Shown piece by piece: positions 1 through 64,000 of a stretch of 64,000 nucleotides of DNA. The position numbers and the translations under genes were made by a program. Under the pieces are notes generated by a model that was given only the letters and a program-made list of their open reading frames with translations, made no database searches and was not told the DNA's origin. Within the stretch, counting starts at the first letter, position 1. The number at the start of each line of letters is the position of its first letter. This stretch comes from a virus (lineage: Duplodnaviria > Caudoviricetes): positions 32,001 to 96,000 of IMG/VR virus record IMGVR_UViG_3300021400_000529; one strand, given 5' to 3'.

Positions 1-8
1 ACATACTA

Positions 9-494
9 ATGGTATTTGAAGATACCATATCATTTGAAATTTATCCTCAGTTTCTAAAAGACATTCTAAAATATATCCACCAATGCCAATTCCCCCTGCA
101 AACTGAACCAAAAGAGGAAATGGATAAAATTGAATCCTTGAAAAACATAATATCCCTCCACCAGCACTATTACAAATGGTATGTGATAGATGAGTGTGGA
201 ACAACAGAATGTAATCCCGAATTATCAGATAAGTTTTTCAAAATGTACCTCACAAAAAAATTTAAAACAGAATCAATACTACAGGAACAGCTTGAACTTT
301 CAGAGGATTGGGCTATCCACTTATCAGAAAATATACTGAAAATTTATGGTTGGGATAAATCTACTTTCCCAGATGTATCCAGATTATGGGATCTGCTTGA
401 AGAAATAGGATGGAACATTAGCTGTAATGTGGATTTTAATGATGGTACTGTTAAATTTGTTGTGAAACTGAAGAATATGGAGATGGGAATATGA
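9..494 (+). CDS. hypothetical protein
   Basis: 161-aa ORF, ATGA overlap with next ORF. Confidence 0.7.
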   Translation: MVFEDTISFEIYPQFLKDILKYIHQCQFPLQTEPKEEMDKIESLKNIISLHQHYYKWYVIDECGTTECNPELSDKFFKMYLTKKFKTESILQEQLELSEDWAIHLSENILKIYGWDKSTFPDVSRLWDLLEEIGWNISCNVDFNDGTVKFVVKLKNMEMGI

Positions 495-1054
495 AAAAAG
501 GAAAGAGAGTAGGTAATCTTCCATTAGATTATGGTGAAACTCAGGCAAAAAAAACTATGGAACGATTGGAGAACACTATTCATGATATTTTATATGGAGA
601 CCAAGAAAAATTGGATTCTTATCATTTTAATGAACCTTTTATCAAAAGTGTAAAGGATAGAGAAAAACAAAAATCTGTAGAAATCAATGATTTAAATCAA
701 TTGGATGAACTAATATCTCTGGAAGAAGCTATACATGATTATCAACAGGCGAGGGAAGATTATCTTAAAAGGGTAGAAGAAGCCGAGAACTTTTTCAAAA
801 TAGATAGACAAGTCTTTGAATCCATACTGCGAACACATTTCAATGCCTCAGAAGTTTATGTGTCTGAAAAGGAAGTCAAATTCATAAAGTATAACGACGA
901 AGAACAAAAAAGACTCTATGAAGAAAATGGTGTGTTCTATGATAACATACCAGAAGAAGCAGAAGAGTTCCTAAAAACCAGGAAATATATTCATAAATAT
1001 ATAGAAACGGATGAGGATGTAATCAAAGAGGAAATCACTTTCAACATAGATTAA
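491..1054 (+). CDS. hypothetical protein
   Basis: 187-aa acidic ORF in a tightly packed run. Confidence 0.75.
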   Translation: MKKGKRVGNLPLDYGETQAKKTMERLENTIHDILYGDQEKLDSYHFNEPFIKSVKDREKQKSVEINDLNQLDELISLEEAIHDYQQAREDYLKRVEEAENFFKIDRQVFESILRTHFNASEVYVSEKEVKFIKYNDEEQKRLYEENGVFYDNIPEEAEEFLKTRKYIHKYIETDEDVIKEEITFNID

Positions 1055-1074
1055 AAAAAGGATGGTAATGTATT

Positions 1075-1464
1075 ATGAGAATCAGTTATGAAAAGTTGAA
1101 AAAGATAAGGGAAAACAATAATTATACCCAAAAACAAGTTGCAGATTATTTAGGAATTAGCCCAAATACTTTTTCAAAAATGGAAAAAGGACGAAGAAAC
1201 ATGGACTCAGTCACTCTTGATAAATTATGTTTATTATACAATTGCTCATCAAAATATTTATTAGGGACATCTGATGATTATACAGGAAATAATGAAAGTG
1301 TGACAAATTGTCACAGGTTGAAAATTCCCTCAGATATTGAAAAAATTGATTTATTTGCAATTTCTAAAATGAATCAAGTAGCCAGATATTTAAAATTATT
1401 AAGAGAAAATGAAGAGGAAATTGTTTTTGAAATGAGGGAAACGGGTGAGAAATCAGATGAATAA
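1075..1464 (+). CDS. XRE-family helix-turn-helix transcriptional regulator
   Basis: LKKIRENNNYTQKQVADYLGISPNTFSKMEKG...LDKLCLLYNCSSKYLLG is a typical HTH_3/Cro-C1 pattern. Confidence 0.9.
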   Translation: MRISYEKLKKIRENNNYTQKQVADYLGISPNTFSKMEKGRRNMDSVTLDKLCLLYNCSSKYLLGTSDDYTGNNESVTNCHRLKIPSDIEKIDLFAISKMNQVARYLKLLRENEEEIVFEMRETGEKSDE

Positions 1465-1927
1465 AAAGGACAATATCCTAAGATGGGTTCGTGATGAAAT
1501 AAAAACAGACATCTGTGAATATGTGGAATATGGTGGTTTTGGTTCTGTCAAAGGACAACTGCGACTCAATAGTACCTTGTTAGAACACATGAATTATCAA
1601 GACAACAAATATATTCACATCATAAGATTTGAAAATGAACCTTTCACAGTGTACATGGATTACAGTAAAGATATGAAAAAACTGTATATTGAGCCAGATT
1701 ATTGGAATGAACCTCCAGTATATAAGGGTGTTTCACAAAGGTTACTGAATGAATTAACCCATTATTGTGGAATAAGTAATTATTTTGTTTCATGTGTCTA
1801 TTATGATTATGAGGAAGCTTGTCTATGTATACGGGAATGCAAATCCAATATCAATCCACAGTGTTTGACTGATTATGAATTGGATTATATTGCGAAGAAA
1901 GTTCTGGAGAAAATTACGGTGAGGTGA
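1457..1927 (+). CDS. hypothetical protein, paralogous to the C-terminal half of 3997..4593
   Basis: Start moved to ATG 1457 (GGTGA upstream); shares HI..N..VY.D..K.KLYI...T.Y...NY....YD.E...LCI with 3997..4593. Confidence 0.75.
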   Translation: MNKKDNILRWVRDEIKTDICEYVEYGGFGSVKGQLRLNSTLLEHMNYQDNKYIHIIRFENEPFTVYMDYSKDMKKLYIEPDYWNEPPVYKGVSQRLLNELTHYCGISNYFVSCVYYDYEEACLCIRECKSNINPQCLTDYELDYIAKKVLEKITVR

Positions 1928-1928
1928 A

Positions 1929-2138
1929 GTGATGGATAAGATAAAATTGATAAACATAACCAAACTCAAAAACAAACTATGTAATCTTGACGATGATAGG
2001 GAATGTGCATTATGTGAGTTTGCCTCACCTAAAGGTTGTCGTGCTGGGGATGAGTGTAACTTCCTTTTTGATGAAGATATACTTGATGCGATACTGGAAG
2101 AATGTCAAATTTCAATGTCAGAGGGATTGAGTGAATAA
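1929..2138 (+). CDS. small Cys-rich hypothetical protein
   Basis: CxxC plus further Cys; AGGTGA upstream. Confidence 0.65.
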   Translation: MMDKIKLINITKLKNKLCNLDDDRECALCEFASPKGCRAGDECNFLFDEDILDAILEECQISMSEGLSE

Positions 2139-2326
2139 TGCCAAAAAAGATGACGATAGTTGAAAAATGGAAAGAACACAGAAAAAAACTCACGGGTGCT
2201 GAATTACCGTACATACCTTACCTCGCAGAAGAATTTTGTATCTATGATGAAATAACGGAAGAAATACACAAGAACACAGAAGAGGGAAAACTGTTAAGGT
2301 GGTTTGTCAATAATATAAGAAAATAA
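2138..2326 (+). CDS. hypothetical protein
   Basis: TAATG coupling to previous ORF. Confidence 0.65.
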   Translation: MPKKMTIVEKWKEHRKKLTGAELPYIPYLAEEFCIYDEITEEIHKNTEEGKLLRWFVNNIRK

Positions 2327-2329
2327 TTC

Positions 2330-2734
2330 ATGAAGGGTTGGATAAAAAAAATGATAACTGATGACATTGAAAACTATGAAAGAATAGTCTATGAATACAA
2401 GGATACTGAAAGATATGCAGATAGTGTGGAGGATAACTTACTCCGTTTATCAAGGATGATAGAATACCTTGAACCTGTTCAGAACCAGTTGAAGAATATA
2501 CTCATGGGATATTTTCTCAAAAAAGGGTTAAGTGATATTAAAAAGATAACCATTACTTCAGGAAGGATAGATGTAGTTATAGATAGGGAGTATGTGATTT
2601 ATGATTATGAGTTGGAAATCCTTCAATCAGTAGGTAGACCCTTCTCAATATGGTTCAATGCTGATATTACAGTAACTTATGTTCTTGAAATATGTGCTAA
2701 AAAAGATAATAAAGGCGACAACAATGGGACATGA
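2330..2734 (+). CDS. hypothetical protein
   Basis: 134-aa ORF in a packed run. Confidence 0.7.
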   Translation: MKGWIKKMITDDIENYERIVYEYKDTERYADSVEDNLLRLSRMIEYLEPVQNQLKNILMGYFLKKGLSDIKKITITSGRIDVVIDREYVIYDYELEILQSVGRPFSIWFNADITVTYVLEICAKKDNKGDNNGT

Positions 2735-2999
2735 GAAGATAACTTCTGCTGAAGAAATCATCGAAGATCAGATAACAAGAATGAAGTACAAAATAGAAAA
2801 TCCATACTATGACATGACTGATGAACACCTACTTCAGTTGTACAAAGTGAATCTATTACTATTTGAAGAGAATCAGAAAAAGATAAATGGTGAAATAGAA
2901 ACTGCACTATCCTATGAAGAACTCTTCAAAGAAAAAATGGAAATATGTGAAATGCTTAGAAACGAGTCTTATGAATTAGAAAAGAGAAGAGTATTATGA
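2724..2999 (+). CDS. hypothetical coiled-coil protein
   Basis: Likely start ATG 2724 (MGHEK), short overlap with upstream ORF. Confidence 0.65.
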   Translation: MGHEKITSAEEIIEDQITRMKYKIENPYYDMTDEHLLQLYKVNLLLFEENQKKINGEIETALSYEELFKEKMEICEMLRNESYELEKRRVL

Positions 3000-3003
3000 A
3001 AAG

Positions 3004-3246
3004 TTGATAGGGGGCAACAATGAAATGACTGTATCTGAAGAAGATAAGAATTATTACTCTGACTTATTAGAAGACATTTGTTCTGAATGTCATGACTGCA
3101 AACATTTATATCTCGATTATGAGTATTATGAAAACTTAAATGATGAATTTCCATATTTCGAATGTTTTAAAAACCAAAGGGTACATTTTGATGAGGATAA
3201 TCCAAAACCATCTTGTAAATACAAAGAGAGGGTAACAAGGAAATGA
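3004..3246 (+). CDS. small Cys-rich hypothetical protein
   Basis: CSECHDCKH motif; ATGA overlap with next ORF. Confidence 0.65.
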   Translation: MIGGNNEMTVSEEDKNYYSDLLEDICSECHDCKHLYLDYEYYENLNDEFPYFECFKNQRVHFDEDNPKPSCKYKERVTRK

Positions 3247-3635
3247 CTAATGAGATTAATACTGAAGAAAAAATACTGAAAAAATTAGAAGAAATAAACA
3301 AAAAACAACAACTAACAAATGAACTACTACTCGCAAACTATCATATACTACAAGAACATATACAAAGACAAAATTCTCCAGTAGCATTACTATCAGAAGA
3401 ATTAGATGATTACTTCACAGAAAATGTACTGCAAAACTCAACAAACAAGAAATTAGATGCAGAAATAGGAGGATTATTCAAAGACCTCCCTGTATGCTCA
3501 CGATGTGGGTATCGTAGGTTCATGATTCCATTCACACTAAGTGAGGGGAGAACTACATGGACTTGTAGACATTGTGGGAAAGATACAACAGTGGATGAGG
3601 ATTTCAAAGAATATTTTAACAGGCGTCAATCATAG
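3243..3635 (+). CDS. zinc-ribbon protein
   Basis: C-terminal CSRCG...WTCRHCG (two CxxC pairs). Confidence 0.75.
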   Translation: MTNEINTEEKILKKLEEINKKQQLTNELLLANYHILQEHIQRQNSPVALLSEELDDYFTENVLQNSTNKKLDAEIGGLFKDLPVCSRCGYRRFMIPFTLSEGRTTWTCRHCGKDTTVDEDFKEYFNRRQS

Positions 3636-3685
3636 AAAAGGAAGAGGATTAAAATGACAGTAGAAAATGATAAGTATGAGGTTGT

Positions 3686-3979
3686 GTGGTGGTGATGATT
3701 GAACAAAAACTCAATGTAGCAGTAATGATATTGGTATTGATTGCCATTATAGTTACAGGAATTATTGTTGTTGATGATTCCTCAAAGGATGAAACAGAAA
3801 GATACAAATATTCAAATAATGTCATCATTGATGATATGTGCTATGAGGAATACAATAAATCTTATATTGAATGCAATTATACTGAAAAGAAACAGATTAT
3901 CAGAAAATACAGATTAACACAATTTGAACATGAACAGGAGAAACCAACACAGATAATGCCAGTATTCATACCAACATAA
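3686..3979 (+). CDS. membrane-anchored hypothetical protein
   Basis: N-terminal hydrophobic helix VAVMILVLIAIIVTGIIVV. Confidence 0.7.
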   Translation: MVVMIEQKLNVAVMILVLIAIIVTGIIVVDDSSKDETERYKYSNNVIIDDMCYEEYNKSYIECNYTEKKQIIRKYRLTQFEHEQEKPTQIMPVFIPT

Positions 3980-3996
3980 AAAAAATGGGATAGTGA

Positions 3997-4593
3997 TTGA
4001 AGATGAAATTTGAAGAAATACTACCATACCTCAAAAGAGGAAGTAAAGCATACCGTGTGAAAGATTTTCAAGGTCCACAATACTTGAAGAATTATGTTTA
4101 TCTCTGTGAAACTGATGTAATGCGAGTATATGATAACGGAATTAATCCTTCCAAGTCATATTTTGATTTCAGTGATATTATTGCAGATGACTGGGAAATA
4201 CTGGGAAACAATACAATGAAACCTATCACCAATACGCAGATTATAGAGTATATTCACATCACATCAAAAGATTATGGTGGCTATGAAATAATTGTTGATG
4301 AAAAGGACACGCCACCAGAACCACCATATCTTTATTCTCAGGAAGTGGAATTATGTACAGACCCTATGAAATGCCATATATTGTATGTTCCTGAAAACAA
4401 TATTGTCTGCTATTATGATACCTTCAAGGAAAAACTATTCATAACTTATGATGACTCCGAAAATCATTACAAACTGGATAAAAAGATGATACAAAGAATA
4501 ACAGATTACCTCAGATGGAACAATTACATTATCTACAATTACCATTATGACTGGGAAGGAAGCATATTGTGTATAGAAAAGGAAGAGGATTAA
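3997..4593 (+). CDS. DUF2829/Tad2-like N-terminal domain fused to a domain paralogous to 1457..1927
   Basis: MKFEEILPYLKRGSKAYR...DIIADDWEI resembles the DUF2829 pattern (F.EAL..LK.G....R...D.LA.DW). Confidence 0.55.
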   Translation: MKMKFEEILPYLKRGSKAYRVKDFQGPQYLKNYVYLCETDVMRVYDNGINPSKSYFDFSDIIADDWEILGNNTMKPITNTQIIEYIHITSKDYGGYEIIVDEKDTPPEPPYLYSQEVELCTDPMKCHILYVPENNIVCYYDTFKEKLFITYDDSENHYKLDKKMIQRITDYLRWNNYIIYNYHYDWEGSILCIEKEED

Positions 4594-4594
4594 A

Positions 4595-5065
4595 ATGACA
4601 GAAGAAAATGATAAAAAAGATTTGGAAAACATGAGAGATAAACTACAGGAAAACATGAAAAAAATACTTAACTCTGAGTTTGGAGATGAATTAACATTCG
4701 AGTTTGGAGATGAATTAACATTCTATCCACCATGGGGGCATTATGAAACCCTTGGAAAAGTAGATGTTGGTGGTGAATGGAAAGATATGATTAATCCAAC
4801 ATTCATGGAAAGATCAAAATGGTTCGCTGAAAGAGAATCACCAGTGCCTCATAATATACAGGAAATGTTTGAAGAAATGCTGGGAAGTAGTGTAAACAAA
4901 GACACAGAAAAATTGATTACTAGTGTGAAGGCTTGGAGAAACCTTTTACTTGCAAAACAGATAAATGATGGTAGTGAAACATTCACACAGGAAACAATAG
5001 ATGCCGTCGGATTGGTTATGGGAATGACCAACCTAATCAAAATGCTGAAAGAGGAGTTGGAGTGA
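4595..5065 (+). CDS. hypothetical protein
   Basis: 156-aa ORF; contains an internal 8-aa tandem duplication. Confidence 0.7.
   Translation: MTEENDKKDLENMRDKLQENMKKILNSEFGDELTFEFGDELTFYPPWGHYETLGKVDVGGEWKDMINPTFMERSKWFAERESPVPHNIQEMFEEMLGSSVNKDTEKLITSVKAWRNLLLAKQINDGSETFTQETIDAVGLVMGMTNLIKMLKEELE
4676..4723 (+). repeat. perfect 24-bp tandem duplication (EFGDELTF x2)
   Basis: gagtttggagatgaattaacattc occurs twice in tandem. Confidence 0.95.
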
Positions 5066-5068
5066 AAC

Positions 5069-5272
5069 ATGATAATTCCGGATGGTATTGTAGGTGCCGT
5101 AATTATAGTGGTGATGGTTCTGTTGATTATAAAGTGTTACGAACTGAAACAAGAACTGCGGATTGAAAAAGAACATCATAATATTACAAGGGATTTGTAT
5201 CATATTTATTTCAACAAATGGAATGATGTGCAATATGAATTACAGTCCTTGAAGAATGATAAAACAGAATGA
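5069..5272 (+). CDS. small membrane protein
   Basis: N-terminal TM helix followed by a coiled segment. Confidence 0.65.
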   Translation: MIIPDGIVGAVIIVVMVLLIIKCYELKQELRIEKEHHNITRDLYHIYFNKWNDVQYELQSLKNDKTE

Positions 5273-5292
5273 AATGAGGGAGTGTACTTTTA

Positions 5293-5562
5293 ATGGTTTT
5301 CAAAGCGAAAATTACACCAACTGAAAAAGGTGATGACTTAAAAATCATCATAACATCCAAAGGTATAACTGCTTGGATAAACCACACACTACAGGGGTAT
5401 TATATTATAACCAATTTGGGTAGTGGTGTTAAACTAAGAAGTGAAGATGAAAGCATTAGGAATAGAATAAGATTGTTTGAGGAATCGAAGAATTTGGTTG
5501 CGTTTATGACACCGACAAGAAATGAATTTGAAAAGGAGTTCTCAGAATATTTTGAAGATTAA
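5293..5562 (+). CDS. hypothetical protein
   Basis: 89-aa ORF, GAGGGAG RBS. Confidence 0.7.
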   Translation: MVFKAKITPTEKGDDLKIIITSKGITAWINHTLQGYYIITNLGSGVKLRSEDESIRNRIRLFEESKNLVAFMTPTRNEFEKEFSEYFED

Positions 5563-5596
5563 TATGGTGATTTATTTGAAAGAGAGGGGATGAGAT

Positions 5597-5968
5597 ATGT
5601 CGGAAATGAAAAATGATGTTGAAAGAAATTTGCAAAGTATTTTTTACATTTATCAACAAGATAGGAGAAGGTTTCTTCTACAGAAAAAACAAGCTGAATC
5701 ATGGATAAGGGAAGTGTTGAATCTTTCAGATGATTGTATTATTGAATTATCTGGTAATCAGTTGAAAATAATCAATTATGAAGATTATCCCATTTATGTA
5801 CAGGACAGAATCTGCAAATACTTCGAGAAATATGAATACTTCGAGAAATATGTAAAAAATTTTTCTGTAGTAACCGATTATGTATCCGAATCTGTTCAAA
5901 TTACAATGGAGCTGAAAAGATTGGAAGATGATGAGGGTGAATATGATGGATTGGAAAACTTTCTTTGA
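5597..5968 (+). CDS. hypothetical protein
   Basis: 123-aa ORF with RBS. Confidence 0.7.
   Translation: MSEMKNDVERNLQSIFYIYQQDRRRFLLQKKQAESWIREVLNLSDDCIIELSGNQLKIINYEDYPIYVQDRICKYFEKYEYFEKYVKNFSVVTDYVSESVQITMELKRLEDDEGEYDGLENFL
5817..5852 (+). repeat. perfect 18-bp tandem duplication
   Basis: aatacttcgagaaatatg occurs twice in tandem. Confidence 0.9.
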
Positions 5969-6269
5969 AAAACATTGTACTCTTAGTGATGAATACAACT
6001 CTCCGGAGAACACACATGGCTATGAATATTCCTTAAAAGGTAAACCTGTTAATTTAACAGTTTATGGGGAAAACATTCTTTTTCATAGGGATTCTGTTAA
6101 TTTCATACAACACCTTGTAGAATACAAGCCAACAATACAACATCACCTATATCTTCACAGTACAAATGGTGATGAATATTATTTTGAATGCAGTGATTTG
6201 GTGTTTGAACAAATGAAAATCCATGGAACATGGATAGTTAATGTGGAAGTGGAAGATAATGGAGAATGA
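5943..6269 (+). CDS. hypothetical protein
   Basis: Likely start MMDWK after GGGTGA. Confidence 0.65.
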   Translation: MMDWKTFFEKHCTLSDEYNSPENTHGYEYSLKGKPVNLTVYGENILFHRDSVNFIQHLVEYKPTIQHHLYLHSTNGDEYYFECSDLVFEQMKIHGTWIVNVEVEDNGE

Positions 6270-6459
6270 CGAATTGTGTAAAACATGTGTTCATGTGGTT
6301 AAGGATGGAAACAAACCAGTTGCTTGTCTTACACTCATAGAATGTGTGAACAAAAAAACTTGCATGTTTTACAAAGTACATCCACTTTATGATAGAAAAA
6401 AAGAATGGATCTACTTCATGAAACCGTTATGGAATAAATATGGAGAATTGAGATGGTAG
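6259..6459 (+). CDS. small Cys-rich hypothetical protein
   Basis: CKTC..C..C..C pattern. Confidence 0.6.
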   Translation: MENDELCKTCVHVVKDGNKPVACLTLIECVNKKTCMFYKVHPLYDRKKEWIYFMKPLWNKYGELRW

Positions 6460-6502
6460 GGTACTCTAAAAAAGGGGAAATGCCTTTCAAATAGTTTAAT
6501 AT

Positions 6503-6825
6503 GGGTGGGTAATGAGAATATGTAGTTTCTCGGTATTCTTTTTTAATTACATAAAAATAAGATGGTGATGTGAAACCTCTCCATGTCTACGTCTACCTCA
6601 CAATTATAATTTCCATTTCATTATTTACATTATATGTTATGGATGAGGACTATAACTAAATGTGTGATGAGTAGTGCGAGTTCCAAAGATTAACTCTCTC
6701 AGGAGACATCACCTCTAATACCTTGATTTTTACCCCTAAAAAAAAGGATATGAACAAGAACAATATGAACATAGAACACCTTGAGGAGGCTTGTTTTGTA
6801 GGAGGTGCAAATCCTCCCCCACCCA
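6503..6825 (+). ncRNA. tRNA-like-ended structured RNA (~323 nt)
   Basis: 5' GGGTGGG-TA (6503-6511) pairs with 3' CCCACCC-A (6818-6825), directly preceded by a T-arm GGAGG-TGCAAAT-CCTCC (6801-6817); internal pairing GGTGATGT/ACATCACC. Confidence 0.5.
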
Positions 6826-6849
6826 ATTTTTCAATGAATAAATAAGACG

Positions 6850-7077
6850 GTGAAAAAGATGATGGAAGAAAAAAGAGTTAAAGTCGAACAAAAAGATTTT
6901 AAAACCCAATTTGGATTTAGGTCTGATTACAGAGCCACTGTTGCCTCTTTAAAAAAAGCATTGGAATACTTTGATGAGGAGTTGCCAATCGGAATTTTGT
7001 ATGATGGCGGATGCGGATATTGTGATATTCATGAAATCATAATTGAAAATGGATTAGTTAAGTTAGTAGGGAATTAA
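6850..7077 (+). CDS. hypothetical protein
   Basis: 75-aa ORF abutting next ORF. Confidence 0.65.
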   Translation: MKKMMEEKRVKVEQKDFKTQFGFRSDYRATVASLKKALEYFDEELPIGILYDGGCGYCDIHEIIIENGLVKLVGN

Positions 7078-7500
7078 ATGGAATGTATATGTAGTGTAAC
7101 AAAGAGTTATACTAAAAAAATAAGGGATATGGAAATTGGATTATTATCCTTCTTCACAGACTTATTTAACCCAATATTCTCAAGGTATGATGTTGAAACA
7201 TATTATGTTGATTTTCTTGAACGATATTCAAAATCCATCAATTCATTTTTGGTTTATTGCTGTGAAGATGTTAGAAAAAGTGTTGAAGTAGGGGAACTTA
7301 AAATGAATTTCAGTAACCTGCAAGATTGGCTTAGGAATTTGAGAGAATATGTTCTTGTGTATTATATAACTAAACAGAAGTTTCCTGAAATCCTTGAAGG
7401 AAAGAATCCCCTCAAGAGCATATCTGTCAGGATTCCCGAAGAATGTTGTTATAAAATCACTCTCCAATTTGACAGAACAAATGTTGGAGTAATGAAATAG
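7078..7500 (+). CDS. hypothetical protein
   Basis: 140-aa ORF. Confidence 0.65.
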   Translation: MECICSVTKSYTKKIRDMEIGLLSFFTDLFNPIFSRYDVETYYVDFLERYSKSINSFLVYCCEDVRKSVEVGELKMNFSNLQDWLRNLREYVLVYYITKQKFPEILEGKNPLKSISVRIPEECCYKITLQFDRTNVGVMK

Positions 7501-7604
7501 ATAATGGTGATTAATATTGTATGCCTAAGGACAAGGACACAATGTGTGGGTTCCGATTCCACATTGTCTGATCAAAAAAAAAGTAAGTAAAAAGTAGAAC
7601 CCAA

Positions 7605-7895
7605 TTGGAGGATGTTTATTTTATGAAAAAAAGATTACATGATTATTATGAAGAGTATTGTGAAAATTTTTCTTACAAACCTTTGCATAAAAATTTGGTG
7701 TTCAAATTTGATAATTTTCTCAATGTTAAAAAAATACCTATCAAACAATCATATGAACACATAAGTGAATATGTTGATAACATAGCAGTATCTCGAAGAA
7801 CACAAAGGCATTATAAAACACAACTTAGGAGGTATACTGAATATGTGTACCAGGAAAATAACTGGTCATATAATGAGAGTGGACTAACCGTATGA
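7605..7895 (+). CDS. stand-alone integrase SAM-like (core-binding) domain protein, tentative
   Basis: FDNFL...EHISEYVDNIAVSRRTQRHYKTQLRRYTEYV resembles the N-terminal domain of tyrosine recombinases; no catalytic domain. Confidence 0.45.
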   Translation: MEDVYFMKKRLHDYYEEYCENFSYKPLHKNLVFKFDNFLNVKKIPIKQSYEHISEYVDNIAVSRRTQRHYKTQLRRYTEYVYQENNWSYNESGLTV

Positions 7896-7958
7896 ATGGA
7901 AAAACATCAAAAACAAATACGGAAGGGTGGAAGGAACAAAATAATTGGGAATGGATAA

Positions 7959-8162
7959 TTGGTGATTAATATGATCTGTGATTCTTGCGTATATAATGGA
8001 TGGAAAACTGTGTATAACGGTAAGGTTATGAAAAAACTCTGTGTCCTGTTACATGAATTTGTGGAAAATCGAACGTGTTGTGTGGACTATAAACAGAGAA
8101 TAATTCGACAGTATGATTTCAAAGGAACTAATAAAGCATACTGGTTGGAGAAAGGAAACTAA
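7959..8162 (+). CDS. small Cys-rich hypothetical protein
   Basis: CDSC...C...CC; GGTGA RBS before ATG 7971. Confidence 0.6.
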   Translation: MVINMICDSCVYNGWKTVYNGKVMKKLCVLLHEFVENRTCCVDYKQRIIRQYDFKGTNKAYWLEKGN

Positions 8163-8198
8163 ATATAAAGAAAATGTGAATTTGGAGGATAAGTTATA

Positions 8199-8408
8199 AT
8201 GAGAGAAAGGTTTAGATTAAAGGATGGTAAAGTATATGACCAGATCGCAGACGAGTATCTTTCATTGACAAAATGTATTAAAACTCTGAATGAGTATGAT
8301 GATACTCTTGAATCACTGTCTTTTGTGGTTCAGGAGAATGTTATGCTTAGAAAAAAACTTGACCAGCTGCAAGAAAAGGATTATGAAGAATATAAACAGA
8401 AAAATTAG
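8199..8408 (+). CDS. hypothetical protein
   Basis: GGAGG RBS; C-terminal coiled coil. Confidence 0.7.
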   Translation: MRERFRLKDGKVYDQIADEYLSLTKCIKTLNEYDDTLESLSFVVQENVMLRKKLDQLQEKDYEEYKQKN

Positions 8409-8425
8409 TGGGATAGGATAAAAAT

Positions 8426-8797
8426 ATGAGTTGCTACATTAATGGTGGTAAAATGGAATATGATGTTGAACCTTTTGAAAGTTTGGATGTTCTGAAAATA
8501 AAGTATAATTCAAACAATAAGATTGTTGAAGTAAGCACGGTTTTTTCATTATCTTTAGATGAATACTATAAAAATAACAAATGTTTACTCACAGTTCCCT
8601 TGTTGACGGATGAAAAACCATTCATTTATAATGATAATATATATCATGAAATTGATTTCAGAGTATTTCAACATTTGAATGATAAAATAACTTATTGTTA
8701 TGAAGTTGAAACTTTTGATTGGATTCTAAGGAAAATGCAAAGTTTGGTAAACAATGGTTGTATTTTATGTTATTGTATTAAGTTAATAGAATTATAA
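8426..8797 (+). CDS. hypothetical protein
   Basis: 123-aa ORF. Confidence 0.65.
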   Translation: MSCYINGGKMEYDVEPFESLDVLKIKYNSNNKIVEVSTVFSLSLDEYYKNNKCLLTVPLLTDEKPFIYNDNIYHEIDFRVFQHLNDKITYCYEVETFDWILRKMQSLVNNGCILCYCIKLIEL

Positions 8798-8814
8798 CAC
8801 TAAGTAAAGGGGAT

Positions 8815-8982
8815 ATGATATTTATGGCCGCAAATTATGATAATAATTGGTTAATATTTCAAAACAAGAAAAGAGCTAGAAAGGGTATTGGTAATAATTC
8901 AACAAAGGTAAGTGATGATAATGATACAAATGAAGAGTATCAAGCATTCCTCAGAAAGTACGAAGAGTTGACAAAAGAATGA
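8815..8982 (+). CDS. hypothetical 55-aa protein (not in ORF track)
   Basis: Manually translated MIFMAANYDNNWLIFQNKKRARKG...; fills the gap and has an ATGA overlap with next ORF. Confidence 0.55.
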   Translation: MIFMAANYDNNWLIFQNKKRARKGIGNNSTKVSDDNDTNEEYQAFLRKYEELTKE

Positions 8983-9401
8983 AGTACAAATATCAATTTT
9001 ATAAAAACAGGAAGGAAATACTGAAACAATCAGCAGTGGATAATTACTGGATTAATGTTCCAAGGAAAAACATTTTGCACCAACAGGATGGATTTTATCA
9101 GTTAATGTATCCGTATGTTATGAATATTGGAAAAACGGTGTTGGATAGGTTTGGTGCGTTTCCAGAACAATTTTATTGTGATGAGGATAGAACATTATAT
9201 TTCACAGTAAAAATAAACAAAATCAAGCAACATGTCAGTGATAATTATTTGGAAAGTATTTCCGAGATTACCGTTCCAATGTATTCAGGGGATAATTCTC
9301 TTTTTAAGTTGTGTCCTTATATTATGAATAAAAGCACTCGTTGGAACATTAAGTATTTAACATTACTTTATAAAGAATTTGATGAGAATGGTGGTGAATG
9401 A
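8979..9401 (+). CDS. hypothetical protein
   Basis: 140-aa ORF, coupled on both sides. Confidence 0.7.
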   Translation: MKYKYQFYKNRKEILKQSAVDNYWINVPRKNILHQQDGFYQLMYPYVMNIGKTVLDRFGAFPEQFYCDEDRTLYFTVKINKIKQHVSDNYLESISEITVPMYSGDNSLFKLCPYIMNKSTRWNIKYLTLLYKEFDENGGE

Positions 9402-9727
9402 ATATGTCTAATGTAGTATTAACTGATGATCTTTATAAACCATATCTTAAGGATTTTTCGTATTTTGTAACTCCTATTACCAATGATTTGGAAATTTTGT
9501 ATAAGGGTTTTGAGTATGATGATATATGTAAGGTGTTGGGGTATTTAACAATGTCTCTGGATTCTAAATACACTTTAAATGTTCCTCCGGAGTTGGTGGA
9601 TGTGGCTTTGGAGATTAAATCTCTCCCTCAAAATGATAAATTTCTTATTTCTGAATTATTTGAATATTTGCAGTATGATTGTCCGAGGAAAGTCATTAAA
9701 AAATACATTCCTGAACAATTTTTTTAA
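9398..9727 (+). CDS. hypothetical protein
   Basis: 109-aa ORF followed by a T-run. Confidence 0.7.
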   Translation: MNMSNVVLTDDLYKPYLKDFSYFVTPITNDLEILYKGFEYDDICKVLGYLTMSLDSKYTLNVPPELVDVALEIKSLPQNDKFLISELFEYLQYDCPRKVIKKYIPEQFF

Positions 9728-9839
9728 TTTTTTTTTCAATAAAATAAAAACATTTAAATACTTTGAATTATATAATATAGTCATGGAAGTATAACATCAA
9801 TATCTTCCTGGAAAAAAAACTATCTAGAGATGATGAAAT

Positions 9840-10352
9840 ATGATAATAAATTTAGAACAAAACTTAGAAGGGTTCAATAGATACAATGGCGGATGGGTAA
9901 AAACCATCACAAAACTGGACAAAGACTACAACAATGGATACAGCCTAAACGGTGAATTCATAGCCAACAAACGAGTAAAGAACGTGAACCTTGAACCAAA
10001 CATATTATACCTAGACTGCTCCATAGGGGGCAGCAGGAAAAACCAGGAAAAAAATTACCACCTATTCAAATTAGTAGAAGATGAAATATTTATAATTCAA
10101 ACTATTGAAGATGGTGGTCCAGACTGGGCAGTTCAACTATGGGATAATGTAGAAAAAGAACTAGGATTACAAAAAACCAAACCCGAATTAGTACTAGAAC
10201 AAGCCACATCATTGGATACTGATGAATTCATAGATTTCTCAGAAAAATTGTTGGAAGACAACAGATTTAAATTATACCTTATTAAACTCTGTAGTGAAAA
10301 AGGAATTGAACAAGAAATTGTTACTAAACTGTTACTCGGAAGAGATGATTGA
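9840..10352 (+). CDS. hypothetical protein
   Basis: 170-aa ORF after an AT-rich promoter-like spacer (TTTAAATA near 9754). Confidence 0.75.
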   Translation: MIINLEQNLEGFNRYNGGWVKTITKLDKDYNNGYSLNGEFIANKRVKNVNLEPNILYLDCSIGGSRKNQEKNYHLFKLVEDEIFIIQTIEDGGPDWAVQLWDNVEKELGLQKTKPELVLEQATSLDTDEFIDFSEKLLEDNRFKLYLIKLCSEKGIEQEIVTKLLLGRDD

Positions 10353-10609
10353 ATATGAACTATGAAAAATTAGCACAGTATATCCAAGACAATAATGAAC
10401 AAATCTGTCACTTAACCACGTGGGGAACATGGTTTAAACTAAACACACCCTCACTAACCATTTTACTGGAATTAATCGATAATGATTTATGTAAAGATTA
10501 CACTAATGAACAATTATATGACTTATATAAAAAGATACTTGTAAATCAAGATCAATTCAGTGAAGCATTAAGTTCTGGTGATCTTTGTAATGTAATAGAT
10601 TTAATGTAA
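10349..10609 (+). CDS. hypothetical protein
   Basis: 86-aa ORF. Confidence 0.65.
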   Translation: MNMNYEKLAQYIQDNNEQICHLTTWGTWFKLNTPSLTILLELIDNDLCKDYTNEQLYDLYKKILVNQDQFSEALSSGDLCNVIDLM

Positions 10610-10699
10610 AGGGAATGATATTAAAAAAAAACTATTTTTTTTAGGGGAGTTGTAAGAAATATCATATTCCGTCAGTTCCCCCAACATAAATTATGTAAA

Positions 10700-10730
10700 A
10701 TTGTGGTACAACACTATTTTGTGCCACAAT
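10700..10730. promoter_or_regulatory. 12-bp inverted repeat upstream of the R-M gene (operator or hairpin)
   Basis: ATTGTGGTACAA-cactatt-TTGTGCCACAAT, one mismatch. Confidence 0.5.
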
Positions 10731-10790
10731 AAAATTTATTGAAAAATAAAAACAAAATCTAATATAACAAAATATCCGAGGTGATAAATT

Positions 10791-13700
10791 ATGCCTGCAC
10801 CACAAAAAATAATAGAACTAGTAAAAGACTTCAAAGAAAACAAACACGAATACACTAATCCAGAAGTATTTGATGAAGAAAACACTAAAGTAAAATTCTT
10901 GAATCCATTCTTTGAAGAACTGGGTTGGAATGTGCGTAATGAAGGATTAAGTGCAAGATTCAGAGAGGTAGTGTTTGAGGACAGTATTAAAGTTGGTAGT
11001 AAAACCAAATCACCGGATTACTCCTTCAGATTGGGTGGTGAAAGAATATTCTTTGTAGAAGCTAAAAAACCAAATCAGGATATAGCCACAAATAAAGAAC
11101 ATGCTTTCCAAGTCAGAAGGTACGGTTGGAGTGCTAAACTACCATTATGTATTCTCACAGATTTCGAGGAATTTGCTATATATGATACAACTATTAAGCC
11201 AGATAAAAACCAGAATGCCAGTATTGGAAGAATTAAATACTATAAATACACAGATTATGTTGATAAATGGGATGAAATATACAACATATTCAGTAAAGAT
11301 GCAGTATTAAGTGGTAAGTTTGACAACTATGCCAACAATGTAAAACATGATAAAAAAGGAACAAGTGAAGTAGATGATGAGTTCCTAAAAGAGATAGAAC
11401 ATTGGAGGTTACTATTAGCACGTAATATTGCCTTAAGAAATCAAGACTTATCTATAGAAGACTTGAATTATGCAGTCCAACTGACAATAGACCGGATAAT
11501 ATTCCTAAGGATTGCTGAAGATAGAGGAATAGAACCAGGCAACCAACTAGAAAAACTATTGCAAAAAGAAAACATATACACAGAATTTGCTAAAATCTGT
11601 AAGAAAGCTGATGAAAAATACAACAGTGGGTTATTCCATTTTAATCCTTACGACAAAGAAGACTTCACCACAGACACATACACCCTTGATTTAACTATTG
11701 ATGATGCAGTGTTTAAGGAAATATTTAAAAACTTGTACTATCCTAACAGTCCTTATGAGTTCAGCCTTATAAGCACGGAAATACTTGGTAAAATATATGA
11801 ACAGTTCCTTGGCCAAGTAATCCGTTTAACACCAGGACATCAGGCTAAAGTTGAGGAAAAACCTGAAGTCAAGAAAGCTGGTGGAGTATATTATACCCCA
11901 CAGTACATTGTGGATTACATTGTGGAAAATACCATTGGTGAAAAAATCAAGGACAAAACACCAAACCAGATAAGCAAACTCAAAGTCATAGATCCGGCTT
12001 GTGGAAGTGGAAGCTTCCTAATACGAGCATACCAGTACCTCCTGGATTACCACTTAGACTATTACAGTAATATGAAAAAACCACCAAAAGATGTTATTTA
12101 TGAAGACCGAAAAGGACTCAAACACTTAACTATCCGTGAAAAGAAAAGAATACTCAAAAACAATATATATGGAGTAGACCTGGACACACTGGCAGTGGAA
12201 GTAACCAAACTCAGTTTACTATTGAAAGTATTGGAAGACCAGAACAAAGACTTGTTGGAGTCACAACAGAAATTGTTCCATGAAAGAGTATTACCAAACC
12301 TCAGTAGTAACATAAAGAATGGTAACAGTTTAATTGGTAGTGATATACTGAATCAACAAGAAATGTCTCTGGAAGAAGTTAAGGAAATCAAACCATTTGA
12401 TTGGGAAGAGGAATACCCAGATATTTTTGAAAATGGTGGCTTCGATATTGTTATTGGTAATCCACCATATATTCGGATGCAATTAACAGGTAAAGAAACT
12501 ACAGATTACTGTAGAGAAAAATACCTAACACCTACTCAAGGAAATTTTGACATTTACATAGTATTTGTTGAAAGAGCTGTAGAACTCCTAAACAAAGACG
12601 GAAATATGGGTTATATTTTACCTCATAAATTTTTCACAGCACAATATGGTATGCCTTTAAGAAAATATATATCTGAAAAACAGAACTTAACAAAAATCAT
12701 TCACTTTGGAGACCAACAGGTATTTGACAATGCCACCACTTACACGTGTCTATTATTCTTAAACAAACAGGAAAATAAAAAATTTTATTATGATAGAATA
12801 AAAGATTTGACTAAATTTAAAACAAAGTATACAGAAAATGAGAATAAATACTTAAACTTTGACAAAGTTTCATCTGATGAATGGATATTTGTATCTGGGG
12901 ATGAAGAGAAAGTATTTAATAAATTATATGATATACCTACAAAACTTATTGATTTATGTAATATATCTGTTGGATTACAAACTAGTGCTGATAAAATATA
13001 TATCATTCCGTTAATAGAAAAACAAGAAAAAAATACCAAAATAGAATCTAAATATCTTAAACAAGAATTAATATTAGAAAACAATTTACTAAAACCTTTA
13101 TTAAAAGGAGCAGAAATAAAAAGATATGAACAACCAAAAGCAAATAATGGGTTGATCTTCCCTTACCATATAACAAACGAGGAATTAATACCATTAACCA
13201 GAAAAGAGCTGAAACAATATCCATTAACATTTGATTATCTTAACTCAACTAAAGATAAACTACTTAAAAGAAGTAATGTAGATACAAAAAATTGGTGGTT
13301 ATATCCATATCCAAAAAACTTACTGATTATGGAAAAACCAAAAATCATATATCAGGTATTAAGCCAAAAAGGATCATTTACTTTAGATGAAAAAGGAGAA
13401 TACTTTTATGTTGGTGGAGGAAATGCTGGTGGATATGCTATCACAACAGAAAACAACGATATTAATGAATTAAAATATTTATTAGGAATATTAAACTCAA
13501 ATATCACAACATTTTTCATATCAAAAGTCGCATCCTGTTTTAAAGGAGGATATTACTCTTTTGGTAAACATTCCTTTGAACACTTTCCTTTACCATCAAC
13601 TAAGTTAAACAATGAAAACTTAATCAACCTAGTTAATAAAATGATACAATTAAACAAAGAACTCCAAAATTCAAATACTCCTACAGAACGTAAACTTTTA

Positions 13701-13805
13701 CAAAAACAAATAGAACTCGCAGATCAGAAAATTAATGAATTAGTATACCAGTTATATGGTTTAACTGAAGATGAAATAAGGGTTGTTGAGGAAACTATCG
13801 GATAG
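10791..13805 (+). CDS. Type IIG restriction-modification fusion (Eco57I/TaqI-C-like: endonuclease, N6-adenine MTase, TRD)
   Basis: N-terminal PDY...FFVEAKKP...ILTDF nuclease motifs; GVYYTP, motif I DPACGSGSF, motif IV GNPPY; C-terminal INELVYQLYGLT.DEI; 1004 aa. Confidence 0.9.
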   Translation: MPAPQKIIELVKDFKENKHEYTNPEVFDEENTKVKFLNPFFEELGWNVRNEGLSARFREVVFEDSIKVGSKTKSPDYSFRLGGERIFFVEAKKPNQDIATNKEHAFQVRRYGWSAKLPLCILTDFEEFAIYDTTIKPDKNQNASIGRIKYYKYTDYVDKWDEIYNIFSKDAVLSGKFDNYANNVKHDKKGTSEVDDEFLKEIEHWRLLLARNIALRNQDLSIEDLNYAVQLTIDRIIFLRIAEDRGIEPGNQLEKLLQKENIYTEFAKICKKADEKYNSGLFHFNPYDKEDFTTDTYTLDLTIDDAVFKEIFKNLYYPNSPYEFSLISTEILGKIYEQFLGQVIRLTPGHQAKVEEKPEVKKAGGVYYTPQYIVDYIVENTIGEKIKDKTPNQISKLKVIDPACGSGSFLIRAYQYLLDYHLDYYSNMKKPPKDVIYEDRKGLKHLTIREKKRILKNNIYGVDLDTLAVEVTKLSLLLKVLEDQNKDLLESQQKLFHERVLPNLSSNIKNGNSLIGSDILNQQEMSLEEVKEIKPFDWEEEYPDIFENGGFDIVIGNPPYIRMQLTGKETTDYCREKYLTPTQGNFDIYIVFVERAVELLNKDGNMGYILPHKFFTAQYGMPLRKYISEKQNLTKIIHFGDQQVFDNATTYTCLLFLNKQENKKFYYDRIKDLTKFKTKYTENENKYLNFDKVSSDEWIFVSGDEEKVFNKLYDIPTKLIDLCNISVGLQTSADKIYIIPLIEKQEKNTKIESKYLKQELILENNLLKPLLKGAEIKRYEQPKANNGLIFPYHITNEELIPLTRKELKQYPLTFDYLNSTKDKLLKRSNVDTKNWWLYPYPKNLLIMEKPKIIYQVLSQKGSFTLDEKGEYFYVGGGNAGGYAITTENNDINELKYLLGILNSNITTFFISKVASCFKGGYYSFGKHSFEHFPLPSTKLNNENLINLVNKMIQLNKELQNSNTPTERKLLQKQIELADQKINELVYQLYGLTEDEIRVVEETIG

Positions 13806-13950
13806 TATTGTTTTTTTCTTTTTTTTAATTGTGTTTTTTCTTTTTTTCTTTATTTGTATGTGTTTTTGTTTTTATTTTTGTTTATTTCTTTGTGTTTTTT
13901 CTTTTTTTGTTGTTTTTGTTGTTTTTTTGTTGTTTTTTTCTTTTTTTATG
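13806..13950. repeat. T-rich low-complexity tract
   Basis: About 145 nt made almost entirely of T-runs broken by G or C. Confidence 0.85.
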
Positions 13951-14005
13951 GTTAACTTTATATTATATAGAGAGAAGGTGTTCCAGATTGTAATATTGGG
14001 AAAAT

Positions 14006-14251
14006 ATGAAAACTGAAACACAAACATTAATCATATTAATTTTAGGACTATATGCAATAGTGAGTCTGATTGGTTTGATTGGTCTCGTGGGTTTTACAAG
14101 TTATGATGTGAATATAATTCTTGCTTTGGTAACAGTAACTACTACTCCAATAAGTATATTGGGTGGTTTCATTGCTGGAAAAACATTGACTGAAAAACAA
14201 AGTGAAGAATTATTGGAATCAGAATTTGGTGAAACGGAAGGGGGAGCATGA
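14006..14251 (+). CDS. two-TM membrane protein, possible holin
   Basis: Two hydrophobic helices and a charged C-terminal tail, 81 aa. Confidence 0.55.
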   Translation: MKTETQTLIILILGLYAIVSLIGLIGLVGFTSYDVNIILALVTVTTTPISILGGFIAGKTLTEKQSEELLESEFGETEGGA

Positions 14252-14601
14252 ACCAACAGGATTTGGAAGTTGCTATAGAAGTATTAAAAGAAAGACAGAG
14301 AGTACAAGCTAACCACCTTAAGGATGTTGATGAATGTTGTGGTAAATTGAAGGGTAGTACTGATGCAGAATTTCGTTCCATCACCGAAAAGGTATTGAGG
14401 ATGGAAGCCCATATCGATGATAATTGTAGTGGTGTGGAAATGGAGTTCAACACTCTTGATGAAAGGGTTAAAAATCAATGTGAGAGTATTCAGGAGATTA
14501 AGGCAGAATTGTTGGACATCAGGAATACTTATAAGAAAGTGACCCTCGAAATCATAGTGAGTGTTGTTGTGATGATTATTGCTCTTTTTATTCATTTATA
14601 A
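14248..14601 (+). CDS. coiled-coil protein with C-terminal TM anchor (possible lysis accessory)
   Basis: Heptad pattern then IIVSVVVMIIALFI; coupled to the holin-like gene. Confidence 0.55.
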   Translation: MNQQDLEVAIEVLKERQRVQANHLKDVDECCGKLKGSTDAEFRSITEKVLRMEAHIDDNCSGVEMEFNTLDERVKNQCESIQEIKAELLDIRNTYKKVTLEIIVSVVVMIIALFIHL

Positions 14602-14722
14602 CTTCATCAGCATCCCTCTTTTTTTTATTTTTTATTATCTTTTTCTTGTTTATTCGTGTAGTATTTCTTTTTTTTGGAGATTATTTCTTTTTTTTAGTGT
14701 TAGGAGGTTTATATTTTTTTTT

Positions 14723-15508
14723 ATGTCATATGACTTGTTTAACTGTGATTGTTTAGAATGTGTTGGTGAATTGCCTGAAGTTGACTTGGTATTAACTGAT
14801 CCGCCGTATGGTAAAGTTGCGTGTAAATGGGATTCGGTAATTCCTTTTGATGGGATGTGGGATTTGATTCATTCTTGTTCAAGGGAAAATACTGCTGTGT
14901 GTTTGTTTGGTACTGAACCTTTTAGTTCTCATTTAAGGTTAAGTAATGAGAAAGAGTTTCGGTATGATTGGGTTTGGCATAAGAATAGTACTGGTAGTTT
15001 TGCAACAGCTAAGAAAATGCCTATGAAATATCATGAAATAATTAGCGTGTTTTACCAGAAGTTACCTAAATATAATCCACAATTTCAGGAGTATTTGGAT
15101 AGTACGAAAAAACGCTTTAAAAATGGTGGTAAAGTAAATAGGGATAAACAACTTAAAAACAGTACAAACCAAGTTAATGGTGGTTTGTCATTAGAGTCTT
15201 CTGAAATTAATTTAAAAAGAGGAAAATATCCTGAGAGTGTTCAATTTTTTAAAGCAGTAAGGAATAGTCAAGGTAATCGTGTGCATCCATCACAGAAACC
15301 AGTATCCTTACTGAAATATTTGATTAAAACTTATACAGATAAAGATGATACTGTGCTTGATTTTACTATGGGTAGTGGTAGTACTGGTGTTGCTTGTATG
15401 GAAACTGGTAGAAACTTCATAGGAATAGAACTTGATAAAAAATATTATAAAATAGCAGAACAAAGAATAAAAGAAGCCAAACAAAGCAAACAAACAAAAC
15501 TAATATAA
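14723..15508 (+). CDS. DNA N6-adenine/N4-cytosine methyltransferase (beta class)
   Basis: DLVLTDPPY, HPSQKP, VLDFTMGSGSTG; true start ATG 14723 after AGGAGG. Confidence 0.92.
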   Translation: MSYDLFNCDCLECVGELPEVDLVLTDPPYGKVACKWDSVIPFDGMWDLIHSCSRENTAVCLFGTEPFSSHLRLSNEKEFRYDWVWHKNSTGSFATAKKMPMKYHEIISVFYQKLPKYNPQFQEYLDSTKKRFKNGGKVNRDKQLKNSTNQVNGGLSLESSEINLKRGKYPESVQFFKAVRNSQGNRVHPSQKPVSLLKYLIKTYTDKDDTVLDFTMGSGSTGVACMETGRNFIGIELDKKYYKIAEQRIKEAKQSKQTKLI

Positions 15509-15534
15509 TTGATGGGAGAAGTATTAAAGATAAT

Positions 15535-16299
15535 ATGAATAAAGAATACCAATTGTATCATGGTGACTGTCTTGAAATAATGCCACAACTCATAGAAGCT
15601 GGTGTTAAGGTAGACCTCATACTAACAGACCCTCCTTATGGTACAATTCATTGTAAATGGGGTTCAGTTATTCCATTTGAACCGATGTGGGATTGTATAA
15701 ATCAATTAACAAAAGAAGATACTTCCCCAATTTTACTATTTGGGAATCAACCATTCACTGCAAATGTTATCACAAGTAATATACAAGGATTCAAATATTG
15801 TTGGGTATGGAACAAAAAAATTCCATCTGGAATGAACTATGCGAAATATCGTCCAATGCAACAAACAGAAGAAATCATGGTGTTCACGAAGAATGGCGGA
15901 AAATCAAAATATAATCCTCAAATGCAAAAAAGGGATAAACCAATCCGTGGGGGTGGTATGGTAAAAAGTGATACTGCTAGAACTGATAATTTTATTCCTC
16001 TGAAAAAAACATATGAATATAAAAATCCAACAACCTTAATCACTTTTGACAAAATTAGGAGAGGTAGTTTTCATCCAGCCCAAAAACCCACAAAACTATT
16101 GGAATATTTAGTGAAAACATACACTGATGAGGGTGATGTTGTATTGGATTTTACTATGGGTAGTGGGTCTACTGGTGTTGCTTGTATGAACATTAACCGT
16201 AAATTCATTGGAATTGAGTTGGATGAGAATTATTACAACATTGCGAAACAAAGGATAAAAGAAGCCAAACAAAGCAAACAGACAAAACTTGAACTATAG
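15535..16299 (+). CDS. DNA N6-adenine/N4-cytosine methyltransferase (beta class)
   Basis: DPPY, HPAQKP, DFTMGSGSTG. Confidence 0.92.
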   Translation: MNKEYQLYHGDCLEIMPQLIEAGVKVDLILTDPPYGTIHCKWGSVIPFEPMWDCINQLTKEDTSPILLFGNQPFTANVITSNIQGFKYCWVWNKKIPSGMNYAKYRPMQQTEEIMVFTKNGGKSKYNPQMQKRDKPIRGGGMVKSDTARTDNFIPLKKTYEYKNPTTLITFDKIRRGSFHPAQKPTKLLEYLVKTYTDEGDVVLDFTMGSGSTGVACMNINRKFIGIELDENYYNIAKQRIKEAKQSKQTKLEL

Positions 16300-16349
16300 C
16301 TGCCAACAAAATAGATAGGAACAAAAAAAAGGAGGAAATAATTAAGAGT

Positions 16350-16925
16350 ATGGGTAAAAATAGGACAAATCAACACACATTTTCACAAGAAACAATACAA
16401 CAATTAGAAAACCATAAAAACTTATGGATAATGGGAGCATATGACTGGATAGACCAAGAAATGTCACAAGAAGAAATAGATTATGTTAAAGCAAACATGG
16501 AAAACATCACACAAATAACAAGTGGATCTGGTGGAATATATCGTGCAGAAAGCACTACTAGAACGTTCAACAAGGAAAAATTAAAAGAAGGTAAAGAGTT
16601 TCAATTCACTGAAGGCGGAACATTCAAAGCATTCAGCAAAGAACAGGATACAGCAGAAAAACATTCACTAGAATCACTTTTAATGAGAGATGATGTAACA
16701 TTATTCAACATAAAAAAAGGACGAGCATATGATGTAACCAAAGACATGGATACTCATGAAGAACAAGAAGTATGGGTGAATAATGAACAAAACTACAGAG
16801 TAACAAAAATTACTGAAACAACACCACAAGATTTAGAATATAATAAAAAATTCACCATACCAACACGAACATGGGACAAAATTAAAAATAAGAAAGTACG
16901 ATTGGTAGAAATAGAAGAGATATAA
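16350..16925 (+). CDS. MGKNR-tagged ADP-ribosyltransferase-like protein
   Basis: MGKNR start; IYRAE...FKAFSK...EEQEVWV (R-S-E pattern). Confidence 0.7.
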   Translation: MGKNRTNQHTFSQETIQQLENHKNLWIMGAYDWIDQEMSQEEIDYVKANMENITQITSGSGGIYRAESTTRTFNKEKLKEGKEFQFTEGGTFKAFSKEQDTAEKHSLESLLMRDDVTLFNIKKGRAYDVTKDMDTHEEQEVWVNNEQNYRVTKITETTPQDLEYNKKFTIPTRTWDKIKNKKVRLVEIEEI

Positions 16926-16965
16926 CACCACAAAAAAAGGGAATAGATAATGGATTAAAGGGATT

Positions 16966-17553
16966 ATGAAGTATAAAGGACCTTTCAAAACATTAGGATT
17001 ACATAATGACCATACCACACATGGCAGACCAGAACTTGATTACTATGGCACACCACCTAGTGCTGTGGAATGGTTACTCAAGTATGAAACATTCAACAAA
17101 AATGTATGGGAACCATGTTGTGGTGAAGGAAATATTAGTCGAACACTCCTAAATCATGGGTATAATGTTAAAAGTAGTGATATTCATGATTATGGTTATA
17201 GTGGTACTGTTGTGTCTGATTTTCTGGAACAAGAAGTTGTGTTTGATGGGGATATAATCACAAATCCCCCCTATAATAACATAACACCATTTGTGTTACA
17301 GGCATATAAATTATGTAAGAACAAAGTGGCAATGCTTCTTAAAATACAGTTCCTTGAAGGTATTCAAAGACATAAGGAAATCTTCAAGGAAATACCACCA
17401 AGCAAGATATATGTATTCACCAAAAGAATTGAATGTCTCCGACAGGGGCAGAAACCGAGGGGTAGTGCAATATGTTATTGTTGGATAATATGGGAAAAAA
17501 ATAACATTTACGAACCTATCATCCGATGGATACCAAACTATTCGGAGGCATAA
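16966..17553 (+). CDS. small DNA amino-methyltransferase
   Basis: DYYGTP, WEPCCGEG (motif I), IITNPPY (motif IV), YCWIIW. Confidence 0.85.
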   Translation: MKYKGPFKTLGLHNDHTTHGRPELDYYGTPPSAVEWLLKYETFNKNVWEPCCGEGNISRTLLNHGYNVKSSDIHDYGYSGTVVSDFLEQEVVFDGDIITNPPYNNITPFVLQAYKLCKNKVAMLLKIQFLEGIQRHKEIFKEIPPSKIYVFTKRIECLRQGQKPRGSAICYCWIIWEKNNIYEPIIRWIPNYSEA

Positions 17554-18099
17554 ATGGGAAAAAACAGACAACGAAATAATTATGCACTAACATTATCCAA
17601 CTACGAATGGGATAATGAATTCCTTGACATGGTTGATGAAGAATTAACAAATTACGTTGATAATGATGACATGTCATTCATGGACAATGACGAAATAACA
17701 GATTACATAGATGAACAAATGATTTCATCCAACCACCAGTTCACAAGAGTTGATAAAATAGAACACTTCCCAAATCTTGAAGAGGGAGACCCTATAGATT
17801 TTAATAGTTATTATGTTTCTTTTAGCGAAAGCATGACTGCTTCAAAACAGTACGCTAAAGAAATGGGTGGGTCTGACCAGTTAATTATCTTTAGAACAAA
17901 TGGCAATGTTAAATCATTTGATATGAGTGATTATGAGGATAGTTACTATTCATGGCAAGAAGAACATTTGTTACATGGTTATCCAGATGAAGGATGGATT
18001 GTTGATAAAGTAACTGATGTTACAAGTGATTCCCAGTTTCAAGATTTAACTCAAACAGGGGATGGTAAAGTGTTGTTGGTAGATATTTCTTTAGGATAA
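17554..18099 (+). CDS. MGKNR-tagged ADP-ribosyltransferase-like protein
   Basis: FTRVD...YVSFSES...WQEEHLL. Confidence 0.7.
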   Translation: MGKNRQRNNYALTLSNYEWDNEFLDMVDEELTNYVDNDDMSFMDNDEITDYIDEQMISSNHQFTRVDKIEHFPNLEEGDPIDFNSYYVSFSESMTASKQYAKEMGGSDQLIIFRTNGNVKSFDMSDYEDSYYSWQEEHLLHGYPDEGWIVDKVTDVTSDSQFQDLTQTGDGKVLLVDISLG

Positions 18100-18120
18100 A
18101 AATAATTATTTTGGAGTGTT

Positions 18121-18972
18121 ATGGTTAGAGATATTATTAAATTAGGTTCTCATAGAGTACTCTGTGGGGATGCAACTAGTAAAAAAGATGTGGATAAACT
18201 TGTTGGTAACCTGGAGGTTGATTTGTTGTTGACTGATCCACCGTATGGTATTAGTATTGTTCAACCTTCATCTGATGGGGTGGGTGGCAGAGTCAGTCCT
18301 CAATACAGTCAACCTTCAGCACAATTCAAGGGAGGGTCGGACACAAGGGAGGTCCGGGAATCACACCATTCAAGAAGTCGGAATCAGTGCAAAACCGAGC
18401 AAAACATTCACAACACACACACACCTAATGATAACAAGATCATTCCTGCAAGAACATATAAACCTGTCATCAATGATGACAAACCCTTCGACCCACAGCA
18501 CCTATTGGATCTGAATGTTCCTACAATACTATTCGGAGGAAACTATTTCGCAGACAATCTTCCTCAGTCTAACAAGTGGTTGGTATGGTATAAGAAACCT
18601 TCTCTTGATGGCAAACGGAATCATTTCAGTGACTGTGAACTGATGTGGACTAACCTTCCGGGAAAACGTGTTGACTGCTATCATCACACATGGAGTGGAA
18701 TGGTGAGGAAGGGTGAACGAAGACTAGAACTCAAAGAAAGAGTACATCCAACACAGAAACCTGTAGGATTATTAATGGATTTAATATGTGATTACACTGA
18801 ACCCAATGATGTAGTGTTGGACTTGTATGGTGGTTCTGGTTCCACATTAATTGCCTGTGAAGAAACTGGGAGGAGATGTCTGATGATGGAATTATCGAAG
18901 GATTATATAGAGATAATACAAGAACGATTCAATAATTATAGAAAAGAAAATGGGAAAAAACAGAAAAAATAG
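18121..18972 (+). CDS. DNA N6/N4 methyltransferase (phage ParB-MTase C-terminal type)
   Basis: LGSHRVLCGDAT, TDPPYG, HPTQKP, DLYGGSGST. Confidence 0.9.
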   Translation: MVRDIIKLGSHRVLCGDATSKKDVDKLVGNLEVDLLLTDPPYGISIVQPSSDGVGGRVSPQYSQPSAQFKGGSDTREVRESHHSRSRNQCKTEQNIHNTHTPNDNKIIPARTYKPVINDDKPFDPQHLLDLNVPTILFGGNYFADNLPQSNKWLVWYKKPSLDGKRNHFSDCELMWTNLPGKRVDCYHHTWSGMVRKGERRLELKERVHPTQKPVGLLMDLICDYTEPNDVVLDLYGGSGSTLIACEETGRRCLMMELSKDYIEIIQERFNNYRKENGKKQKK

Positions 18973-19813
18973 TTATTCGCCATTAACATTAAAAGAAAAT
19001 AGGGACTCTAAAGACATACGGATGCAAATGGCTTTTCTGAATAATGGATGGGATGATCCTACAGAATTAATAGATGCTTGTGCTGACAACAAAATAAAAA
19101 TTGGAGAAATTACTAAAGAATATGTTATCCTTGAAATGGATGATGGAACAAAGCTAAAAATGACATCAGCATTCTATGATAAATACAGAGCTACTGAAAT
19201 TAAATATGCGTCCCTTAATGAAATGTTTGAAAAACTCAATGAAATCCCCTCTTTATTCAGACATGATTTGAACGAAATAAAATTCGATTATATTCCAAAC
19301 TGGAGAAAGTCTTATTGGAACAGGGGGAACATATTCATTAATGCCCATTTCTTAGAAAATCCTAGGAATGATGATATGTTCATAATTGGAACTATCATAC
19401 ATGAGCATGCACACAATCTTGACTTAATGAAAAAGGGGATAACTGAAGAAACACCTATGGAAAAGGTGTTGAAAGATGGTTTCACCAACAATGACAAATT
19501 CAAGAAGTTAATTTCTAAAAAGGATGTTTCTGAATATAGTCAGGGTTATGGTGAAAAAAATGATCCAAGGTATGCGACTGAAAGTTTCGCAGATCTGATG
19601 GAAATAGTAGGAAAAGCACGAATTTATGGTGAAAATAGAATTGAAGCATCAATACTGGTAAAAGAATATAATGAAAAAACCGGAAAATATGATGAAAAAA
19701 CAGTTGGTTATATTGAATGGGCAAAAACTCATAAAGAATTAGCAGAATTTGGTAATAAAATATGGGATGCTGAAACATTAGAGGATGTTGAGAAAGCATT
19801 CAATGATTTGTGA
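18950..19813 (+). CDS. MGKNR-tagged zincin metallopeptidase
   Basis: HEHAHNLD...VSEYS...ESFAD. Confidence 0.8.
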   Translation: MGKNRKNSYSPLTLKENRDSKDIRMQMAFLNNGWDDPTELIDACADNKIKIGEITKEYVILEMDDGTKLKMTSAFYDKYRATEIKYASLNEMFEKLNEIPSLFRHDLNEIKFDYIPNWRKSYWNRGNIFINAHFLENPRNDDMFIIGTIIHEHAHNLDLMKKGITEETPMEKVLKDGFTNNDKFKKLISKKDVSEYSQGYGEKNDPRYATESFADLMEIVGKARIYGENRIEASILVKEYNEKTGKYDEKTVGYIEWAKTHKELAEFGNKIWDAETLEDVEKAFNDL

Positions 19814-19827
19814 AAAAAAAAGAATGT

Positions 19828-20118
19828 TTAATAAATAGGCGTATTTCCCTCATTATCAACACTACTAATAACGAAACGAGAACCATCATCTTTGATAAAA
19901 CATTCTAGGAATTCCTTATGTCCCAATAAGATGCCTTCCATATCATAATGTCCACTAAATTTACTACTGCCTGTAAATACTATAATTTCACCTTCATCTG
20001 TTTTTTCGGTATGATATTCAGTATAGGGGTGTGTTGGGAATATTTCATATTCTTCCATCACTTTTGGAAGTTGTATGTCTAATCCCAAGTTTTTTAGCAG
20101 TTCTTTTAATGTTGTCAT
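19828..20118 (-). CDS. zincin-partner (putative immunity/inhibitor) protein
   Basis: Starts MTTLKELL; AGGTGA RBS; convergent with the zincin. Confidence 0.75.
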   Translation of the reverse strand: MTTLKELLKNLGLDIQLPKVMEEYEIFPTHPYTEYHTEKTDEGEIIVFTGSSKFSGHYDMEGILLGHKEFLECFIKDDGSRFVISSVDNEGNTPIY

Positions 20119-20155
20119 AATTATCACCTTGTATACTTATATTCGTCTTTATTAA

Positions 20156-20170
20156 TATATAAACATTTTT
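20156..20170 (-). promoter_or_regulatory. archaeal BRE/TATA-like promoter for the minus-strand partner gene
   Basis: Minus strand reads AAAAATG-TTTATATA about 40 nt upstream of the start codon. Confidence 0.5.
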
Positions 20171-20216
20171 TTTGGGTTTTATTATAAAACTAACTAATTT
20201 AAACTAACAAAGTATT

Positions 20217-20996
20217 ATGTTTCAAAGAGAAAATTATATTATTTATCACAGTGATTGTATCAAACAGATGGAATACTTAGTAAATGAAAATGTTGAAGTG
20301 GACCTTATCCTTACTGATCCACCATACAACATCAGTAAAAAGAATGATAATCGTGACAGAAGTAAAATGAATGCTCCATGTATGAGGAGGAAAAAGCCAG
20401 TTAATTATGATTTTGGTGAATGGGATAACATGGAACGGGAGGAATTCTTAGACTTCACTGAAGATTGGTTTAACTTATGTACTCAACTGCTCCGAGATGG
20501 TGGTGCGATGATTTCCTTTTTCAGTAAGGAGGATGTGAATTATCTTGGTTGGCTTGGTAAGGCTTATGGTATGAGGACACGAACCATTTTCACATGGCAT
20601 AAAACTAATCCTGTTCCTTCTTTTCGGAAAGTGAATTATTTGAGTAGTTGTGAGTATGCTTGGATTGGTAGTAAGGGTGAAGCTGGTTGGACTTTTAATT
20701 TTAAGCAACAGAAGGAGATGCATAATTTCTTTGAAACACCTAATAAGAGTAGTTATGGTGTTACTGAGCATCCTACTGAAAAACCATTATCTTTAATCAG
20801 GCATTGGATTGAAATTCATTCAAATCCTGATGATGTTGTGTTGGATTGTTTTATGGGTAGTGGTACTACTGGAGTGGCATGTTTACAGTGTGGTAGAAAA
20901 TTCATAGGTATGGAACAGGATGAGAAGTATTACTTGATGGCAAAACAGAGAATAAATGAAGTTGGAAAAAATGGTAAACAAACCAAATTATTATAA
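20217..20996 (+). CDS. DNA N6/N4 methyltransferase (beta class)
   Basis: DPPYN, HPTEKP, DCFMGSGTTG. Confidence 0.92.
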   Translation: MFQRENYIIYHSDCIKQMEYLVNENVEVDLILTDPPYNISKKNDNRDRSKMNAPCMRRKKPVNYDFGEWDNMEREEFLDFTEDWFNLCTQLLRDGGAMISFFSKEDVNYLGWLGKAYGMRTRTIFTWHKTNPVPSFRKVNYLSSCEYAWIGSKGEAGWTFNFKQQKEMHNFFETPNKSSYGVTEHPTEKPLSLIRHWIEIHSNPDDVVLDCFMGSGTTGVACLQCGRKFIGMEQDEKYYLMAKQRINEVGKNGKQTKLL

Positions 20997-21007
20997 TATT
21001 TTAACTT

Positions 21008-21817
21008 ATGATTCAGAAAGAAAATTATACTATTTATAATGGTGACTGTATTAATGTCATGCAAGAATTGGTGGATGATGGAACAAAAGTAGATTTGGTG
21101 CTGACTGACCCTCCTTATAATACTACTAACTTTAAATGGGATAGTATGATTCCTCTTGATGAAATGTGGGGATGCATTAAACAATTAAGAAGATGTGATT
21201 CAACACCAATTGTACTGTTTGGTTTTGAACCATTCAGTTCCTTGTTAAGAACGTCCAATATGAAGGAATATAGGTATGATTGGATATGGGATAAGAAAAT
21301 ACCTGGAAGTATTGGTATTGCAAAATATCAACCACTCAGATACCATGAACTGATTAGCGTGTTTTATAAAAAAGCAGGTCAATATTTTAAACAAATGGTA
21401 CTAAGAAGTGAGGGTGGATTAAAAAGAAACAAGTATAAACCAACTGGTTCAGTGGGATTGAATGCTTTTGGTGGTGGTGATAAGTTTGGTACGGATGCTA
21501 TTGATCAAGAAATGTGGAAATCTGATTATAAAAATCCATCAACAATATTGGAGTTTCCAAGAGTACAATCTAATTCAAAGGAAAAAGTTGCACATCCAAC
21601 TCAGAAACCTGTAAAATTATTGGAATATTTGATTAAAACATATACATTGAATGGTGATACTGTTCTGGATTTCACGATGGGTAGTGGTAGTACTGGTGTG
21701 GCTTGTTTAAATCTTGGAAGGAAATTTATTGGTATTGAGTTGGAAAAGGAATATTTTAATATTGCCAACCAAAGATTGAAAGAAACAGAACACAGCAAAC
21801 AAACAACACTAATATAA
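21008..21817 (+). CDS. DNA N6/N4 methyltransferase (beta class)
   Basis: DPPY, HPTQKP, DFTMGSGSTG; paralog of 14723 and 15535. Confidence 0.92.
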   Translation: MIQKENYTIYNGDCINVMQELVDDGTKVDLVLTDPPYNTTNFKWDSMIPLDEMWGCIKQLRRCDSTPIVLFGFEPFSSLLRTSNMKEYRYDWIWDKKIPGSIGIAKYQPLRYHELISVFYKKAGQYFKQMVLRSEGGLKRNKYKPTGSVGLNAFGGGDKFGTDAIDQEMWKSDYKNPSTILEFPRVQSNSKEKVAHPTQKPVKLLEYLIKTYTLNGDTVLDFTMGSGSTGVACLNLGRKFIGIELEKEYFNIANQRLKETEHSKQTTLI

Positions 21818-21828
21818 GGAAGTTAATA

Positions 21829-22251
21829 ATGGGAAAATCAAGGAATAAATCAACCACACCAACACAACCCACCCAAACAATAACCAACATGTCACCAAAG
21901 CAAGTAGATGACTATGTTGACAAAATAAAGAGTATGTCTGATAATGAATTAATGAAAGCTTACTCTGAGTTTGCATCTAACTGGACTTATGTTATTGAAT
22001 GGAATGGTGGTAGAAGAATGTCTAAATTTATCAGACCCTCTGATGATATAATTGGAGAGAATGGTATTTTGAGGGGTGGTAAAGATAATGTTAATCAACA
22101 ATTTGTAAATTTAAATAGGGTTAGATTGGAATTGGGTGCTGAAATGTTAAATCGAAATTTGGATAATGAGTATGGATATTCGGATGTTCCTTATTATGAA
22201 GTTGTTGATGGTGATATTCAGTTTCATCCATTTACTCCTACAAATGATTAA
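21829..22251 (+). CDS. MGKSR-tagged protein of unknown function
   Basis: Tag variant plus T/P/Q linker; body resembles 27726..28142. Confidence 0.75.
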   Translation: MGKSRNKSTTPTQPTQTITNMSPKQVDDYVDKIKSMSDNELMKAYSEFASNWTYVIEWNGGRRMSKFIRPSDDIIGENGILRGGKDNVNQQFVNLNRVRLELGAEMLNRNLDNEYGYSDVPYYEVVDGDIQFHPFTPTND

Positions 22252-22398
22252 TAAATGTGTAGAGTTATTCTGATTATTTTTTTAATATAATATAACATTC
22301 ATCAATTAAAATAGATTTTATACTAAAACATAAAAAGAATATGTAGGATATAATTAATATTATCAAAAAAAAATTTATAGGAGAACAATTAAAAAATA

Positions 22399-24090
22399 AT
22401 GAATTATTTATCATTATTCAGTGGAATCGGTGGCTTCGAATATGGAATCGAACAAAGTCGATACGCTGACAAATTAAACTGTATAGGATTCGGTGAAATA
22501 GACAAATATGCAAAAAACATCTACAAAAAACACTATCCAAACCACGTTGACCTCGGAGACGTTACCAAAATCAGAACAGAAGACCTACCAACGTTTGACT
22601 TCTTGGTTGGAGGATTCCCATGTCAAGCATTTTCTGTTGCAGGAAAAAGAAGAGGGTTCAGTGACACCAGAGGAACTCTCTTTTTTGAAATCGCAAGGAT
22701 TCTCAGAGACAAAAAACCAAAATATTTTTTACTCGAAAACGTTAAAGGTCTCTTATCTCATGACAAAGGAAGAACTTTCCAGACAATCCTTAGGACACTC
22801 TCCGAATTGGGGTATGATGTACAATGGGAGATATTTAACAGCAAAAACCATGGAGTACCCCAGAATAGGGAAAGGATATATATTAAAGGATTTCTTAGAA
22901 CACGATGTGGACAAGAAATATTATCTCTCAGAAAAGCAGGTGCAACGGTTGATGCCAGACAAGGAAAAAGTCAAAAAGATAATTCATTGAACTGGTTGTG
23001 GACTAAAGGTAGATCAAAAAAACTTGTTGATTCCAATAAAAATTCATTGACTTTAACTGGAGGAGGACATAATAGTGGAGCCAATCAATTAATAGTGGAA
23101 AAATGTATTGGTTCAACTCAAAAAAATGAAAGTGTAACTGATGAAAATGGTATTTCACCAACATTAATTTGTGGTCATGTAGGTAGTACTAAGATTGTGG
23201 ATGAAGAACCACAACTTGTAAGATTAAACGAAAAACCTGAAAACAAAAGAGATAAAGAAGAAAATAGAGTATACAGTGAAGAGGGCATATCACCAACACT
23301 TACTGCTACAAAAACAAGTCAAATAAAAGTGGGATGTGTTGATGATGGTGAATTACTCTTTCCTTCAACAAAAGAGGGTAACTTCTTTGCTGTAACAACA
23401 CATCCTAGGGGGATGCCATTCTCTAAGAAAATAGACAATTATGTTTTTGAAAAAACAGATCCTAAACTAATTAAAGACAAAAATCAACCAAAAATTAATA
23501 AGATAGGAAACATTAACCCTAATGGAAAAAGTCAAAGTGGAAATGTATATGATGAAAATGGTTTAAGTCCTACCTTAAACTGTACTGATTACAAAGCACC
23601 TGTAAAAATATTGCTTCGTAACAATACAGAAAAAAATGATCGTATCATTAAAGTAGGGAATATTCGTCCTAATCAGAAAAGTCAAAGTGGAAATGTATAT
23701 GATGAAAAGGGGCTTAGTTCAACAATAACCTCTGATAAACCTCTTAAAATATTGCTTCGTAACAATACAAGGAAGGGTTATGCTGAAGCAAGTGATGGTG
23801 ATGGTTTTGTTATTAATCAGTATAATTGTAGAGGTCGTGTTCAGAAGGAAAGTGTTCCTACATTAAATACTGGTGATGGTTGTGGTGCTGGTACATTTGA
23901 TGGTTATGTTGTCAGACGTTTAACTCCTGTTGAAACAGAGAGATTACAGGGATTCCCTGATGACTGGACTAAGACCGGTGCTGATGGTAGTTTGATTAGT
24001 GATACTCAACGGTATAAGTGTTGTGGTAATGCTGTTACTACTAATGTTGTACGGGATATACTTGATACGTGGGATATGGTGTTTGAATAA
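22399..24090 (+). CDS. dcm: DNA cytosine-5 methyltransferase with long repetitive variable region
   Basis: LFSGIGG, GFPCQ, ENVKG, QNRER, RRLTPVETERLQGFPD, GNAVT. Confidence 0.93.
   Translation: MNYLSLFSGIGGFEYGIEQSRYADKLNCIGFGEIDKYAKNIYKKHYPNHVDLGDVTKIRTEDLPTFDFLVGGFPCQAFSVAGKRRGFSDTRGTLFFEIARILRDKKPKYFLLENVKGLLSHDKGRTFQTILRTLSELGYDVQWEIFNSKNHGVPQNRERIYIKGFLRTRCGQEILSLRKAGATVDARQGKSQKDNSLNWLWTKGRSKKLVDSNKNSLTLTGGGHNSGANQLIVEKCIGSTQKNESVTDENGISPTLICGHVGSTKIVDEEPQLVRLNEKPENKRDKEENRVYSEEGISPTLTATKTSQIKVGCVDDGELLFPSTKEGNFFAVTTHPRGMPFSKKIDNYVFEKTDPKLIKDKNQPKINKIGNINPNGKSQSGNVYDENGLSPTLNCTDYKAPVKILLRNNTEKNDRIIKVGNIRPNQKSQSGNVYDEKGLSSTITSDKPLKILLRNNTRKGYAEASDGDGFVINQYNCRGRVQKESVPTLNTGDGCGAGTFDGYVVRRLTPVETERLQGFPDDWTKTGADGSLISDTQRYKCCGNAVTTNVVRDILDTWDMVFE
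22508..22990 (+). CDS. overlapping alternative-frame ORF inside the C5 MTase (putative beta-type subunit)
   Basis: 160 codons open in the +1 frame; ends LKDFLEHDVDKKYYLSEKQVQRL, a C5-MTase-associated motif. Confidence 0.55.
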   Translation: MQKTSTKNTIQTTLTSETLPKSEQKTYQRLTSWLEDSHVKHFLLQEKEEGSVTPEELSFLKSQGFSETKNQNIFYSKTLKVSYLMTKEELSRQSLGHSPNWGMMYNGRYLTAKTMEYPRIGKGYILKDFLEHDVDKKYYLSEKQVQRLMPDKEKVKKIIH

Positions 24091-24242
24091 TTGGTAAACG
24101 GTTATCTTTTTGTTTATAATAATTGTTTGTTGATATTTAGAATGGAGAAAAAATATGGATAAAACTATTCAATTAGAGCATGCGCACCAACCACATAAAA
24201 AGTACACTTTTGAACAACCAATAATAGGATATTTTAATTGTT

Positions 24243-24992
24243 ATGGATGATGTTTTGTTATTATGTGATGATTGTATTTCTGTTTTGAAAGAAATTCCTG
24301 ATAATAGTATTAAATGTATTGTTACAAGTCCTCCCTACTGGAAAGGTTTTGCTTATGAATCTTATTTTAATTCATATTATCAGTATCTTAAATGGTCAAA
24401 GAAGTGGATGCAGGAATGTAAAAGAGTATTAAAGTTTGATGGAACATTCTATTTGAACATTAGTAATGATAGTGAAACAACAATAAGAGCATATGAATTG
24501 CTCAATATAGCAACTCATGAGTTACTGTTTAAGTTACATGATACTATAATATGGTATGTTTATAATAGGCAACCTGCAAATACGGTGCGACAATTAACTA
24601 ATCAACATGAGTTCTTATTTATGTTAAGACATGATAGTAATAATGTGGTCTTGAACAAAGAAGTAGCATATAATTCTAATCCGGACTTGTTTAAAACTAA
24701 AAATGTAGGTAATGTTTGGGAATTGCCATTTAATTCAACAAGAATTAATATTGATTTTGGAAGAAAAACTACTAAAAGTAAATATGGACATGGTGGGTTT
24801 CCAGTAGAGTTGCCCGAAACTTGTATTTTATTATCCACCCGTGAGGGTGATGTGGTTTGTGATCCTTTTATGGGTACGGGTACTGTTGGAGTTGCATGTA
24901 AGAAATATGGTCGAAGATTTGTTGGAATAGATAATGTTCAGAAATTTGTAGATTATTCTAAAAAGAGAATTTCTGATACGCTTGAGTTATGA
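24243..24992 (+). CDS. DNA N4-cytosine methyltransferase (beta class)
   Basis: IVTSPPYW, FPVELP, DPFMGTGT. Confidence 0.9.
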   Translation: MDDVLLLCDDCISVLKEIPDNSIKCIVTSPPYWKGFAYESYFNSYYQYLKWSKKWMQECKRVLKFDGTFYLNISNDSETTIRAYELLNIATHELLFKLHDTIIWYVYNRQPANTVRQLTNQHEFLFMLRHDSNNVVLNKEVAYNSNPDLFKTKNVGNVWELPFNSTRINIDFGRKTTKSKYGHGGFPVELPETCILLSTREGDVVCDPFMGTGTVGVACKKYGRRFVGIDNVQKFVDYSKKRISDTLEL

Positions 24993-25041
24993 ATTTTTAG
25001 AAATAGGTTTACTGTATATAATAGGATGGTGATTATGAGAT

Positions 25042-25362
25042 ATGTCTGAAGTTACTTTAAAAGAGTTACTGCATAAATTTAATTTAGAATTAGATATTAG
25101 TTCAGTTTTATTGGATAAATCGATTAAATATTTTCAAAACAAGTCTTCCAAGGAGATCTTGGATTGCTATGTGGAACATCATACTGAAAAGGTAGATGGG
25201 AATATTATACACGTGTTTATGGAAGAGATGAATGGTAATCATCTTGAGTTAATTGTTGATGAAGAAAATAGTATGGTTACTGAATTGGAAATTTTGGATG
25301 ATGGTACTAGAAATGTGTTATTTTCATTTTCTGATGATGGGACAAGAAGGATATATGGTTAA
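25042..25362 (+). CDS. zincin-partner (putative immunity/inhibitor) protein
   Basis: VTLKELLHKFNLELDI...YVEHHTEKVDGNIIHVF aligns with 19828 and 29294; immediately upstream of a zincin. Confidence 0.75.
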   Translation: MSEVTLKELLHKFNLELDISSVLLDKSIKYFQNKSSKEILDCYVEHHTEKVDGNIIHVFMEEMNGNHLELIVDEENSMVTELEILDDGTRNVLFSFSDDGTRRIYG

Positions 25363-25371
25363 TTAGGTATT

Positions 25372-26187
25372 ATGGGAAAAAATCGTTCATCAAAGGGTCT
25401 GTCTGTAGGAAGTGTGTCAAATGATATTCAGTCATTATGCAAGTATTATGGGTATGAATTGGGTGAAGATTCTTTTGGAAATATAAGTGTTTATGATAGG
25501 GAGAATGATACTGAACTGGTAATTACACCTATCTTCATGGATATGCTTGAATACAATGAAGAACTTTACCAGGAAATGACTGGAAACTCTATTGAATACT
25601 TGAAACAAATTGTAACTGCTTATCATGACGCACCGTCTATTCTTAAAAAAGCGAATCAGTTCATAATGTTTGATGACGCAAGTAATCATCAGAACTTTAA
25701 AAAGGAAAGTTCATGGTTGGCTTATCATCAAGACTTTTTTTCTGAGGGTCATGGTATACTTATGTCGGATAGGATACTTACTCCTCGGGTGGAAATACCA
25801 TTTATTTTGTATCATGAAATGGCACATGGGTTGGATTTCACTACTGTTAATGGTTTTGAGAGGTATGCAGGTAGTCATAGTATCCATAATTTAATTGATA
25901 AATATGGGTCTGCTACTGCTTATAGTAAGGACAGGTATGGTAAGGGTTTTGACAGTGTGGATACGAAATATCGTGAAGACTTTGCAGAAATAATTGGAAT
26001 TGTATCTGCTTATAAAAATAATCCTGATTTTAAAGTAAATGATGTTGATGGGAAAATTGTTTCTGCCAGAAAATGGGTTGAAAACCATGAGGAATTATAT
26101 GAGTGGGGTTTAAATTATGTGGGAAGTATGAGTGTTGATGAGTTGGAGATTCCTTCATTGTATCCTGTGCCTGATATGTTTGATTAA
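25372..26187 (+). CDS. MGKNR-tagged zincin metallopeptidase
   Basis: HEMAHGLD...ATAYS...EDFAE. Confidence 0.8.
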   Translation: MGKNRSSKGLSVGSVSNDIQSLCKYYGYELGEDSFGNISVYDRENDTELVITPIFMDMLEYNEELYQEMTGNSIEYLKQIVTAYHDAPSILKKANQFIMFDDASNHQNFKKESSWLAYHQDFFSEGHGILMSDRILTPRVEIPFILYHEMAHGLDFTTVNGFERYAGSHSIHNLIDKYGSATAYSKDRYGKGFDSVDTKYREDFAEIIGIVSAYKNNPDFKVNDVDGKIVSARKWVENHEELYEWGLNYVGSMSVDELEIPSLYPVPDMFD

Positions 26188-26223
26188 TATACAAACAAAT
26201 ATAATGGAGTGTTAATTAGATAA

Positions 26224-26886
26224 ATGGGTAAAAATAGAAATTCAAACAATAATTCGTACATGACTGGGATGGGTGTTGCTGTTGATACAGATGGTCACTC
26301 TGAAAGATTTATGCAAAAACTTGAAGACAACATAGATACTTGGCTTATGGGTTATGTGGAAAGTATCATACATAAGATGTCACCAGAGGAAATACATTAT
26401 CTTATTGATCATATGCAACTCTCTGACAGTGACATGGTTCCATCCGGTCATTTAACTAGGCTAGAACGTAAATCTCATTCAGACGATCTTAAAGAGGGAG
26501 ATCTTCTTAAGAATAATAATTTGTTCCGTTCGTTTAGTAGAGAACCCTCTTCTTCAGATGAGATACTTGGTATATATAGGGATATGGGTGAGGGTATTGA
26601 TGATTTTGTGATTTATAGGACTGTGGGACAAGTTCCATTTTTTGACCCTTCAAAATTTAGTAATCCTTTCCCATATCAAACAGAGGCATTTGTTCCTGTG
26701 GATTCAATGAGAGTAAGTGAAATTCATACTGTAACTGATAGTAATGAGTTGGCTGTTTTAACTGACATTAATCAAAACATTCCAGAGGGTAAGTCTGTTA
26801 AGGTAATAGATATTGTATATGACCCTTCTATAAGAAGTGTGCCGGTTACTCTTGTGAGTGGTGAAACAACAATAAATTTGCACTAA
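26224..26886 (+). CDS. MGKNR-tagged ADP-ribosyltransferase-like protein
   Basis: LTRLE...FRSFSRE...YQTEAFV. Confidence 0.7.
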   Translation: MGKNRNSNNNSYMTGMGVAVDTDGHSERFMQKLEDNIDTWLMGYVESIIHKMSPEEIHYLIDHMQLSDSDMVPSGHLTRLERKSHSDDLKEGDLLKNNNLFRSFSREPSSSDEILGIYRDMGEGIDDFVIYRTVGQVPFFDPSKFSNPFPYQTEAFVPVDSMRVSEIHTVTDSNELAVLTDINQNIPEGKSVKVIDIVYDPSIRSVPVTLVSGETTINLH

Positions 26887-26922
26887 AAAAATAACAAATA
26901 CGGGAATAGGAATGATTAACTT

Positions 26923-27084
26923 ATGGGTAAAAATTGGAGTAGTAGTAACAGTTCTGATTCTATAAATAATGATGGGGACAACGCTGTTAATCCTATGGAA
27001 GTAATGGAAAAATACTGTGGTGATTTAATAAATCTTTTTGAGGACGGCAGAAAAATTGATGATGAGGTTGATGTGTTTGGTTAA
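26923..27084 (+). CDS. MGKNW-tagged 53-aa micro-ORF (not in ORF track), possible relic
   Basis: Manually translated MGKNWSSSNSSDSINNDGDNAVNPMEVMEKYCGDLINLFEDGRKIDDEVDVFG. Confidence 0.55.
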   Translation: MGKNWSSSNSSDSINNDGDNAVNPMEVMEKYCGDLINLFEDGRKIDDEVDVFG

Positions 27085-27241
27085 TATTTTTTTTGTCTTG
27101 AATAATATGACAAAATATATATATTACTTTTCATAAAATACAATTATAAAAGTATAATGTAATTGTATATGTAATAATTACAAAATAAAACCTAAAAAAA
27201 ATAGTAAATTCTTAAAAAAAATATAATAAGGTGTGTAAGTT

Positions 27242-27673
27242 ATGGGCAAAAACAGATCAACTTCAAACAATAATAATAATGGCAACGGTAATGCCTCCAA
27301 AAACAGTATTATACCACCAAGAATCACAAACTTCATATCAAACATTACCAACCAAGGTTTATTAAACCTAGAAAATATTCAACGCTTAGTTCAAAGAGAT
27401 ACTGTTAAAACAATCATGGATGAATCAAATATTACAAGGAATGACATAATTAAACAAATATTAACAGACAATCCAAATGGATTACCTGTAAATGAATATG
27501 ACCATGAAAGAATATTCTTAACTAATACTCCATCTGAATTCAAAATATATAAAGATGGAACAAATGAACTCCAACAGATATACAGTAAAGAATTTGTTAT
27601 GAGAAATATTCCTAAAAAACAAAGAGAATTTCAAGGTGGTCAACTGGACTGGAGTTCAGTTTTTAATAATTAA
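27242..27673 (+). CDS. MGKNR-tagged protein of unknown function
   Basis: MGKNR plus N/G-rich linker; AAGGTG RBS. Confidence 0.8.
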   Translation: MGKNRSTSNNNNNGNGNASKNSIIPPRITNFISNITNQGLLNLENIQRLVQRDTVKTIMDESNITRNDIIKQILTDNPNGLPVNEYDHERIFLTNTPSEFKIYKDGTNELQQIYSKEFVMRNIPKKQREFQGGQLDWSSVFNN

Positions 27674-27725
27674 CATGTAAAAAGGGAAATAAAATAAGTG
27701 GTGTTTAAGGAGTATGAAATAGGTT

Positions 27726-28142
27726 ATGGGTAAGAATAGGACATCAAACAATTCATTCACACCCACAAATACACTGTTGGGAAGTCAGTTAGAAAACATT
27801 CCCCAATTGCAAGACGCAATTGTGGATATGAATAATGATGAATTAAAGGAATTAGTAGACAAGTTGAAGAACAATATCATCCATTACATGAAAAGGGGTG
27901 ATATTAGAACACAGTATTACGAGTTAAATGATGGTACAAGAATACCACAACATGCCAGTACTGTGAGTGGTGATAAACTATTAGAAGATTATACTGGGGA
28001 CACTTACCAAAATGAGTATTATAGACAATTACATCAGTTCTTAAGTGATATTGAATATGAATTGTATGAAAGAGATATTCCTTATGAATTAGAGGACAAT
28101 CCTATTCCGGATAGTGTTGTACCTGTAATTGTAAGGGATTGA
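27726..28142 (+). CDS. MGKNR-tagged protein of unknown function
   Basis: MGKNR; body resembles 21829..22251. Confidence 0.8.
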   Translation: MGKNRTSNNSFTPTNTLLGSQLENIPQLQDAIVDMNNDELKELVDKLKNNIIHYMKRGDIRTQYYELNDGTRIPQHASTVSGDKLLEDYTGDTYQNEYYRQLHQFLSDIEYELYERDIPYELEDNPIPDSVVPVIVRD

Positions 28143-28165
28143 TTAACTATTTTTTTTAAAGGATT

Positions 28166-28249
28166 ATGGGTAAAAACAGAACAAATGCAAACTTTGGACA
28201 GTCAAAGGGGGAACTTGTTTATTTTACTGCTGGTGGAAAAAAAATTTAA
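28166..28249 (+). CDS. MGKNR-tagged 27-aa micro-ORF (not in ORF track), possible relic
   Basis: Manually translated MGKNRTNANFGQSKGELVYFTAGGKKI. Confidence 0.5.
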   Translation: MGKNRTNANFGQSKGELVYFTAGGKKI

Positions 28250-28319
28250 TTAATATTCTCTTTTTTTATTGATATTTTATTTAAAAATAATTTTTTTAAA
28301 GGGAGATGAATGTAGGAAT

Positions 28320-29261
28320 ATGGGAAAAAATAGGAAAAGTAGTGGTGGAACTGGTGATAATGGAAATGAACCAACAACTTCTGATGAAATGTTCAATGAT
28401 GAACAATGGGAAAATGTGCATACAGCGGAAGAAATTGCGGAATTAACTGGATGGGAATTCACCAAGACACAAAGAGGTAGTTATAAATTTTATGATCGTG
28501 AACATGATTTAACATTGTTTATTGATAAGACAATGTTAACTAATGGTTTCATCAATGCGGATAGTGATGGTGGTAACCATCTTAAAAGTAATTATGGAAG
28601 TGCTCAACCTCAAGATCTTCGTGACATTGCTCGGATGGTTCATGAGTTGCCAGATAAAAATAAAGAAGCAACACCTCTTATTCTATTCAGAAATAATTTC
28701 AAAACAAGATATTTAGGTGAGCATGTTCATCACAGTGATTTCTGGGATGAAATTATTCCTGGACATGAAGTTGTTATTAACTCCTCTTCTTTCAAAAGTG
28801 TTGCTGGACATAGTCTTAGAAGAACACTTTTACATGAAACGTATCATGCAGAAGATTATATGAGGGGTACTGGCAGTAAATCATACGCTTCTGATGCTTT
28901 TGGTATTTCTAATAAACAGTCTTTCAAGAATGCTATTGACTTGGATGTTCAGAATTATGGTAGTAAAGGTATTTCGATGAATTCTGGTGGATATGCTCGT
29001 GGAAGTGTAACTTATTATAAGGAATGTTGGGCTGATGCTGCAAGTATTGTTCAACTTAAGAGGATGGGTTATTCTAATGAAAAAATTAAGTTACGTGATG
29101 GATCACTTGTAACTGTTGATGATTGGATTAAAACATATCCTAATACTTATAAATCTGTTTCAAATGAATTGGATAACAATGCTGTACTTCCATTCCAAAG
29201 GGGAGAAGATTATAATATAATAAGAGATTCGTTTGTGAATAAATATAAATTAAACAAGTAA
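28320..29261 (+). CDS. MGKNR-tagged zincin metallopeptidase
   Basis: True start ATG 28320; HETYHAED...ECWAD; close paralog of 36095. Confidence 0.8.
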   Translation: MGKNRKSSGGTGDNGNEPTTSDEMFNDEQWENVHTAEEIAELTGWEFTKTQRGSYKFYDREHDLTLFIDKTMLTNGFINADSDGGNHLKSNYGSAQPQDLRDIARMVHELPDKNKEATPLILFRNNFKTRYLGEHVHHSDFWDEIIPGHEVVINSSSFKSVAGHSLRRTLLHETYHAEDYMRGTGSKSYASDAFGISNKQSFKNAIDLDVQNYGSKGISMNSGGYARGSVTYYKECWADAASIVQLKRMGYSNEKIKLRDGSLVTVDDWIKTYPNTYKSVSNELDNNAVLPFQRGEDYNIIRDSFVNKYKLNK

Positions 29262-29293
29262 AAATAAAAAAGAGATATTTTGGGAGTGGATGA

Positions 29294-29629
29294 TTACATT
29301 TCTTTGATTTCTATGTCTTCATCTGTAAAGACAAGTTCTTTGTAAGTTTCAGCTTCTTCTGTGTTGTCATCAGGGTATCCTAAGTATGTTATGGTTACTT
29401 GGTTGTTTTCTTCTTTGTTTTCAGGGTTGATTATGATTTCAAAGTGTGTGTTGTCATCTATTGTTCCTTTGAATACGTGTATTTTTGTGTTGTTTCTTGT
29501 TTCTTCTGTGTATTCTTGGAATGATTCTATTTTTGTTCCGAATGGGTTTTCGATGTTGTAGTTTAGTATGTTATCTTCCAGTTTTATGTTGGTGTTGAAT
29601 TTGTTGAGTAATTCTTTTAGTGTGGTCAT
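29294..29629 (-). CDS. zincin-partner (putative immunity/inhibitor) protein
   Basis: Start MTTLKELLNKFN at 29629 with AGGAG RBS. Confidence 0.75.
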   Translation of the reverse strand: MTTLKELLNKFNTNIKLEDNILNYNIENPFGTKIESFQEYTEETRNNTKIHVFKGTIDDNTHFEIIINPENKEENNQVTITYLGYPDDNTEEAETYKELVFTDEDIEIKEM

Positions 29630-29643
29630 ATTTTTTTTACTCC

Positions 29644-29976
29644 TTATTCCTTGGTTGGTAATGGTTTTCTCTGGTTTTCTGTGAATGGTTTCCATTCTTT
29701 GTATGGGAAGTTTTTTGTATGTTTTTGGTCCATTCTCCAGCTGGTTACTTTTACTTCTTCTTCATTTATTCGTTGGATTAGTAGTATTGCTATTCTGTCA
29801 TCATTGATTCTTAGCCATACATCTGGGTTTTCGGTGTTGGTGAATTCCATTATGTATCCTGTGTTGTCGATGTATGCTTTGTTGAATGTGTAATCACCGA
29901 TGTTTATGTTTTCAACTTTTTCTGAGTATCTGTAGAGTGCGTTGAATTTGTCTAATATTTGTTTTATGGTTGTCAT
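29644..29976 (-). CDS. zincin-partner family protein (second copy in tandem)
   Basis: MTTIKQILDKFN; AGGAGA RBS. Confidence 0.7.
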   Translation of the reverse strand: MTTIKQILDKFNALYRYSEKVENINIGDYTFNKAYIDNTGYIMEFTNTENPDVWLRINDDRIAILLIQRINEEEVKVTSWRMDQKHTKNFPYKEWKPFTENQRKPLPTKE

Positions 29977-30108
29977 ATTGGGTCATCTCCTATAAAATTT
30001 ATTTTTTTTTTATTTGTTATATATGTATGATGTTTATTGATATTTATATTTTATCTTTTATTATAGAATCTATTAATTAATTAATGTTGTGGTGAAATAG
30101 AAAAGAAA

Positions 30109-30828
30109 ATGGGAAAAAATAGAAAAACGGGTCAGACACCAAATGATGATGGTGCTCCGAGTAAAGAACCAAGCAAGGAATTTTTGATAAACCTTGCCAA
30201 GAAAATAGCAAAATGGGAATCATTCGGCCAAAATAATCCAACCCATGAAATGACTGAAGAAGAATTAGAATACATCAAGGAACATGAAGAAATACTTGAA
30301 TATGTGGACCGGTTTGGCAGACCCATAAATTCACTTTACAGAGTGGAAAGAGCTTATCATTTCACACCAGATGGTAGTAGTAGTATAGATGATATTCTGA
30401 AAAATTTACATAAAGGGGATATGTTAAGTTCCATTGATAATGACAAATCAAATTACCGCTCTTTTTCTGATGATGCTAAAGCTAATTACACATATCTTAG
30501 TGCAAACTGTCCATGGAGTAATGCTGTAATCATAAGAACTCATGGAAACATCTCCTATTTTGACCCACGGAAGTTAGCAGATGTGTACTCATCAGAAAAG
30601 GAAGTGTGGGTTAGTAAAAACAAGTTGAAGGTGGATAATCTTACAAGATTGCAAGGAAAAAATATCAGTGAAGAACTCCAACGAGAACTTGGCATCAACT
30701 CCGGCTATGATGTAGCACCAGAAGATGTTTTAATCATAGACGTATCCCCAGTGGGTGACAACTCTTATAGTAAACGAGAAGAAATGTGGGAACAAGTAAA
30801 ACGGAAATATCCAAGAGCATTTAAATAG
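30109..30828 (+). CDS. MGKNR-tagged ADP-ribosyltransferase-like protein
   Basis: LYRVE...YRSFSDD...SEKEVWV. Confidence 0.72.
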   Translation: MGKNRKTGQTPNDDGAPSKEPSKEFLINLAKKIAKWESFGQNNPTHEMTEEELEYIKEHEEILEYVDRFGRPINSLYRVERAYHFTPDGSSSIDDILKNLHKGDMLSSIDNDKSNYRSFSDDAKANYTYLSANCPWSNAVIIRTHGNISYFDPRKLADVYSSEKEVWVSKNKLKVDNLTRLQGKNISEELQRELGINSGYDVAPEDVLIIDVSPVGDNSYSKREEMWEQVKRKYPRAFK

Positions 30829-30839
30829 GTGTGTAAATT

Positions 30840-31385
30840 ATGGGTAAAAATAGGAAAACTGTCCCGAATAGTTATTCAAAAGAATTTTTTGATGGTTTAA
30901 ATAAAAAAATACGTGATTGGGTTGAATTTAGTTTTGGATATACACCTGATGATTATCTTACTGATGATGAATTAGACTTCATATTTCAACAGATGGAAAA
31001 TTCAGAAACCACTTTAACCAGAGTTGAGGAAGCAGAACGAAACTTTGAGAAAGAAGTGGAAGATGAAGATGGTTGGTACGATTTTGTTGAACCAAAAGTT
31101 GGTGATACATTTAATTTTAATGGAAAATTAAAGGCATTCAGTAAAACAGAAAAAGCAACAAGAGATTTTATGAGAAGGTATATGAAAGACAGAAAGAATC
31201 TTGTCATATATAGACTACCTAAAGGAACACAACACTTTGATGTGCAAAAATATGATAACTTTTTTGATGAGGAAAAGGAAAGTTGGGTAAAAAGTAAGGG
31301 ATATGTTATTACTGGTATTGAAGATGTTTCTAAACAGTTTGCTCACAAAAGGGTTCAAATAGTAGACTTAGAACCAATTAAATAA
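30840..31385 (+). CDS. MGKNR-tagged ADP-ribosyltransferase-like protein
   Basis: LTRVE...LKAFSKT...EEKESWV. Confidence 0.7.
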   Translation: MGKNRKTVPNSYSKEFFDGLNKKIRDWVEFSFGYTPDDYLTDDELDFIFQQMENSETTLTRVEEAERNFEKEVEDEDGWYDFVEPKVGDTFNFNGKLKAFSKTEKATRDFMRRYMKDRKNLVIYRLPKGTQHFDVQKYDNFFDEEKESWVKSKGYVITGIEDVSKQFAHKRVQIVDLEPIK

Positions 31386-31480
31386 CTGTTCAAATAACAA
31401 ATAGTGATTATTTTTTTATATTTGTATGTTTTATTATAAGCTTGATTTTTTTGTGGAGTTAATTAGGAGGTAAAGTTTTT

Positions 31481-31924
31481 ATGGAAAATAATGATTTGTT
31501 GTTAATTGATTTTTTTAAACCGGAAGGATTGCATGATAGAATTATTTTATATTATTCTAATGGTAATGTTGAGGAGATTCGTGGAAAAGAGTGGGATAAA
31601 AAACATTATGAGGATGTGGCTGGACAAGTGGCTGATGAAGATACTATTTTCCGGGTGACATATCTTTTGAAGGAGCATGTTGCTTTTCAACCAGTGAATA
31701 ACTGGTCTAAGAATGATTTGAAGAATCGGTTGACTCCTTGTTTGGTAATTGTTCCTAAGAAAGTGTTCATTGATGATTTTGGATTTGATATTGATACTAC
31801 GCCCGCATGGGAAAGACCTTGGCCATTGTATGATTTGTTATTGGGTCATGAACAAATAATTAAAATATATTATGGTGATTCTTTTGATGATATTCATGAA
31901 AAGATGATGGGAGTACTTGTTTAA
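31481..31924 (+). CDS. hypothetical protein
   Basis: AGGAGGT RBS, 147 aa. Confidence 0.75.
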   Translation: MENNDLLLIDFFKPEGLHDRIILYYSNGNVEEIRGKEWDKKHYEDVAGQVADEDTIFRVTYLLKEHVAFQPVNNWSKNDLKNRLTPCLVIVPKKVFIDDFGFDIDTTPAWERPWPLYDLLLGHEQIIKIYYGDSFDDIHEKMMGVLV

Positions 31925-31953
31925 TAATTTGGAATGGATAATGGTAAAGGGTT

Positions 31954-32496
31954 ATGGATTTTAAAAAGATAAAATTTGGTGAATTATCTCCTGCTGAATA
32001 TAATCCTCGGTTAATATCTGAAGATGAATTTAAGCGGTTGTGTTATAATTTAAAGGAGTTTGGACTTGTTGATCCGATAATTATTAATCTTAAAAATAAT
32101 CGGATTATTGGTGGTCATCAAAGATATTTGGCATTATCTGAATCAATTTCACAGGATATGGATATGAATGTGTTGTGTCTTGGTGATATTGGTTGGGTGT
32201 TTGAGGATAAGGATTTGTTGATAAAGGATGAACGGTATGAAAAGTCTTTGAATATTTCTCTTAATCGTTTGTCTGGTGAATGGGATTTGGATAAGTTATC
32301 TAAATTGTTGGAGGATATAGTGGATTCTGGTTTGGATAATAGATTGTCTGGGTTTCAGCCCTCTGATTTTGAATTGTATGGTGAACAGGAGGAAATTTCT
32401 TTTAATGAGGATTTGTTTGATTTGGATAAGGTGTATGCTCCTCCACATATGACTGTTTGTCCTCATTGTAATCATGAATTTTTTGAGGCTAATTAA
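31954..32496 (+). CDS. ParB/Srx N-terminal-domain protein with C-terminal zinc knuckle
   Basis: PAEYNPR...EFGLVDPIIIN...IIGGHQR; CPHCNHEF. Confidence 0.85.
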   Translation: MDFKKIKFGELSPAEYNPRLISEDEFKRLCYNLKEFGLVDPIIINLKNNRIIGGHQRYLALSESISQDMDMNVLCLGDIGWVFEDKDLLIKDERYEKSLNISLNRLSGEWDLDKLSKLLEDIVDSGLDNRLSGFQPSDFELYGEQEEISFNEDLFDLDKVYAPPHMTVCPHCNHEFFEAN

Positions 32497-32498
32497 AG

Positions 32499-33245
32499 AT
32501 GGATATTTATGCTACAGTTAGGCCAGAAGTGTTGGGTTATCTTAATAAAACTGATTTTTTTAAGGATAAACCTTTGAATTTTCTTTTCAAATTTAATAAT
32601 AATTCATATAATTATTTAACGGATTATTCTAATCTTAATATATTGGTGGATAGTGGGGCATATTATTTTAATGCTTATTCTCAGCAAACTGAAGGTGAGG
32701 AAACGTTTGAGTTTATTGCGAAGTATATGGATTTTATTCATGATACTTTAGATGATCCTCGGATGAGGGGTTATTTTGACATGGATTTGAGGCATATGGG
32801 TTTGCATAGGATAAAGAAGATCCGAAGTAAGTTGTTTAAAATCACTGATAAGATAATTCCGGTGTATCATATTTCTTGGGGTGAACATGAGTTTAAATGG
32901 ATGTGTAAGAAATATGATTATATTGGGTTTCCGTGTAGTTCTAATTGTGGTCCGGAGTATTTTATACCTTTTGTTAAGTATGCTCATAAGCATGATTGTA
33001 AAATTCATGGTTTGGGTATGGATAGGGATAAAGTTATGAATCTTGTTCCTTTTGATTCAACAGATAGTGCTTTATGGATAAGACGGTCGATAACTGAGGG
33101 TTATTATTATAATAAGCATATTCCTAAAAATTTGGAGAATAATACTAAGTATAAACAGATTTATGTTCGTAGGGAGATGCAGAATCAGATTGGTCGTCAA
33201 ATTTATTATAAAAAAAGATGGAATCAGTATAATACAGTGATATAG
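32499..33245 (+). CDS. TGT/DpdA-like (queuine/7-deazaguanine transglycosylase fold) protein
   Basis: ILVDSGAY, IIPVYH, KIHGLG, PFDSTDS; adjacent to queC. Confidence 0.6.
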   Translation: MDIYATVRPEVLGYLNKTDFFKDKPLNFLFKFNNNSYNYLTDYSNLNILVDSGAYYFNAYSQQTEGEETFEFIAKYMDFIHDTLDDPRMRGYFDMDLRHMGLHRIKKIRSKLFKITDKIIPVYHISWGEHEFKWMCKKYDYIGFPCSSNCGPEYFIPFVKYAHKHDCKIHGLGMDRDKVMNLVPFDSTDSALWIRRSITEGYYYNKHIPKNLENNTKYKQIYVRREMQNQIGRQIYYKKRWNQYNTVI

Positions 33246-33292
33246 TTAAACTATAATTTTTTTTTGTGTAAATACTTTTTTTTGGAGAATTT

Positions 33293-33952
33293 ATGATGAA
33301 AGTTGAAAAAATATACTTTTCAGATATACAACCTAGTGATTATAATCCTAGAAAAATAAGTCAAAATGAGATGTCTTCATTGTCACATAATTTAAAGGAG
33401 TTTGGACTTGTTGACCCTATAATAATTAACCTTAAAAACAATCATATTATTGGGGGTCATCAAAGATACAAAGTATTGGCAAGGAAGTATGGAGGAAATG
33501 AAAAATCCCAATTACACCTAATAAAACTAGGTGATATAGGATGGGTGTTTGAAGAAGATAAACTAACAATAAAAGATGAAGAACATGAAAAAGCATTAAA
33601 CCTTGCATTGAATAGGATAAAAGGTGAATGGGATTTTTCAAAATTATCACCAATCCTATATGACCTACGAAACTCGGATTTCAACACAAACTTAACCGGT
33701 TTCTCCACATTCGAAATAGATAAATTCACCATCCCCTCCGATTTAAACTTAGAATTCAATGAAATAGCAGAAATAGAAAAAGGGGAACGAAAACCAGAAA
33801 CAAACAATGATACTCCTGAAGAACAACAAGACACTTCCACAACAAACAATGAAACTGATGATGAACTAGAAAATGATGATGTACTGGTAAGTGCTGAGGA
33901 AATAGAACGATTACATAAACATAAATGTCCTAACTGCGGTTATGAATGGTAA
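33293..33952 (+). CDS. ParB/Srx N-terminal-domain protein with C-terminal zinc knuckle
   Basis: YNPRKIS...EFGLVDPIIINLKNNHIIGGHQR; CPNCGYEW; paralog of 31954. Confidence 0.85.
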   Translation: MMKVEKIYFSDIQPSDYNPRKISQNEMSSLSHNLKEFGLVDPIIINLKNNHIIGGHQRYKVLARKYGGNEKSQLHLIKLGDIGWVFEEDKLTIKDEEHEKALNLALNRIKGEWDFSKLSPILYDLRNSDFNTNLTGFSTFEIDKFTIPSDLNLEFNEIAEIEKGERKPETNNDTPEEQQDTSTTNNETDDELENDDVLVSAEEIERLHKHKCPNCGYEW

Positions 33953-33974
33953 TGTAAGGAGAGATGTGTGTTAT

Positions 33975-34736
33975 ATGGATTATAGTGTAGCTAATCAATA
34001 TGAGAAAGAAATAAAACAAAAACTACAAAACAAACAATCAATGTCAAACCAAGAAATATTAGATGACATAACAAGAATTGACCTGAAACCTTCCCTCCTG
34101 ATTATGAGTGGTGGGTTAGATACTACAACTCTTTTATACTATTTGTGGGAAAAGTTAGTTCCTATTGAAGTGTTGAGTGTGGATTATGGTCAAGAGGGTT
34201 TGAAGGAACTGGATTATGTAAAACGCCATTGTGAAAAGTTGGGTGTGAAATATCATACGGTGAAAATATCTGACTTGGATGTGGCTGGTAACCTTGCAAG
34301 TGGTTGTGATAAAGTTAATGATGGTTCTACTCTTATTCCTAACCGTAATAGTATGTTTTTAAGTATTGGTGTAAGTTATGCTTTGCAGCATGGAATGGAA
34401 CGTGTGTATTATGGTGCGATAGATTGTGATCCGGCTTATTGTGATTGTCAACCTTTGTATGTGCATTATTTTAATATGCTTAATATGGTGTGTGATTTGA
34501 GGGAAGTACAGATTAAAGCACCTTTTATTGATAAGTCTAAAAGGGAAGTTATGGATATTGCTATGGAATTGGGTTTGGATTTGAATGATACTTGGACTTG
34601 TTTATGTGGTGGTGAGAAACAGTGTGGTGTTTGTGAAGCTTGTAGAACAAGGAAAGAAGCAGAACAGGAATATGTGAATTATTTAAATAAAAAGGTACGT
34701 TCTGTTCAAAGTAGTTTAAACAATTATGAAAAATAG
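33975..34736 (+). CDS. queC: 7-cyano-7-deazaguanine synthase QueC
   Basis: SGGLDT PP-loop, DYGQ, IPNRNSMFLS, DC.P, TWTC...CGVCEAC zinc site; likely start ATG 33975. Confidence 0.88.
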   Translation: MDYSVANQYEKEIKQKLQNKQSMSNQEILDDITRIDLKPSLLIMSGGLDTTTLLYYLWEKLVPIEVLSVDYGQEGLKELDYVKRHCEKLGVKYHTVKISDLDVAGNLASGCDKVNDGSTLIPNRNSMFLSIGVSYALQHGMERVYYGAIDCDPAYCDCQPLYVHYFNMLNMVCDLREVQIKAPFIDKSKREVMDIAMELGLDLNDTWTCLCGGEKQCGVCEACRTRKEAEQEYVNYLNKKVRSVQSSLNNYEK

Positions 34737-34765
34737 TTGCTGATTGGAAATGTGGGGTGTTACTT

Positions 34766-35464
34766 ATGGGAAAGAATAGACATAATATAAACAATCCTTC
34801 AGTGTATGAATTGGAGCAAGGACTGCCGTTTCCTCCAAGTGCACATAGAATAATACCTACTGATGGTCATTCACCAGAATGGATGGATGCTTTTATTCAA
34901 CACATGGCTTTATGGGTAAATTTTGGTGCATTTGACCCAAATAATGGATTTTCTAAAGAAGAAAGGGAGTACATACTCAAAAACATGGAACCTTTGTCAG
35001 AATCATACCGGAAACAAAAGTTACTTTGGGGTGAGACTGATCCTGATATGTTTCGGGCACCGACTGTATTAGTAAGGATTGAAAAACAACATCACTTTAA
35101 TAAACAAAATTTAAAAAAAGGGGATAAATTGTCATCTAATCATGAATTAAGAAGTTTCAGTAGGGATGAAAGATTACCCTCTCACCTTATGGATGAGTAT
35201 ACTGGAAAATATGAGGGTGGTGCTACCATATACATCATAAAGGGAGACACAAAACAATATGATGTAAATTACCTTGAACCATTTCAAGGAGAAAAGGAAT
35301 CTTTTGTTGATTCAAACTCCTTAGTTGTTTCAGATACTAAAAAGTATCGGGGCAGTAATGAAAAAATGGTGGATAGAATATATGATGATTATGGTATTGA
35401 TTTGAGTAGTGCTCGTAACCTTCCTTCAAACATAAGAATAGTGGAGTTAACCCAAGAAAACTGA
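34766..35464 (+). CDS. MGKNR-tagged ADP-ribosyltransferase-like protein
   Basis: True start ATG 34766; LVRIE...LRSFSRD...GEKESFV. Confidence 0.72.
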   Translation: MGKNRHNINNPSVYELEQGLPFPPSAHRIIPTDGHSPEWMDAFIQHMALWVNFGAFDPNNGFSKEEREYILKNMEPLSESYRKQKLLWGETDPDMFRAPTVLVRIEKQHHFNKQNLKKGDKLSSNHELRSFSRDERLPSHLMDEYTGKYEGGATIYIIKGDTKQYDVNYLEPFQGEKESFVDSNSLVVSDTKKYRGSNEKMVDRIYDDYGIDLSSARNLPSNIRIVELTQEN

Positions 35465-35527
35465 ACCAATCAAACAATAAAAAAATAATGGGATAATGGA
35501 AAAAAGGGTGTAGATTAGGAGTATATT

Positions 35528-36055
35528 ATGGGTAAAAATAGGAAAAGAAATGGTGGACAAACAAGTCCTGGAGAAAACACAAGACCGTTTGATAATAGAA
35601 CAATAGATGAAATAAATAATGATGCTGTAAACAAAGCACTAGTTGAGGAAAACTTTGAAAACATAGAATTAGAAGCACTAGAATATGAAGCTAACCAAGG
35701 AAACTTCATTATAACGAACATGGATTCCAGTTCAGATGATGAAACTTACAAATTAGTAAATCCACGAAAAGACTATCAACAAGTAACAGTGGATAGGGGA
35801 AGCAACAGAATGTTACTAATGAATCGTGAAAGTGGAGATAGTGGTTTAGGAGATATACTTTCTAAAATAGATGAACATGTGGGTCAAAACACACGAAATA
35901 TAAACGTAGTCTTTGACCCTTACTTAGAACAGAATGGTGAAGGATTCATAATAAGAAATGGACCAGACCTTGTAATAAACAGTGCATACATGGATGGATC
36001 AAGCACATCCGAAATAAATGATTTACTTGATGATTACTTTAACAAGTATGGTTAG
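35528..36055 (+). CDS. MGKNR-tagged acidic protein, possibly a truncated zincin lacking HExxH
   Basis: DLVINSAY echoes EVVINSSSF/SVAINSSVF of the zincins, but the following helix lacks HExxH. Confidence 0.7.
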   Translation: MGKNRKRNGGQTSPGENTRPFDNRTIDEINNDAVNKALVEENFENIELEALEYEANQGNFIITNMDSSSDDETYKLVNPRKDYQQVTVDRGSNRMLLMNRESGDSGLGDILSKIDEHVGQNTRNINVVFDPYLEQNGEGFIIRNGPDLVINSAYMDGSSTSEINDLLDDYFNKYG

Positions 36056-36094
36056 AGGATAATATGAGTAAACTATGAGTGGTGATGGTAATAT

Positions 36095-36988
36095 ATGGGT
36101 AAAAATAGGAAAAGTGGTGGTAGTGGTGGTGGAAACCAGCCTTCTGATGATGAATTAACATGGCAATCCGTAAAAGATGATCCTGAAAAAATTGCGGAGT
36201 TAACTGGTTGGAAATTCACCAAGTATGGTGATGGCAGTTATGATTTTTATGACAAAGAAAATGATTTTCATCTTAAATTAACTGCTCAAACATTAGAAGA
36301 ATTAAAAGATGCACCACTCATGCTTAACAGGATGGTAAAAATAGTTTATAACTTGCCAGATATGAATAAGCAGGTAACACCGAGTATGTATATTATATCT
36401 CCACCACCATATAGGAATGGAGTTTATGGTCAACATATGTCTATCCAGAATAAATATACTAAGGAAGTGCTTGGTCATAGTGTAGCAATTAACTCATCAG
36501 TATTCACAGAAGATGATGATGAAGTTACAAGGATTATGTTACATGAAACTAATCATGCACTTGATTATATTATGGGTGGACTTAAAGACAAAACCAGTAT
36601 TTCCCATTCACGTGAGTTTAAAAATGCTCTTAAATTAGATGGTCCATCCACAGATTATGGTGAATCAACAAAGTATAAAATAAATAAAAATGGTATTATC
36701 ACTGGAGAGTATTCAGAGAGGAGTTTGTATACTAAAGGTTCTAAGTGGTTGACTGAGAATTATGCTGAAGCTGGAAGTATTGTGCAACTTAAAAGATTAG
36801 GGTATGGTTCATCTGAGATTGAATTGCCTGGTGGTAAGTATGTGACGGTTGATGATTGGTGTGAATCTCATAGTCATGTTTATAATGTGGTTAATGATTT
36901 CCTTGATGATTATGATATGAATAATTATGGTAAACCTAATGTTAGTCATGAGATGATTGATAAGCGGTATTCTAATAATATTATTTAG
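36095..36988 (+). CDS. MGKNR-tagged zincin metallopeptidase
   Basis: HETNHALD...STDYG...ENYAE. Confidence 0.8.
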   Translation: MGKNRKSGGSGGGNQPSDDELTWQSVKDDPEKIAELTGWKFTKYGDGSYDFYDKENDFHLKLTAQTLEELKDAPLMLNRMVKIVYNLPDMNKQVTPSMYIISPPPYRNGVYGQHMSIQNKYTKEVLGHSVAINSSVFTEDDDEVTRIMLHETNHALDYIMGGLKDKTSISHSREFKNALKLDGPSTDYGESTKYKINKNGIITGEYSERSLYTKGSKWLTENYAEAGSIVQLKRLGYGSSEIELPGGKYVTVDDWCESHSHVYNVVNDFLDDYDMNNYGKPNVSHEMIDKRYSNNII

Positions 36989-37305
36989 TTGTTTGTGGTT
37001 ATTTCATAGTTTTCGTCAAGTATTGTGCTGGTGTATACTGGTGTTTTACTGTCTTCTGTGTGTATGATTTCTGTCCATGATGGTGGTGTGTTTAAGTCGA
37101 GTATGTTTTCGATTTTTACTAGTTTTCCGTCTACTTTGTTTTCTGTGGTGAATACGTGGATTGTTTTTCCTTCTATTGTTTCCTTGTGGTATTCTCCATA
37201 TGTTTTGATGGGTTCTCCTAGTTGGTAATTTAGTACATGTTCTGGAATATCATTTTCTGGTGTTATTTTGTAATGTTTAATTAAATCTTTTATTGTTTTT
37301 ATCAT
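36985..37305 (-). CDS. zincin-partner (putative immunity/inhibitor) protein
   Basis: MIKTIKDLIKHYKI...YGEYHKETIEGKTIHVF; stop overlaps the zincin stop. Confidence 0.75.
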   Translation of the reverse strand: MIKTIKDLIKHYKITPENDIPEHVLNYQLGEPIKTYGEYHKETIEGKTIHVFTTENKVDGKLVKIENILDLNTPPSWTEIIHTEDSKTPVYTSTILDENYEITTNN

Positions 37306-37461
37306 TTCTTTCAGCCTCAAATTATTTTATTTTTTTATTTGGTTGGTATGTATGTTGTTTTAATTATTTAATTGTTAAGGATTTTATTATAAAATGGTAT
37401 GATGTTAAAGGTTGTGTGTTTTATAAATAGTGATAATGGAAAGTAATGGTGGTTTTTTGTT

Positions 37462-38121
37462 ATGTCAAATGAAGATAATGATGAATATAATTATGATGAA
37501 AGAATTAAGAATGAAACTGTGAAAGCTTTTGCTTATTTTAACACTTACTTGGAGTTAGGACCAAATCGTTCACTGAGTAAAGTACGAGAGAAACATAATA
37601 ATGATATTAGTTTACATCAGTTAAAGAATTATAGTAAAAAATATCATTGGGTTTCCAGAGCAAACAAGAAAGATGAAGATGACTTACAAGTACATAAGGA
37701 AAAGTTACGAGAGGAACAGGAACAGTACTTTGATAAGAGAATGGAACAACTTGACCAGTATCATCAAGCAACAGATGCTGTTCTTGGTCAATTGATGGTT
37801 GACCTCGGACTTATTCCAAATCCAAAAACAAAAGAGTTCGAACCCAATGACCGTGTGAACAGTACTACAGTTGCCAACAGTATTCAAAGTCTTACTAATG
37901 CTAATGCTGTAACTACTAAATTAGCTCTTCGTTTCCTTGGTTTACCAGAGCAAGTTAATGATACACAGGAAGTGGAAGTTAAAGCTGATGTTTCCACAGA
38001 TTATAATGAGGAGTTGAATAAACGGTATGCTGAGTTTAGTGAATCCATCATGGACAAAGCATTCATTAACAAACAGTTAGATTTGATAGATAAAATGATT
38101 GAAAACAAGAATAAGCAATAA
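37462..38121 (+). CDS. probable terminase small subunit
   Basis: AFAYFNTYLELGPNRSLSKV...YHWVSRA HTH-like N-terminus plus coiled coil; lies upstream of portal and TerL. Confidence 0.6.
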   Translation: MSNEDNDEYNYDERIKNETVKAFAYFNTYLELGPNRSLSKVREKHNNDISLHQLKNYSKKYHWVSRANKKDEDDLQVHKEKLREEQEQYFDKRMEQLDQYHQATDAVLGQLMVDLGLIPNPKTKEFEPNDRVNSTTVANSIQSLTNANAVTTKLALRFLGLPEQVNDTQEVEVKADVSTDYNEELNKRYAEFSESIMDKAFINKQLDLIDKMIENKNKQ

Positions 38122-38136
38122 TTTTTAGGGTAGACA

Positions 38137-39126
38137 ATGGGTAAAAATAGGAAAAGTGCTGGTGGTGGTGCTGGAGAACCAATTCCCACTGAACCAGAAA
38201 TAGATTATTCAGAACAAAACAATGAAGTGTTCCAAGAAATATGTAAAGAAAAGGGTGTTGGACCTAAAGCTAAACAAAAATTAATAGAAATTTTAGAATT
38301 TTGTAATGACAACAACCTAGAATTAACTAAAGGTATAACAATATCATCTCCTAAAAAAGATAATCCTTGGTTTAAGTATGGTGGAACTGCACGGGCAACT
38401 ATTGTTGACAAGGAAACCGGTAAGAAAATCAGTATTTTTGATGACATGCTCAAAGGAAAAAATGCTGATGAATTATCCAAAGAATCATTGGATAACCTGT
38501 TAAAAGGTATACGGTATGAATATGAACATACAAACCCAGAATTCCATAATCTGTATTCTGACATTTTGTTAACAAACCATCGTTTAATACAGGATAGTGG
38601 TAAATGGGTTGCTAGTGGTGGATACGCATTCTTTGACCCGGTAGTACCGAATGCAATTACTATTAGAAGTAGTATGTTGGGTAAACAAGATTTCACTAAA
38701 CTGGGTAAAAATTCATATGGTCATCAATGGAATGAAAACTCTGTTAAAAAGATGGCCGCCACTATTGCTCATGAAAATGGTCATGCTTATGATTATCATG
38801 TGATTGGTAAGGGTACTGGTACTGACCAACCTTCTATTTTCACTGAACATGGACGAAATACTAATACTATTGGTCCATGCTCTTATGCTACAGATGTTCC
38901 TGGTGAAACAATTTCAACAGTCTGTGAGATGGTTATTAATAGAAGAGTTAGAAGTGATGCTAATTTGAGTGATGGCACGAGTATTGATGATGCGTACCAT
39001 GATAAGTATGGTAAATGGCCATCTTCTGTGCCTTCTGCTACGGAGAGTAAGAGAATGTATGAAATATGGTCCAATGATCCACAGTGGGCTCCTTTGATTG
39101 CTGAAGTTGAAGGGTTTATGTTATAA
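38137..39126 (+). CDS. MGKNR-tagged zincin metallopeptidase
   Basis: HENGHAYD...CSYA...GET. Confidence 0.78.
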   Translation: MGKNRKSAGGGAGEPIPTEPEIDYSEQNNEVFQEICKEKGVGPKAKQKLIEILEFCNDNNLELTKGITISSPKKDNPWFKYGGTARATIVDKETGKKISIFDDMLKGKNADELSKESLDNLLKGIRYEYEHTNPEFHNLYSDILLTNHRLIQDSGKWVASGGYAFFDPVVPNAITIRSSMLGKQDFTKLGKNSYGHQWNENSVKKMAATIAHENGHAYDYHVIGKGTGTDQPSIFTEHGRNTNTIGPCSYATDVPGETISTVCEMVINRRVRSDANLSDGTSIDDAYHDKYGKWPSSVPSATESKRMYEIWSNDPQWAPLIAEVEGFML

Positions 39127-39205
39127 AAATATAGAAATAGTCCTTTTTTTAGGGAGTGTATAAAGCAGTTTCTAAATTATAGAGTGTGGTGGAGAGTGTT
39201 GTGTT

Positions 39206-39562
39206 TTAATATTTTACTCCCCATTGTTCTCCTTTGTAGTCTAAGTCGTAGGAGATTGGTTCCTCATATTTTTTGTTGGTTGGTTGTTGTGTGATGGTTA
39301 TTGTCATGGAACGGTAGTCTTCTGGTGTGTAATTGATTGTTATTTCATAGTCTTTGAATTTGTATGTGTATGTTTCTGTTTTTTCGTTTGTTGTATGTGT
39401 TGGTTGTGGTATTTGGTTTAGTGTTACTGTTTCCTCTTTGAATAGTGGCTTTGTTTGTGGGTTGTCTGAGAACAGTATTGTTTCTTTGAGTTTTTTGCTC
39501 ATGTTTTCTGTGTTTATGTTGGTTTTGTGTTTTTTTATGATGTTTTCTATGGTTATGTTCAT
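39206..39562 (-). CDS. zincin-partner (putative immunity/inhibitor) protein
   Basis: MNITIENIIKKHKTNI; AAGGTGA RBS; convergent with the zincin. Confidence 0.68.
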   Translation of the reverse strand: MNITIENIIKKHKTNINTENMSKKLKETILFSDNPQTKPLFKEETVTLNQIPQPTHTTNEKTETYTYKFKDYEITINYTPEDYRSMTITITQQPTNKKYEEPISYDLDYKGEQWGVKY

Positions 39563-39884
39563 TTTGGGTTCACCTTCATATTATTTTTTTTTTATTTGGT
39601 ATATTATTGTATTTGTTAACATTTATATTTTACTATTTCATTATAAAACCTTAATACTTTAACTGGTAAAAAAAGAATATCCATTCAAATATAACCAAAT
39701 TAACCAAATTAATAAGTAATTTAATGATAAAACCAACAAATAATCATCATATATTAAATTAAACAATTCAGAATAAGAATTTGTACTATTTAATATTAAT
39801 ATATATATTAATAGAAATAATTAAAAGGAAAAACCAAACCATCATAAAATAAAGAAAAAAAAGGAGTGGAAAACACAATCCAAA

Positions 39885-41504
39885 ATGGCAATACAACAAT
39901 TTATAGTAACAAACCATAACAACGAATGGGAAGTCATAGAAAAAAGCATACTGGACAGGTATGTGATTAAAGAAGATGACCTCAAAGTACAATCCAAATC
40001 AGTACATGACGAATTTGATTACAGTGAATTCAAAAGACCACAATTCAACCTCAAAAAATTATGTGAACTACTAGACAACAACACATACCACAGACGATGT
40101 TGCGAAGTAGTAGCCGAAGATGCAAGTGGATATGGATACAATATAGTTCCACTAAACCAGGTACATGATGATTCTAACGAAAATGAAGATCAAAAAGAAT
40201 TCATAGAAGAATTTCTTAAATCATTATATACTCCCATAAACACAGCACTATACAAATACTGCTATGATAAAAGAGCAGTAGGATGTGGGTGTATGGAAAT
40301 ACTACGTGAAAGTACAAGCAAAAGCAACATAGTAGACCTTAACCCAATACCTATATTCAACATGCTCGTACACAGAGATGGAGTAAGAGTACTTCAAAGA
40401 GTAGGAGCAAAACAACGATGGTTTGTATTATATGGTAAAAATGTAACTCCTGATGGCGTAAAATTTGATGTTCATTGTGATACTGGTAAACAGGTAGAAT
40501 ATGATACACTTGACCCAACAGAAAGAGCTAACGAACTCATATGGGGAGTAAACTATGCACCACATACTCCAACATATGGAAGTGCCAAAATAGTTCCAGC
40601 AATAAGAGCAATATTCGGAGACCTTAGCAGAGCAAGATACAACAATAGTTTCTTCCAAAACTATGGAATGCCATCATACGCAGTAGTGGTTACTGGTGAC
40701 TTTGATACGGGAGCAGACCCAGAGGACCCAGATTATGATGAAACAGAAACCTTGAAATATAAAATCAAGGAGAATATGGAAAATGCTGTAAAAAATCCTC
40801 ACAGTGCATTTGCCATGCTTATTCCTTCCTCAGAAGGTAATGTTCATGTTCAGTTCCACAAATTAAATGCTGGTGGAAGTAATGAGGCAAGTTTCAGATT
40901 ATACCGAGCAGATAACAGGGAAGAAGTAATGAGTGCTCATGGAGTACCACCTTACCGGATAGGACTTGCAATTAATGGAACACTTGGTGGAAGTACAAGT
41001 GTTGAAAGTGGAAACATTTACAACACCAGTATTATTCAACCAATCAAAAAGAAAAACGAGGACATTGTAAATGAAGTGTTGGTTAATGAGTATAATCAGA
41101 GGTTTGGGAAAGAAGAAACACAACTTTCATGGGTATTTAAAATAGAAGAAATAGATAAAAGAGATTACTTCCGTGATTTACAAAGTGCAAATATGTTATT
41201 TAACATGGCTGCCATGACTCCACGTCAAGTTTGTGAAAGTCTTGGAAAACCTATTGGTGCTATAGCAGACCCTGATAATCCATACCTTGATGAATATTTC
41301 ATACATGGAACTCCTTTATCATTAATGTTCAAGAACAATGAGATGGGTGAGTCACATAGTGTTCTTGATAAATTACATATTCAACAGCAAATGTGGATTA
41401 ATGAGTTACAGGCAAGATTGGGTGCTATGCAAATGGGTATTGATGCTGGTATGATTCCAACAAACGCACCGAATCCCACATTTGATGAATTAAACAAGGA
41501 CTAA
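39885..41504 (+). CDS. portal protein (PBSX/HK97-like)
   Basis: YNNSFFQNYGMPSYAVVVTG, EVMSAHGVPPYRIG, MTPRQV motifs; 539 aa. Confidence 0.88.
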   Translation: MAIQQFIVTNHNNEWEVIEKSILDRYVIKEDDLKVQSKSVHDEFDYSEFKRPQFNLKKLCELLDNNTYHRRCCEVVAEDASGYGYNIVPLNQVHDDSNENEDQKEFIEEFLKSLYTPINTALYKYCYDKRAVGCGCMEILRESTSKSNIVDLNPIPIFNMLVHRDGVRVLQRVGAKQRWFVLYGKNVTPDGVKFDVHCDTGKQVEYDTLDPTERANELIWGVNYAPHTPTYGSAKIVPAIRAIFGDLSRARYNNSFFQNYGMPSYAVVVTGDFDTGADPEDPDYDETETLKYKIKENMENAVKNPHSAFAMLIPSSEGNVHVQFHKLNAGGSNEASFRLYRADNREEVMSAHGVPPYRIGLAINGTLGGSTSVESGNIYNTSIIQPIKKKNEDIVNEVLVNEYNQRFGKEETQLSWVFKIEEIDKRDYFRDLQSANMLFNMAAMTPRQVCESLGKPIGAIADPDNPYLDEYFIHGTPLSLMFKNNEMGESHSVLDKLHIQQQMWINELQARLGAMQMGIDAGMIPTNAPNPTFDELNKD

Positions 41505-41566
41505 AATTGTAACAAAGTGGTTACTGATTATTATTTTTTTTTAGAATTAAGTGAAAATCTGTTTTT

Positions 41567-42463
41567 ATGGTAAACTCTGATAAAATTTTAAATTATCTTA
41601 TCAAACAACATTATAACTCTTTACAACTCTTAGAGAGTAATTATGATACATCAGTTATAGGATTTCGTTCAGGATTATTTAAATTATTCCAAGATACACA
41701 AAGAGATATAAACAAATACTTTGGGAACAATCCAGTTAAATTAGAATCAGAATCAGATATAATTTCTGTAATTAATGAAATACAACCCATCACTGATTCA
41801 TTTCTTGGAAAGTATGAGAAATTATTGAATAAATGGTTAAACCTCTCAGTAACTGTAGGAAGGAAACATGGCTTAATAATGAACACCCATAACCTGATTG
41901 ATTCCGACATGTATGAAGTAAATATTATGGGAGGTGCTGATAATAAACAGGGTGGGTATGGGAACCTTAACCCTTTTTCTGATGAGGTTTCTTTTCAGAG
42001 ACAGTATCTTGAAAAAAAAATAATAAATAATCTCTCACGAATATTAGAGGAAAATAAACTTTATGAAAGTAATATTTCATCAGATAATCATAGAAAAGTA
42101 GTTATTAACCAACCAGATACCTTGTTTAACCATTTTTTCAACCAATTATCATCTACTTTTAATAATAACGTTTCTTCTTTATTGTTACATCGTTGGATTA
42201 ATTATGGATTATACTCCCAATATGAACAGTATAATGAGTATCACGTATGGTATTCTCGTGAGGATGAGCATGTTCGTCCTTCACACCAGAAGTTGCACGG
42301 GGAGGTAAGGAAAGTGGGAGAACTTTTCTCAAATGGTTGTTTATATCCTGGTGATGAAAATGGAATACCAGAAGAAGTGATGAACTGTCGATGTTACACA
42401 TTACCCTTTAATGTAAATGATTTACCATCAGGTTTAAGGAGTGAAATAAGAAAATATGGGTAA
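41567..42463 (+). CDS. MuF / SPP1 gp7-family head morphogenesis protein (short form, no fused toxin)
   Basis: WYSREDEHVRPSHQKLHGEV...FSNGCLYPGD...EVMNCRC; directly after portal. Confidence 0.88.
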   Translation: MVNSDKILNYLIKQHYNSLQLLESNYDTSVIGFRSGLFKLFQDTQRDINKYFGNNPVKLESESDIISVINEIQPITDSFLGKYEKLLNKWLNLSVTVGRKHGLIMNTHNLIDSDMYEVNIMGGADNKQGGYGNLNPFSDEVSFQRQYLEKKIINNLSRILEENKLYESNISSDNHRKVVINQPDTLFNHFFNQLSSTFNNNVSSLLLHRWINYGLYSQYEQYNEYHVWYSREDEHVRPSHQKLHGEVRKVGELFSNGCLYPGDENGIPEEVMNCRCYTLPFNVNDLPSGLRSEIRKYG

Positions 42464-43271
42464 AAATCGGAAAAGTAGTGATGGTAAAAGTGGAGGAATT
42501 GTTAATCCTAACATAACTGGTGAAGTTCAAAAGGAATTGGATGAACTGGTTAAAGAGGAGGGAATAACATATACAATCACAGAAAATGGTGTGACAGTTG
42601 AACGAAATGGTATTGTCTATGAAGTAGGTAATGTGTTTCTTGAAAATAAAAGATTCAGTATTAATGGAAACACACCAGAAACACTTAAAAAAGTATTCAC
42701 ATATTATGATGAGTTCCCAAAAGAAATTCAAACAGTTAATAAAATTAATTTAATCTCTGACCCTACCAAAAAACCAGAAGTATTCGGATATTATAAACCA
42801 GACAACCCTAATGAAATAACATTATTACCATCAATACTTTCAGATAAGTATTATGCGAGTGATGGGAATTATAACAGTTTCAGGTATGTGATGTATCATG
42901 AGTCTGCACATAGTCTTGATTATTCTATGACCAAGTCTTGGGATCCTTTCACGGAAAGTCGATGGTGGATGATGGCTAATGCTGGGAAAGAAGCAGTATC
43001 TTATTATGGAAAGTATGCTTATATGGTTGGTGGTAATCCTGACCGTGAAAACTTTGCGGAGATGGTTGCTATACAAGCAACATATGAAGTTACTGGTCGG
43101 TGTGATAATATTCAGAAAGCAACGGAGTATTCATCGGATGAGGTTGTTTATAAAACTTACGAGGATTGGCATAAATCTAGTCCTGATTATGGAAAATATG
43201 ATCAATCATATGAATGGGTTGATGAAGTGTACCAGTTGGTAAAAGAGAAATATGAGAAAGGATATTATTAA
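42456..43271 (+). CDS. MGKNR-tagged zincin metallopeptidase
   Basis: HESAHSLD...VSYYG...ENFAE; 8-nt overlap with the MuF end. Confidence 0.8.
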   Translation: MGKNRKSSDGKSGGIVNPNITGEVQKELDELVKEEGITYTITENGVTVERNGIVYEVGNVFLENKRFSINGNTPETLKKVFTYYDEFPKEIQTVNKINLISDPTKKPEVFGYYKPDNPNEITLLPSILSDKYYASDGNYNSFRYVMYHESAHSLDYSMTKSWDPFTESRWWMMANAGKEAVSYYGKYAYMVGGNPDRENFAEMVAIQATYEVTGRCDNIQKATEYSSDEVVYKTYEDWHKSSPDYGKYDQSYEWVDEVYQLVKEKYEKGYY

Positions 43272-43543
43272 CTCATAATTATGTGTTTACCATTTTTATC
43301 ATATGCATTGTAATGTCGGTCGGATGTTATGGATAATTCTTGTGTGGTTTCATTGTATTCTACTGTTATTTGTAAATCTATGTCTTCGATTTTTCCGGAA
43401 AATGTGTGGATTGTTTGTTTGTTTTCAGTTCTTTTTTCATACTTGCATGTGTGTTCATCAATGTATAGTTCCATTTCACCTAATTTGGGGGGGATGGTAA
43501 TGTTTATGTTTTTGTATTTTAGTAAATTTTTAAGCGTTATCAT
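43268..43543 (-). CDS. zincin-partner (putative immunity/inhibitor) protein
   Basis: MITLKNLLKYKNINITIP...YEKRTENKQTIHTFSG. Confidence 0.75.
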   Translation of the reverse strand: MITLKNLLKYKNINITIPPKLGEMELYIDEHTCKYEKRTENKQTIHTFSGKIEDIDLQITVEYNETTQELSITSDRHYNAYDKNGKHIIMS

Positions 43544-43702
43544 GGTTTTTGTTTTGTTTTAATTATTATTTATGTTTTATTATTATGCCTTTGTACTGTT
43601 ATGTTCATACTTTAATTTCGTCTTTTGTTACTCATATTGTGCTTGTTGGATTATATTCTTTCTATTTTATATATTTTAACTATTTTATGATAAAACCAAA
43701 TT

Positions 43703-45211
43703 ATGACTACTGATACTGATATTCCCATTAATTATTATAACCCTGCTTCATTGAATATTGCGATGTGGGGTCAATTAATTACGGAAGGTAAATGGGAGCC
43801 AAGACATTTTGACAAGATAATCATAGAATTCCTTTACTATGCTTTACAGGGTAAGATTTCTAAGATAATGATAAGCGTACCTCCAAGGCATGGAAAAAGT
43901 ACTTTGATAAGTAAAATATTTTGTTCATATTTTCTTGCAAACTTTCCTAATGAACAAGTAATTCTTTCATCATATTCTATGGGTTTGGCAAGTGAATTTG
44001 GTGGTGAAGTAAAAGATATATTAAACTTTTACTCTGATCAAACCTTACTCAAAGCTGGATTATCCTCTGACAGTAAAGCAAAAAACAAGTTCCATATGAG
44101 TCCACCTTTCAAGGGACAAATGTTAAGTGTGGGTGCAGCAGGTTCTATTTTAGGATTTGGTGCTGGATTATTTATCATTGACGACCCTATTAAAAACATT
44201 GCTGAAGCAGAAAGTCCAGTTTTACAAGAGAAACTTAACTCATGGTTTCATACCACAGCAAAAACAAGGCTTCAGAAAAGAAGCAATGGTCTTCCACCAA
44301 TAATGTTAGTTATTGCACAAAGATTACATGTGAATGATTTACAAGGTATTATTAAACGGAATGAACAATGGATACCAGCAAAAGAAGCACTAGAAGCATT
44401 ACGTGAAGGAAAAGGATTTAATGAAAATGTATGGATTGACTTAACACTACCAGCAATATGTGAAAACCCAGAGGAAGACCTTCTTGGAAGAGAAGAAGGA
44501 GAAGTATTATGGCCAGAACAACAAAACTATGAAAACTTAATGGCTGCTCGTAGAAGTATGGGAAGTTACTTGTTTAATGCAGTTTACCAAGGTAATCCTT
44601 CTATAAGACAAGGAAACATATTCAGAAGAGAATGGTTTTATGATGAAGGAGAAGTCACACCTAACTGTATTATTGATAAATCCGAACTTCCTGAAGATTT
44701 ACCAACACAAAGATACTGGGATTTTGCGGCCAACAGTAAAGTCAAAAAAGGAACTCCTCATGGTGACGAAACCAGTGGTGTATTAACAGGTTATGATGGA
44801 ACAACATTATATGTAATAGATTTGGTTAACAACAATTTCACTCCAAAACAAGTAAATGAAACATTCATCAGGACAGCATTGAAAGATGGTAAACAAACAA
44901 AAGTATTTATCGAGGAAGAACCTGGAAGTGGTAGCCGAATTCTTATTAACATGTACAGAAACAATCCAAAACTCAAGGGTTGGAATATAAGACCTGATAA
45001 AGTTAAGGGTCCTAAGAATATTCGAAGTTTTTCACTTGAAAATCTGGCAGAAAGTGGTAATATCAAGTTTGTAAGGAACAAATGGAATAATAAGATGATA
45101 GAACAGTTAATCAGTTTCACTGGTGAGGATGGTGAACGTGATGATATTGTGGACAGTTTAACTGGTAGTGCTCGTATGTGGTTGCATAAGAAAACTAAAA
45201 TAATATTATAA
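43703..45211 (+). CDS. terL: terminase large subunit
   Basis: Walker A VPPRHGKS, Walker B FIIDDP, YQGNP, RYWDFA, EEEPGSG, RDDIVDS. Confidence 0.93.
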   Translation: MTTDTDIPINYYNPASLNIAMWGQLITEGKWEPRHFDKIIIEFLYYALQGKISKIMISVPPRHGKSTLISKIFCSYFLANFPNEQVILSSYSMGLASEFGGEVKDILNFYSDQTLLKAGLSSDSKAKNKFHMSPPFKGQMLSVGAAGSILGFGAGLFIIDDPIKNIAEAESPVLQEKLNSWFHTTAKTRLQKRSNGLPPIMLVIAQRLHVNDLQGIIKRNEQWIPAKEALEALREGKGFNENVWIDLTLPAICENPEEDLLGREEGEVLWPEQQNYENLMAARRSMGSYLFNAVYQGNPSIRQGNIFRREWFYDEGEVTPNCIIDKSELPEDLPTQRYWDFAANSKVKKGTPHGDETSGVLTGYDGTTLYVIDLVNNNFTPKQVNETFIRTALKDGKQTKVFIEEEPGSGSRILINMYRNNPKLKGWNIRPDKVKGPKNIRSFSLENLAESGNIKFVRNKWNNKMIEQLISFTGEDGERDDIVDSLTGSARMWLHKKTKIIL

Positions 45212-45229
45212 TATAATAAGGAATGAATT

Positions 45230-46141
45230 ATGGGAAAGAATAGAAAAAGTGGTGGTGGTTCTGGTGGTGGTAACAGTGCTCCGAGAGAAACACCAGAACA
45301 GTTCCAGCAGAGAGTTGACTTAGCTGAAAGTCTGATGACTGTTGAAATGCATATGATGGAAAAAGGAGCATTATCCAAGCCACAAATCAAAAGGTTGCTT
45401 AATACAGTAATGGATGAAAATACTGATTATGTTGGTTTGGTTCGGAAGAATGGTGCTTTTTTCCTACGGTTTGAGGAAAAGTTAGTGTCTCCTGATGGTA
45501 CTGAGCATACACATACACTTAACTTCAATACAGCTTCTTATAAGAATATGTATAAGAAGGATGCTATCATATCTATTGAGGAAATGATTTCTGCTTATAG
45601 GGATATTCCTGAGTTTAATAGGAATATGGCTTATAATTATTATTTTGGACAAACTACAGATGGTGATTGCAGTAAGCTTGGAGGATTATTTAAACCATCA
45701 GACAAATCAGTAAATATTGGTGTAGGATGTTTTAGTAACAAGAAAAGAAGTAGTAAAGATTGGATAAGAAATGTTTTAAACCATGAAAATACTCATGCTT
45801 CTGATTATGTAAATGTGGGTGGTTATATGACTCATTTAAGTCGAGATTCACCAGTTTTCAAAAGAATTATGAGTACAAACAAGGCTAGTGCATACAGTGA
45901 AAGTTATGGTGGTTGGAAATATTATTCAGAAAGTATAGCTGAAGCAGTAGCAGTAACAAGGATGTACAGGAAATATGGTAATGATCATGCTTTGATTTGT
46001 GATCCGGAAAAAAGTTATGTTGTAGGTAATGAAATTGATTATAAGACGTGGGCTAAACGGTATCCTGACTTGGCTAAGTTTGCTAACGATTTCATTGATT
46101 GTGATAGTGAATCGAAATTAAGGGGATTGTTTGAAGTTTAA
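45230..46141 (+). CDS. MGKNR-tagged zincin metallopeptidase
   Basis: HENTHASD...ASAYS...ESIAE. Confidence 0.8.
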   Translation: MGKNRKSGGGSGGGNSAPRETPEQFQQRVDLAESLMTVEMHMMEKGALSKPQIKRLLNTVMDENTDYVGLVRKNGAFFLRFEEKLVSPDGTEHTHTLNFNTASYKNMYKKDAIISIEEMISAYRDIPEFNRNMAYNYYFGQTTDGDCSKLGGLFKPSDKSVNIGVGCFSNKKRSSKDWIRNVLNHENTHASDYVNVGGYMTHLSRDSPVFKRIMSTNKASAYSESYGGWKYYSESIAEAVAVTRMYRKYGNDHALICDPEKSYVVGNEIDYKTWAKRYPDLAKFANDFIDCDSESKLRGLFEV

Positions 46142-46160
46142 TTTAAGAATGTTATTGGTT

Positions 46161-46436
46161 TTACATTAAATCTTCAGTGCCATCTTCATGTACAACATAT
46201 CCGGCGGTTGGTAATCCTTCAGATTCTTTTTCAAATGTGATTGTTTTTTTATTTTCATTGATTGTGATTGTGTCTGTGATTGGTCCTGTTGTTTTTGTGA
46301 AGATGTGTTGGTTACCTTCTTGTTTGTATGTGTACTGGTCTGCTGGTGGCATTATTAATCCTATTGTATGCTCTCTGAGTGTTTCTGGTATGTTCGTTTG
46401 AATATTATATTCTTTTATTAAATCATTAACTTTCAT
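46161..46436 (-). CDS. zincin-partner (putative immunity/inhibitor) protein
   Basis: MKVNDLIKEYNIQTNIP...YTYKQEGNQHIFT; AGGTGA RBS. Confidence 0.72.
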   Translation of the reverse strand: MKVNDLIKEYNIQTNIPETLREHTIGLIMPPADQYTYKQEGNQHIFTKTTGPITDTITINENKKTITFEKESEGLPTAGYVVHEDGTEDLM

Positions 46437-46552
46437 TTTAATCACCTGTTGTATTATGTATGTAATTGTATTTTAAGTAATATTTATATTTTATCATAAC
46501 CTCTAATAAGGAGTATACTGAGTATTTAGGAAGGAGTGAGAAATAATTTTTT

Positions 46553-47053
46553 ATGGGAAAAAATAGAAGTAATGGTCTTGGTGGAGGAAATGCTGGTAAT
46601 CCAGATGATTCTCTTCCAGATTATCGTTGGATAGATGATATTGGAGAAAATGGTGGTTACATTTCCAGACCAAAATGGGATGATGTTATGGTTGATGATG
46701 AACCATACGTTAGAGGTATTGTGGGTGTTTTATCCGATAATCCTGTTGGAATGTCTGTTGATGATATAATTGAATATTATGATGGTGGTCATGGTATTGT
46801 AGAAATTGGTTTTGATTCTGGAACAAATTATTCCTTTGAAGAACGTGGTTACATTAATGAAAGAGATTGGGATAATTTGAAAGCAGATTTACCAACTTAT
46901 CTCGATAACTTGGAAAGTGATGATGCAATTTATGTAAACAGGGATGGAAACTATGTTCTTAATCCTTACATTCAAGGATTACCTTCCAGTGAACAGTTAA
47001 TGGATGATGCAATGGATTATTATTCGGATTATGAAACATATATGGGATTATAA
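46553..47053 (+). CDS. MGKNR-tagged acidic protein of unknown function
   Basis: MGKNR plus G/N linker. Confidence 0.8.
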   Translation: MGKNRSNGLGGGNAGNPDDSLPDYRWIDDIGENGGYISRPKWDDVMVDDEPYVRGIVGVLSDNPVGMSVDDIIEYYDGGHGIVEIGFDSGTNYSFEERGYINERDWDNLKADLPTYLDNLESDDAIYVNRDGNYVLNPYIQGLPSSEQLMDDAMDYYSDYETYMGL

Positions 47054-47059
47054 TAAGTT

Positions 47060-47479
47060 ATGGGAAAAAACAGAAGTAGTCAAAACAAACAAGGTACAGT
47101 TCCATCCTCTTTAAATTCTGGGATGATAACGGAGGAATTTTCCAGATTATCCGATGTTCAAGAAGAATATAGTTTTATAGAGGGACAATTGGAAGGAGAA
47201 CCTGATGATTTTTATGAAACAAGATATTCATTATCTCAATCAATCATTGCATCAATTAATGAAGTTAAACGAACGATGTTAAAGTTAAGGGAGAATCCAT
47301 CTGACCAAGGATTGTATGATGAGTATAAGGAAAGGGAAAAGATAACTTTAGACTTTATTAATGCTTATTTTAGTTTTTTAAGGAGTTCACCATATTATGG
47401 TAATGCTGTGGATTGGTCCGAGCCTTATACTTCAATAGCATTTTCACCAGAAGTAGGGCATGGTGAACCTGTAATATAA
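47060..47479 (+). CDS. MGKNR-tagged helical protein of unknown function
   Basis: MGKNR plus S/Q linker. Confidence 0.8.
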   Translation: MGKNRSSQNKQGTVPSSLNSGMITEEFSRLSDVQEEYSFIEGQLEGEPDDFYETRYSLSQSIIASINEVKRTMLKLRENPSDQGLYDEYKEREKITLDFINAYFSFLRSSPYYGNAVDWSEPYTSIAFSPEVGHGEPVI

Positions 47480-47494
47480 TAATGGAGTAGTATA

Positions 47495-48007
47495 ATGGGG
47501 AAGAATAGGAGTCGTAATAGGCAACCTTCTGGTAGTAATGGTGAATCACCAACAATTGGTGATATGGAAATACCTAATGGTGTTGACACGATAACTGTGC
47601 AACCAGAGGAAAATCCTGGAACAAGAACAACACTTGAAAGAAATGAAGAAAAAATAAGGAAGGAACTAAACCAGTTATATAGTGATGTTTATGATGCTGA
47701 AGAAGAAAGAAGTTTCTTACATAGGGATATGTTAGACCGTCAACGAGAAGTTCAAAACATACAAGATAAGTTAGATGCTGTGAAAGCAAGTCCTAACGCA
47801 ACGGAGATAAGGATTACTGACCTTCAAAGACAATTAGATAAAGCTAATCGTGAATATGGTCAAGCTACGACTTTGTATGAGAAACAGAGAGATAAAGTTC
47901 AGGAGATGAATAATCGTATTTTCGAGTTAGAAACGGGTTTTAGTGGTACCGCTCCTTATGTTAATTGGGCAAAAGGAGAAATTGGAAATGATGATGATGG
48001 ATTATAA
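47495..48007 (+). CDS. MGKNR-tagged coiled-coil protein
   Basis: MGKNR; long heptad region from about residue 45 to 145. Confidence 0.8.
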   Translation: MGKNRSRNRQPSGSNGESPTIGDMEIPNGVDTITVQPEENPGTRTTLERNEEKIRKELNQLYSDVYDAEEERSFLHRDMLDRQREVQNIQDKLDAVKASPNATEIRITDLQRQLDKANREYGQATTLYEKQRDKVQEMNNRIFELETGFSGTAPYVNWAKGEIGNDDDGL

Positions 48008-48022
48008 AAATGGTAAATAATT

Positions 48023-48469
48023 ATGGGTAAAAATAGAGCAAGTACTTTACCAACTATGAGTGAAGATACTGCTGGAACAATATTTAATAAGGAAATAAGT
48101 AATCCTAATCCCGAAACAACTATAAAAATTGGGGAAAGAACTGTGGAATTACCTCGTGGTTATACAAAAGAAATGTTGGATAATAATTTAATGCGAACTA
48201 TGTTAAAGGATGTTCAACGGAACAGAATTACTGGTGAAGTAGGTTACTTATCTGGAAATCCTAAAGCAGATTTATATGAACTGTATGAATCTCCATATTA
48301 TCCATGGTCTGAAACATTTCCTAATTATGGTGATTTTGAAAGATATTATGAACAAAATGTTGAACCAAAAATGTTGGAACAAAGACAAGCTATGATGGAT
48401 TATCTTAAAGAACATGATGATAGGGTTATGGTTACAGCATATGGTTGGTTGAATGGTGATTATGAATAA
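48023..48469 (+). CDS. MGKNR-tagged protein of unknown function
   Basis: MGKNR; last member before the prohead protease. Confidence 0.8.
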   Translation: MGKNRASTLPTMSEDTAGTIFNKEISNPNPETTIKIGERTVELPRGYTKEMLDNNLMRTMLKDVQRNRITGEVGYLSGNPKADLYELYESPYYPWSETFPNYGDFERYYEQNVEPKMLEQRQAMMDYLKEHDDRVMVTAYGWLNGDYE

Positions 48470-48530
48470 GATCTAATAATTTGAAATTGGGATTTATATT
48501 CACAGCTCAACGTGGAGATAACTAATTTTT

Positions 48531-50198
48531 ATGGATAAAATTATAATTACATGTCCTGTTTTAATTCCATTTACTCCTGATTGTGAATATTCGTATGGTG
48601 AGGAAGTTCTACCTCCTGAAAAAATTGAACAATTGGCAAATTCATTTAATGATTATAAGATTATTGATTTGCAACATGAGTTTACGAAACGGTTAATTAA
48701 TAAGTTAAATCCTATTCCTAGAGGTAAGCTTCTTAAAAGTTACATTGTACAAGACACTTTGCACCTCAAGGGTTTAGATGGTTTAATAAGAGAATATCCG
48801 AAGGGTACATGGATTATTTCAGTGGAAATAACTGATCCGGAAGCAAAACAATTATACAAAGATGGTGTACTAACAGGGTTAAGTGTAACTGTTAAAGAAC
48901 GTGAGCATGCTGATGCGATTATAGACTTTTTAGAGAATAACAGTGTTCCTTATCTGCCTGAACAAGTGGTGGAAGCTGAGAAAGCATTTTCAAAGGTTCC
49001 GAAGAGAATACTTATGAAAGATGTGGTGAACCCAGTTGCATTCACAGTTTCACTTGTAAGAGCACCTTGTGTGTATGATGCTAAGTTTTGTAAGAATTCT
49101 TGTTTGATAGTAAATAAGAATAAATTAAGGGAGAAGAAAATTTTGAATCTCAAAGAAAAAATTAAAAAAGAACTCAATAGTTTCATTGATGGTTTGGATG
49201 TTGAGGATGAAAGTGTTAAAGAGGACATTGAATCATCTGAACCTGTTGAAGTGTTAAAAGAAGATGTGGAAGATGCCTCAGAGGCTGTTAAAACGGAAGA
49301 AAATAGTAATGTAAGCGAACAATCCGAATCCATTAAAGAAGATGGTGATGGTGATGGTGACGGTAAGGGTGACGGCGATGGTAACGGAGGAACAAGTACT
49401 CCCGCAACACCATCCGGTGACGGTAATGGTAATGGAGGAACTACCCCTACCTCAACTGATAGTAATGGTGGGTCAACACCTACTTCAACTGGTGGAGATG
49501 GTGATAAAACATCTGACACAGATTCCACAACATCAACATCAACTGATGGTGGTGAATCAGATGATGATTCTGATGAAGATAACAGTACATCTAAAGGTAA
49601 AGTTAAGGAAGCTAAAAAAGAAGACCTTGAAACTGAATCTGAAAAATCAGAATCCAAAAAATGTGGTGGTACAAAAACCATTTATGGACGTAAAGTAAAA
49701 GTTTCTGAAGCCAAAAAAGAAACAGAAGAAGATGCTGTGGCAACAGAATCGGATAAGGTATTGTATCTTGCACAGGAAGATGTGGAAAGTTTAATCAGCA
49801 CCACACTAAGAAGATATGCTGATGAAGTTGAAAAAATGGTTTTTGATGGTATTCAAGAAGCATTAGATGATTACCTGTTTGCTAATGATACTTCTTATAA
49901 GGAAGATTTAAAATCAGAACCGGAAGAAGAGGAACCAGAAGAACCTGAAGAAGAGGAATCTCAAAAAGAATATGCAACAGCTGAAATGGTTCAGTCAATG
50001 TTCGATGAACAATTCTCATCATTCAAATCATCATTAATGGATAATATTAAACAGGCTCAAAAAGAATCAATAAAATCATACAGCAAAGCCATTACTCCAA
50101 GTGATGATGGATTATCTGATGAATCCGCAAAGGAATCATTTACTCCTCGTGTTCAAAGAGATTTTAATGGTTGTAGAATTAGAAGAGGAAGAAACTAA
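48531..50198 (+). CDS. prohead protease (XkdF-like) fused to acidic scaffold
   Basis: IDLQH...PKGTW...GVLTGLSV...VSLVRAP; long acidic and G/D/T/S-rich C-terminal region; directly upstream of the capsid gene. Confidence 0.8.
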   Translation: MDKIIITCPVLIPFTPDCEYSYGEEVLPPEKIEQLANSFNDYKIIDLQHEFTKRLINKLNPIPRGKLLKSYIVQDTLHLKGLDGLIREYPKGTWIISVEITDPEAKQLYKDGVLTGLSVTVKEREHADAIIDFLENNSVPYLPEQVVEAEKAFSKVPKRILMKDVVNPVAFTVSLVRAPCVYDAKFCKNSCLIVNKNKLREKKILNLKEKIKKELNSFIDGLDVEDESVKEDIESSEPVEVLKEDVEDASEAVKTEENSNVSEQSESIKEDGDGDGDGKGDGDGNGGTSTPATPSGDGNGNGGTTPTSTDSNGGSTPTSTGGDGDKTSDTDSTTSTSTDGGESDDDSDEDNSTSKGKVKEAKKEDLETESEKSESKKCGGTKTIYGRKVKVSEAKKETEEDAVATESDKVLYLAQEDVESLISTTLRRYADEVEKMVFDGIQEALDDYLFANDTSYKEDLKSEPEEEEPEEPEEEESQKEYATAEMVQSMFDEQFSSFKSSLMDNIKQAQKESIKSYSKAITPSDDGLSDESAKESFTPRVQRDFNGCRIRRGRN

Positions 50199-50477
50199 GT
50201 TTATATTAAAGTAGAACAGGTTGCTTCATTTTTTTATTTAACTTGTTAATAACCACTAATGTGGATGATGACACATCAAAAAATTTATCTCTTTCATGAA
50301 AAATATGGAATAATTTAGTTAAAAAAAAAGGATATGGTTGAAATAAGAATATTAAGCGACTAAATTAATTTTTTTCAGATTAAGAGTAAACTATTGTTGT
50401 TTTTTTTTGTATTAATAAAATTTAAAAAAAGTGCATTATTTAACCAAAAAAATTATATATGGAGAAAATTTTTTATT

Positions 50478-51665
50478 ATGAGTGAATTACAATCAATAAT
50501 GGATAAAGTAGAAGAATCATACAAGTCAATGGTAATCGATAACTTTGGAGCTTCAGTACTTCAACCAGGTTACTTTGATAAATATGTTGAATATGCTACA
50601 AGAGATACATCAATTCTCGTTGATGCTAGACAAATTATCATGGATCAACAAGTAGTGAACATTGACAGAACAGGTTTCACTGGCCGTATCCTTGAACCTG
50701 GTAGAGAAACAAGAGTACCAAAAAGAGCAAAACCAGAAGTAAGACAGGAAAGATTAATTGCTAATGAACTTGTTGCTGATGTTGCTATTACTGACCAAGC
50801 TCTTCGTAGAAACATTGAAAGAGGTGGATATGAAGATACACTTATTAACATGATGGCTGCTCAAGCTGGTGCTGACTGGGAATCATACGCTGTGCTTGGT
50901 AACAGAGGATTAGCAGAAGAAAATCCCGAAATTGACCCATTATTAACAGAACAAAACGGTTGGATTGCTAAATGTAGAAACCACATTTACAGTGATGATA
51001 CTGAAATTGCTGGTGCAAAACAAGGTAAAGAAGTACAGACTATGCTTCGTTCCATGTTAAAACATTACCCACAGGAATACAGGGGAGACAGAAGAAGTCT
51101 TGTATACTACCTTGATTCTGATACATTTGATGATTATGTAGAAGAAGTTGGAGAAAGACCAACAATTGCTGGGGACGATGCTATAAGTAATTACATTGCA
51201 AGACCATATAAAGGTATTGAAATCAGAGAAGCTCCAGTATTAAACGAAGCTAGAGATATTGAAGGAGTTGGAACTACCGCAATGCTTGTAAACCCAGACA
51301 ACCTTGTATATGGTATCTTTGAAAATGTAACTATTGAAAGAGATAGAAATGTAAGAAGAAGATTAACTGACTTTGTATTAACAATGGAAGTTGACCAAGC
51401 ATTTGAAAACCCATTCCTTTGTGTATGTGCTCACCCTGATGTTGCTGAAGAAGACAGTGTTGCTGAAGCTGAATCTGATTACAGTAACTTCCATCATAAT
51501 GGTAAGGGTACTTATGAATACATCAACAAAAAAGGTTACTTACCAGATACTGGAAATGGACCTCACAACACAAGATATGATGCAACACATGATATTGACC
51601 CAAGTTCATACACTACAAGTGGTACCGTAACTCCGGGCAATGGTAATGGTCAAGACGGAGGATAA
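50478..51665 (+). CDS. major capsid protein (HK97 fold)
   Basis: ITDQALRRNIE, GWIAK, YKGIEIREAP, LVNPDNLVYG; position after protease; start ATG 50478 after GGAG. Confidence 0.85.
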   Translation: MSELQSIMDKVEESYKSMVIDNFGASVLQPGYFDKYVEYATRDTSILVDARQIIMDQQVVNIDRTGFTGRILEPGRETRVPKRAKPEVRQERLIANELVADVAITDQALRRNIERGGYEDTLINMMAAQAGADWESYAVLGNRGLAEENPEIDPLLTEQNGWIAKCRNHIYSDDTEIAGAKQGKEVQTMLRSMLKHYPQEYRGDRRSLVYYLDSDTFDDYVEEVGERPTIAGDDAISNYIARPYKGIEIREAPVLNEARDIEGVGTTAMLVNPDNLVYGIFENVTIERDRNVRRRLTDFVLTMEVDQAFENPFLCVCAHPDVAEEDSVAEAESDYSNFHHNGKGTYEYINKKGYLPDTGNGPHNTRYDATHDIDPSSYTTSGTVTPGNGNGQDGG

Positions 51666-51682
51666 AATAGTAACATTTCTTT

Positions 51683-51732
51683 TTTTTTAGGAAGTAATAT
51701 GTGTATATAATCACTTATTTTTTCCTAAAAAA
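51683..51732 (+). terminator. inverted repeat with T/A runs after the capsid gene
   Basis: TTTTTTAGGAA...TTCCTAAAAAA. Confidence 0.5.
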
Positions 51733-51805
51733 TACTCTTCCCTTTGAATTATTAAATGTAAGTATGAACATTTATTGTAAATAATACTAAATTGGTGATT
51801 TGATT

Positions 51806-52201
51806 ATGTCTGAACATTATTTAAAAGGAGCCACATGGGTTCTTCAAAATGAAAATTTTAAGTATGAAGGAGTACTTGATGAGAATGGAAAAACTGATTT
51901 AAGAAACATTGCATTAGGTGAGTATGAGTTCACATTATCCAAAAAAGGATATGAAACAAAAACAATTGAAGTAATTGTTTCACCAGAACCAATCAATATA
52001 GAAGTAGACTTAGAACCTTTACCTAAACCGGAATTGGTGGAAGAAAAACCTAAACCCAAAAAGACCTCAAAAAAGAAAACAACCAAAAAAACTGAAAAAA
52101 AGGTTGAAGAAGAAGTAGTAGTAGAAAAACCTAAAAAAACTACTCGTAAAAAAACCTCAAAAAAGAAAACTACTAAAAAAGCTGAAGAAAAAAAAGAATG
52201 A
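51806..52201 (+). CDS. PEGA/carboxypeptidase-regulatory-like domain with Lys/Thr-rich tail
   Basis: DENG...GEYEFTLSKKGYE; KKTSKKKTTKK repeats. Confidence 0.7.
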   Translation: MSEHYLKGATWVLQNENFKYEGVLDENGKTDLRNIALGEYEFTLSKKGYETKTIEVIVSPEPINIEVDLEPLPKPELVEEKPKPKKTSKKKTTKKTEKKVEEEVVVEKPKKTTRKKTSKKKTTKKAEEKKE

Positions 52202-52268
52202 AAAGGGGTTAATACAGATAACTCCAAAAGCAGACAAACAATTTTTTTATTTGGAGTGAATTGTAAAA

Positions 52269-53057
52269 TTGCCTGAATTAACAACACAAGAAAATAAAAT
52301 AATTAAAGATATTTTATTTCATTTAGATGGATGGAGAGTAAATGACCATCCTAAAGAAACACGGAAAATAGAATCGTTCCTTGACCCAGATGAAGTTGGT
52401 TTTGATAATGAGGTACGGAAGGAAGTAAGTAGTAAGGAAGTATTGCATGTTTATGATATGGCTAAAATTCATGCCTTGAATTATATTAGACGAAAAGAAT
52501 TTCCAAATAATCCGGCTGTTTATCAAGCCATTTGTTACTGGGCTGCTGGATTACTATCAGAGAAAGCTAGTTTTCGTGATGATCACATTAAAAATGATTA
52601 TAATTTAATTGAAGAAGCAAGGAAACTACTTAGTCCTTATGTTAAAAGGAATGATGAGTTTTTCCTTGTTCGTGGTGATGATTTTTTCTGGGAAGAATAT
52701 ATGCAATCTGAAAGACATCCTCATCCAAGAAGGGATAGAATTCCATGGGAACCTGATGAGGATGGTGATGAGGAAAAGGAGCGATTAATTCATGGACATT
52801 TCCATGAACACCATAAAGAACATTTCCATCACAAACCACATCGTAAACCTAAACATCATTGTCCAAGAAGAAAAGATCCTTTTGTTGAAAATGCAAAGAA
52901 TTGGATAAACAATATTAAAACCAACAAGTTTGACATTGATGTACGCATGGATGTTGATGAAGAGTTTGGTTCGGTTAAGTTTAACATTTATTTGAAGCGA
53001 TTTGGTAAACCTTGTGATAGGGGTAAGGTAATGTTATATGTGTATGAAGATGAATAA
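52269..53057 (+). CDS. putative head-tail connector with His-rich insert and C-terminal half Ig domain
   Basis: Position after capsid; AKIHALNYI...AICYWAAGLL...ARKLLSPYV adaptor-like helices; HGHFHEHHKEHFHH. Confidence 0.55.
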   Translation: MPELTTQENKIIKDILFHLDGWRVNDHPKETRKIESFLDPDEVGFDNEVRKEVSSKEVLHVYDMAKIHALNYIRRKEFPNNPAVYQAICYWAAGLLSEKASFRDDHIKNDYNLIEEARKLLSPYVKRNDEFFLVRGDDFFWEEYMQSERHPHPRRDRIPWEPDEDGDEEKERLIHGHFHEHHKEHFHHKPHRKPKHHCPRRKDPFVENAKNWINNIKTNKFDIDVRMDVDEEFGSVKFNIYLKRFGKPCDRGKVMLYVYEDE

Positions 53058-53075
53058 AATGATGGAGAAAATGCA

Positions 53076-54326
53076 ATGAGAAAAGAGTTAATAGGAACAG
53101 CTGAAGTACATGATGGAAGAGCTGAATATATATGGAACATTGATGAAAACATTTCTCCAGGAAATAAGAAAATATATATAGCATACCTTGGCGAAGATGA
53201 ATACATGGTTTCTGAATCATGGGAAAACATCACAATCAAAATTCCTACAAGCACTGTGTTGGAACAGGAAGAAATTACTACAAATCCTACTGTGAATAAT
53301 GATCATCCAGTTATCGTTACTTTGAATGCCATAGTCAATAACAGTAAATTGTTGGAACCGGTCCCTAATGGGAAGGTTCAGTTTCAGATTAAAACAGAGT
53401 TAGATGATATTTATGTTAATGTGGGTAATCCTGTTGATGTTGTGAATGGTGTTGCAAGTTATAATTATACTGTTCCAAGGACACCTCAGACCACTATTTT
53501 AATCCGAGCTATTTATCTAGGAACTTCTTTGTATAGTGGTAGTGAATGTTTAACTCCAACCACAATGACTATCAGAGGAACTGTGGATTTAAGTATTAAA
53601 TCGTTAAGAACTAATCAAGGTAATACTGAGACCATATCTGCAACCGTTAAAACATTTGATGGTGAAACTGTTGAAAGTGGTAGTTTAAACTTTTATTTGG
53701 ATAATCAGAAAATTAAAACCATTTCTGCCATAACTTCACAGAAAGTTGAGTTTGAGTATGTATTCCCTCAAAACATTAACAGTGGTGAACACCAGTTGAA
53801 AGTGGAATATATGGGTAGTGATGATTATAGTGGTGGTTACGCTACCAATATTGTTTATATTCGTTCAAGAACATTCATAGATGACAGTATTGTTTATGCT
53901 CATCCAACGGTTGTGGAGAATAATGAAGTTGTGCAAGGTATTGCTACGATTCCTATAAGAGTGTTGGATGATGATGGTAACATTGTTCCTGAGGGTACTG
54001 TGGAATTTACCTGTAACGGTACCACTGAAACTGTGAATTTTGGTGTTAATACGAGTAGGGAAATTAGTTATAATATTCCTTTGGGTATGCAGGGTGGTGA
54101 TGAAATTCCGTTTACTCTTTCATACCAAGAGAACTTCAATTATCAGTCATGTACAATACAATCCAGTATTGTTATAAAATTTCGAACAACAGTAGAACTC
54201 GATGACTTTGAAGGTAATCAAGGTGATACTGTAACTTTAAGAGCTTTTGTGACTGATGAACGGGGTGATGATGTGGATGAAGGAGAAGTGGAATTTGGAA
54301 TGGAAACCAACTCTGATGATGTATAA
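53076..54326 (+). CDS. Ig-like (Big_3-type) repeat virion protein
   Basis: Repeats of G.T.TL.A.V.D..G..V..G.V.F...NG.A...Y...G.H....Y.G...Y. Confidence 0.82.
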   Translation: MRKELIGTAEVHDGRAEYIWNIDENISPGNKKIYIAYLGEDEYMVSESWENITIKIPTSTVLEQEEITTNPTVNNDHPVIVTLNAIVNNSKLLEPVPNGKVQFQIKTELDDIYVNVGNPVDVVNGVASYNYTVPRTPQTTILIRAIYLGTSLYSGSECLTPTTMTIRGTVDLSIKSLRTNQGNTETISATVKTFDGETVESGSLNFYLDNQKIKTISAITSQKVEFEYVFPQNINSGEHQLKVEYMGSDDYSGGYATNIVYIRSRTFIDDSIVYAHPTVVENNEVVQGIATIPIRVLDDDGNIVPEGTVEFTCNGTTETVNFGVNTSREISYNIPLGMQGGDEIPFTLSYQENFNYQSCTIQSSIVIKFRTTVELDDFEGNQGDTVTLRAFVTDERGDDVDEGEVEFGMETNSDDV

Positions 54327-56509
54327 TGACAGTACAAGTAAGTAATATTGATGAATATATTTCCTATTTAACAGATTCGTTGGTTGTTCCTGAAAGTGTT
54401 GTTGTTGGTGAATCTTGTATATGTTATTTTTATAATACTGAGGGTGTAGAATGGATTGGGTCTGGCACAAGACCTATTATCTATTTGAGTTGTTCTTTCA
54501 CAGAAGTCACAGATACTTCTGCTTATGCCATTTCCCAGAATGGTGATGTTGCAATTGCCAACACCACCTCTGTTCCTAATGGAGTTATTGGTCAATGGGA
54601 TGACCTTGTTAAAAGTACTAATCATACAAAACCCAATTGTGTTATGTGGGAATCCACTTATTCTCAAACTGGTACATACAATGTAACAGTTACTTTCAGA
54701 AGAGGTGGTACAAATTATGATGTTACTCGAAGTGTTGAAGTTACTAATGATATAATTGCAACTGCCACTACTACTGTTAAAAACGGGATAAGTACCACAG
54801 GATATGATGTTTTAAAGCCATATTCTGTATATACTGCTTTTTATTCTAATGGTTTGGTGGAATGTTGGGCTTTTGATTTATCATTCACTATTGAAGATAT
54901 TGATGTTGAAGGAGATTGGGGTTGGAGTGATGGTGATGACCTTTTACTTTATGTATATCCAACAAACAATATTCAGACATTATTTGATGATATAACACAT
55001 GAAGGGTATACGATTGACCCGGAGAATGGGATTAGTTATGTTCCACATGATGATTTGGAATTTGTTAGTGGTACAAATACTGTTCTTGTTACTTATGTAG
55101 CTGGTATGGAGTATCCCGATTATTCCTATCCTTATGTTACTTTGAATGACCATGAGTATGAGTGGAATTATTCTGAGGAAACTATTACTCAATCAACCCT
55201 TATTTTTAGGAATGGTCATTCAAGTAATGATTTTGTTGCTGGTCAGACTTATCAGATTACTGCAAGGTATTTGGAGAATGATGGTTATGAGGGTTCAGTG
55301 GATATTGGTGAATTGGAAATACTCAAGTATCCAACCACTACAACAATAAGTGGTAGTTCAAGTGTTACAATAGGAGAAAACTTGACTTTATCAATAGTTG
55401 TAAAAGAAAACAACAACAACACAACCTTAACCAATGGATACATAACAGTATACGATGGAACAGACATTGTACAACAAAACTATGCAATCACAGGTAATAG
55501 TACACAAATAACATTCACACCATCAACCACAGGAACACACAACATATACGCCATATTCACAGACAGTGGAACAACATACAACACAAGCCGAAGCAACACA
55601 TTAACAGTTACTGTGAACAAAAAACCATCAACAATTACCACCAATGTAAACTCCATAGAAACCATCTCCGGAGAACAGAAAACAATCAATGGAACATTAA
55701 CAACAAATGGAACAGGTATTTCTGGAGCAAACATCACAGTAAGTGATTCAAACAACAATGTTTTAATGACGGTTACAACAGATTCCAATGGTGCTTTCAC
55801 ATTCAACTACACACTTGAAAATCTCAATGATTACAACAATAATTTGAGTGTGGAATATGGTGGAACAAACATAATTTCGGCATCATCCAAGAGTATTCAG
55901 GTACTGCCGTATCAGGGAATGATTTATGATTTATGTAATTCTTTAAGTAATTGGAATGTTACTGATTCTGGTAATTCTGCAACATTGGCTACTGTTGGTG
56001 GTTCAACTGCTGTAAAATCACCCTCCACAGATTATCAGAGAGTTTATTGGAAATATCCATTGGTAATTGGAAGTGAAGGTTTGTTCAAATTTAAGATTTA
56101 CAGTAATGCTTCCAACAATGCAATCATACTGGGTACTATGAAAAAATACAACAATGACCATATGACAAATGTAAAAAGTTGGTGGTATGGTCTTGGAAGT
56201 AGTAGAAACTGGACTAATGGACCAAAAAACAGTCAGAACCGACATGGTGGAACAAGAATGAGTAATAATACATGGCACATCATTGAGTTCAGATTAAATG
56301 ACCATCTGTTGGATACTTTACAGGATGGAACAAGTATTGGAACATATACCATTCCTACATTGGATGAGAATAACACTTATTTTAATGATTATTTGTTTTT
56401 GGCTATTACTGGTGTTATTCATATTAAGGATATTGAGTATATGTGTGATGTGTCAGTTTCTGATGGAACATTGCAGAGTATAAGGAATGCTCACTTATCA
56501 CAATTTTAG
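54326..56509 (+). CDS. Ig-like repeat protein with C-terminal lectin/LamG-like domain (candidate receptor-binding adhesin)
   Basis: T-rich Ig repeats (TTDSNGAFTF); C-terminal NNTWHIIEFR...QDGTSIG...IKDIE beta-sandwich pattern. Confidence 0.7.
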   Translation: MTVQVSNIDEYISYLTDSLVVPESVVVGESCICYFYNTEGVEWIGSGTRPIIYLSCSFTEVTDTSAYAISQNGDVAIANTTSVPNGVIGQWDDLVKSTNHTKPNCVMWESTYSQTGTYNVTVTFRRGGTNYDVTRSVEVTNDIIATATTTVKNGISTTGYDVLKPYSVYTAFYSNGLVECWAFDLSFTIEDIDVEGDWGWSDGDDLLLYVYPTNNIQTLFDDITHEGYTIDPENGISYVPHDDLEFVSGTNTVLVTYVAGMEYPDYSYPYVTLNDHEYEWNYSEETITQSTLIFRNGHSSNDFVAGQTYQITARYLENDGYEGSVDIGELEILKYPTTTTISGSSSVTIGENLTLSIVVKENNNNTTLTNGYITVYDGTDIVQQNYAITGNSTQITFTPSTTGTHNIYAIFTDSGTTYNTSRSNTLTVTVNKKPSTITTNVNSIETISGEQKTINGTLTTNGTGISGANITVSDSNNNVLMTVTTDSNGAFTFNYTLENLNDYNNNLSVEYGGTNIISASSKSIQVLPYQGMIYDLCNSLSNWNVTDSGNSATLATVGGSTAVKSPSTDYQRVYWKYPLVIGSEGLFKFKIYSNASNNAIILGTMKKYNNDHMTNVKSWWYGLGSSRNWTNGPKNSQNRHGGTRMSNNTWHIIEFRLNDHLLDTLQDGTSIGTYTIPTLDENNTYFNDYLFLAITGVIHIKDIEYMCDVSVSDGTLQSIRNAHLSQF

Positions 56510-56525
56510 TTAAGGATGAGGATTT

Positions 56526-56738
56526 ATGTTTGAAGAATATATATTAGGATTGGGATTTATTGGTTTGTTCATACTGGTATTGATTATTTTACTTATTCCT
56601 TTGATTATTACAGTGGTTGTTGGAGTAACCTTGGCTAATTATTTAGGATTAACTGGATTTGTATGGTGGTGTTTTGTTATACTGTTTTATCTTGTGATTT
56701 CCACTATACTAAGTGTGAGAACCAACAGTAAACTATAA
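56526..56738 (+). CDS. small membrane protein
   Basis: Almost wholly hydrophobic, two TM helices. Confidence 0.65.
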   Translation: MFEEYILGLGFIGLFILVLIILLIPLIITVVVGVTLANYLGLTGFVWWCFVILFYLVISTILSVRTNSKL

Positions 56739-56791
56739 AAAAAAGAAACATTTTAGTAAATGTAATAAATTTAATAAAATAAGAACTAACG

Positions 56792-57007
56792 ATGAAAAAA
56801 CAACAGAGAGATAATGTATTAAATATTACCTATGGATTTGTGGCTATCACCATACTTGCCATACTGATGATTGTGTTTTTGGTCAGACACATTTTATCTG
56901 ATGATTATGGGCTGCTTATGGTGGCGGATATAATCATTTTAATATTGGATGTTTTCTTGATTTATAGAACACACAAACAGTTGAAGGAGTATTTAGGAAG
57001 AATATAA
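56792..57007 (+). CDS. small two-TM membrane protein
   Basis: Two hydrophobic helices. Confidence 0.65.
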   Translation: MKKQQRDNVLNITYGFVAITILAILMIVFLVRHILSDDYGLLMVADIIILILDVFLIYRTHKQLKEYLGRI

Positions 57008-57024
57008 TAAGTAAAGGTGTATTT

Positions 57025-57498
57025 ATGTCTGGTTGGTATGGACATACTATAACAGTAAATATTGATGAATCTTTTAAATTCCCAAAGATCGGAGGAAAAC
57101 TTGCATTCCTGAATCCCTACGTCAATGAGGAAGTGGATAGATTAAATAGGAAACTGAAATTTGCTGGTTCAAGAATTTCCTATGACATTGCCTTGATGAG
57201 TCAAACATATCAAAGAAGAGCAATAACAGATTTGGATGCTGTAGATACGGGAAGATTAAGGGATAGTGTCCGTATTACTGGTAATGGTTTAACAAGTCAT
57301 ATCGGAACCGATTTATTTTATGCTGAAACTGTGCATGATATAGGATATAAGAACCAAACAATTTTCAATATTAATGGGATAACAATTAGAGGACATAGTG
57401 ATATTGGTCCAAGACCGTGGACAGAAGTTTCGGCGGGTATGGTTTTGGAAAAGATTGATGGGATAGTGGATGGTCATCTGAATAAGATATTTGATTGA
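57025..57498 (+). CDS. HK97 gp10-like neck/tail completion protein
   Basis: AVDTGRLRDSV...GTDLFYAETVH...PRPW. Confidence 0.78.
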   Translation: MSGWYGHTITVNIDESFKFPKIGGKLAFLNPYVNEEVDRLNRKLKFAGSRISYDIALMSQTYQRRAITDLDAVDTGRLRDSVRITGNGLTSHIGTDLFYAETVHDIGYKNQTIFNINGITIRGHSDIGPRPWTEVSAGMVLEKIDGIVDGHLNKIFD

Positions 57499-57553
57499 AA
57501 ACATATTCACCCCTTTTTTTTATATTTTATAATAAAATACACTTGAAATATAT

Positions 57554-58240
57554 GTGTCCAAAATAATCTCAAAAGAAAATGGAAAAGGTAATGCAAAGAT
57601 AATCATGGAAGAAAAAAAGAAAGGATATGAATGGCTTGAAAGTGATGTTCAAATAATGAACCTTTTACTTGAAAAACAAGCACAGGGTGATGAAATCCTA
57701 AATCTTTTCAACATTCAATTCATGGATGATTCATACTTAAATGAGGACATGGAAGAAATGAACCGTATCTATGTTGTTCGAGACAGAACTGTTAATGATG
57801 GAAAACCCACTACATTCGAGGGAGATGGTTATCACTGTTTTGTGGAAATAATCATCAGAACAAGCAACCACAACTATATTCAGGCACAACAATTACTTAA
57901 AACTGCTGTAGTATGTATTGACCAACATATTGAAATGGACAACCTAAGCAAATGGACAGAAATAAGAGAGATTGTACCAAAATATGAGAAACCAGGCAAA
58001 CTACGGGAGTACCGTTTAGAATTGTTATGTTATGAAATCAAGGAAAAGGTTGCTTATCCTCAACTGTGTAGTGAAGATTTAAGGGTGGATTTATGTGTTC
58101 AAATTGGTATAGAAAATACTGATAAAGAATGGCATAAAATATATCCACATATTAATAGAAGAAATGACATGATACAACTTCATTCAAGGGAAGAGTTAGA
58201 AGAAGAGCAGATAGACGAAAGAAAATTTGTGAGAGGTTGA
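57554..58240 (+). CDS. putative tail terminator/completion protein
   Basis: Position between the gp10-like and sheath genes; no decisive motif. Confidence 0.45.
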   Translation: MSKIISKENGKGNAKIIMEEKKKGYEWLESDVQIMNLLLEKQAQGDEILNLFNIQFMDDSYLNEDMEEMNRIYVVRDRTVNDGKPTTFEGDGYHCFVEIIIRTSNHNYIQAQQLLKTAVVCIDQHIEMDNLSKWTEIREIVPKYEKPGKLREYRLELLCYEIKEKVAYPQLCSEDLRVDLCVQIGIENTDKEWHKIYPHINRRNDMIQLHSREELEEEQIDERKFVRG

Positions 58241-58252
58241 ATAAGATAAAAA

Positions 58253-60871
58253 ATGGTAAATGTAGATATTAGAACACGAGTAGAACTCAAAAACGAAACC
58301 ATCCATAACAATGGAACAATTGGTTCAGCTGGTCGTGTAGCTCTTATCGGTGCATTCCCGAGTGGGAAACAAAGAACATTTGCTGCCGAAAGTTTTGCCA
58401 AACTATGTAACCATTATGGAGTAAAACTTAACAGTACTGCTGTTAACTGGTACTCTGGTGTACGTGCAGCTAGACGTATATTTATGGAAGGTATCAACGG
58501 TTATAGAGGAGCTAGTTCAGTAACTTGTGTTAACATTTGTAAACTGAAACCAAACTATTTTGAAGATGTTTCACCATTATACAAAGATACATATGATGAA
58601 ATTGAACAAGGTTATGATACTGAAAAGAAAACATTAACTGGTTCACTTGGAATAAATACCCAAACCAACAAATATATTCCGGATGGTGATGCTTTAAAAC
58701 AAGATGTGAGTTTATCATTCGAAAAACTCAAAAAAGCATTATTCAGTATTGCCGACGAAGATATGGATTTGTTATTCATAGCCAATGATTTGTGGGAAAT
58801 TTTTGATAATCCGTTAAAAGAAAGAATTGAATATCCTGCATTATATTATGGGAAATTAGATGCTAAAGAAGCCGATGCTTTGAATTATGAACAGCATTAT
58901 GTTGTTGTAAACGAATATGGAGTTCCTGTAACAGTTAAAGAACCAGTAGTGGATGCAAATGGAAATCAAGTAACAGATGAAAATGGAAATCTTCAATATA
59001 CCGAACATCTCAAATGCCCATTTCTTACAAGGTTTAGGGAAGATGGTGTTGAAGAATTAGCATGGACTCCTGCGACTGAAGTAGTCGATGAAAATGACAA
59101 ATATGCCAACACAAGCACCCCTAGAAAATCCCAAATAATTGATGAAAATGAAAAATTTGTATGGGCTGATGATGGTCATGGTTCTAAAAAATGGCAATTC
59201 ATCACAGAAGAAACAAAAACATCACCTTTTACCGGATTAATGCCTGGTGAAAAAGTACAAAGAGTGTATTTTGATAGGGATGGTTTAAACTGGCAAGTAT
59301 CACCTGCTTTCTACAAAAGACAAGATATATTGGACAACGTAGTAAGAGACAAAACACAGGAAAAACAACCAGCTACTTCATACATAGTTCCAACCAAAAA
59401 TAAAACACCTGTTCTCCTTAACACAGATATGGCTCAATGGTATATTGACACTTTATTCGGGTCTTCTATGCAAACCGTAACGGTCAAAGACCCAGTTACG
59501 AACGAAAACGTATCTAAAAAGGTTGCTAAACAATATATTAAACCGTTTAGAATTGTTGTTAAGATAAAAGACAACACTCCTGTATTCGTAGATGGTGCAT
59601 TAAAATGTCCTTATAAAACAAAAGAAGAGAATGGTAACATAGTTTATGATAAGGTTGATGGAAAATTACAGGAACTTGGAGAATATGGTAGTACTGGTGA
59701 TCAGAACCTTGCGTATGGTGAAAAATTAGCTTATGGGTATTTCTTCAATGATGGTTCCTCAAATGCCTCTTCACCACAATGGTATACAACTCATGCTGAT
59801 AAGTTGTATTATAATAATTTCTATGGTACTTTAAAAGAATATGGTGAGTTGAAAGACAGTAATGGTGTCACTGTTTATGGTATAACTGACAAAGGCAAAT
59901 ATATCAGAAATATTGGTGATGTATATGATTATATTATCGACTTTGTTGACAATGAATTCACCAACCATCGTCCAGTGAATTATGTTGGTGCTGTTAAAAC
60001 AAGAGGAAAACCTGAAGGTAGTGAAAATAATTATACACTGCAAGGGATTGGTAGTGAAATCATCAGAGTAAACAGTGAACGATACAACTATGAAGATGAA
60101 ACCAACGCTACTAAAAAAGCAAGATACACACCTACGGAATCCAATCCTTATGCTGATATTACAACATGGGGTGCTGTTGACATAGCTAACTTGTTTAAAC
60201 GCAAATCCAATGAATTAACCACTTGTGGATTATTCTATCAAGGGGGTATTATTGGTAATGGTTCAAGTGATGGTGAAGAAGTTGATGCTATGGAACTTGC
60301 AGCTCATATAACGGGTTGGATTTGTAGTATTCCATTGGAACAGGATTTAACTTATCAGACTATTCCTGGTTTACTTGCTGTGGATGAAGAACCATTCCTT
60401 GGTGAGTATGATGCTGGTAATATGTTGAACTTGGCCGGTATTCAAGTTATAAGACCTAAGAGTCGGTTGGATAAGACATTCTATGTGAATAATAGTATTA
60501 TGCCTAGTGGTTGGCATACTAATCATGTTCGTAGTGTTACTTATCTTCTTAAACGTTTACAGTTTGAGTCTGGTCTTGGTATAAATAATTATGTTTCTAA
60601 TACTGAGGCTTATCGTGCAATGCTTGATTCTGTAGCTAAGGAAGTTATGAGTGAATGTGATATTATCCGTGGTGTGACTGTGGGTGATGTTGAAATCATT
60701 AATCATTATCATATTTACATACCTATCTCTATCATGTTGAGTGGTGTTGTAACACTGATTAATATTGGTGTGGGTATGACTCTTGATGAAACTGGTGCTT
60801 GGGGTAGTTATATAAGAACTAATTCTGGTGCTTATGTGAAATCAAGTAATGGATATACATATAGTATTTAA
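58253..60871 (+). CDS. putative tail sheath protein with large central insertion
   Basis: N-terminal RVALIGAF and C-terminal LNLAGIQVI...YVNNSI...VRSVTYL...HIYIPISI sheath-like segments; upstream of tube; 872 aa. Confidence 0.65.
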   Translation: MVNVDIRTRVELKNETIHNNGTIGSAGRVALIGAFPSGKQRTFAAESFAKLCNHYGVKLNSTAVNWYSGVRAARRIFMEGINGYRGASSVTCVNICKLKPNYFEDVSPLYKDTYDEIEQGYDTEKKTLTGSLGINTQTNKYIPDGDALKQDVSLSFEKLKKALFSIADEDMDLLFIANDLWEIFDNPLKERIEYPALYYGKLDAKEADALNYEQHYVVVNEYGVPVTVKEPVVDANGNQVTDENGNLQYTEHLKCPFLTRFREDGVEELAWTPATEVVDENDKYANTSTPRKSQIIDENEKFVWADDGHGSKKWQFITEETKTSPFTGLMPGEKVQRVYFDRDGLNWQVSPAFYKRQDILDNVVRDKTQEKQPATSYIVPTKNKTPVLLNTDMAQWYIDTLFGSSMQTVTVKDPVTNENVSKKVAKQYIKPFRIVVKIKDNTPVFVDGALKCPYKTKEENGNIVYDKVDGKLQELGEYGSTGDQNLAYGEKLAYGYFFNDGSSNASSPQWYTTHADKLYYNNFYGTLKEYGELKDSNGVTVYGITDKGKYIRNIGDVYDYIIDFVDNEFTNHRPVNYVGAVKTRGKPEGSENNYTLQGIGSEIIRVNSERYNYEDETNATKKARYTPTESNPYADITTWGAVDIANLFKRKSNELTTCGLFYQGGIIGNGSSDGEEVDAMELAAHITGWICSIPLEQDLTYQTIPGLLAVDEEPFLGEYDAGNMLNLAGIQVIRPKSRLDKTFYVNNSIMPSGWHTNHVRSVTYLLKRLQFESGLGINNYVSNTEAYRAMLDSVAKEVMSECDIIRGVTVGDVEIINHYHIYIPISIMLSGVVTLINIGVGMTLDETGAWGSYIRTNSGAYVKSSNGYTYSI

Positions 60872-60986
60872 TTATTTATGATTTGTTATGATGGTGGCAT
60901 AATTAATTATATTTCACCTTATAATTATGTCCCTCTTCATAACTTTTACCATAAATAATTAATTGATTAACATATATTTTTTAGTT

Positions 60987-62147
60987 ATGACAAGAACAAC
61001 GATTGGAAATTCAACAGTATCTGAAGGTCAAGCGGAAACCACATATGTAATTCCTGGAGATACAAGTCCCGGTGTTCATACTATTTATGCAAATTATCTT
61101 GAAAACGATAATTACATGAGTAGTAGTGGATACAATACAGCTGAAATAAGGATACCAACAGTAACTACTATTTCTGATGTTCTGGCCAGTATTGGTGAAA
61201 CTGCTACTTTCACTGCTAATGTGAAATATAATACTACTCAGAATGTGAATGAGGGTACAGTGCAATTTCAGATGGGTGGTGTAAACATTGGAACTCCCGT
61301 GAATGTTAGTAATGGTGTTGCCACACTTCAATATGAAATTCCATCTAATGCTACTGATGGAACTGCCATAAAGGCTATTTTCATTGAAACAAACATTTAT
61401 GGTGCTTCCCAATCAGCAAATGGTACTTTGAATATCCGTGAGGGTACGAATGTAAGTATTCAAAGTATTTCTGCTAATCGTGGTAGTCAAGCAACTATTA
61501 CTGCGGAAATCACTGATAGTGGTGGTGATCCTGTGATTTCTGGTCAAGCTCAGTTGTATATTGATAATACTGCAAGTGGTTCTCCTGTAAATGTTAGTAA
61601 TGGTAGTGTGTCTTTCACTTATACCGTTGCTAATAATGCTGTGTTGGGTGGTCATACTATCAAGGTTTCATATCTTCAGAATAGTACATATGATCCAGCT
61701 GATGGAACTGCCACATTAACAATTAGAACACCAACTTCAATAACTCCAGTAAACATTTCTGCTAACAAGGGTGCAACGGTAACACTTACTGTACGGATTA
61801 CTGATATTAATTCAACATCTGTACCTGAAGGAACTGTTAGTATAATTGTAGGAGAGGGTGAAGGAGTTAGTGCTAATGTTGGATTGAATGGTGAAGCAAG
61901 TATTAGTTATAACGTTCCTTCAAATGCTAGTGGTACTATTAATTTCAATGCTGTTTATATTGAAAACAATAATTATGAATCCAGTAGTACTGTTACGGCT
62001 GGTGTGCTTACAATACGAAAAGGTACTGTTGTAATTGTAGATAGTATTAAAGCAGAACTTGGAGATACAATCACATTATCTTCAACAGTTACTGATGAGG
62101 ATAGTGAACTTGTAGATACTGGAACTGTTACTTATGAAATAGAATAG
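60987..62147 (+). CDS. Ig-like (Big_3-type) repeat virion protein
   Basis: Three complete ~95-aa repeats plus terminal half repeats; paralog of 53076; start ATG 60987. Confidence 0.82.
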   Translation: MTRTTIGNSTVSEGQAETTYVIPGDTSPGVHTIYANYLENDNYMSSSGYNTAEIRIPTVTTISDVLASIGETATFTANVKYNTTQNVNEGTVQFQMGGVNIGTPVNVSNGVATLQYEIPSNATDGTAIKAIFIETNIYGASQSANGTLNIREGTNVSIQSISANRGSQATITAEITDSGGDPVISGQAQLYIDNTASGSPVNVSNGSVSFTYTVANNAVLGGHTIKVSYLQNSTYDPADGTATLTIRTPTSITPVNISANKGATVTLTVRITDINSTSVPEGTVSIIVGEGEGVSANVGLNGEASISYNVPSNASGTINFNAVYIENNNYESSSTVTAGVLTIRKGTVVIVDSIKAELGDTITLSSTVTDEDSELVDTGTVTYEIE

Positions 62148-62186
62148 AGGATGAAAAAATAACAATATAATAAAATTGAGGTAATA

Positions 62187-62600
62187 ATGGCAGAAACAAC
62201 AAAAACATTATACCAAACAGACATTTTTATTAATAAACAACCGGTAGGATGGGCTAAGGAAATTAGTTTTGACATAGATTATGGGAATGAACAAGAACCT
62301 ACACATAGTGGTAGAATGACTCATAACAGTAAATATCCTGGTTGTGAAATTAGTATTACAAAACTTACTAAGTTTGAATCTGTTAAGGAAAATCAGTTTA
62401 TTGATGCTATTGACACTCTTGCTGAACAGGGTGGTACTGTGACCATGATTACTAAAGAACCTGGGGGTACTTTGGTAATAAATGCTTATGATTGTCGTCC
62501 TGATAGTGAACAATGGAGTAATAATGCTGATGAGTTCCTTGAAATTGAATTAACTCTGCAAGGTGAAAGCTTTGACAGAGAATTCAGAGCTTCAACATAG
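62187..62600 (+). CDS. putative tail tube protein
   Basis: 137 aa, beta-rich (IFINKQPVGWAKEISFDI...FLEIELTLQG); GAGGT RBS; follows the sheath. Confidence 0.65.
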   Translation: MAETTKTLYQTDIFINKQPVGWAKEISFDIDYGNEQEPTHSGRMTHNSKYPGCEISITKLTKFESVKENQFIDAIDTLAEQGGTVTMITKEPGGTLVINAYDCRPDSEQWSNNADEFLEIELTLQGESFDREFRAST

Positions 62601-62912
62601 AATGATAAATAATATGATATAGTTAATGGTTAGACTATAATAAAAAAAGGATAATTAAAACATGATGGACATCTTTCTCTCTTTTTATATTACATAAAGG
62701 GAATATGTGGGGTGATGGTTGGATGAAAAATTCATTACATAATGTTTTACTATTCCAACCATTTTTTTTATGATTACCACCTAATGTTTCCCTTTTTTTT
62801 TGATAAAATAATAAAAAAAAATTATAATTTTGTACATTTATTTTTAAAGATCATAGTTTTACTTGAGTTGCAAAAAAAATGATAATACATTAAGATGGTG
62901 TGGTGACATACA

Positions 62913-63545
62913 ATGAATGAAGTAGAATATGCTAAGAAAATGGCAGAAATAGAAGAACACGAAAATAAAAACAAACCAAAAGAAGATGCTCAGAAACCAT
63001 TTCCAAATGGAATAGATGATAGAAAAGTAACATCCGAGGATGTGGATGAACTTATCAAAAAAGCTGAAGAAATAAAACAACCTCATGAAATAGAAAAAGC
63101 AGAAGAGAAAGAAAAAGAGGAAGAGGAAGAGGTACAAGATGAGAATGCTCGTTTAAAGAAAATGATAGGATTACGAGAATTCATGAAAACCGAAGAATTC
63201 CTAAGACTTGGAACTAAAGCAAGAATTCCAGTACCATTAGACATAAATGGTTATGAAGTCAAAGTGTTTGTCCGTGCTTTAAGCCGTAATGAAATTCAAG
63301 CCTGTAGAATACAAGCACAGAACACCGATGATGACATGGATTTCCTCGCAGTATTGAAAGCATGTACTGATGAGAATGGTGTTCCATTTGAAAGGGAAGT
63401 GTTGGATCAACTGGGTTATGCTCGTATAAGAGATATTAGTGAGGCAATAGGTATTGCGAGTGGTGAAAACCCATCCAACCTCGAGTCCAACATCCGTAAA
63501 AAAGTTATAGATAACTTTCTACAAAAAATTGAGGATGAAACCTAA
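62913..63545 (+). CDS. putative tail assembly chaperone
   Basis: VFVRALSRNE...ISEAIGIASG; position after the tube. Confidence 0.6.
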   Translation: MNEVEYAKKMAEIEEHENKNKPKEDAQKPFPNGIDDRKVTSEDVDELIKKAEEIKQPHEIEKAEEKEKEEEEEVQDENARLKKMIGLREFMKTEEFLRLGTKARIPVPLDINGYEVKVFVRALSRNEIQACRIQAQNTDDDMDFLAVLKACTDENGVPFEREVLDQLGYARIRDISEAIGIASGENPSNLESNIRKKVIDNFLQKIEDET

Positions 63546-63726
63546 TGGTGACTTAAGTCACATCACATGGGTTTACTGGTCCAGTGGATATGACCCCCAA
63601 GCCGTGTTTTATAATTATCCTGAATTAACTATGATACAGGAATTGTGTCTGATATATATTTTTAACCATATTATATCATATAAAAGTAAAATGAGTAAGG
63701 GCAATGTTTTCCCAATAGTACCATAA
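63529..63726 (+). CDS. small ORF overlapping the chaperone 3' end (possible frameshift extension)
   Basis: Overlaps in the +1 frame; PELTMIQ resembles chaperone GT-type tails. Confidence 0.5.
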   Translation: MRMKPNGDLSHITWVYWSSGYDPQAVFYNYPELTMIQELCLIYIFNHIISYKSKMSKGNVFPIVP

Positions 63727-63850
63727 AAAAAAATGATATACTTCTTTTTTGTGGTTAAAATTAATCTATGCGAGCGGAACATTGCCCTTCTATTTTTTTT
63801 ATATAACTTTTTATTACATAAAATCTGGTGAGGTGTGTTAGAGTATATAT

Positions 63851-64000
63851 ATGTCTGATGAATTTGAAGCATTTAAACGCAATATAAAAGCCATAACATC
63901 TTCCGAACTAAATAGTACCCATAGTCTCATAGGAACAATAGTGGATTATACTGATGACATGAAATATTGTGATGTTAAAGTTAGAATGAAGGGTGGTGTT
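63851..64000 (+). CDS. partial ORF, possible baseplate spike/hub OB-fold protein
   Basis: MSDEFEAFKRNIKAITSSELNSTHSLIGTIVDYTDDMKYCDVKV runs off the window; GGTGAGGTG RBS. Confidence 0.5.
   Translation, partial: MSDEFEAFKRNIKAITSSELNSTHSLIGTIVDYTDDMKYCDVKVRMKGGV

Follow-up and report, generated by a model that had tools for sequence, protein, structure and literature searches.

Introduction

The internal proteins of T-even phages have only an N-terminal leader in common, and this leader directs their packaging and is thought to work at prohead assembly (PMC12373910, PMC3012670, PMC7697877). Metallopeptidase and ART domains are found in MuF toxins, downstream of which lie small immunity ORFs (PMC5576092), and phage ARTs whose genes neighbour head genes are considered to be packaged (PMC9503650). 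Here, a 137-kb virus related to Methanobrevibacter viruses was analysed in a window of 64,000 nucleotides, the whole stretch of DNA under study, in which 23 ORFs begin with the peptide MGKNR or a variant of it. A previous sequence-only reading knew of no described system like this in archaeal viruses; our literature search agrees, but the principle is known from the T-even internal proteins (PMC12373910, PMC3012670).

As in the T-even system of the capsid-targeting sequence (CTS; Ip1-3, Alt and the variable ip loci), the leader is the sole common part of unrelated proteins, the loci change rapidly and the cargo includes ADP-ribosyltransferases (here predicted ones), T-even cargo also comprising anti-host proteins. 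Unlike the T-even system, the host is archaeal, and 4-5 polar residues with a disordered linker stand in place of a CTS of roughly 10 residues. The 23 members occupy about 10% of the genome, against 3-10 members in T-even phages. Between sister viruses one tag is exchanged for another throughout the genome, no cleavage motif is seen, and the cargo consists largely of predicted enzymatic toxins with small partner genes. By inspection, MGKNR and the MASK and MGNN tags of related viruses have no similarity to the T4 leader MKTYQEFIAE, and among the leaders compared only the MVKY leader of a distant 180-kb virus (L032) loosely resembles it. Encapsulins dock diverse enzymes inside an HK97-fold shell through a short terminal peptide that sits on a flexible linker; unlike the tag, such a peptide usually stands at the C-terminus, has about 10 residues and is conserved between lineages, and it operates without ejection. 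With the MuF polymorphic toxins and polyvalent head-packaged effectors of temperate phages the locus shares its metallopeptidase and ART repertoire (PMC5576092, PMC9503650), small adjacent ORFs and a position beside portal and terminase. In contrast to the MuF toxins, the effectors are unfused and bear a short N-terminal tag in place of a MuF carrier domain, MuF itself being short in this virus and absent from its sister G001.

Results

The 23 tagged ORFs lie on the + strand at 16350-48469; 21 start with exact MGKNR, one with MGKSR (ORF 21829) and one with MGKNW (ORF 26923). All starts listed in the sequence-only reading exist and translate as it described:

16350..16925, +, ART-like, MGKNR, 191 aa, R-S-E invariant columns
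17554..18099, +, ART-like, MGKNR, 181 aa, R-S-E by alignment
18950..19813, +, zincin (HEHAH), MGKNR, 287 aa
21829..22251, +, family not recognised, MGKSR, 140 aa
25372..26187, +, zincin (HEMAH), MGKNR, 271 aa
26224..26886, +, ART-like, MGKNR, 220 aa, R-S-E by alignment and model
26923..27084, +, short ORF, MGKNW, 53 aa, probably decayed
27242..27673, +, family not recognised, MGKNR, 143 aa
27726..28142, +, family not recognised, MGKNR, 138 aa
28166..28249, +, 27-aa remnant, MGKNR
28320..29261, +, zincin (HETYH), MGKNR, 313 aa
30109..30828, +, ART-like, MGKNR, 239 aa, R-S-E by alignment
30840..31385, +, ART-like, MGKNR, 181 aa, R-S-E by alignment
34766..35464, +, ART-like, MGKNR, 232 aa, R-S-E by alignment
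35528..36055, +, family not recognised, MGKNR, 175 aa
36095..36988, +, zincin (HETNH), MGKNR, 297 aa, modelled
38137..39126, +, divergent zincin (HENGH), MGKNR, 329 aa
42456..43271, +, zincin (HESAH), MGKNR, 271 aa, start overlaps the end of MuF
45230..46141, +, zincin (HENTH), MGKNR, 303 aa
46553..47053, +, family not recognised, MGKNR, 166 aa
47060..47479, +, family not recognised, MGKNR, 139 aa
47495..48007, +, coiled-coil protein, MGKNR, 170 aa
48023..48469, +, MGKNR protein, 148 aa

ORFs 28166 (27 aa) and 26923 (53 aa) are so short that they are probably decayed copies. No start with the MGKNR tag was found outside 16350-48469 in the whole 137,316-bp genome, and in its gene set GKNR is N-terminal in 20 of 20 occurrences and never inside a protein. 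From amino-acid composition, GKNR after the start Met is expected at 1.3e-5 per ORF, or about 0.002 per genome, against the 21 seen. The coding pattern ATGGGNAARAAYMGN occurs only five times, in any context, in five Methanobrevibacter genomes (10.3 Mb).

The proposal that the peptide and not the DNA is under selection is supported by the codon counts and the information-content profile. Gly is encoded by GGT (11), GGA (10), GGC (1) and GGG (1), Lys by AAA (19) and AAG (4), Asn by AAT (17) and AAC (5), and Arg by AGA (11), AGG (9), CGT (1) and CGG (1), so that the synonymous sites match the codon usage of the genome. Information content is high at nt 0 to +14 only (codons 1-5) and drops at third codon positions, and upstream of the tagged ATGs it is at most 0.4 bit, position -1 excepted. 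Since conservation is confined to these five codons, dips at third positions and does not extend upstream, selection acts on the peptide. In both predicted structures (one ART-like protein, one zincin) the model confidence is low over residues 1-20, as is expected of a flexible leader. No cleavage motif is conserved after the tag or linker in an alignment of 22 N-termini, though a prohead protease is encoded.

DNA methyltransferase, ParB_N, QueC and head genes, all untagged, are interleaved with the array. The gene context that had been described, with methyltransferases, TerS, portal, MuF and TerL among the tagged ORFs and an end at the prohead protease, was confirmed, the protease following directly after the last tagged ORF:

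37462..38121, +, small terminase subunit (TerS), untagged
39885..41504, +, portal protein, untagged, candidate reader of the tag
41567..42463, +, short MuF head protein, 298 aa, untagged
43703..45211, +, large terminase subunit (TerL), untagged
48531..50198, +, XkdF-type prohead protease, untagged, candidate reader
50478..51665, +, probable major capsid protein, untagged, candidate reader

The cargo comprises seven zincin-like peptidases, six ADP-ribosyltransferase-like proteins and about ten others. The two counts given earlier thus hold, as HExxH zincins and R-S-E ART-like proteins, respectively. The earlier description of the bodies as otherwise unrelated is true in part: the tagged ORFs form at least 12 sequence families, with one N-terminal leader on otherwise unrelated proteins, but 13 of the 23 fall in two paralogous families. 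In the zincin alignment H150, E151 and H154 are invariant and the downstream E221 is invariant or nearly so. HExxH with a downstream Glu ligand on the zincin fold is the signature of gluzincin metallopeptidases (LF/M34- and M91-like), to which the tagged zincins are predicted to belong. The model of zincin 36095 (pLDDT 93) gave anthrax lethal factor and M1 aminopeptidases as best PDB matches, which are weak (E 4e-3, TM 0.37). The ART-like family has R79, S105 and E154 invariant in 10 sequences, corresponding to the Arg, the Ser of an STS motif and the catalytic Glu of R-S-E mono-ADP-ribosyltransferases, as which these proteins are predicted to act. For the model of ORF 26224 (pLDDT 81.5), the listed PDB matches with probability of at least 0.5 are all mono-ART toxins, with TM of only 0.3-0.4 and E of about 1e-3.

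Each of the seven zincins adjoins small untagged ORFs, five of which belong to one family; they are listed here with the zincin that each adjoins:

19828..20118, -, zincin 18950, convergent, partner ORF
25042..25362, +, zincin 25372, immediately upstream of it, partner-family ORF
29294..29976, -, zincin 28320, convergent, two ORFs (29294-29695 in the partner family)
36985..37305, -, zincin 36095, convergent, partner ORF
39206..39562, -, zincin 38137, convergent
43268..43543, -, zincin 42456, convergent, partner ORF
46161..46436, -, zincin 45230, convergent

These partners may have an immunity role, in that they would neutralise the adjacent zincins inside the producing cell.

In the equivalent region of the sister virus G001 (TerL 77% identical), 23 ORFs begin with MASK; G001 is without MGKNR, and the 137,316-bp genome is without MASK. 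Core genes of the two viruses are 75-95% identical, the cargo is 20-40% identical or its similarity undetectable, and gene order is rearranged; the cargo genes sit in hypervariable loci between conserved core genes. Homologous proteins nevertheless occur under different tags: the protein of ORF 48023 is 40% identical to a MASK-tagged G001 protein, the coiled-coil protein of ORF 47495 has a MASK-tagged homologue, and zincin 18950 groups with a MASK-tagged G001 zincin (support 99/97). Other relatives carry MGNN[TP] on ORFs around TerL (L020, TerL 85% identical), both MGKSR and MGKNR (L030), a 14-residue leader ending in NYLSLISRG (L019), or, in L032, a 15-residue MVKY leader that zincins, ARTs and other proteins share. 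The tags interleave in the zincin tree with 18 tag changes, several of them forced by well-supported branches, and each genome therefore holds its own tag uniform. The ART family is likewise found under different tags in different viruses. A genome-uniform tag that is replaced between sister genomes on homologous head-module cargo is new here. Seven G001 proteins also share a common 28-residue leader on unrelated bodies.

Among zincin homologues of 550-650 aa, eight of ten carry an N-terminal Phage_Mu_F domain. MuF measures 602-1370 aa in all eight small Methanobrevibacter-associated relatives; five of these MuF proteins contain HExxH, with zincin-profile or BLAST matches, and one of the eight ends in a domain 35% identical (E 4e-26) to a MASK-tagged G001 singleton. 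Small Methanobrevibacter proviruses carry the zincin, and one further cargo family, as fusions to the C-terminus of MuF. A MuF-fused form of the ART family was not found in a search that was weak. None of the tagged proteins of this virus contains a MuF domain, its MuF being a separate protein.

Discussion

The best explanation of these observations, to which we assign a probability of roughly 55%, is that the tag is a lineage-specific N-terminal address, similar to the T4 CTS, by which free effectors are loaded into the capsid. Two findings support such sorting to the head indirectly: sister viruses differ in genome-uniform tags on homologous cargo, and relatives have cargo domains as part of MuF fusion proteins. 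MGKNR and the disordered S/N/G/T-rich stretch behind it would form the address peptide. The tagged proteins would be produced late with the head genes, enclosed in the procapsid and carried along with the DNA into the next Methanobrevibacter cell, and the cargo would consist of fast-turning-over LF-like zincins, R-S-E ART-like proteins and some ten proteins of no recognised fold. Such a system would take the place of the polyvalent MuF-effector fusions seen in smaller relatives, with separate tagged genes instead of C-terminal extensions of MuF. Against capsid loading speaks the tag's length, as a docking peptide of 4-5 residues would be very short, and so do its lack of similarity to the T4 CTS, the want of a conserved cleavage motif, the absence of MuF from G001 and the failure of a weak search to find a MuF-fused ART. 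The location of the array among head genes is only circumstantial evidence of packaging, and methyltransferase and QueC genes share the same stretch.

One may speculate further, though this is doubtful, that large Methanobrevibacter viruses use a private code of 4-5 residues. A per-lineage tag on about 23 free effectors, together with a co-evolving head reader, would then restrict loading and injection to the virus's own arsenal, and the code would have replaced an ancestral MuF fusion and been re-set between sisters. Re-setting would perhaps exclude the cargo of a co-infecting rival or allow escape from a host factor that recognises the tag. If this is true, no known capsid-loading signal would be shorter or switch more rapidly, and none would have been known before from an archaeal virus.

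The tag could also signal another common fate, such as protease-timed activation, binding of a chaperone or inhibitor, N-terminal modification or control of half-life, with a reader that co-evolves in each lineage. Selection on the peptide, uniformity within genomes and replacement between them call for a common reader without saying which. The tag stands at the N-terminus without exception, and three tag classes have Gly or Ala at position 2, which would permit removal of Met, since methionine aminopeptidase cleaves it off before either residue. We nonetheless consider this unlikely: the untagged genes of the array include neither a candidate modifying enzyme nor an additional protease, leaders in other lineages start with MF, MY or MV, so that an exposed Gly or Ala is not general, and the fusion of the same domains to MuF in relatives is left unexplained.

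The codon usage of the tag speaks for a different explanation, namely that it marks a resident 5' slot behind which bodies recombine through low-complexity linker DNA, uniformity then reflecting history and a good initiation context with no reader. The tag Ser of G001 is AGY in 23 of 23 copies (42% genome-wide), and the tag Arg of the 137,316-bp genome is AGR in 20 of 22 (65% genome-wide); these biases imply that the tags were copied or inherited and did not arise through independent point mutations, and they do not support the suggestion that any gene gaining about 15 nt could join the cargo. The divergence and rearrangement of the cargo against a conserved core, and G/S-rich linkers that amount to repetitive DNA, would suit such a slot. 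However, no DNA conservation upstream of the ATG or past codon 5 defines it, and the amino acids of the tag are invariant despite drift at third positions, so purifying selection still acts on the peptide, which makes the slot alone improbable. Body swapping fits the capsid-address explanation too, and may be how the cargo gets renewed.

An RNA-level element, either a translation enhancer or a start-codon operator like that of the T4 translational regulator RegA, would fit the A-rich sequence right after the ATG and the single late co-oriented gene block but is very improbable, given that synonymous sites follow genome codon usage (Arg CGT and CGG included), information dips at every third position with none upstream, capsid, portal and terminase genes are without the element, and its pattern is so rare in Methanobrevibacter.

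If the tag is an address for the capsid, it would be read by a component of the assembling head. MuF had been put forward among the possible readers but is unlikely to be a general one, since the MASK-tagged G001 is without a MuF homologue. The candidates are the portal, the interior of the capsid protein and the protease-scaffold protein. The C-terminal part of the XkdF-type protease is long, acidic, of low complexity and helical, and is a probable scaffold.

The tag and its genome

The genome containing the window (bases 32001-96000) is 137,316 bp long with 32.7% G+C. Both contig ends (bases 1-110 and the last 110 bases) carry the same (AAT)n run and about 60 further identical bases, and the genome is therefore complete or nearly so; the repeat is consistent with a circularly assembled or a terminally redundant genome. 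All 23 ORF starts listed in the sequence-only reading were recovered on the + strand with their tags, MGKNR in 21 and MGKSR and MGKNW in one each. The rest of the genome has no tagged start and GKNR is internal to no protein, and about 0.002 GKNR starts per genome are expected by chance from composition against the 21 exact MGKNR seen. A host-wide bias towards MGKNR starts, raised by the same reading as an alternative, was not seen: the tag coding pattern occurs five times, in any context, in five Methanobrevibacter genomes totalling 10.3 Mb, and this rarity indicates that the likely hosts do not generally initiate their proteins in this way.

Gene context and host

The tagged array starts after the DNA methyltransferase block and ends at the prohead protease, and among its members lie TerS (37462), portal (39885), a short MuF (41567) and TerL (43703); this head-gene setting bears out the initial description. 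Downstream follow this XkdF-type protease with its long C-terminal part (48531) and a probable capsid protein (50478). The protease (48531-50198) has 555 aa compared with 313-350 aa in small relatives, and its extra part, an acidic segment (about 170 aa) with a high content of G, T, S and D and then a conserved helical C-terminus, may be a fused scaffold and a candidate docking surface. At least nine DNA methyltransferase genes lie between 10791 and 24992. Inside the cargo array, 31954-34736 holds two ParB_N-like genes, a 248-aa gene without assigned family and a QueC homologue (E 7e-42), and looks like a 7-deazaguanine-type DNA-modification cluster.

By TerL the closest isolate is Methanobacterium virus Drs3 (58% identity), the best bacterial phages reaching about 31%. 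A genome-contig scan with a broader TerL alignment retrieved five related loci in prokaryote genomes, all five in Methanobrevibacter MAGs; an earlier scan of genome contigs with two TerL sequences gave no match, and a viral-contig scan with the portal returned the known sister virus only. Relatedness and G+C content point to Methanobrevibacter as the probable host.

Cargo proteins

The initial tally of the cargo holds. Six tagged proteins form one ART-like family with invariant Arg, Ser and Glu, and the model of this family (pLDDT 81.5) has weak PDB matches to R-S-E mono-ADP-ribosyltransferase toxins (E about 1e-3, TM 0.3-0.4). Seven are HExxH...E zincins, for which the model (pLDDT 93) weakly matches anthrax lethal factor and M1 aminopeptidases, one is a coiled coil and the others are without recognisable family. 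Both models have low confidence over roughly the first 20 residues, and S, G, N and T are over-represented in the stretch after the tag. No tagged protein had a Pfam match above the cut-offs, the five run against PHROGs had no match there, and zincin 36095 retrieved a single relative in a word-based homologue search. Each of the seven zincins is adjoined by a small untagged ORF, usually convergent, and five of these ORFs constitute one detectable family, marked by T(L/I)KELL at the N-terminus and by EYHTEK..G..IHVF. The small partners lie on the minus strand within 19828-46436, plus 25042-25362.

Other tags in sister viruses

The sister virus G001 (141,779 bp) has core genes 75-95% identical to those of the window's genome, with the TerL/portal order reversed. 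In its equivalent region 23 ORFs begin MASK (one of them MTSK); MGKNR is absent from G001, and MASK from the window's genome. Further relatives extend the series. MGNN[TP] is carried by ORFs around TerL in L020, a 9.9-kb contig with a TerL 85% identical, and MGKSR and MGKNR are mixed in L030, a 139-kb virus; both show the zincin/small-ORF arrangement of the window. Zincins of L019, a 3.3-kb fragment with a G001-like TerS, have a 14-residue leader ending NYLSLISRG and then a Gly run. In L032, a 180-kb contig (ERZ14210012 NODE_8), zincins and ARTs are among the nine or more proteins, encoded upstream of the terminase, that share a 15-residue leader, MVKY..II..I..Y. When a zincin-family profile was run against 1.84 billion representative proteins, the N-termini of the 183 matches fell into the same discrete tag classes, and MGKNR, MGNN and MASK were all found among ART-family homologues. 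The tag is thus specific to each virus.

Two complete genomes with different tags were available, that of the window and G001, and four cargo families have members in both. Tags interleave in the zincin tree, where 18950 groups with one MASK protein (support 99/97) and 42456 with another (90/88); in a tree of 51 zincins 18 tag changes are needed, and well-supported branches force at least 4-6 changes per class. Within orthologous groups the body starts at the same motif (e.g. PRETPE[EQ]F, TW...DDPEK) and the preceding tag and linker differ, which implies parallel tag replacement on many genes with each genome kept uniform. In G001 all 23 of 23 tag Ser codons are AGY, compared with 42% genome-wide. 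The tags therefore spread by copying or descent rather than through point mutations recurring gene by gene, which speaks against the early idea that 15 acquired nt would suffice for any gene to join. Seven MASK proteins of G001 with unrelated bodies (L001, 149-21356) have a common 28-residue leader (MASKG, a Gly run, ASY.D.GIDDYPTYLN), a second and longer tier of leader sharing within one genome. Tag exchange on orthologous cargo, genome by genome, clearly exemplifies concerted evolution, and it makes the reader of a capsid-loading signal testable by co-variation.

MuF and the head link

Among ten zincin homologues of 550-650 aa, eight have an N-terminal Phage_Mu_F domain. A MuF of 602-1370 aa is encoded by each of the eight small relatives, which are IMG/VR contigs and Methanobrevibacter MAG proviruses with 53-57% TerL identity. 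Five of these MuF proteins contain HExxH with matches to tagged zincins, and one has at its end a domain with 35% identity (E 4e-26) to a singleton of G001 that bears the MASK tag. A search for longer ART-family homologues, itself a weak one, gave no MuF-type fused forms. Effectors fused to MuF are held to be packaged in the head (PMC5576092, PMC9503650). The large viruses have many free tagged genes instead, with a short MuF in the window and none in G001, where a lineage-specific profile run at E 10 over the whole record also found no homologue. Our interpretation is that a polyvalent MuF effector was split into separate cargo genes and that the tag assumed the role of the carrier. MuF as the general reader, an option in the sequence-only reading, is rejected since G001 lacks it.

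What the tag may do

To account for the tag pattern, one reader must recognise the N-termini within a lineage and be different in other lineages. We consider it somewhat probable (roughly 0.55) that the tag loads cargo into the procapsid. T-even phages offer the nearest precedent with their capsid-targeting sequence: their internal proteins have nothing in common but the leader and are encoded at variable loci (PMC12373910, PMC3012670, PMC7697877). Counted against procapsid loading are the very short tag, the failure to find a conserved cleavage motif downstream of it, and a reader that was not found, with MuF excluded as the general one. Complex prediction of the tag N-terminus (22-sequence alignment) with the capsid protein and protease-scaffold scored 0.00 with controls not run, and is evidence neither way.

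Some other shared fate of the tagged proteins, be it processing, a chaperone, modification or stability, would equally give them a common N-terminus and is an unlikely alternative; a peptide-modifying enzyme was sought among the untagged genes of the array and not found. It is quite improbable that the tag is a resident start "slot" into which bodies are swapped, and such swapping may be a route of cargo renewal under procapsid loading too. That selection acts on the peptide and not on the DNA, as first proposed, is supported by codon usage, since the Gly, Lys and Asn codons of the tag match that of the genome and Arg is written AGA, AGG, CGT and CGG, and by information content along the 23 starts, which is high from ATG to nt +14 only, drops at every third codon position and is at background upstream. 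No shared promoter, ribosome-binding-site spacing or repeat accompanies the tag, and a search for an upstream DNA motif before the tagged starts found none. An RNA-level element is contradicted by these codon data and is very improbable.

The principle is already familiar from T4, and the effector repertoire is that of MuF toxins. New are the archaeal-virus setting, a tag of 4-5 residues, a set amounting to about 10% of the genome and the wholesale exchange of the tag on orthologous cargo from one sister virus to another, as is, apparently, the replacement of a MuF fusion by a tag. Literature on methanogen viruses with MuF, ART or toxins held no description of a tag system, in agreement with the initial claim for archaeal viruses and with subscription papers incompletely covered; the string MGKNR gave one irrelevant match. 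If the tag loads the capsid, these would be the first archaeal viruses with evidence for an injected arsenal of effectors, and they would show how carrier fusions (MuF-toxin) can give way in nature to a detachable address tag. Sequence alone could then reveal packaged effectors by their tag of 4-5 residues, and foreign proteins could be brought into capsids with it. As a catalogue of candidate host-takeover or anti-defence proteins acting on gut and rumen methanogens, the cargo offers zincins, ARTs and about ten families of unknown type.

Turnover and minor observations

The L032 leader (locus at 6139-15670) resembles the T4 leader MKTYQEFIAE in Tyr at position 4 and hydrophobics at 7-8. Other genes of this locus have a second recurrent N-terminal module, ..LSITEYVK.YGSPNE.. 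and ..SYSHKPHLA.LPHDRRTND..

Two tagged ORFs of the window look like remnants:

26923-27084, + strand, apparent remnant of a tagged ORF, 53 aa
28166-28249, + strand, apparent remnant of a tagged ORF, 27 aa

Two tagged copies in L030, near 9980 and 18204, have a decayed start codon, one ART gene having ATT for the tag ATG (I-GKSR) and the other RGKNRG in frame upstream of a new Met. Decayed genes in both viruses suggest birth-and-death turnover of cargo genes. An untagged ART-family ORF of L020 (6661-7044), missing its N-terminal third, is probably a truncated cargo gene.

Follow-up and report, generated by a model that had tools for sequence, protein, structure and literature searches.

The 64,000-nt stretch of DNA analysed here (the window) is part of a 137-kb virus genome and contains six small genes whose products resemble ADP-ribosyltransferases (ARTs) and begin with the same five residues, MGKNR. 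They are listed with their motifs in the order helix, Arg strand, serine motif and terminal motif:

16350..16925, + strand: ART paralog 1, 191 aa; MGKNR tag; MSQEEIDYV, YRAE, KAFS, EQE (ExE type); first S-x-S Ser is Ala
17554..18099, + strand: ART paralog 2, 181 aa; MGKNR tag; MDNDEITDYI, TRVD, VSFS, QEE (QxE type); acidic, pI 4.05
26224..26886, + strand: ART paralog 3, 220 aa; MGKNR tag; MSPEEIHYL, TRLE, RSFS, QTE (QxE type); C-terminal extension
30109..30828, + strand: ART paralog 4, 239 aa; MGKNR tag; MTEEELEYI, YRVE, RSFS, EKE (ExE type)
30840..31385, + strand: ART paralog 5, 181 aa; MGKNR tag; LTDDELDFI, TRVE, KAFS, EKE (ExE type); first S-x-S Ser is Ala
34766..35464, + strand: ART paralog 6, 232 aa; MGKNR tag; FSKEEREYI, VRIE, RSFS, EKE (ExE type)

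All six ORFs are present at the starts given in the first-pass annotation, and alignment shows the shared motifs as described there. A GTG start at 34757 for paralog 6 was set aside in favour of the ATG at 34766, which yields MGKNR. With the first 12 residues removed, all six proteins are linked by pairwise blastp (E 4e-10 to 1e-4 for most pairs; dbsize 1e5), and a tag-free profile of 80 family members recovers the six ORFs from the 137-kb genome at E 6e-52 to 7.5e-38, the next ORF being at E 0.3. The six ORFs are true paralogs, with similarity far above chance. Related viruses hold separate orthologs of each: paralog 1 falls in its own clade with P0034, P0046 and P0055 (SH-aLRT 97); paralog 3 lies within a 13-row clade (SH-aLRT 100) of which the motif-intact members read QxE, its nearest relative being P0008 (65% identity); the ortholog of paralog 4 is P0018 (63% identity; SH-aLRT 99); and paralog 6 belongs to a 5-row clade (SH-aLRT 98) with P0042 and L001:1781-2437. 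The six are old paralogs that related viruses have kept as separate ortholog lines, a pattern consistent with distinct targets, and each paralog may have a target of its own. A tblastn search of 50,697 deposited phage records gave no match for three of the six paralogs. The large terminase (TerL) is 58% identical to that of Methanobacterium virus Drs3 and the genome encodes a PCNA over cut-off; the host is probably a methanogenic archaeon of the Methanobacteriales.

The residues that are invariant across the six are R65, G81, F95, S96, D128 and E140 (paralog 1 numbering). The R, S-x-S and (E/Q)xE residues, taken from the outset to be ART motifs, are the most conserved columns of the 128-member family, and they align, as R61, A99-F-S101 and E145-x-E147, to YRG, STT and ExE of P0131, a protein assigned by Pfam to both ART and ADPrib_exo_Tox. 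Among 80 homologs with a mean column identity of 16%, the Arg is present in 80/80 and the last Glu of the loop in 79/80. Two loop types had been proposed for the six, and the split (four ExE and two QxE) extends across the wider family, where the first loop position is E in 45 and Q in 33 of the 80 homologs. The serine motif is SFS in the proteins starting at 17554, 26224, 30109 and 34766 and AFS in those at 16350 and 30840; in the 80 homologs its first position is S in 59 and A in 19, and its last position S in 67 and T in 11. Whole ortholog clades carry Ala at the first Ser while keeping the Arg and ExE, and this Ala may weaken NAD+ binding in the proteins at 16350 and 30840.

These two Ala-bearing paralogs would suit a reading in which the six have the ART fold but no catalytic activity and act as internal head or scaffold proteins, much as VIP2, iota toxin and anthrax lethal factor contain inactive ART-like domains; domain 2 of anthrax lethal factor is among the structural matches (Z 7.9-8.0). 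Dead ART domains, however, usually lose the Arg and the catalytic Glu, the very columns that are most conserved here at 16% mean identity, and we regard this explanation as scarcely credible.

AlphaFold (AF2) models of paralog 5 (ExE; pLDDT 89.9) and paralog 2 (QxE; pLDDT 91.4) were compared with known structures. An ART-like fold was the property on which the ART assignment had been staked beforehand, and both predicted models have as top matches only ARTs of the R-S-E clade. The top 50 Foldseek matches of the paralog 5 model are C3, VIP2, iota, Certhrax, Vis and Plx2A-type ARTs (E ~1e-5, probability 1.0). VIA-align places ART-fold domains at ranks 1-23 for both models, after which Z falls to 4.5-5; the best Z is 10.2 for the paralog 5 model and 10.7 for the paralog 2 model (141-153 residues), the latter against Certhrax over 141 aa, with 24% identity to VIP2. 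The best solved-structure matches of both models are R-S-E ARTs only (Certhrax, VIP2, C3, iota-like, HopU1 and ExoS). Within the viral model library (BFVD), the paralog 5 model matches ModA, ModB, phage ADP-ribosylases and head-protein fusions, and neighbours in the ESM Atlas carry ADPrib_exo_Tox or Mod_ADP_RT domains. The catalytic residues were mapped onto ART motifs by profile alignments and secondary-structure positions: in the paralog 5 model, the Arg lies mid-strand (E59-64), AFS falls where strand 97-101 is followed by helix 104-114, and (E/Q)xE, which aligns to EGE of P0131, stands at the start of strand 147-151.

At the sequence level, none of the six matches Pfam PF03496, PF01129 or PF18760 (ART, ADPrib_exo_Tox, ART-PolyVal) at E<=1, unlike the T4 Alt/VIP2 phage ARTs, and there is no direct match to PHROG models and none in a PDB sequence profile search; the sole PF03496 match across the whole genome (11 bits) is inside the portal gene. 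A profile of the six searched against 1.8 billion proteins matched P0131, P0130 and P0126 at E<1e-3, and Pfam assigns the same region of these three over cut-off as ART or ADPrib_exo_Tox. Because the Pfam link runs only via these proteins, membership is placed at the level of superfamily and clade, outside any curated Pfam family. Two further proteins, P0073 and P0090, hold a domain of the six-type adjoining a canonical ADPrib_exo_Tox domain, which marks the six-type domain as a separate branch. On this evidence the six are very probably ART-fold, NAD-using enzymes, and they are likely to be active as ARTs on host macromolecules.

The matches to C3, Certhrax, VIP2 and iota-type toxins cover almost all of the domain, N-terminal helices included (Z 9.4-10.7, 134-153 aligned residues), and C3 differs from the arginine-specific toxins by the same QxE versus ExE split that is found among the six. 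However, identity is only 8-24%, the six have no secretion signal, binding component or second domain, and they occur in a probable-methanogen virus, a setting unconnected with animal toxins. Arginine is the most likely acceptor for the four ExE enzymes, and a different acceptor is most likely for the two QxE enzymes. Hydrolysis and transfer are inseparable from sequence alone, and ART-fold NADase effectors are known, such as the Tne families (PMC13285283), of which Tne2 gives Z 3.3 against the paralog 2 model; the six could accordingly be NAD+ glycohydrolases that consume NAD+ or degrade NAD-derived immune signals, with no macromolecule modified. This is very unlikely, since the best matches (Z 8-10.7) are protein-modifying transferases with (E/Q)xE, with NADase-type ART folds far lower, and since the long retention of six paralogs with two loop types is easier to reconcile with diverse acceptors than with one small-molecule substrate.

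Downstream of the ART genes lie genes for head morphogenesis:

39885..41504, + strand: portal protein; Pfam Phage_portal, 53.6 bits
41567..42463, + strand: short MuF head-morphogenesis protein; Pfam Phage_Mu_F, 33.4 bits, residues 212-277 of 298
48531..50198, + strand: XkdF-type prohead serine protease, 555 aa; Pfam Peptidase_S78_2, 54.4 bits

Five of the six ART genes are 4-23 kb upstream of the portal gene, among DNA methyltransferase, QueC and ParB-like genes. The window MuF protein ends ~20 residues past the MuF domain and has no C-terminal effector. In bacteriophage homologs the ART-like domain follows MuF at a distance of 40-60 residues, follows Phage_min_cap2, or is embedded in a portal-NUDIX protein; these homologs include five MuF fusions (P0072, P0073, P0077, P0090 and P0091) and a portal-ART-NUDIX fusion (P0083), and the gene order around the fusion genes is the ordinary terminase-portal-scaffold one. 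Head-packaged and MuF-fused Alt/VIP2 ARTs, and polyvalent-protein forms, are known in bacteriophages, and Bacillus phage G encodes at least 10 ARTs in one genome (Iyer et al., 2022; PMC9503650). The six resemble these T4 Alt/VIP2 ARTs of the R-S-E clade in the fold and the R / S-x-S / (E/Q)xE triad, in the location of the genes beside head genes, with homologs fused to MuF, portal or minor capsid protein, and in the presence of several ARTs per genome; they differ in that the domain is unfused, very small (~165 aa) and preceded by a five-residue tag, and in the probably archaeal host.

Effector domains tied to MuF are also a feature of the MuF polymorphic toxins of temperate phages (Zhang et al., 2012, PMC3482391; Jamet et al., 2017, PMC5576092). 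The homologous domains C-terminal to MuF, and tagged zincin-like genes with small antisense partners in the same region as the six, would be compatible with toxins directed against competing cells, their immunity genes being as yet unrecognised. The tie to MuF is, however, confined to the bacteriophage homologs; the six are standalone and the window MuF is bare. The first-pass annotation had remarked on the absence of partner genes, and the wider search agrees: no partner or immunity gene was found, the window and the related contigs L001, L005, L006 and L007 contain no conserved small neighbour of the six or their orthologs, and Macro, ARH and Nudix genes are absent from the genome. Furthermore, scaffold or holin genes directly follow the fusion in the bacteriophage contexts examined. 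A polymorphic-toxin role is therefore highly improbable. The action of the six as ARTs may be regulatory rather than lethal.

The MGKNR start is shared by 22 ORFs of the genome (the six ARTs and 16 others), all between 16350 and 48469, which form at least 12 unrelated groups. The tagged genes are interleaved with portal, MuF, terminase and protease genes, and their range extends up to the prohead protease gene, which directly follows the last tagged ORF; the XkdF-type protease is a possible processing enzyme for tagged cargo. The MGKNR codons vary synonymously and the DNA upstream of the tagged ORFs shows no conservation, and residues 1-7 of the paralog 5 model are disordered (below pLDDT 50). 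Related contigs have their own tags (MGNN, MASK, MSLIT) on ARTs and adjoining genes. With this shared tag on each paralog, the six look like host-takeover enzymes, perhaps head-loaded.

Short N-terminal addresses have a precedent in the T4 internal proteins with a capsid targeting sequence (Rao and Black, 2010; PMC3012670), where, as in the 22 MGKNR ORFs, one short peptide is common to diverse unrelated effector bodies. MGKNR is nevertheless unrelated to the T4 sequence and only five residues long, its targeting role is putative, and the capsid is XkdF/HK97-like rather than T4-like. An alternative is that the six are active ARTs made and acting only inside the infected cell, unpackaged, with MGKNR affecting initiation efficiency, stability or timing. 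The model for this would be T4 ModA and ModB, which are not packaged and are likewise small standalone R-S-E ARTs (~200 aa) and whose predicted structures are among the closest viral models, although they have no detectable sequence similarity to the six and lack a common N-terminal tag. The neighbourhood of five of the six genes, typical of early and anti-restriction functions, also favours this alternative. We nonetheless consider it unlikely, because fusions of the domain to head proteins recur in bacteriophages, because the tagged genes are interleaved with head genes, and because a tag kept at the peptide level with synonymous codons, and swapped in related lineages, points to a co-evolving address rather than a translation signal.

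Head loading of the T4 Alt type is thus plausible, although unproven, given the phage head-protein fusions and the standalone tagged form beside head genes, and the evidence leans slightly towards the six being loaded into the procapsid via MGKNR and delivered to the cell along with the DNA, like T4 Alt. We propose that the products of the six genes are small mono-ADP-ribosyltransferases of the R-S-E clade, catalytically competent and with a fold like that of C3, VIP2 and Alt, in which the MGKNR N-terminus and a short disordered linker precede a helical N-lobe and a split beta-sandwich. The Arg of strand 1 and the S-x-S of strand 2 would hold NAD+, and the loop Glu of (E/Q)xE would promote the transfer step, in which a host macromolecule receives ADP-ribose. 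The fold, the conserved triad and the old paralogy are established by this analysis; NAD+ use and the targets are inferred. Whereas the bacteriophage forms of the domain are carried into the head as direct fusions to MuF, portal or minor capsid protein 2, the six would depend on the tag. Activation may follow delivery, as supported by these same-domain fusions in bacteriophages, and the delivered ARTs would reprogram or disarm the host at the onset of infection. The fullest form of this reading is tentative (probability roughly 0.4): the six ARTs would be among ~22 capsid-loaded proteins, addressed by a lineage-specific five-residue N-terminal tag and injected with the DNA as a multi-enzyme panel of Arg and non-Arg types directed at archaeal targets, for example RNA polymerase, translation factors or defence proteins.

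[quoted passage not shown] Head-associated phage ARTs are a known theme, and what is new here is a variant in a probable methanogen virus. Standard annotation with Pfam and PHROG misses the family, and similar genes in gut and rumen viromes are therefore now labelled hypothetical. Standalone tagged forms, set against the phage fusions to MuF, portal and capsid proteins, constitute a natural experiment on the addressing of effectors to the capsid. Six long-maintained ARTs with two loop types would give direct handles on the archaeal proteins that a virus must modify. If the reading as an injected panel is true, archaeal viruses would gain their first described effector arsenal of this kind, with a tag that would work as a transferable packaging signal.

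Six ORFs of the window encode homologous proteins that share the R-S-E ADP-ribosyltransferase (ART) fold with its catalytic triad conserved, fall into two loop types and derive from an old paralogy. The first-pass annotation had claimed these ORFs together with an Arg strand, a serine motif, a terminal motif and a helix, and each was reproduced in an alignment of the six proteins (A1), as were the two catalytic-loop types (ExE in four paralogs, QxE in two). The genes, named below by start coordinate, are as follows (Arg strand / serine motif / terminal motif):

16350-16925, ART-like paralog 1, YRAE / KAFS / EQE
17554-18099, ART-like paralog 2, TRVD / VSFS / QEE
26224-26886, ART-like paralog 3, TRLE / RSFS / QTE
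30109-30828, ART-like paralog 4, YRVE / RSFS / EKE
30840-31385, ART-like paralog 5, TRVE / KAFS / EKE
34766-35464, ART-like paralog 6, VRIE / RSFS / EKE

For paralog 6, the best reading of the start is the ATG at 34766, in preference to a GTG at 34757. Identity among the six is 19–28% (A1), and a helix segment of the form (M/L/F)(S/T/D)xxE(I/L)xY(I/V/L) is present in all of them. Blastp without the first 12 residues links 6/6 paralogs, most pairs at E 4e-10 to 1e-4, and a profile of 80 family members, free of the N-terminal tag discussed below, recovers all of them at E 6e-52 to 7.5e-38; the similarity is beyond chance. This profile detected no further diverged paralogs in the genome, the next ORF scoring E 0.3, which indicates that the virus carries exactly six family members. 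A segment Y-x-T-x-x-G-x-x-V-x-TDGHS-x-EFM, located between tag and ART helices and conserved in one large subclade of the family alignment with homologs (A3), occurs in 26224, 34766 and many homologs, and is absent from 16350, 17554, 30109 and 30840.

Direct Pfam and PHROGs scans of the six paralogs returned only noise, and searching PDB sequences with a profile likewise found nothing. Among 1.84 billion representative proteins, a profile search identified 128 relatives (84 at E ≤ 1e-10), 80 of which formed the input alignment for an AlphaFold2 model of the 30840 protein (pLDDT 89.9, pTM 0.85; tag residues 1-7 disordered). The top Foldseek matches to this model in the PDB were exclusively R-S-E clade ARTs (Plx2A, C3bot1/2, VIP2, Certhrax, Vis, CDTa, iota Ia, and C3cer), with E ~1e-5 and probability 1.0. 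In VIA-align, a search independent of Foldseek that was run over 48,161 chains, places 1–23 were all taken by ART-fold domains before a fall to Z 4.5; these matches include Certhrax (Z 10.2, 153 residues, 3.7 Å), CPILE-a (9.8), VIP2 (9.5), and C3bot2 (9.4), and further C2-I, ExoS, HopU1, Tre1, Vis, ART2.2, and SpvB. A separate model of 17554 (QEE, the most divergent paralog; pLDDT 91.4) retrieved the same matches, among them Certhrax at Z 10.7 (141 residues, 3.0 Å) and VIP2 at 24% identity. Phage ADP-ribosylases, ModA and ModB, together with portal, minor-capsid or head-morphogenesis fusions, are the nearest predicted viral structures, and viral clusters with ADPrib_exo_Tox or Mod_ADP_RT make up the protein-language-model neighbors in the ESM Atlas. 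Thus both models match ARTs at the top, and the non-ART fold that the first-pass annotation had named as refuting its reading was not observed.

Conservation of the putative catalytic residues was counted across 80 homologs (mean column identity 16%; numbering of the 30840 protein). Every homolog has the Arg of the first core strand (80/80), and all but one (79/80) keep the final Glu of the loop; a Gly at position 88 is equally frequent (79/80). The loop opens with E in 45 homologs and with Q in 33, and the serine motif is (S 59 / A 19)-(F/Y)-(S 67 / T 11). These elements occupy the canonical ART positions in the 30840 model: the Arg is within the first core strand (59-64), the end of strand 97-101, ahead of helix 104-114, carries the serine motif, and (E/Q)xE opens strand 147-151. 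Paralogs 16350 and 30840 have Ala in place of the first Ser of the serine motif; since whole ortholog clades retain this variant along with R and ExE, the substitution is probably tolerated. Set beside these counts, the alternative that the six are dead structural domains is regarded as less likely. At the sequence level, a bridge to the Pfam ARTs exists: the profile of the six paralogs reaches the homologs P0131, P0130, and P0126 at E<1e-3, all of which have Pfam matches to ART (PF01129) and/or ADPrib_exo_Tox (PF03496) above cut-offs in the same region, and hhalign pairs YRG, STT and EGE of P0131 with R61, A99-F-S101 and E145-x-E147 of 30840.

The same domain is fused to head proteins elsewhere. 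Head-protein domains precede the ART-like domain in many longer relatives, namely Phage_Mu_F (P0072, P0073, P0077, P0090, P0091, P0103, P0106, and P0133), Phage_min_cap2 (P0079), or portal (P0083, in which a NUDIX domain follows), and the fusion genes are set in ordinary bacteriophage terminase-portal-scaffold orders. Use as polymorphic toxins is also less likely; no obvious immunity gene lies beside the fusion genes in the bacteriophage loci examined. Equating the ART-like domain with the ADPrib_exo_Tox part of MuF toxins was ruled out, as P0073 and P0090 show the order MuF, ART-like domain, then a separate canonical ADPrib_exo_Tox domain. Because these proteins carry both, the ART-like domain represents a separate branch of the clade rather than the Pfam family itself; hhalign of the family profile against their ADPrib_exo_Tox domains (single sequences) was not significant, with the ExE segments weakly paired. 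A bacteriophage protein of 1216 aa (L002:8001-11651) combines Phage_portal_3, the ART-like domain (660-831) and NUDIX (860-963), which places ADP-ribose-making and ADP-ribose-processing domains on the same head protein. In the window, the MuF protein (41567-42463) ends ~20 residues past the MuF domain, and the ART domains stand alone.

A maximum-likelihood tree was built from 123 domains, excluding short fragments and two near-duplicates of window proteins. In it, the six paralogs fall into six different clades, five with SH-aLRT 97–100, and each includes relatives from other contigs: P0008 for 26224 (65% identity), P0018 for 30109 (63%), P0032 for 17554, L001:1781-2437 for 34766, and P0034, P0046, and P0055 for 16350. 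The partner of 30840, P0022, is less firm (fork support 94, in no clade of ≥95). As each paralog has its own clade with relatives from other contigs, the ART panel is old and maintained, rather than a recent tandem burst. Several ART-like copies also occur in related low-GC contigs, with four across 13 kb in L001 and four across 6 kb in L005.

The virus record is a single contig of 137,316 bases (95% complete by CheckV estimate), and the window, which covers its bases 32001-96000, has a G+C content of ~32% with nearly all genes on the + strand. Methanobacterium virus Drs3 (order Methanobavirales) provides the best match to the large terminase, at 58% identity compared with ~31% for the next-best matches, and the head modules of the window and Drs3 (37 kb) are alike in portal, MuF, XkdF protease, and capsid protein. 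A PCNA-like sliding clamp is encoded outside the window (G000:C1:20936-21259; PCNA_N 51.7 bits, above the Pfam cut-off); among control genomes PCNA_N was present only in the four archaea, and the clamp supports an archaeal host for this 137-kb head-tail virus. Pseudomurein endoisopeptidase (Peptidase_C71) and pseudomurein-binding repeat (PMBR) matches, all below threshold, give weak hints of a pseudomurein host, and MCM was not found in the genome. Neither TerL by itself nor TerL aligned with Drs3 detected a provirus in genome contigs, so the host is not confirmed by this route; it is likely an archaeon, probably one of the Methanobacteriales.

The six ART genes are interspersed among DNA methyltransferases, ParB-N-like genes, and QueC. 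DNA-modification genes are dense at 10791-24090 and 31954-34736, interleaved with tagged genes, and comprise an Eco57I/MmeI-type fusion (1004 aa), three N6_N4 methyltransferases, a Dam-like gene, a C5 methylase (563 aa), two ParB-N-like genes, and QueC, the last suggesting 7-deazaguanine modification. After paralog 3 there is a gap of 355 nt (26887-27241), an unusual length in so tightly packed a region, with a 53-codon ORF (26923-27084) as its sole content. The absence of partner genes noted from the sequence held up: the ART genes have no conserved small neighbor in the window or related contigs, unlike the zincin-like tagged genes, which have antisense partners, and searches of the genome for Macro, ARH, and Nudix found none.

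All six paralogs share an N-terminal tag, MGKNR, with 16 other ORFs (one of the 22 reads MGKSR). The tagged ORFs are confined to 16350-48469, with none elsewhere in the 137-kb genome, and the last ends just upstream of the XkdF-type prohead protease. The five tag codons vary synonymously and the upstream DNA lacks conservation, which argues that selection acts on the tag peptide. The tag is usually followed by a G/S/N-rich linker and then by unrelated bodies; with the tag removed, the 21 full-length tagged proteins sort into 12 or more unrelated groups; one consists of the six ART-like proteins, and zincin-like proteins, with a weak SprT-like match, make up two or three others. Weak A1-profile matches to other tagged ORFs were due to the tag alone and do not represent further paralogs. 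Directly upstream of tagged 28320-29261, a 27-codon ORF (28166-28249) starts MGKNRTNANFG and stops early, and could be what is left of a former tagged gene. On related contigs, ART-like and neighboring genes bear N-terminal tags of MGKNR (L001:433-12731), MGNN (L005:434-6132), MASK (L006:608-4645), or MSLIT (L007:365-3682); judging by these peptides, the tag looks lineage-specific. L007 bears the start of a terminase resembling that of the window, and its gene called at 2789-3682 has SLITRGSGG ~12 residues in, so the true start may be a non-ATG codon yielding an MSLIT-type tag.

The six proteins would bind NAD+ and ADP-ribosylate host macromolecules; NADase activity is a less likely alternative. 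ExE ARTs that modify arginine include CT, iota, VIP2, Alt, and ModA/B, and QxE ARTs with other acceptors include C3, pertussis toxin, and pierisin/scabin types. By analogy, the ExE paralogs would modify arginine and the QxE paralogs would use a different acceptor. In T4, a capsid targeting sequence is carried by otherwise unrelated internal proteins (PMC3012670), and Alt enters the cell with phage DNA (PMC9503650). Similarly, the tag would address the six proteins to the procapsid for subsequent entry with the DNA, a reading to which we assign a probability of about 55%. The main rival, which we consider the less probable of the two, is that they act only intracellularly, as ModA and ModB do.

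Head-associated and MuF-fused Alt/VIP2-type ARTs have been described, as have phages with many ARTs, including Bacillus phage G with at least 10 (PMC9503650), and ARTs are annotated in two haloarchaeal tailed viruses (PMC8651126). A tblastn search with three of the six paralogs against 50,697 deposited phage records gave no match. What is new is a branch of the ART clade missed by curated models and, for the three paralogs queried, by BLAST-level matching to those records; its standalone, tagged architecture instead of fusion; tags that are specific to lineage; and a six-member, long-maintained ART panel in a probable methanogen virus.

Follow-up and report, generated by a model that had tools for sequence, protein, structure and literature searches.

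The window analyzed here, a 64,000-nucleotide stretch of a virus genome of 137 kb with 733 ORFs, contains seven plus-strand ORFs that begin with MGKNR and encode an HExxH motif: zincin 1 (18950..19813; 287 aa), zincin 2 (25372..26187; 271 aa), zincin 3 (28320..29261; 313 aa), zincin 4 (36095..36988; 297 aa), zincin 5 (38137..39126; 329 aa), zincin 6 (42456..43271; 271 aa), and zincin 7 (45230..46141; 303 aa). No further tagged HExxH copies were found in the 137-kb genome. The integrase (PF00589, above the cut-off) at genome positions 135237–135827 marks the virus, by gene content, as temperate, and the head and packaging genes include those for a portal, a MuF protein, large and small terminase subunits, and a prohead protease. 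The MuF-like head protein (41567..42463, plus strand; Pfam PF04233, E = 8e-8; PHROG head morphogenesis family) has its own ORF, which shares 8 nt with the start of zincin 6 in a different frame. The host is probably the rumen methanogen Methanosphaera; because the virus large terminase was not found in either of the two Methanosphaera MAGs searched, this assignment is based on two short binned contigs and base composition. Host markers gave weak hits (PMBR, E = 0.006; Transglut_core, E = 9e-5; both under their cut-offs), and 20 kb compared with GenBank phages by megablast matched nothing.

Tagged zincins and their small neighbors

The seven HExxH proteins, recognized by the tag and the family alignment, form a single family of paralogs with invariant H151, E152, H155, D158, and W257 (HExxHxxD) and a downstream (E/D)xxA(E/D) motif conserved in all seven (ExxAD in zincin 1). 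By sequence, the invariant HExxH and the downstream motif, which may correspond to the third zinc ligand Glu, are gluzincin features, and a profile alignment to an M48 peptidase pairs the motif with ExxAD (E = 0.06). The order HExxHxxDY then (E/D)xxA(E/D) is like that of the anthrax lethal factor and Pro-Pro endopeptidase (PPEP) gluzincins (M34), and the weak fold and feature neighbors were lethal factor, PPEP, and ATLF clusters, with all matches below significance: E = 0.5 for the PDB profile against PPEP, a TM of 0.38 (E about 0.3) against lethal factor in Foldseek with a zincin model of pLDDT only 62, and a feature score of 0.92 for an ATLF cluster in the protein atlas, where the weak look-alikes of zincin 4 were ATLF, IrrE, and SprT clusters. 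Pfam gave nothing at E ≤ 0.1 above the cut-off for any zincin model, including ATLF (PF07737) and the MPTase of polyvalent proteins (PF18818), and PHROGs and PDB profile searches detected nothing significant for the zincins.

Each of the seven zincin genes adjoins a small, untagged ORF of 91–118 aa, just as the initial annotation had it. Six of the pairs are convergent with stop-to-stop gaps of −4 to +79 nt, and in the seventh the partner (25042..25362, plus strand, 106 aa) lies upstream of zincin 2 on the same strand. The minus-strand neighbors are 19828..20118 (zincin 1; 96 aa, 14-nt gap), 29294..29629 (zincin 3; 111 aa), 36985..37305 (zincin 4; 106 aa, 4-nt stop overlap), 39206..39562 (zincin 5; 118 aa), 43268..43543 (zincin 6; 91 aa, 4-nt stop-codon overlap), and 46161..46436 (zincin 7; 91 aa, 19-nt gap). 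A further small gene, 29644..29976 (minus strand, 110 aa), is encoded ahead of 29294 on that strand, and the two are probably on one transcript. The likely starts at 20118, 29629, 37305, and 46436 follow from a conserved MTT[LIV]K N terminus and a ribosome-binding site (AAGGAG before the ATG at 29629); with the starts so revised, the apparent overlap of 29294 and 29644 disappears. The seven minus-strand genes are the only minus-strand ORFs of at least 90 aa in the window that are clear of plus-strand genes, which agrees with their earlier description as its only credible minus-strand genes; the eighth partner, 25042, is on the plus strand. A ribosome-binding site of the GGAG/GGTG type, previously ascribed to the partners in general, precedes seven of the eight.

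A promoter-like box, TTTTATAATAAAA, is present at 15 of 28 partner genes compared with 1% of random windows. In the window it occurs on the minus strand as TTTATAATAA at 20179..20188 (70 nt upstream of 19828) and again at 37384..37393 (88 nt upstream of 36985), as TCTATAATAA at 30058..30067 (91 nt upstream of 29644), and as TTTATAATGA at 39638..39647 (85 nt upstream of 39206). The box is also found ahead of some plus-strand genes, so a timing of the partners apart from the late genes is not established by it.

A partner family with two subtypes

Homology among the partners was assessed with leave-one-out hidden Markov models searched against the genome's full set of 733 ORFs. Six partners, which we call the core subtype, were recovered with E values in the range of 6e-5 to 1e-8: 19828 (9.5e-9), 25042 (5e-8), 29294 (7e-8), 36985 (2e-8), 43268 (1e-6), and 46161 (6e-5). 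The left-out member was the top nontraining match for each of these and for 29644, for which the E value was only 0.016. Comparison of the N-terminal half of 29644 with the core profile by hhalign gave a probability of 94% (E = 1.2e-7), and by these profiles 29644 is homologous to the core partners, yet of a distinct subtype, B. The small gene convergent with zincin 5, 39206, was not recovered from the 733 ORFs (E > 10), and the profile of its own subfamily (orthologs P0014, P0025, P0042, and L006 17609) aligned with the core profile over 31 N-terminal columns only (hhalign probability 17%, E = 1.5e-3); it is a candidate whose membership of the family is unproven, and its dN/dS of 0.91 has few changes behind it. 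The proposal of one novel family thus holds for the six core partners and 29644 and does not extend to 39206.

The partner family comprises 51 clusters at 50% identity. Pfam and PHROGs assigned the partners to no significant family, the PDB sequence profile gave no match, and the protein atlas searched by features returned no usable one. The model of 19828, an alpha+beta meander built from only eight sequences, has a pLDDT of 88.9, and fold searches (PDB Foldseek, VIA-align wide, ESM atlas, BFVD) produced nothing above background (best Z, 5.4); scores against Ugi rows (Z of 4.3–4.8) and cystatin (Z of 4.2) were all within background. These searches gave no significant sequence match and no fold match above background to the known inhibitor and immunity families considered: SUKH, Imm, cystatin, Ugi-like, and serralysin inhibitor. 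Partner genes are under purifying selection, with dN/dS values of 0.14–0.40 (0.19–0.40 for 19828, 0.14–0.26 for 46161, and 0.26 for 29644), and this constraint together with the model confidence argues that the partners are real proteins. Complex prediction for zincin 1 and 19828 gave an ipSAE of 0.00 in both runs, a value uninformative for or against binding.

These data bear on whether the small genes act at the level of RNA, with transcripts from the opposite strand running into the 3′ end of the enzyme gene, damping or insulating late transcription, and the ORF being secondary. The two overlaps of stop codons and the gaps of 14–79 nt elsewhere mean that convergent transcripts would overlap, and the plus strand is otherwise uninterrupted. 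We nevertheless regard such a role as very improbable, given the selection on the partner protein, its confidently predicted fold, and the conservation of the protein family across its many clusters. Codirectional pairs, at 25042 and in two related loci (L018 and L022), also count against it, and since pair orientation is not fixed, it is the protein that appears to matter, not antisense transcription.

Two more specific ideas about the partner N terminus were rejected. That MTT[LIV]K might plug the zinc site, as in TIMP or serralysin inhibitors, is unsupported, because the B subtype, which goes with nonzincin enzymes, keeps the same N terminus and because the segment is packed into the fold in the model. 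Nor do the partners appear to bind the tag: the pentapeptide is MGKNR in this lineage and MASKG in the related virus G001, where the partner N-terminal motif is unchanged.

Pairing in related viruses and the ART-like proteins

A search for related loci using the zincin alignment, with the tag as the sole pattern, found nothing. Across the window and related viruses (G001, L003, L006, L008, L009, L014, L015, and L020), about 25 of 30 zincins have a partner. Pairing is kept though sequences diverge to 17–36% identity. The orthologs of zincin 1 (92% identity in L015 and 77% in L003), of zincin 5 (94% in L006), and of zincin 7 (L006, L008, and L009) all retain theirs, and the gene order around zincin 3 is the same in L014. 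Pairing also outlasts rearrangement of neighboring genes, with other upstream genes in L003 and replacement of MuF in L001, L009, and L020; the zincin 6 relative in L001 (49% identity) comes after the portal gene. The initial annotation had held that peptidases without partners in related genomes would speak against linked modules, and five of the approximately 30 zincins are of this kind, three of them directly adjoining a paired zincin or sharing its tandem run.

A second tagged family in the window is ART-like, as judged by an R-S-E motif alone; Pfam, PHROG, and PDB searches returned no match for it. In its members R79 and E154 are invariant and FS is nearly so, and most have an [EQ]xE-like motif. 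The member at 30109..30828 (plus strand; family A4, with invariant R, G, F(S), and E) starts 132 nt from the start of 29644 and is divergent from it, an arrangement that recurs in L014 and G001, and in four other loci (L009, L015, L018, and L020) relatives of 29644 are convergent with ART-like genes or immediately downstream of them. Because its subtype adjoins ART-like genes in related loci, 29644 probably does not serve zincin 3 as a second partner, as had been proposed; it is likely the cognate of an ART-like effector, and the protein at 30109 is the candidate. The earlier statement that no ART-like gene has a partner is correct for the window by strict adjacency (0 of 6), but when related loci are included 6 of 23 ART-like genes have one and 17 do not. 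All six partnered genes adjoin the B subtype, and the core subtype adjoins zincins only. Partner presence is accordingly about 83% for zincins and 26% for ART-like proteins, and none was seen for the other tagged proteins of the window.

It could be that adjacency is mainly historical, a two-gene unit having been duplicated repeatedly, with small proteins that have a function of their own (host takeover, anti-defense, or regulation, for example) and do not bind the neighboring enzyme. Many of the adjacencies could be explained by module duplication alone: the upstream regions of several partner genes resemble each other, as expected of duplication en bloc, some zincins lack a partner, and family members occur with no adjacent tagged effector (L016, L019, and L022). 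Cophylogeny of the seven window pairs, the check suggested with the original proposal, was not significant (Mantel test of partner against zincin distances, r = 0.24, p = 0.18); over 20 pairs the correlation was r = 0.46 (p = 5e-4), a significance driven by orthologs in synteny. We consider this reading unlikely, since pairing has outlived divergence to about 20% identity and rearrangement of the neighborhood, and since subtype tracks enzyme class, including new junctions of the B subtype with ART-like genes in several orientations.

Possible neutralizers of capsid-delivered enzymes

The setting invites comparison with known loci. Of MuF polymorphic toxin genes, 89% have an ORF shorter than 150 aa after them, and metallopeptidases make up 20% of the toxin domains and ARTs 14% (Jamet et al. 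2017, PMC5576092). Like those loci, for which delivery with DNA has been proposed (PMC5576092), the present one belongs to a temperate head-tailed virus and places metallopeptidase-type and ART-like enzymes among portal, MuF, and terminase genes, with a small unannotated ORF (<150 aa) directly beside the enzyme (seven of seven zincins, six on the opposite strand) and one zincin, at 42456, directly after MuF. Unlike them, it has free-standing enzymes with a five-residue N-terminal tag in place of a MuF fusion, six zincins that are not beside MuF, seven zincin modules in the genome instead of a single one, partners mostly on the opposite strand and from a single superfamily for two enzyme classes, and a host that is probably an archaeon. 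The repertoire of zincin-like metallopeptidases, ART-like proteins, DNA methylases, ParB, and MuF, in a setting of virion packaging, is also reminiscent of polyvalent proteins (Iyer et al. 2017, PMC5512222), whose zincins share the Asp three residues past HExxH that is present in all seven here. The domains here are separate genes and not parts of one giant polypeptide, and the polyvalent-protein paper makes no mention of immunity proteins (PMC5512222).

Type II toxin–antitoxin operons, which are codirectional and cotranscribed, differ from the mostly convergent pairs of the window. Zhang and coworkers reportedly described, in 2012, the immunity superfamilies of polymorphic toxins (SUKH, Imm) as small, fast-evolving proteins encoded beside toxins, and one scaffold is said to be reused there against unrelated toxin domains, with stand-alone copies. 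The partners gave no significant match to these superfamilies in sequence and none above background in fold; the producing element here is viral, and ejection from the capsid would be the route of delivery. By analogy, that some family members have no effector next to them, or are neighbors of other enzyme genes (ARPP-1, PF20208, immediately upstream; YgjP-like HExxH genes on the same contigs), counts for a neutralizing role, and the small ORFs beside MuF toxin genes would be its precedent.

The best fit to the conserved pairing, the tracking of enzyme by subtype, the lack of a tag, the promoter-like boxes of the partners, and the temperate virus is a toxin/immunity-like relationship, so that this part of the original proposal is retained while its claims of a single family and of no ART-like partner are modified. 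We put at about even the chance that the small genes encode subtype-specific neutralizers of capsid-delivered enzymes, in a dispersed variant of MuF-toxin/immunity loci. Enzymatic effectors would probably be loaded into the capsid through the N-terminal tag and delivered with the viral DNA; the partners, as the earlier work also noted, have no MGKNR tag and would therefore remain in the cell, keeping the cognate enzyme inactive inside the producer. The core subtype would neutralize HExxH zincins, whose toxicity we assume, and the B subtype, represented by 29644, the R-S-E, ART-like family. As the virus has an integrase, partners could also shield lysogens from enzymes injected by sibling virions. 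Against neutralization stand the five unpartnered zincins, the 17 of 23 unpartnered ART-like genes, the null Mantel result in the window, and a fold for which the searches returned no known inhibitor or immunity protein above background.

A different activity that would account for one-to-one adjacency, subtype specificity, and untagged partners is that of dedicated chaperones or loading factors, comparable to the class I chaperones of type III secretion (small, mostly acidic, and encoded beside their cargo), which would keep particular effectors soluble or loading-competent until encapsidation and then be left behind. The small partners are acidic for the most part (median pI, 4.9), but the genome-wide median pI is likewise low (5.2). 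We think this role quite improbable: of the 22 tagged proteins in the window, 15 lack a partner, indicating that loading as such needs none; family members occur without any adjacent tagged cargo; and one would not expect a factor needed in stoichiometry with late cargo to be encoded on the opposite strand behind promoter-like boxes of its own. Partner presence tracks enzyme type and not the tag, which fits a neutralizing activity better than a general packaging role.

More tentatively, and in our view less likely than not, temperate viruses, probably of gut and rumen methanogens, may carry a polymorphic effector/immunity arsenal of free-standing enzymes, a lineage-specific pentapeptide capsid tag, and one undescribed small-protein scaffold whose subtypes neutralize at least two unrelated enzyme classes and whose own promoters in lysogens confer kin protection; it would be the first such archaeal-virus system. 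If the partners are not neutralizers, the strict linkage of subtype to enzyme still wants explanation. If they are, the window would supply seven or eight natural enzyme/inhibitor pairs on one new scaffold with built-in specificity contrasts, and a so far unannotated family would be defined. The MuF-toxin and polyvalent-protein theme of phages would then reach probable viruses of methanogens, with an archaeal virus as a tractable system for studying effector delivery and an entry point to the ways in which viruses of rumen methanogens commandeer or police their hosts.

Tagged zincins and their partner genes

Of the 22 ORFs in the window with an MGKNR or MGKSR start, seven encode HExxH proteins (18950, 25372, 28320, 36095, 38137, 42456, and 45230, all plus strand), which form a single alignable family at 17–36% pairwise identity with an invariant HExxHxxD and a conserved downstream (E/D)xxA(E/D), the gluzincin arrangement. 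These zincins could not be assigned to a named family, and their likeness to lethal factor and PPEP is weak. As the initial annotation had stated, every zincin adjoins a small untagged ORF, its partner: six pairs are convergent, with stop codons that overlap by 4 nt or stand 14–79 nt apart, and the remaining partner lies upstream on the same strand as its zincin. The minus-strand partners also stand alone there, as claimed: every other minus-strand ORF of ≥90 aa in the window overlaps plus-strand genes. Further copies of either family were not found elsewhere in the genome. A 27-codon ORF with an MGKNR start (28166–28249), just 5′ of zincin 28320, resembles what is left of a truncated tagged gene.

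The eight partners (19828, 25042, 29294, 29644, 36985, 39206, 43268, and 46161) had been described as one family. Because a profile made from all eight recovers its members by construction, leave-one-out HMMs were run against all 733 genome ORFs; six partners were regained at E values of 6e-5 to 1e-8 and 29644 only at 0.016, and 39206 was not regained. Subfamily alignments made from database relatives were then compared profile to profile: the B subtype (29644) matched the core subtype in the N-terminal half with 94% probability (E 1.2e-7), and the match of the 39206 subtype to the core was confined to 31 N-terminal columns, with a probability of 17%. These comparisons indicate that seven of the eight partners are homologous, and that 39206 has in common with them only position, size, and the N-terminal motif. 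An exhaustive profile search yielded 51 cluster representatives, nearly all 85–120 aa and without names in the library searched, and 43 relatives from a separate search had no source name or precomputed Pfam domain; the family is unannotated. The protein P0080 (176 aa) repeats the partner N-terminal half in tandem, and P0058 (393 aa) has a 46161-type domain at its C terminus behind 296 residues of unknown, low-complexity-looking sequence, a fusion that may be a gene-call run-through.

Orthologue comparisons gave dN/dS values of 0.14–0.40 for the 19828, 46161, and 29644 types and of 0.91 for the 39206 type, the latter based on very few substitutions. The confident partner model, built from eight sequences (pLDDT 88.9, pTM 0.79), predicts a five-stranded antiparallel meander with two short helices at the N terminus and has no above-background fold match in the PDB, ESM atlas, or BFVD. 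The box TTTTATAATAAAA stands 70–91 nt before the start codon in four of the six minus-strand transcription units of the window and is present in 15 of 28 partner genes versus 1% of random 140-nt windows. Since it also occurs upstream of some plus-strand genes, the likeliest reading is an ordinary TATA/BRE-type promoter, and the partners probably have promoters of their own. Minus-strand copies of the TTTATAATAA-type box at 31551, 33212, and 40230 have no ORF of ≥50 aa downstream in the window and may be antisense promoters or remnants of partner units since lost.

Virus genome, lifestyle, and host

The window covers bases 32001–96000 of an IMG/VR record that spans 137,316 bp at an estimated completeness of 95%, and its GC content is ∼32%. 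The window encodes the small (37462–38121) and large (43703–45211) terminase subunits, a portal protein (39885–41504), a MuF-like protein (41567–42463), an XkdF-type prohead protease (48531–50198), and several DNA methyltransferases. Six methyltransferase genes (15535–24992), including N6/N4 types and a 563-aa C5 type, are interspersed with tagged genes, and an Eco57I-like fused restriction-modification gene lies at 10791–13805. A tyrosine integrase near the record end, outside the window (genome 135237–135827; PF00589, above its cut-off), suggests that the virus is probably temperate. Sheep-rumen metagenomes are the source of identical or near-identical contigs, and one partner subtype has relatives on contigs that binning assigned to Methanosphaera MAGs. 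These data point to a Methanosphaera-like methanogen as the probable host, an assignment based on short binned contigs and composition only.

Partner subtype follows enzyme class in related genomes

The relatives compared were G001, a 141.8-kb IMG/VR genome with a 77% identical large terminase, the large metagenome contigs L006, L008, and L009, and several shorter contigs. A partner lies ≤120 bp from the zincin in ∼25 of 30 zincin genes. Contrary to the expectation that related genomes would hold no partnerless peptidases, five zincins have none (G001 80568 and 88256, L006 19075 and 19957, and L020 9926); three of them (G001 88256 and both in L006) adjoin a paired zincin or share its tandem run. 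The proposed co-phylogeny did not reach significance for the seven paralogue pairs of the window (r 0.24, p 0.18); with 20 pairs it was significant, which reflects orthologues in synteny.

A second tagged family also adjoins partners. Its Arg is invariant and its F-S nearly so, and an [EQ]xE-like motif is also present; the family appears ART-like on motif alone and matches no database model. ART-like genes had been thought to have no such partner, but across the window and related loci 6 of 23 do, in all six cases of the B subtype; the core subtype was seen beside zincins only. The B partner and ART-like gene are convergent in contigs L009, L015, and L020 and codirectional in the Methanosphaera-binned L018, and gene order in L014 is exactly that of the window: zincin, core partner, B partner, divergent ART-like gene. 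Given this linkage, 29644 probably pairs with an ART-like effector, 30109 for example; that it is a second partner for zincin 28320 is less likely.

In G001 (e.g., C1:76293–92576), zincins, ART-like proteins, and other small proteins start with MASKG or MASKY, not MGKNR, and the partners keep an MTT[LIV]K start. The tag thus appears lineage-specific, as expected if it coevolves with a head component that recognizes it; a full-text search found no relevant paper on it. In L001 (1463–1783), L009 (13862–14185), and L020 (2703–3023), the postportal gene encodes a ∼106-aa tagged coiled-coil protein, not MuF; next come a tagged zincin or ART-like gene and a partner. More distant members of the partner family immediately follow an ARPP-1 (PF20208) gene or share a contig with upstream YgjP-like HExxH genes, and one is found among cellular-looking genes. 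In L022 (85–1346) and L023 (27% GC), the member P0092 is 32 nt 3′ of the ARPP-1 gene on the same strand; it has been proposed that ARPP targets ADP-ribose in conflict systems (PMC9503650). The Methanosphaera sp. rholeuAM6 contig L019 (22–3861) carries at least three tandem HExxH genes of ∼200 aa, YgjP-like by eye only, then an 83-aa ORF and a B-subtype partner, and a similar contig with P0054 has a PF01863 (YgjP-like) gene upstream.

Putative function of the partners

Partner subtype follows enzyme class, pairing outlasts deep divergence and changed surroundings, pair orientation varies, and partners are absent from tagged proteins of other kinds. These observations favor a protein-level, class-specific relation, in which the partner would neutralize the enzymatic activity of the adjacent tagged effector; a general loading factor or an RNA-level effect fits them less well. 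There is close precedent: among the MuF toxins of temperate phages, metallopeptidase and ART domains are frequent, and 89% have an ORF of <150 aa downstream (PMC5576092); polyvalent proteins unite this same set of enzymes for delivery with DNA (PMC5512222). On this precedent and the pairing evidence, we put the chance that the partners are cognate neutralizers of the neighboring enzymes at about even. The system would function much as a MuF-toxin or polymorphic-toxin/immunity locus does, but the fusion to MuF that defines the former is absent here. Its dispersed multimodule layout, opposite-strand partners, apparent use of one scaffold for two enzyme classes, and probable archaeal host look new.
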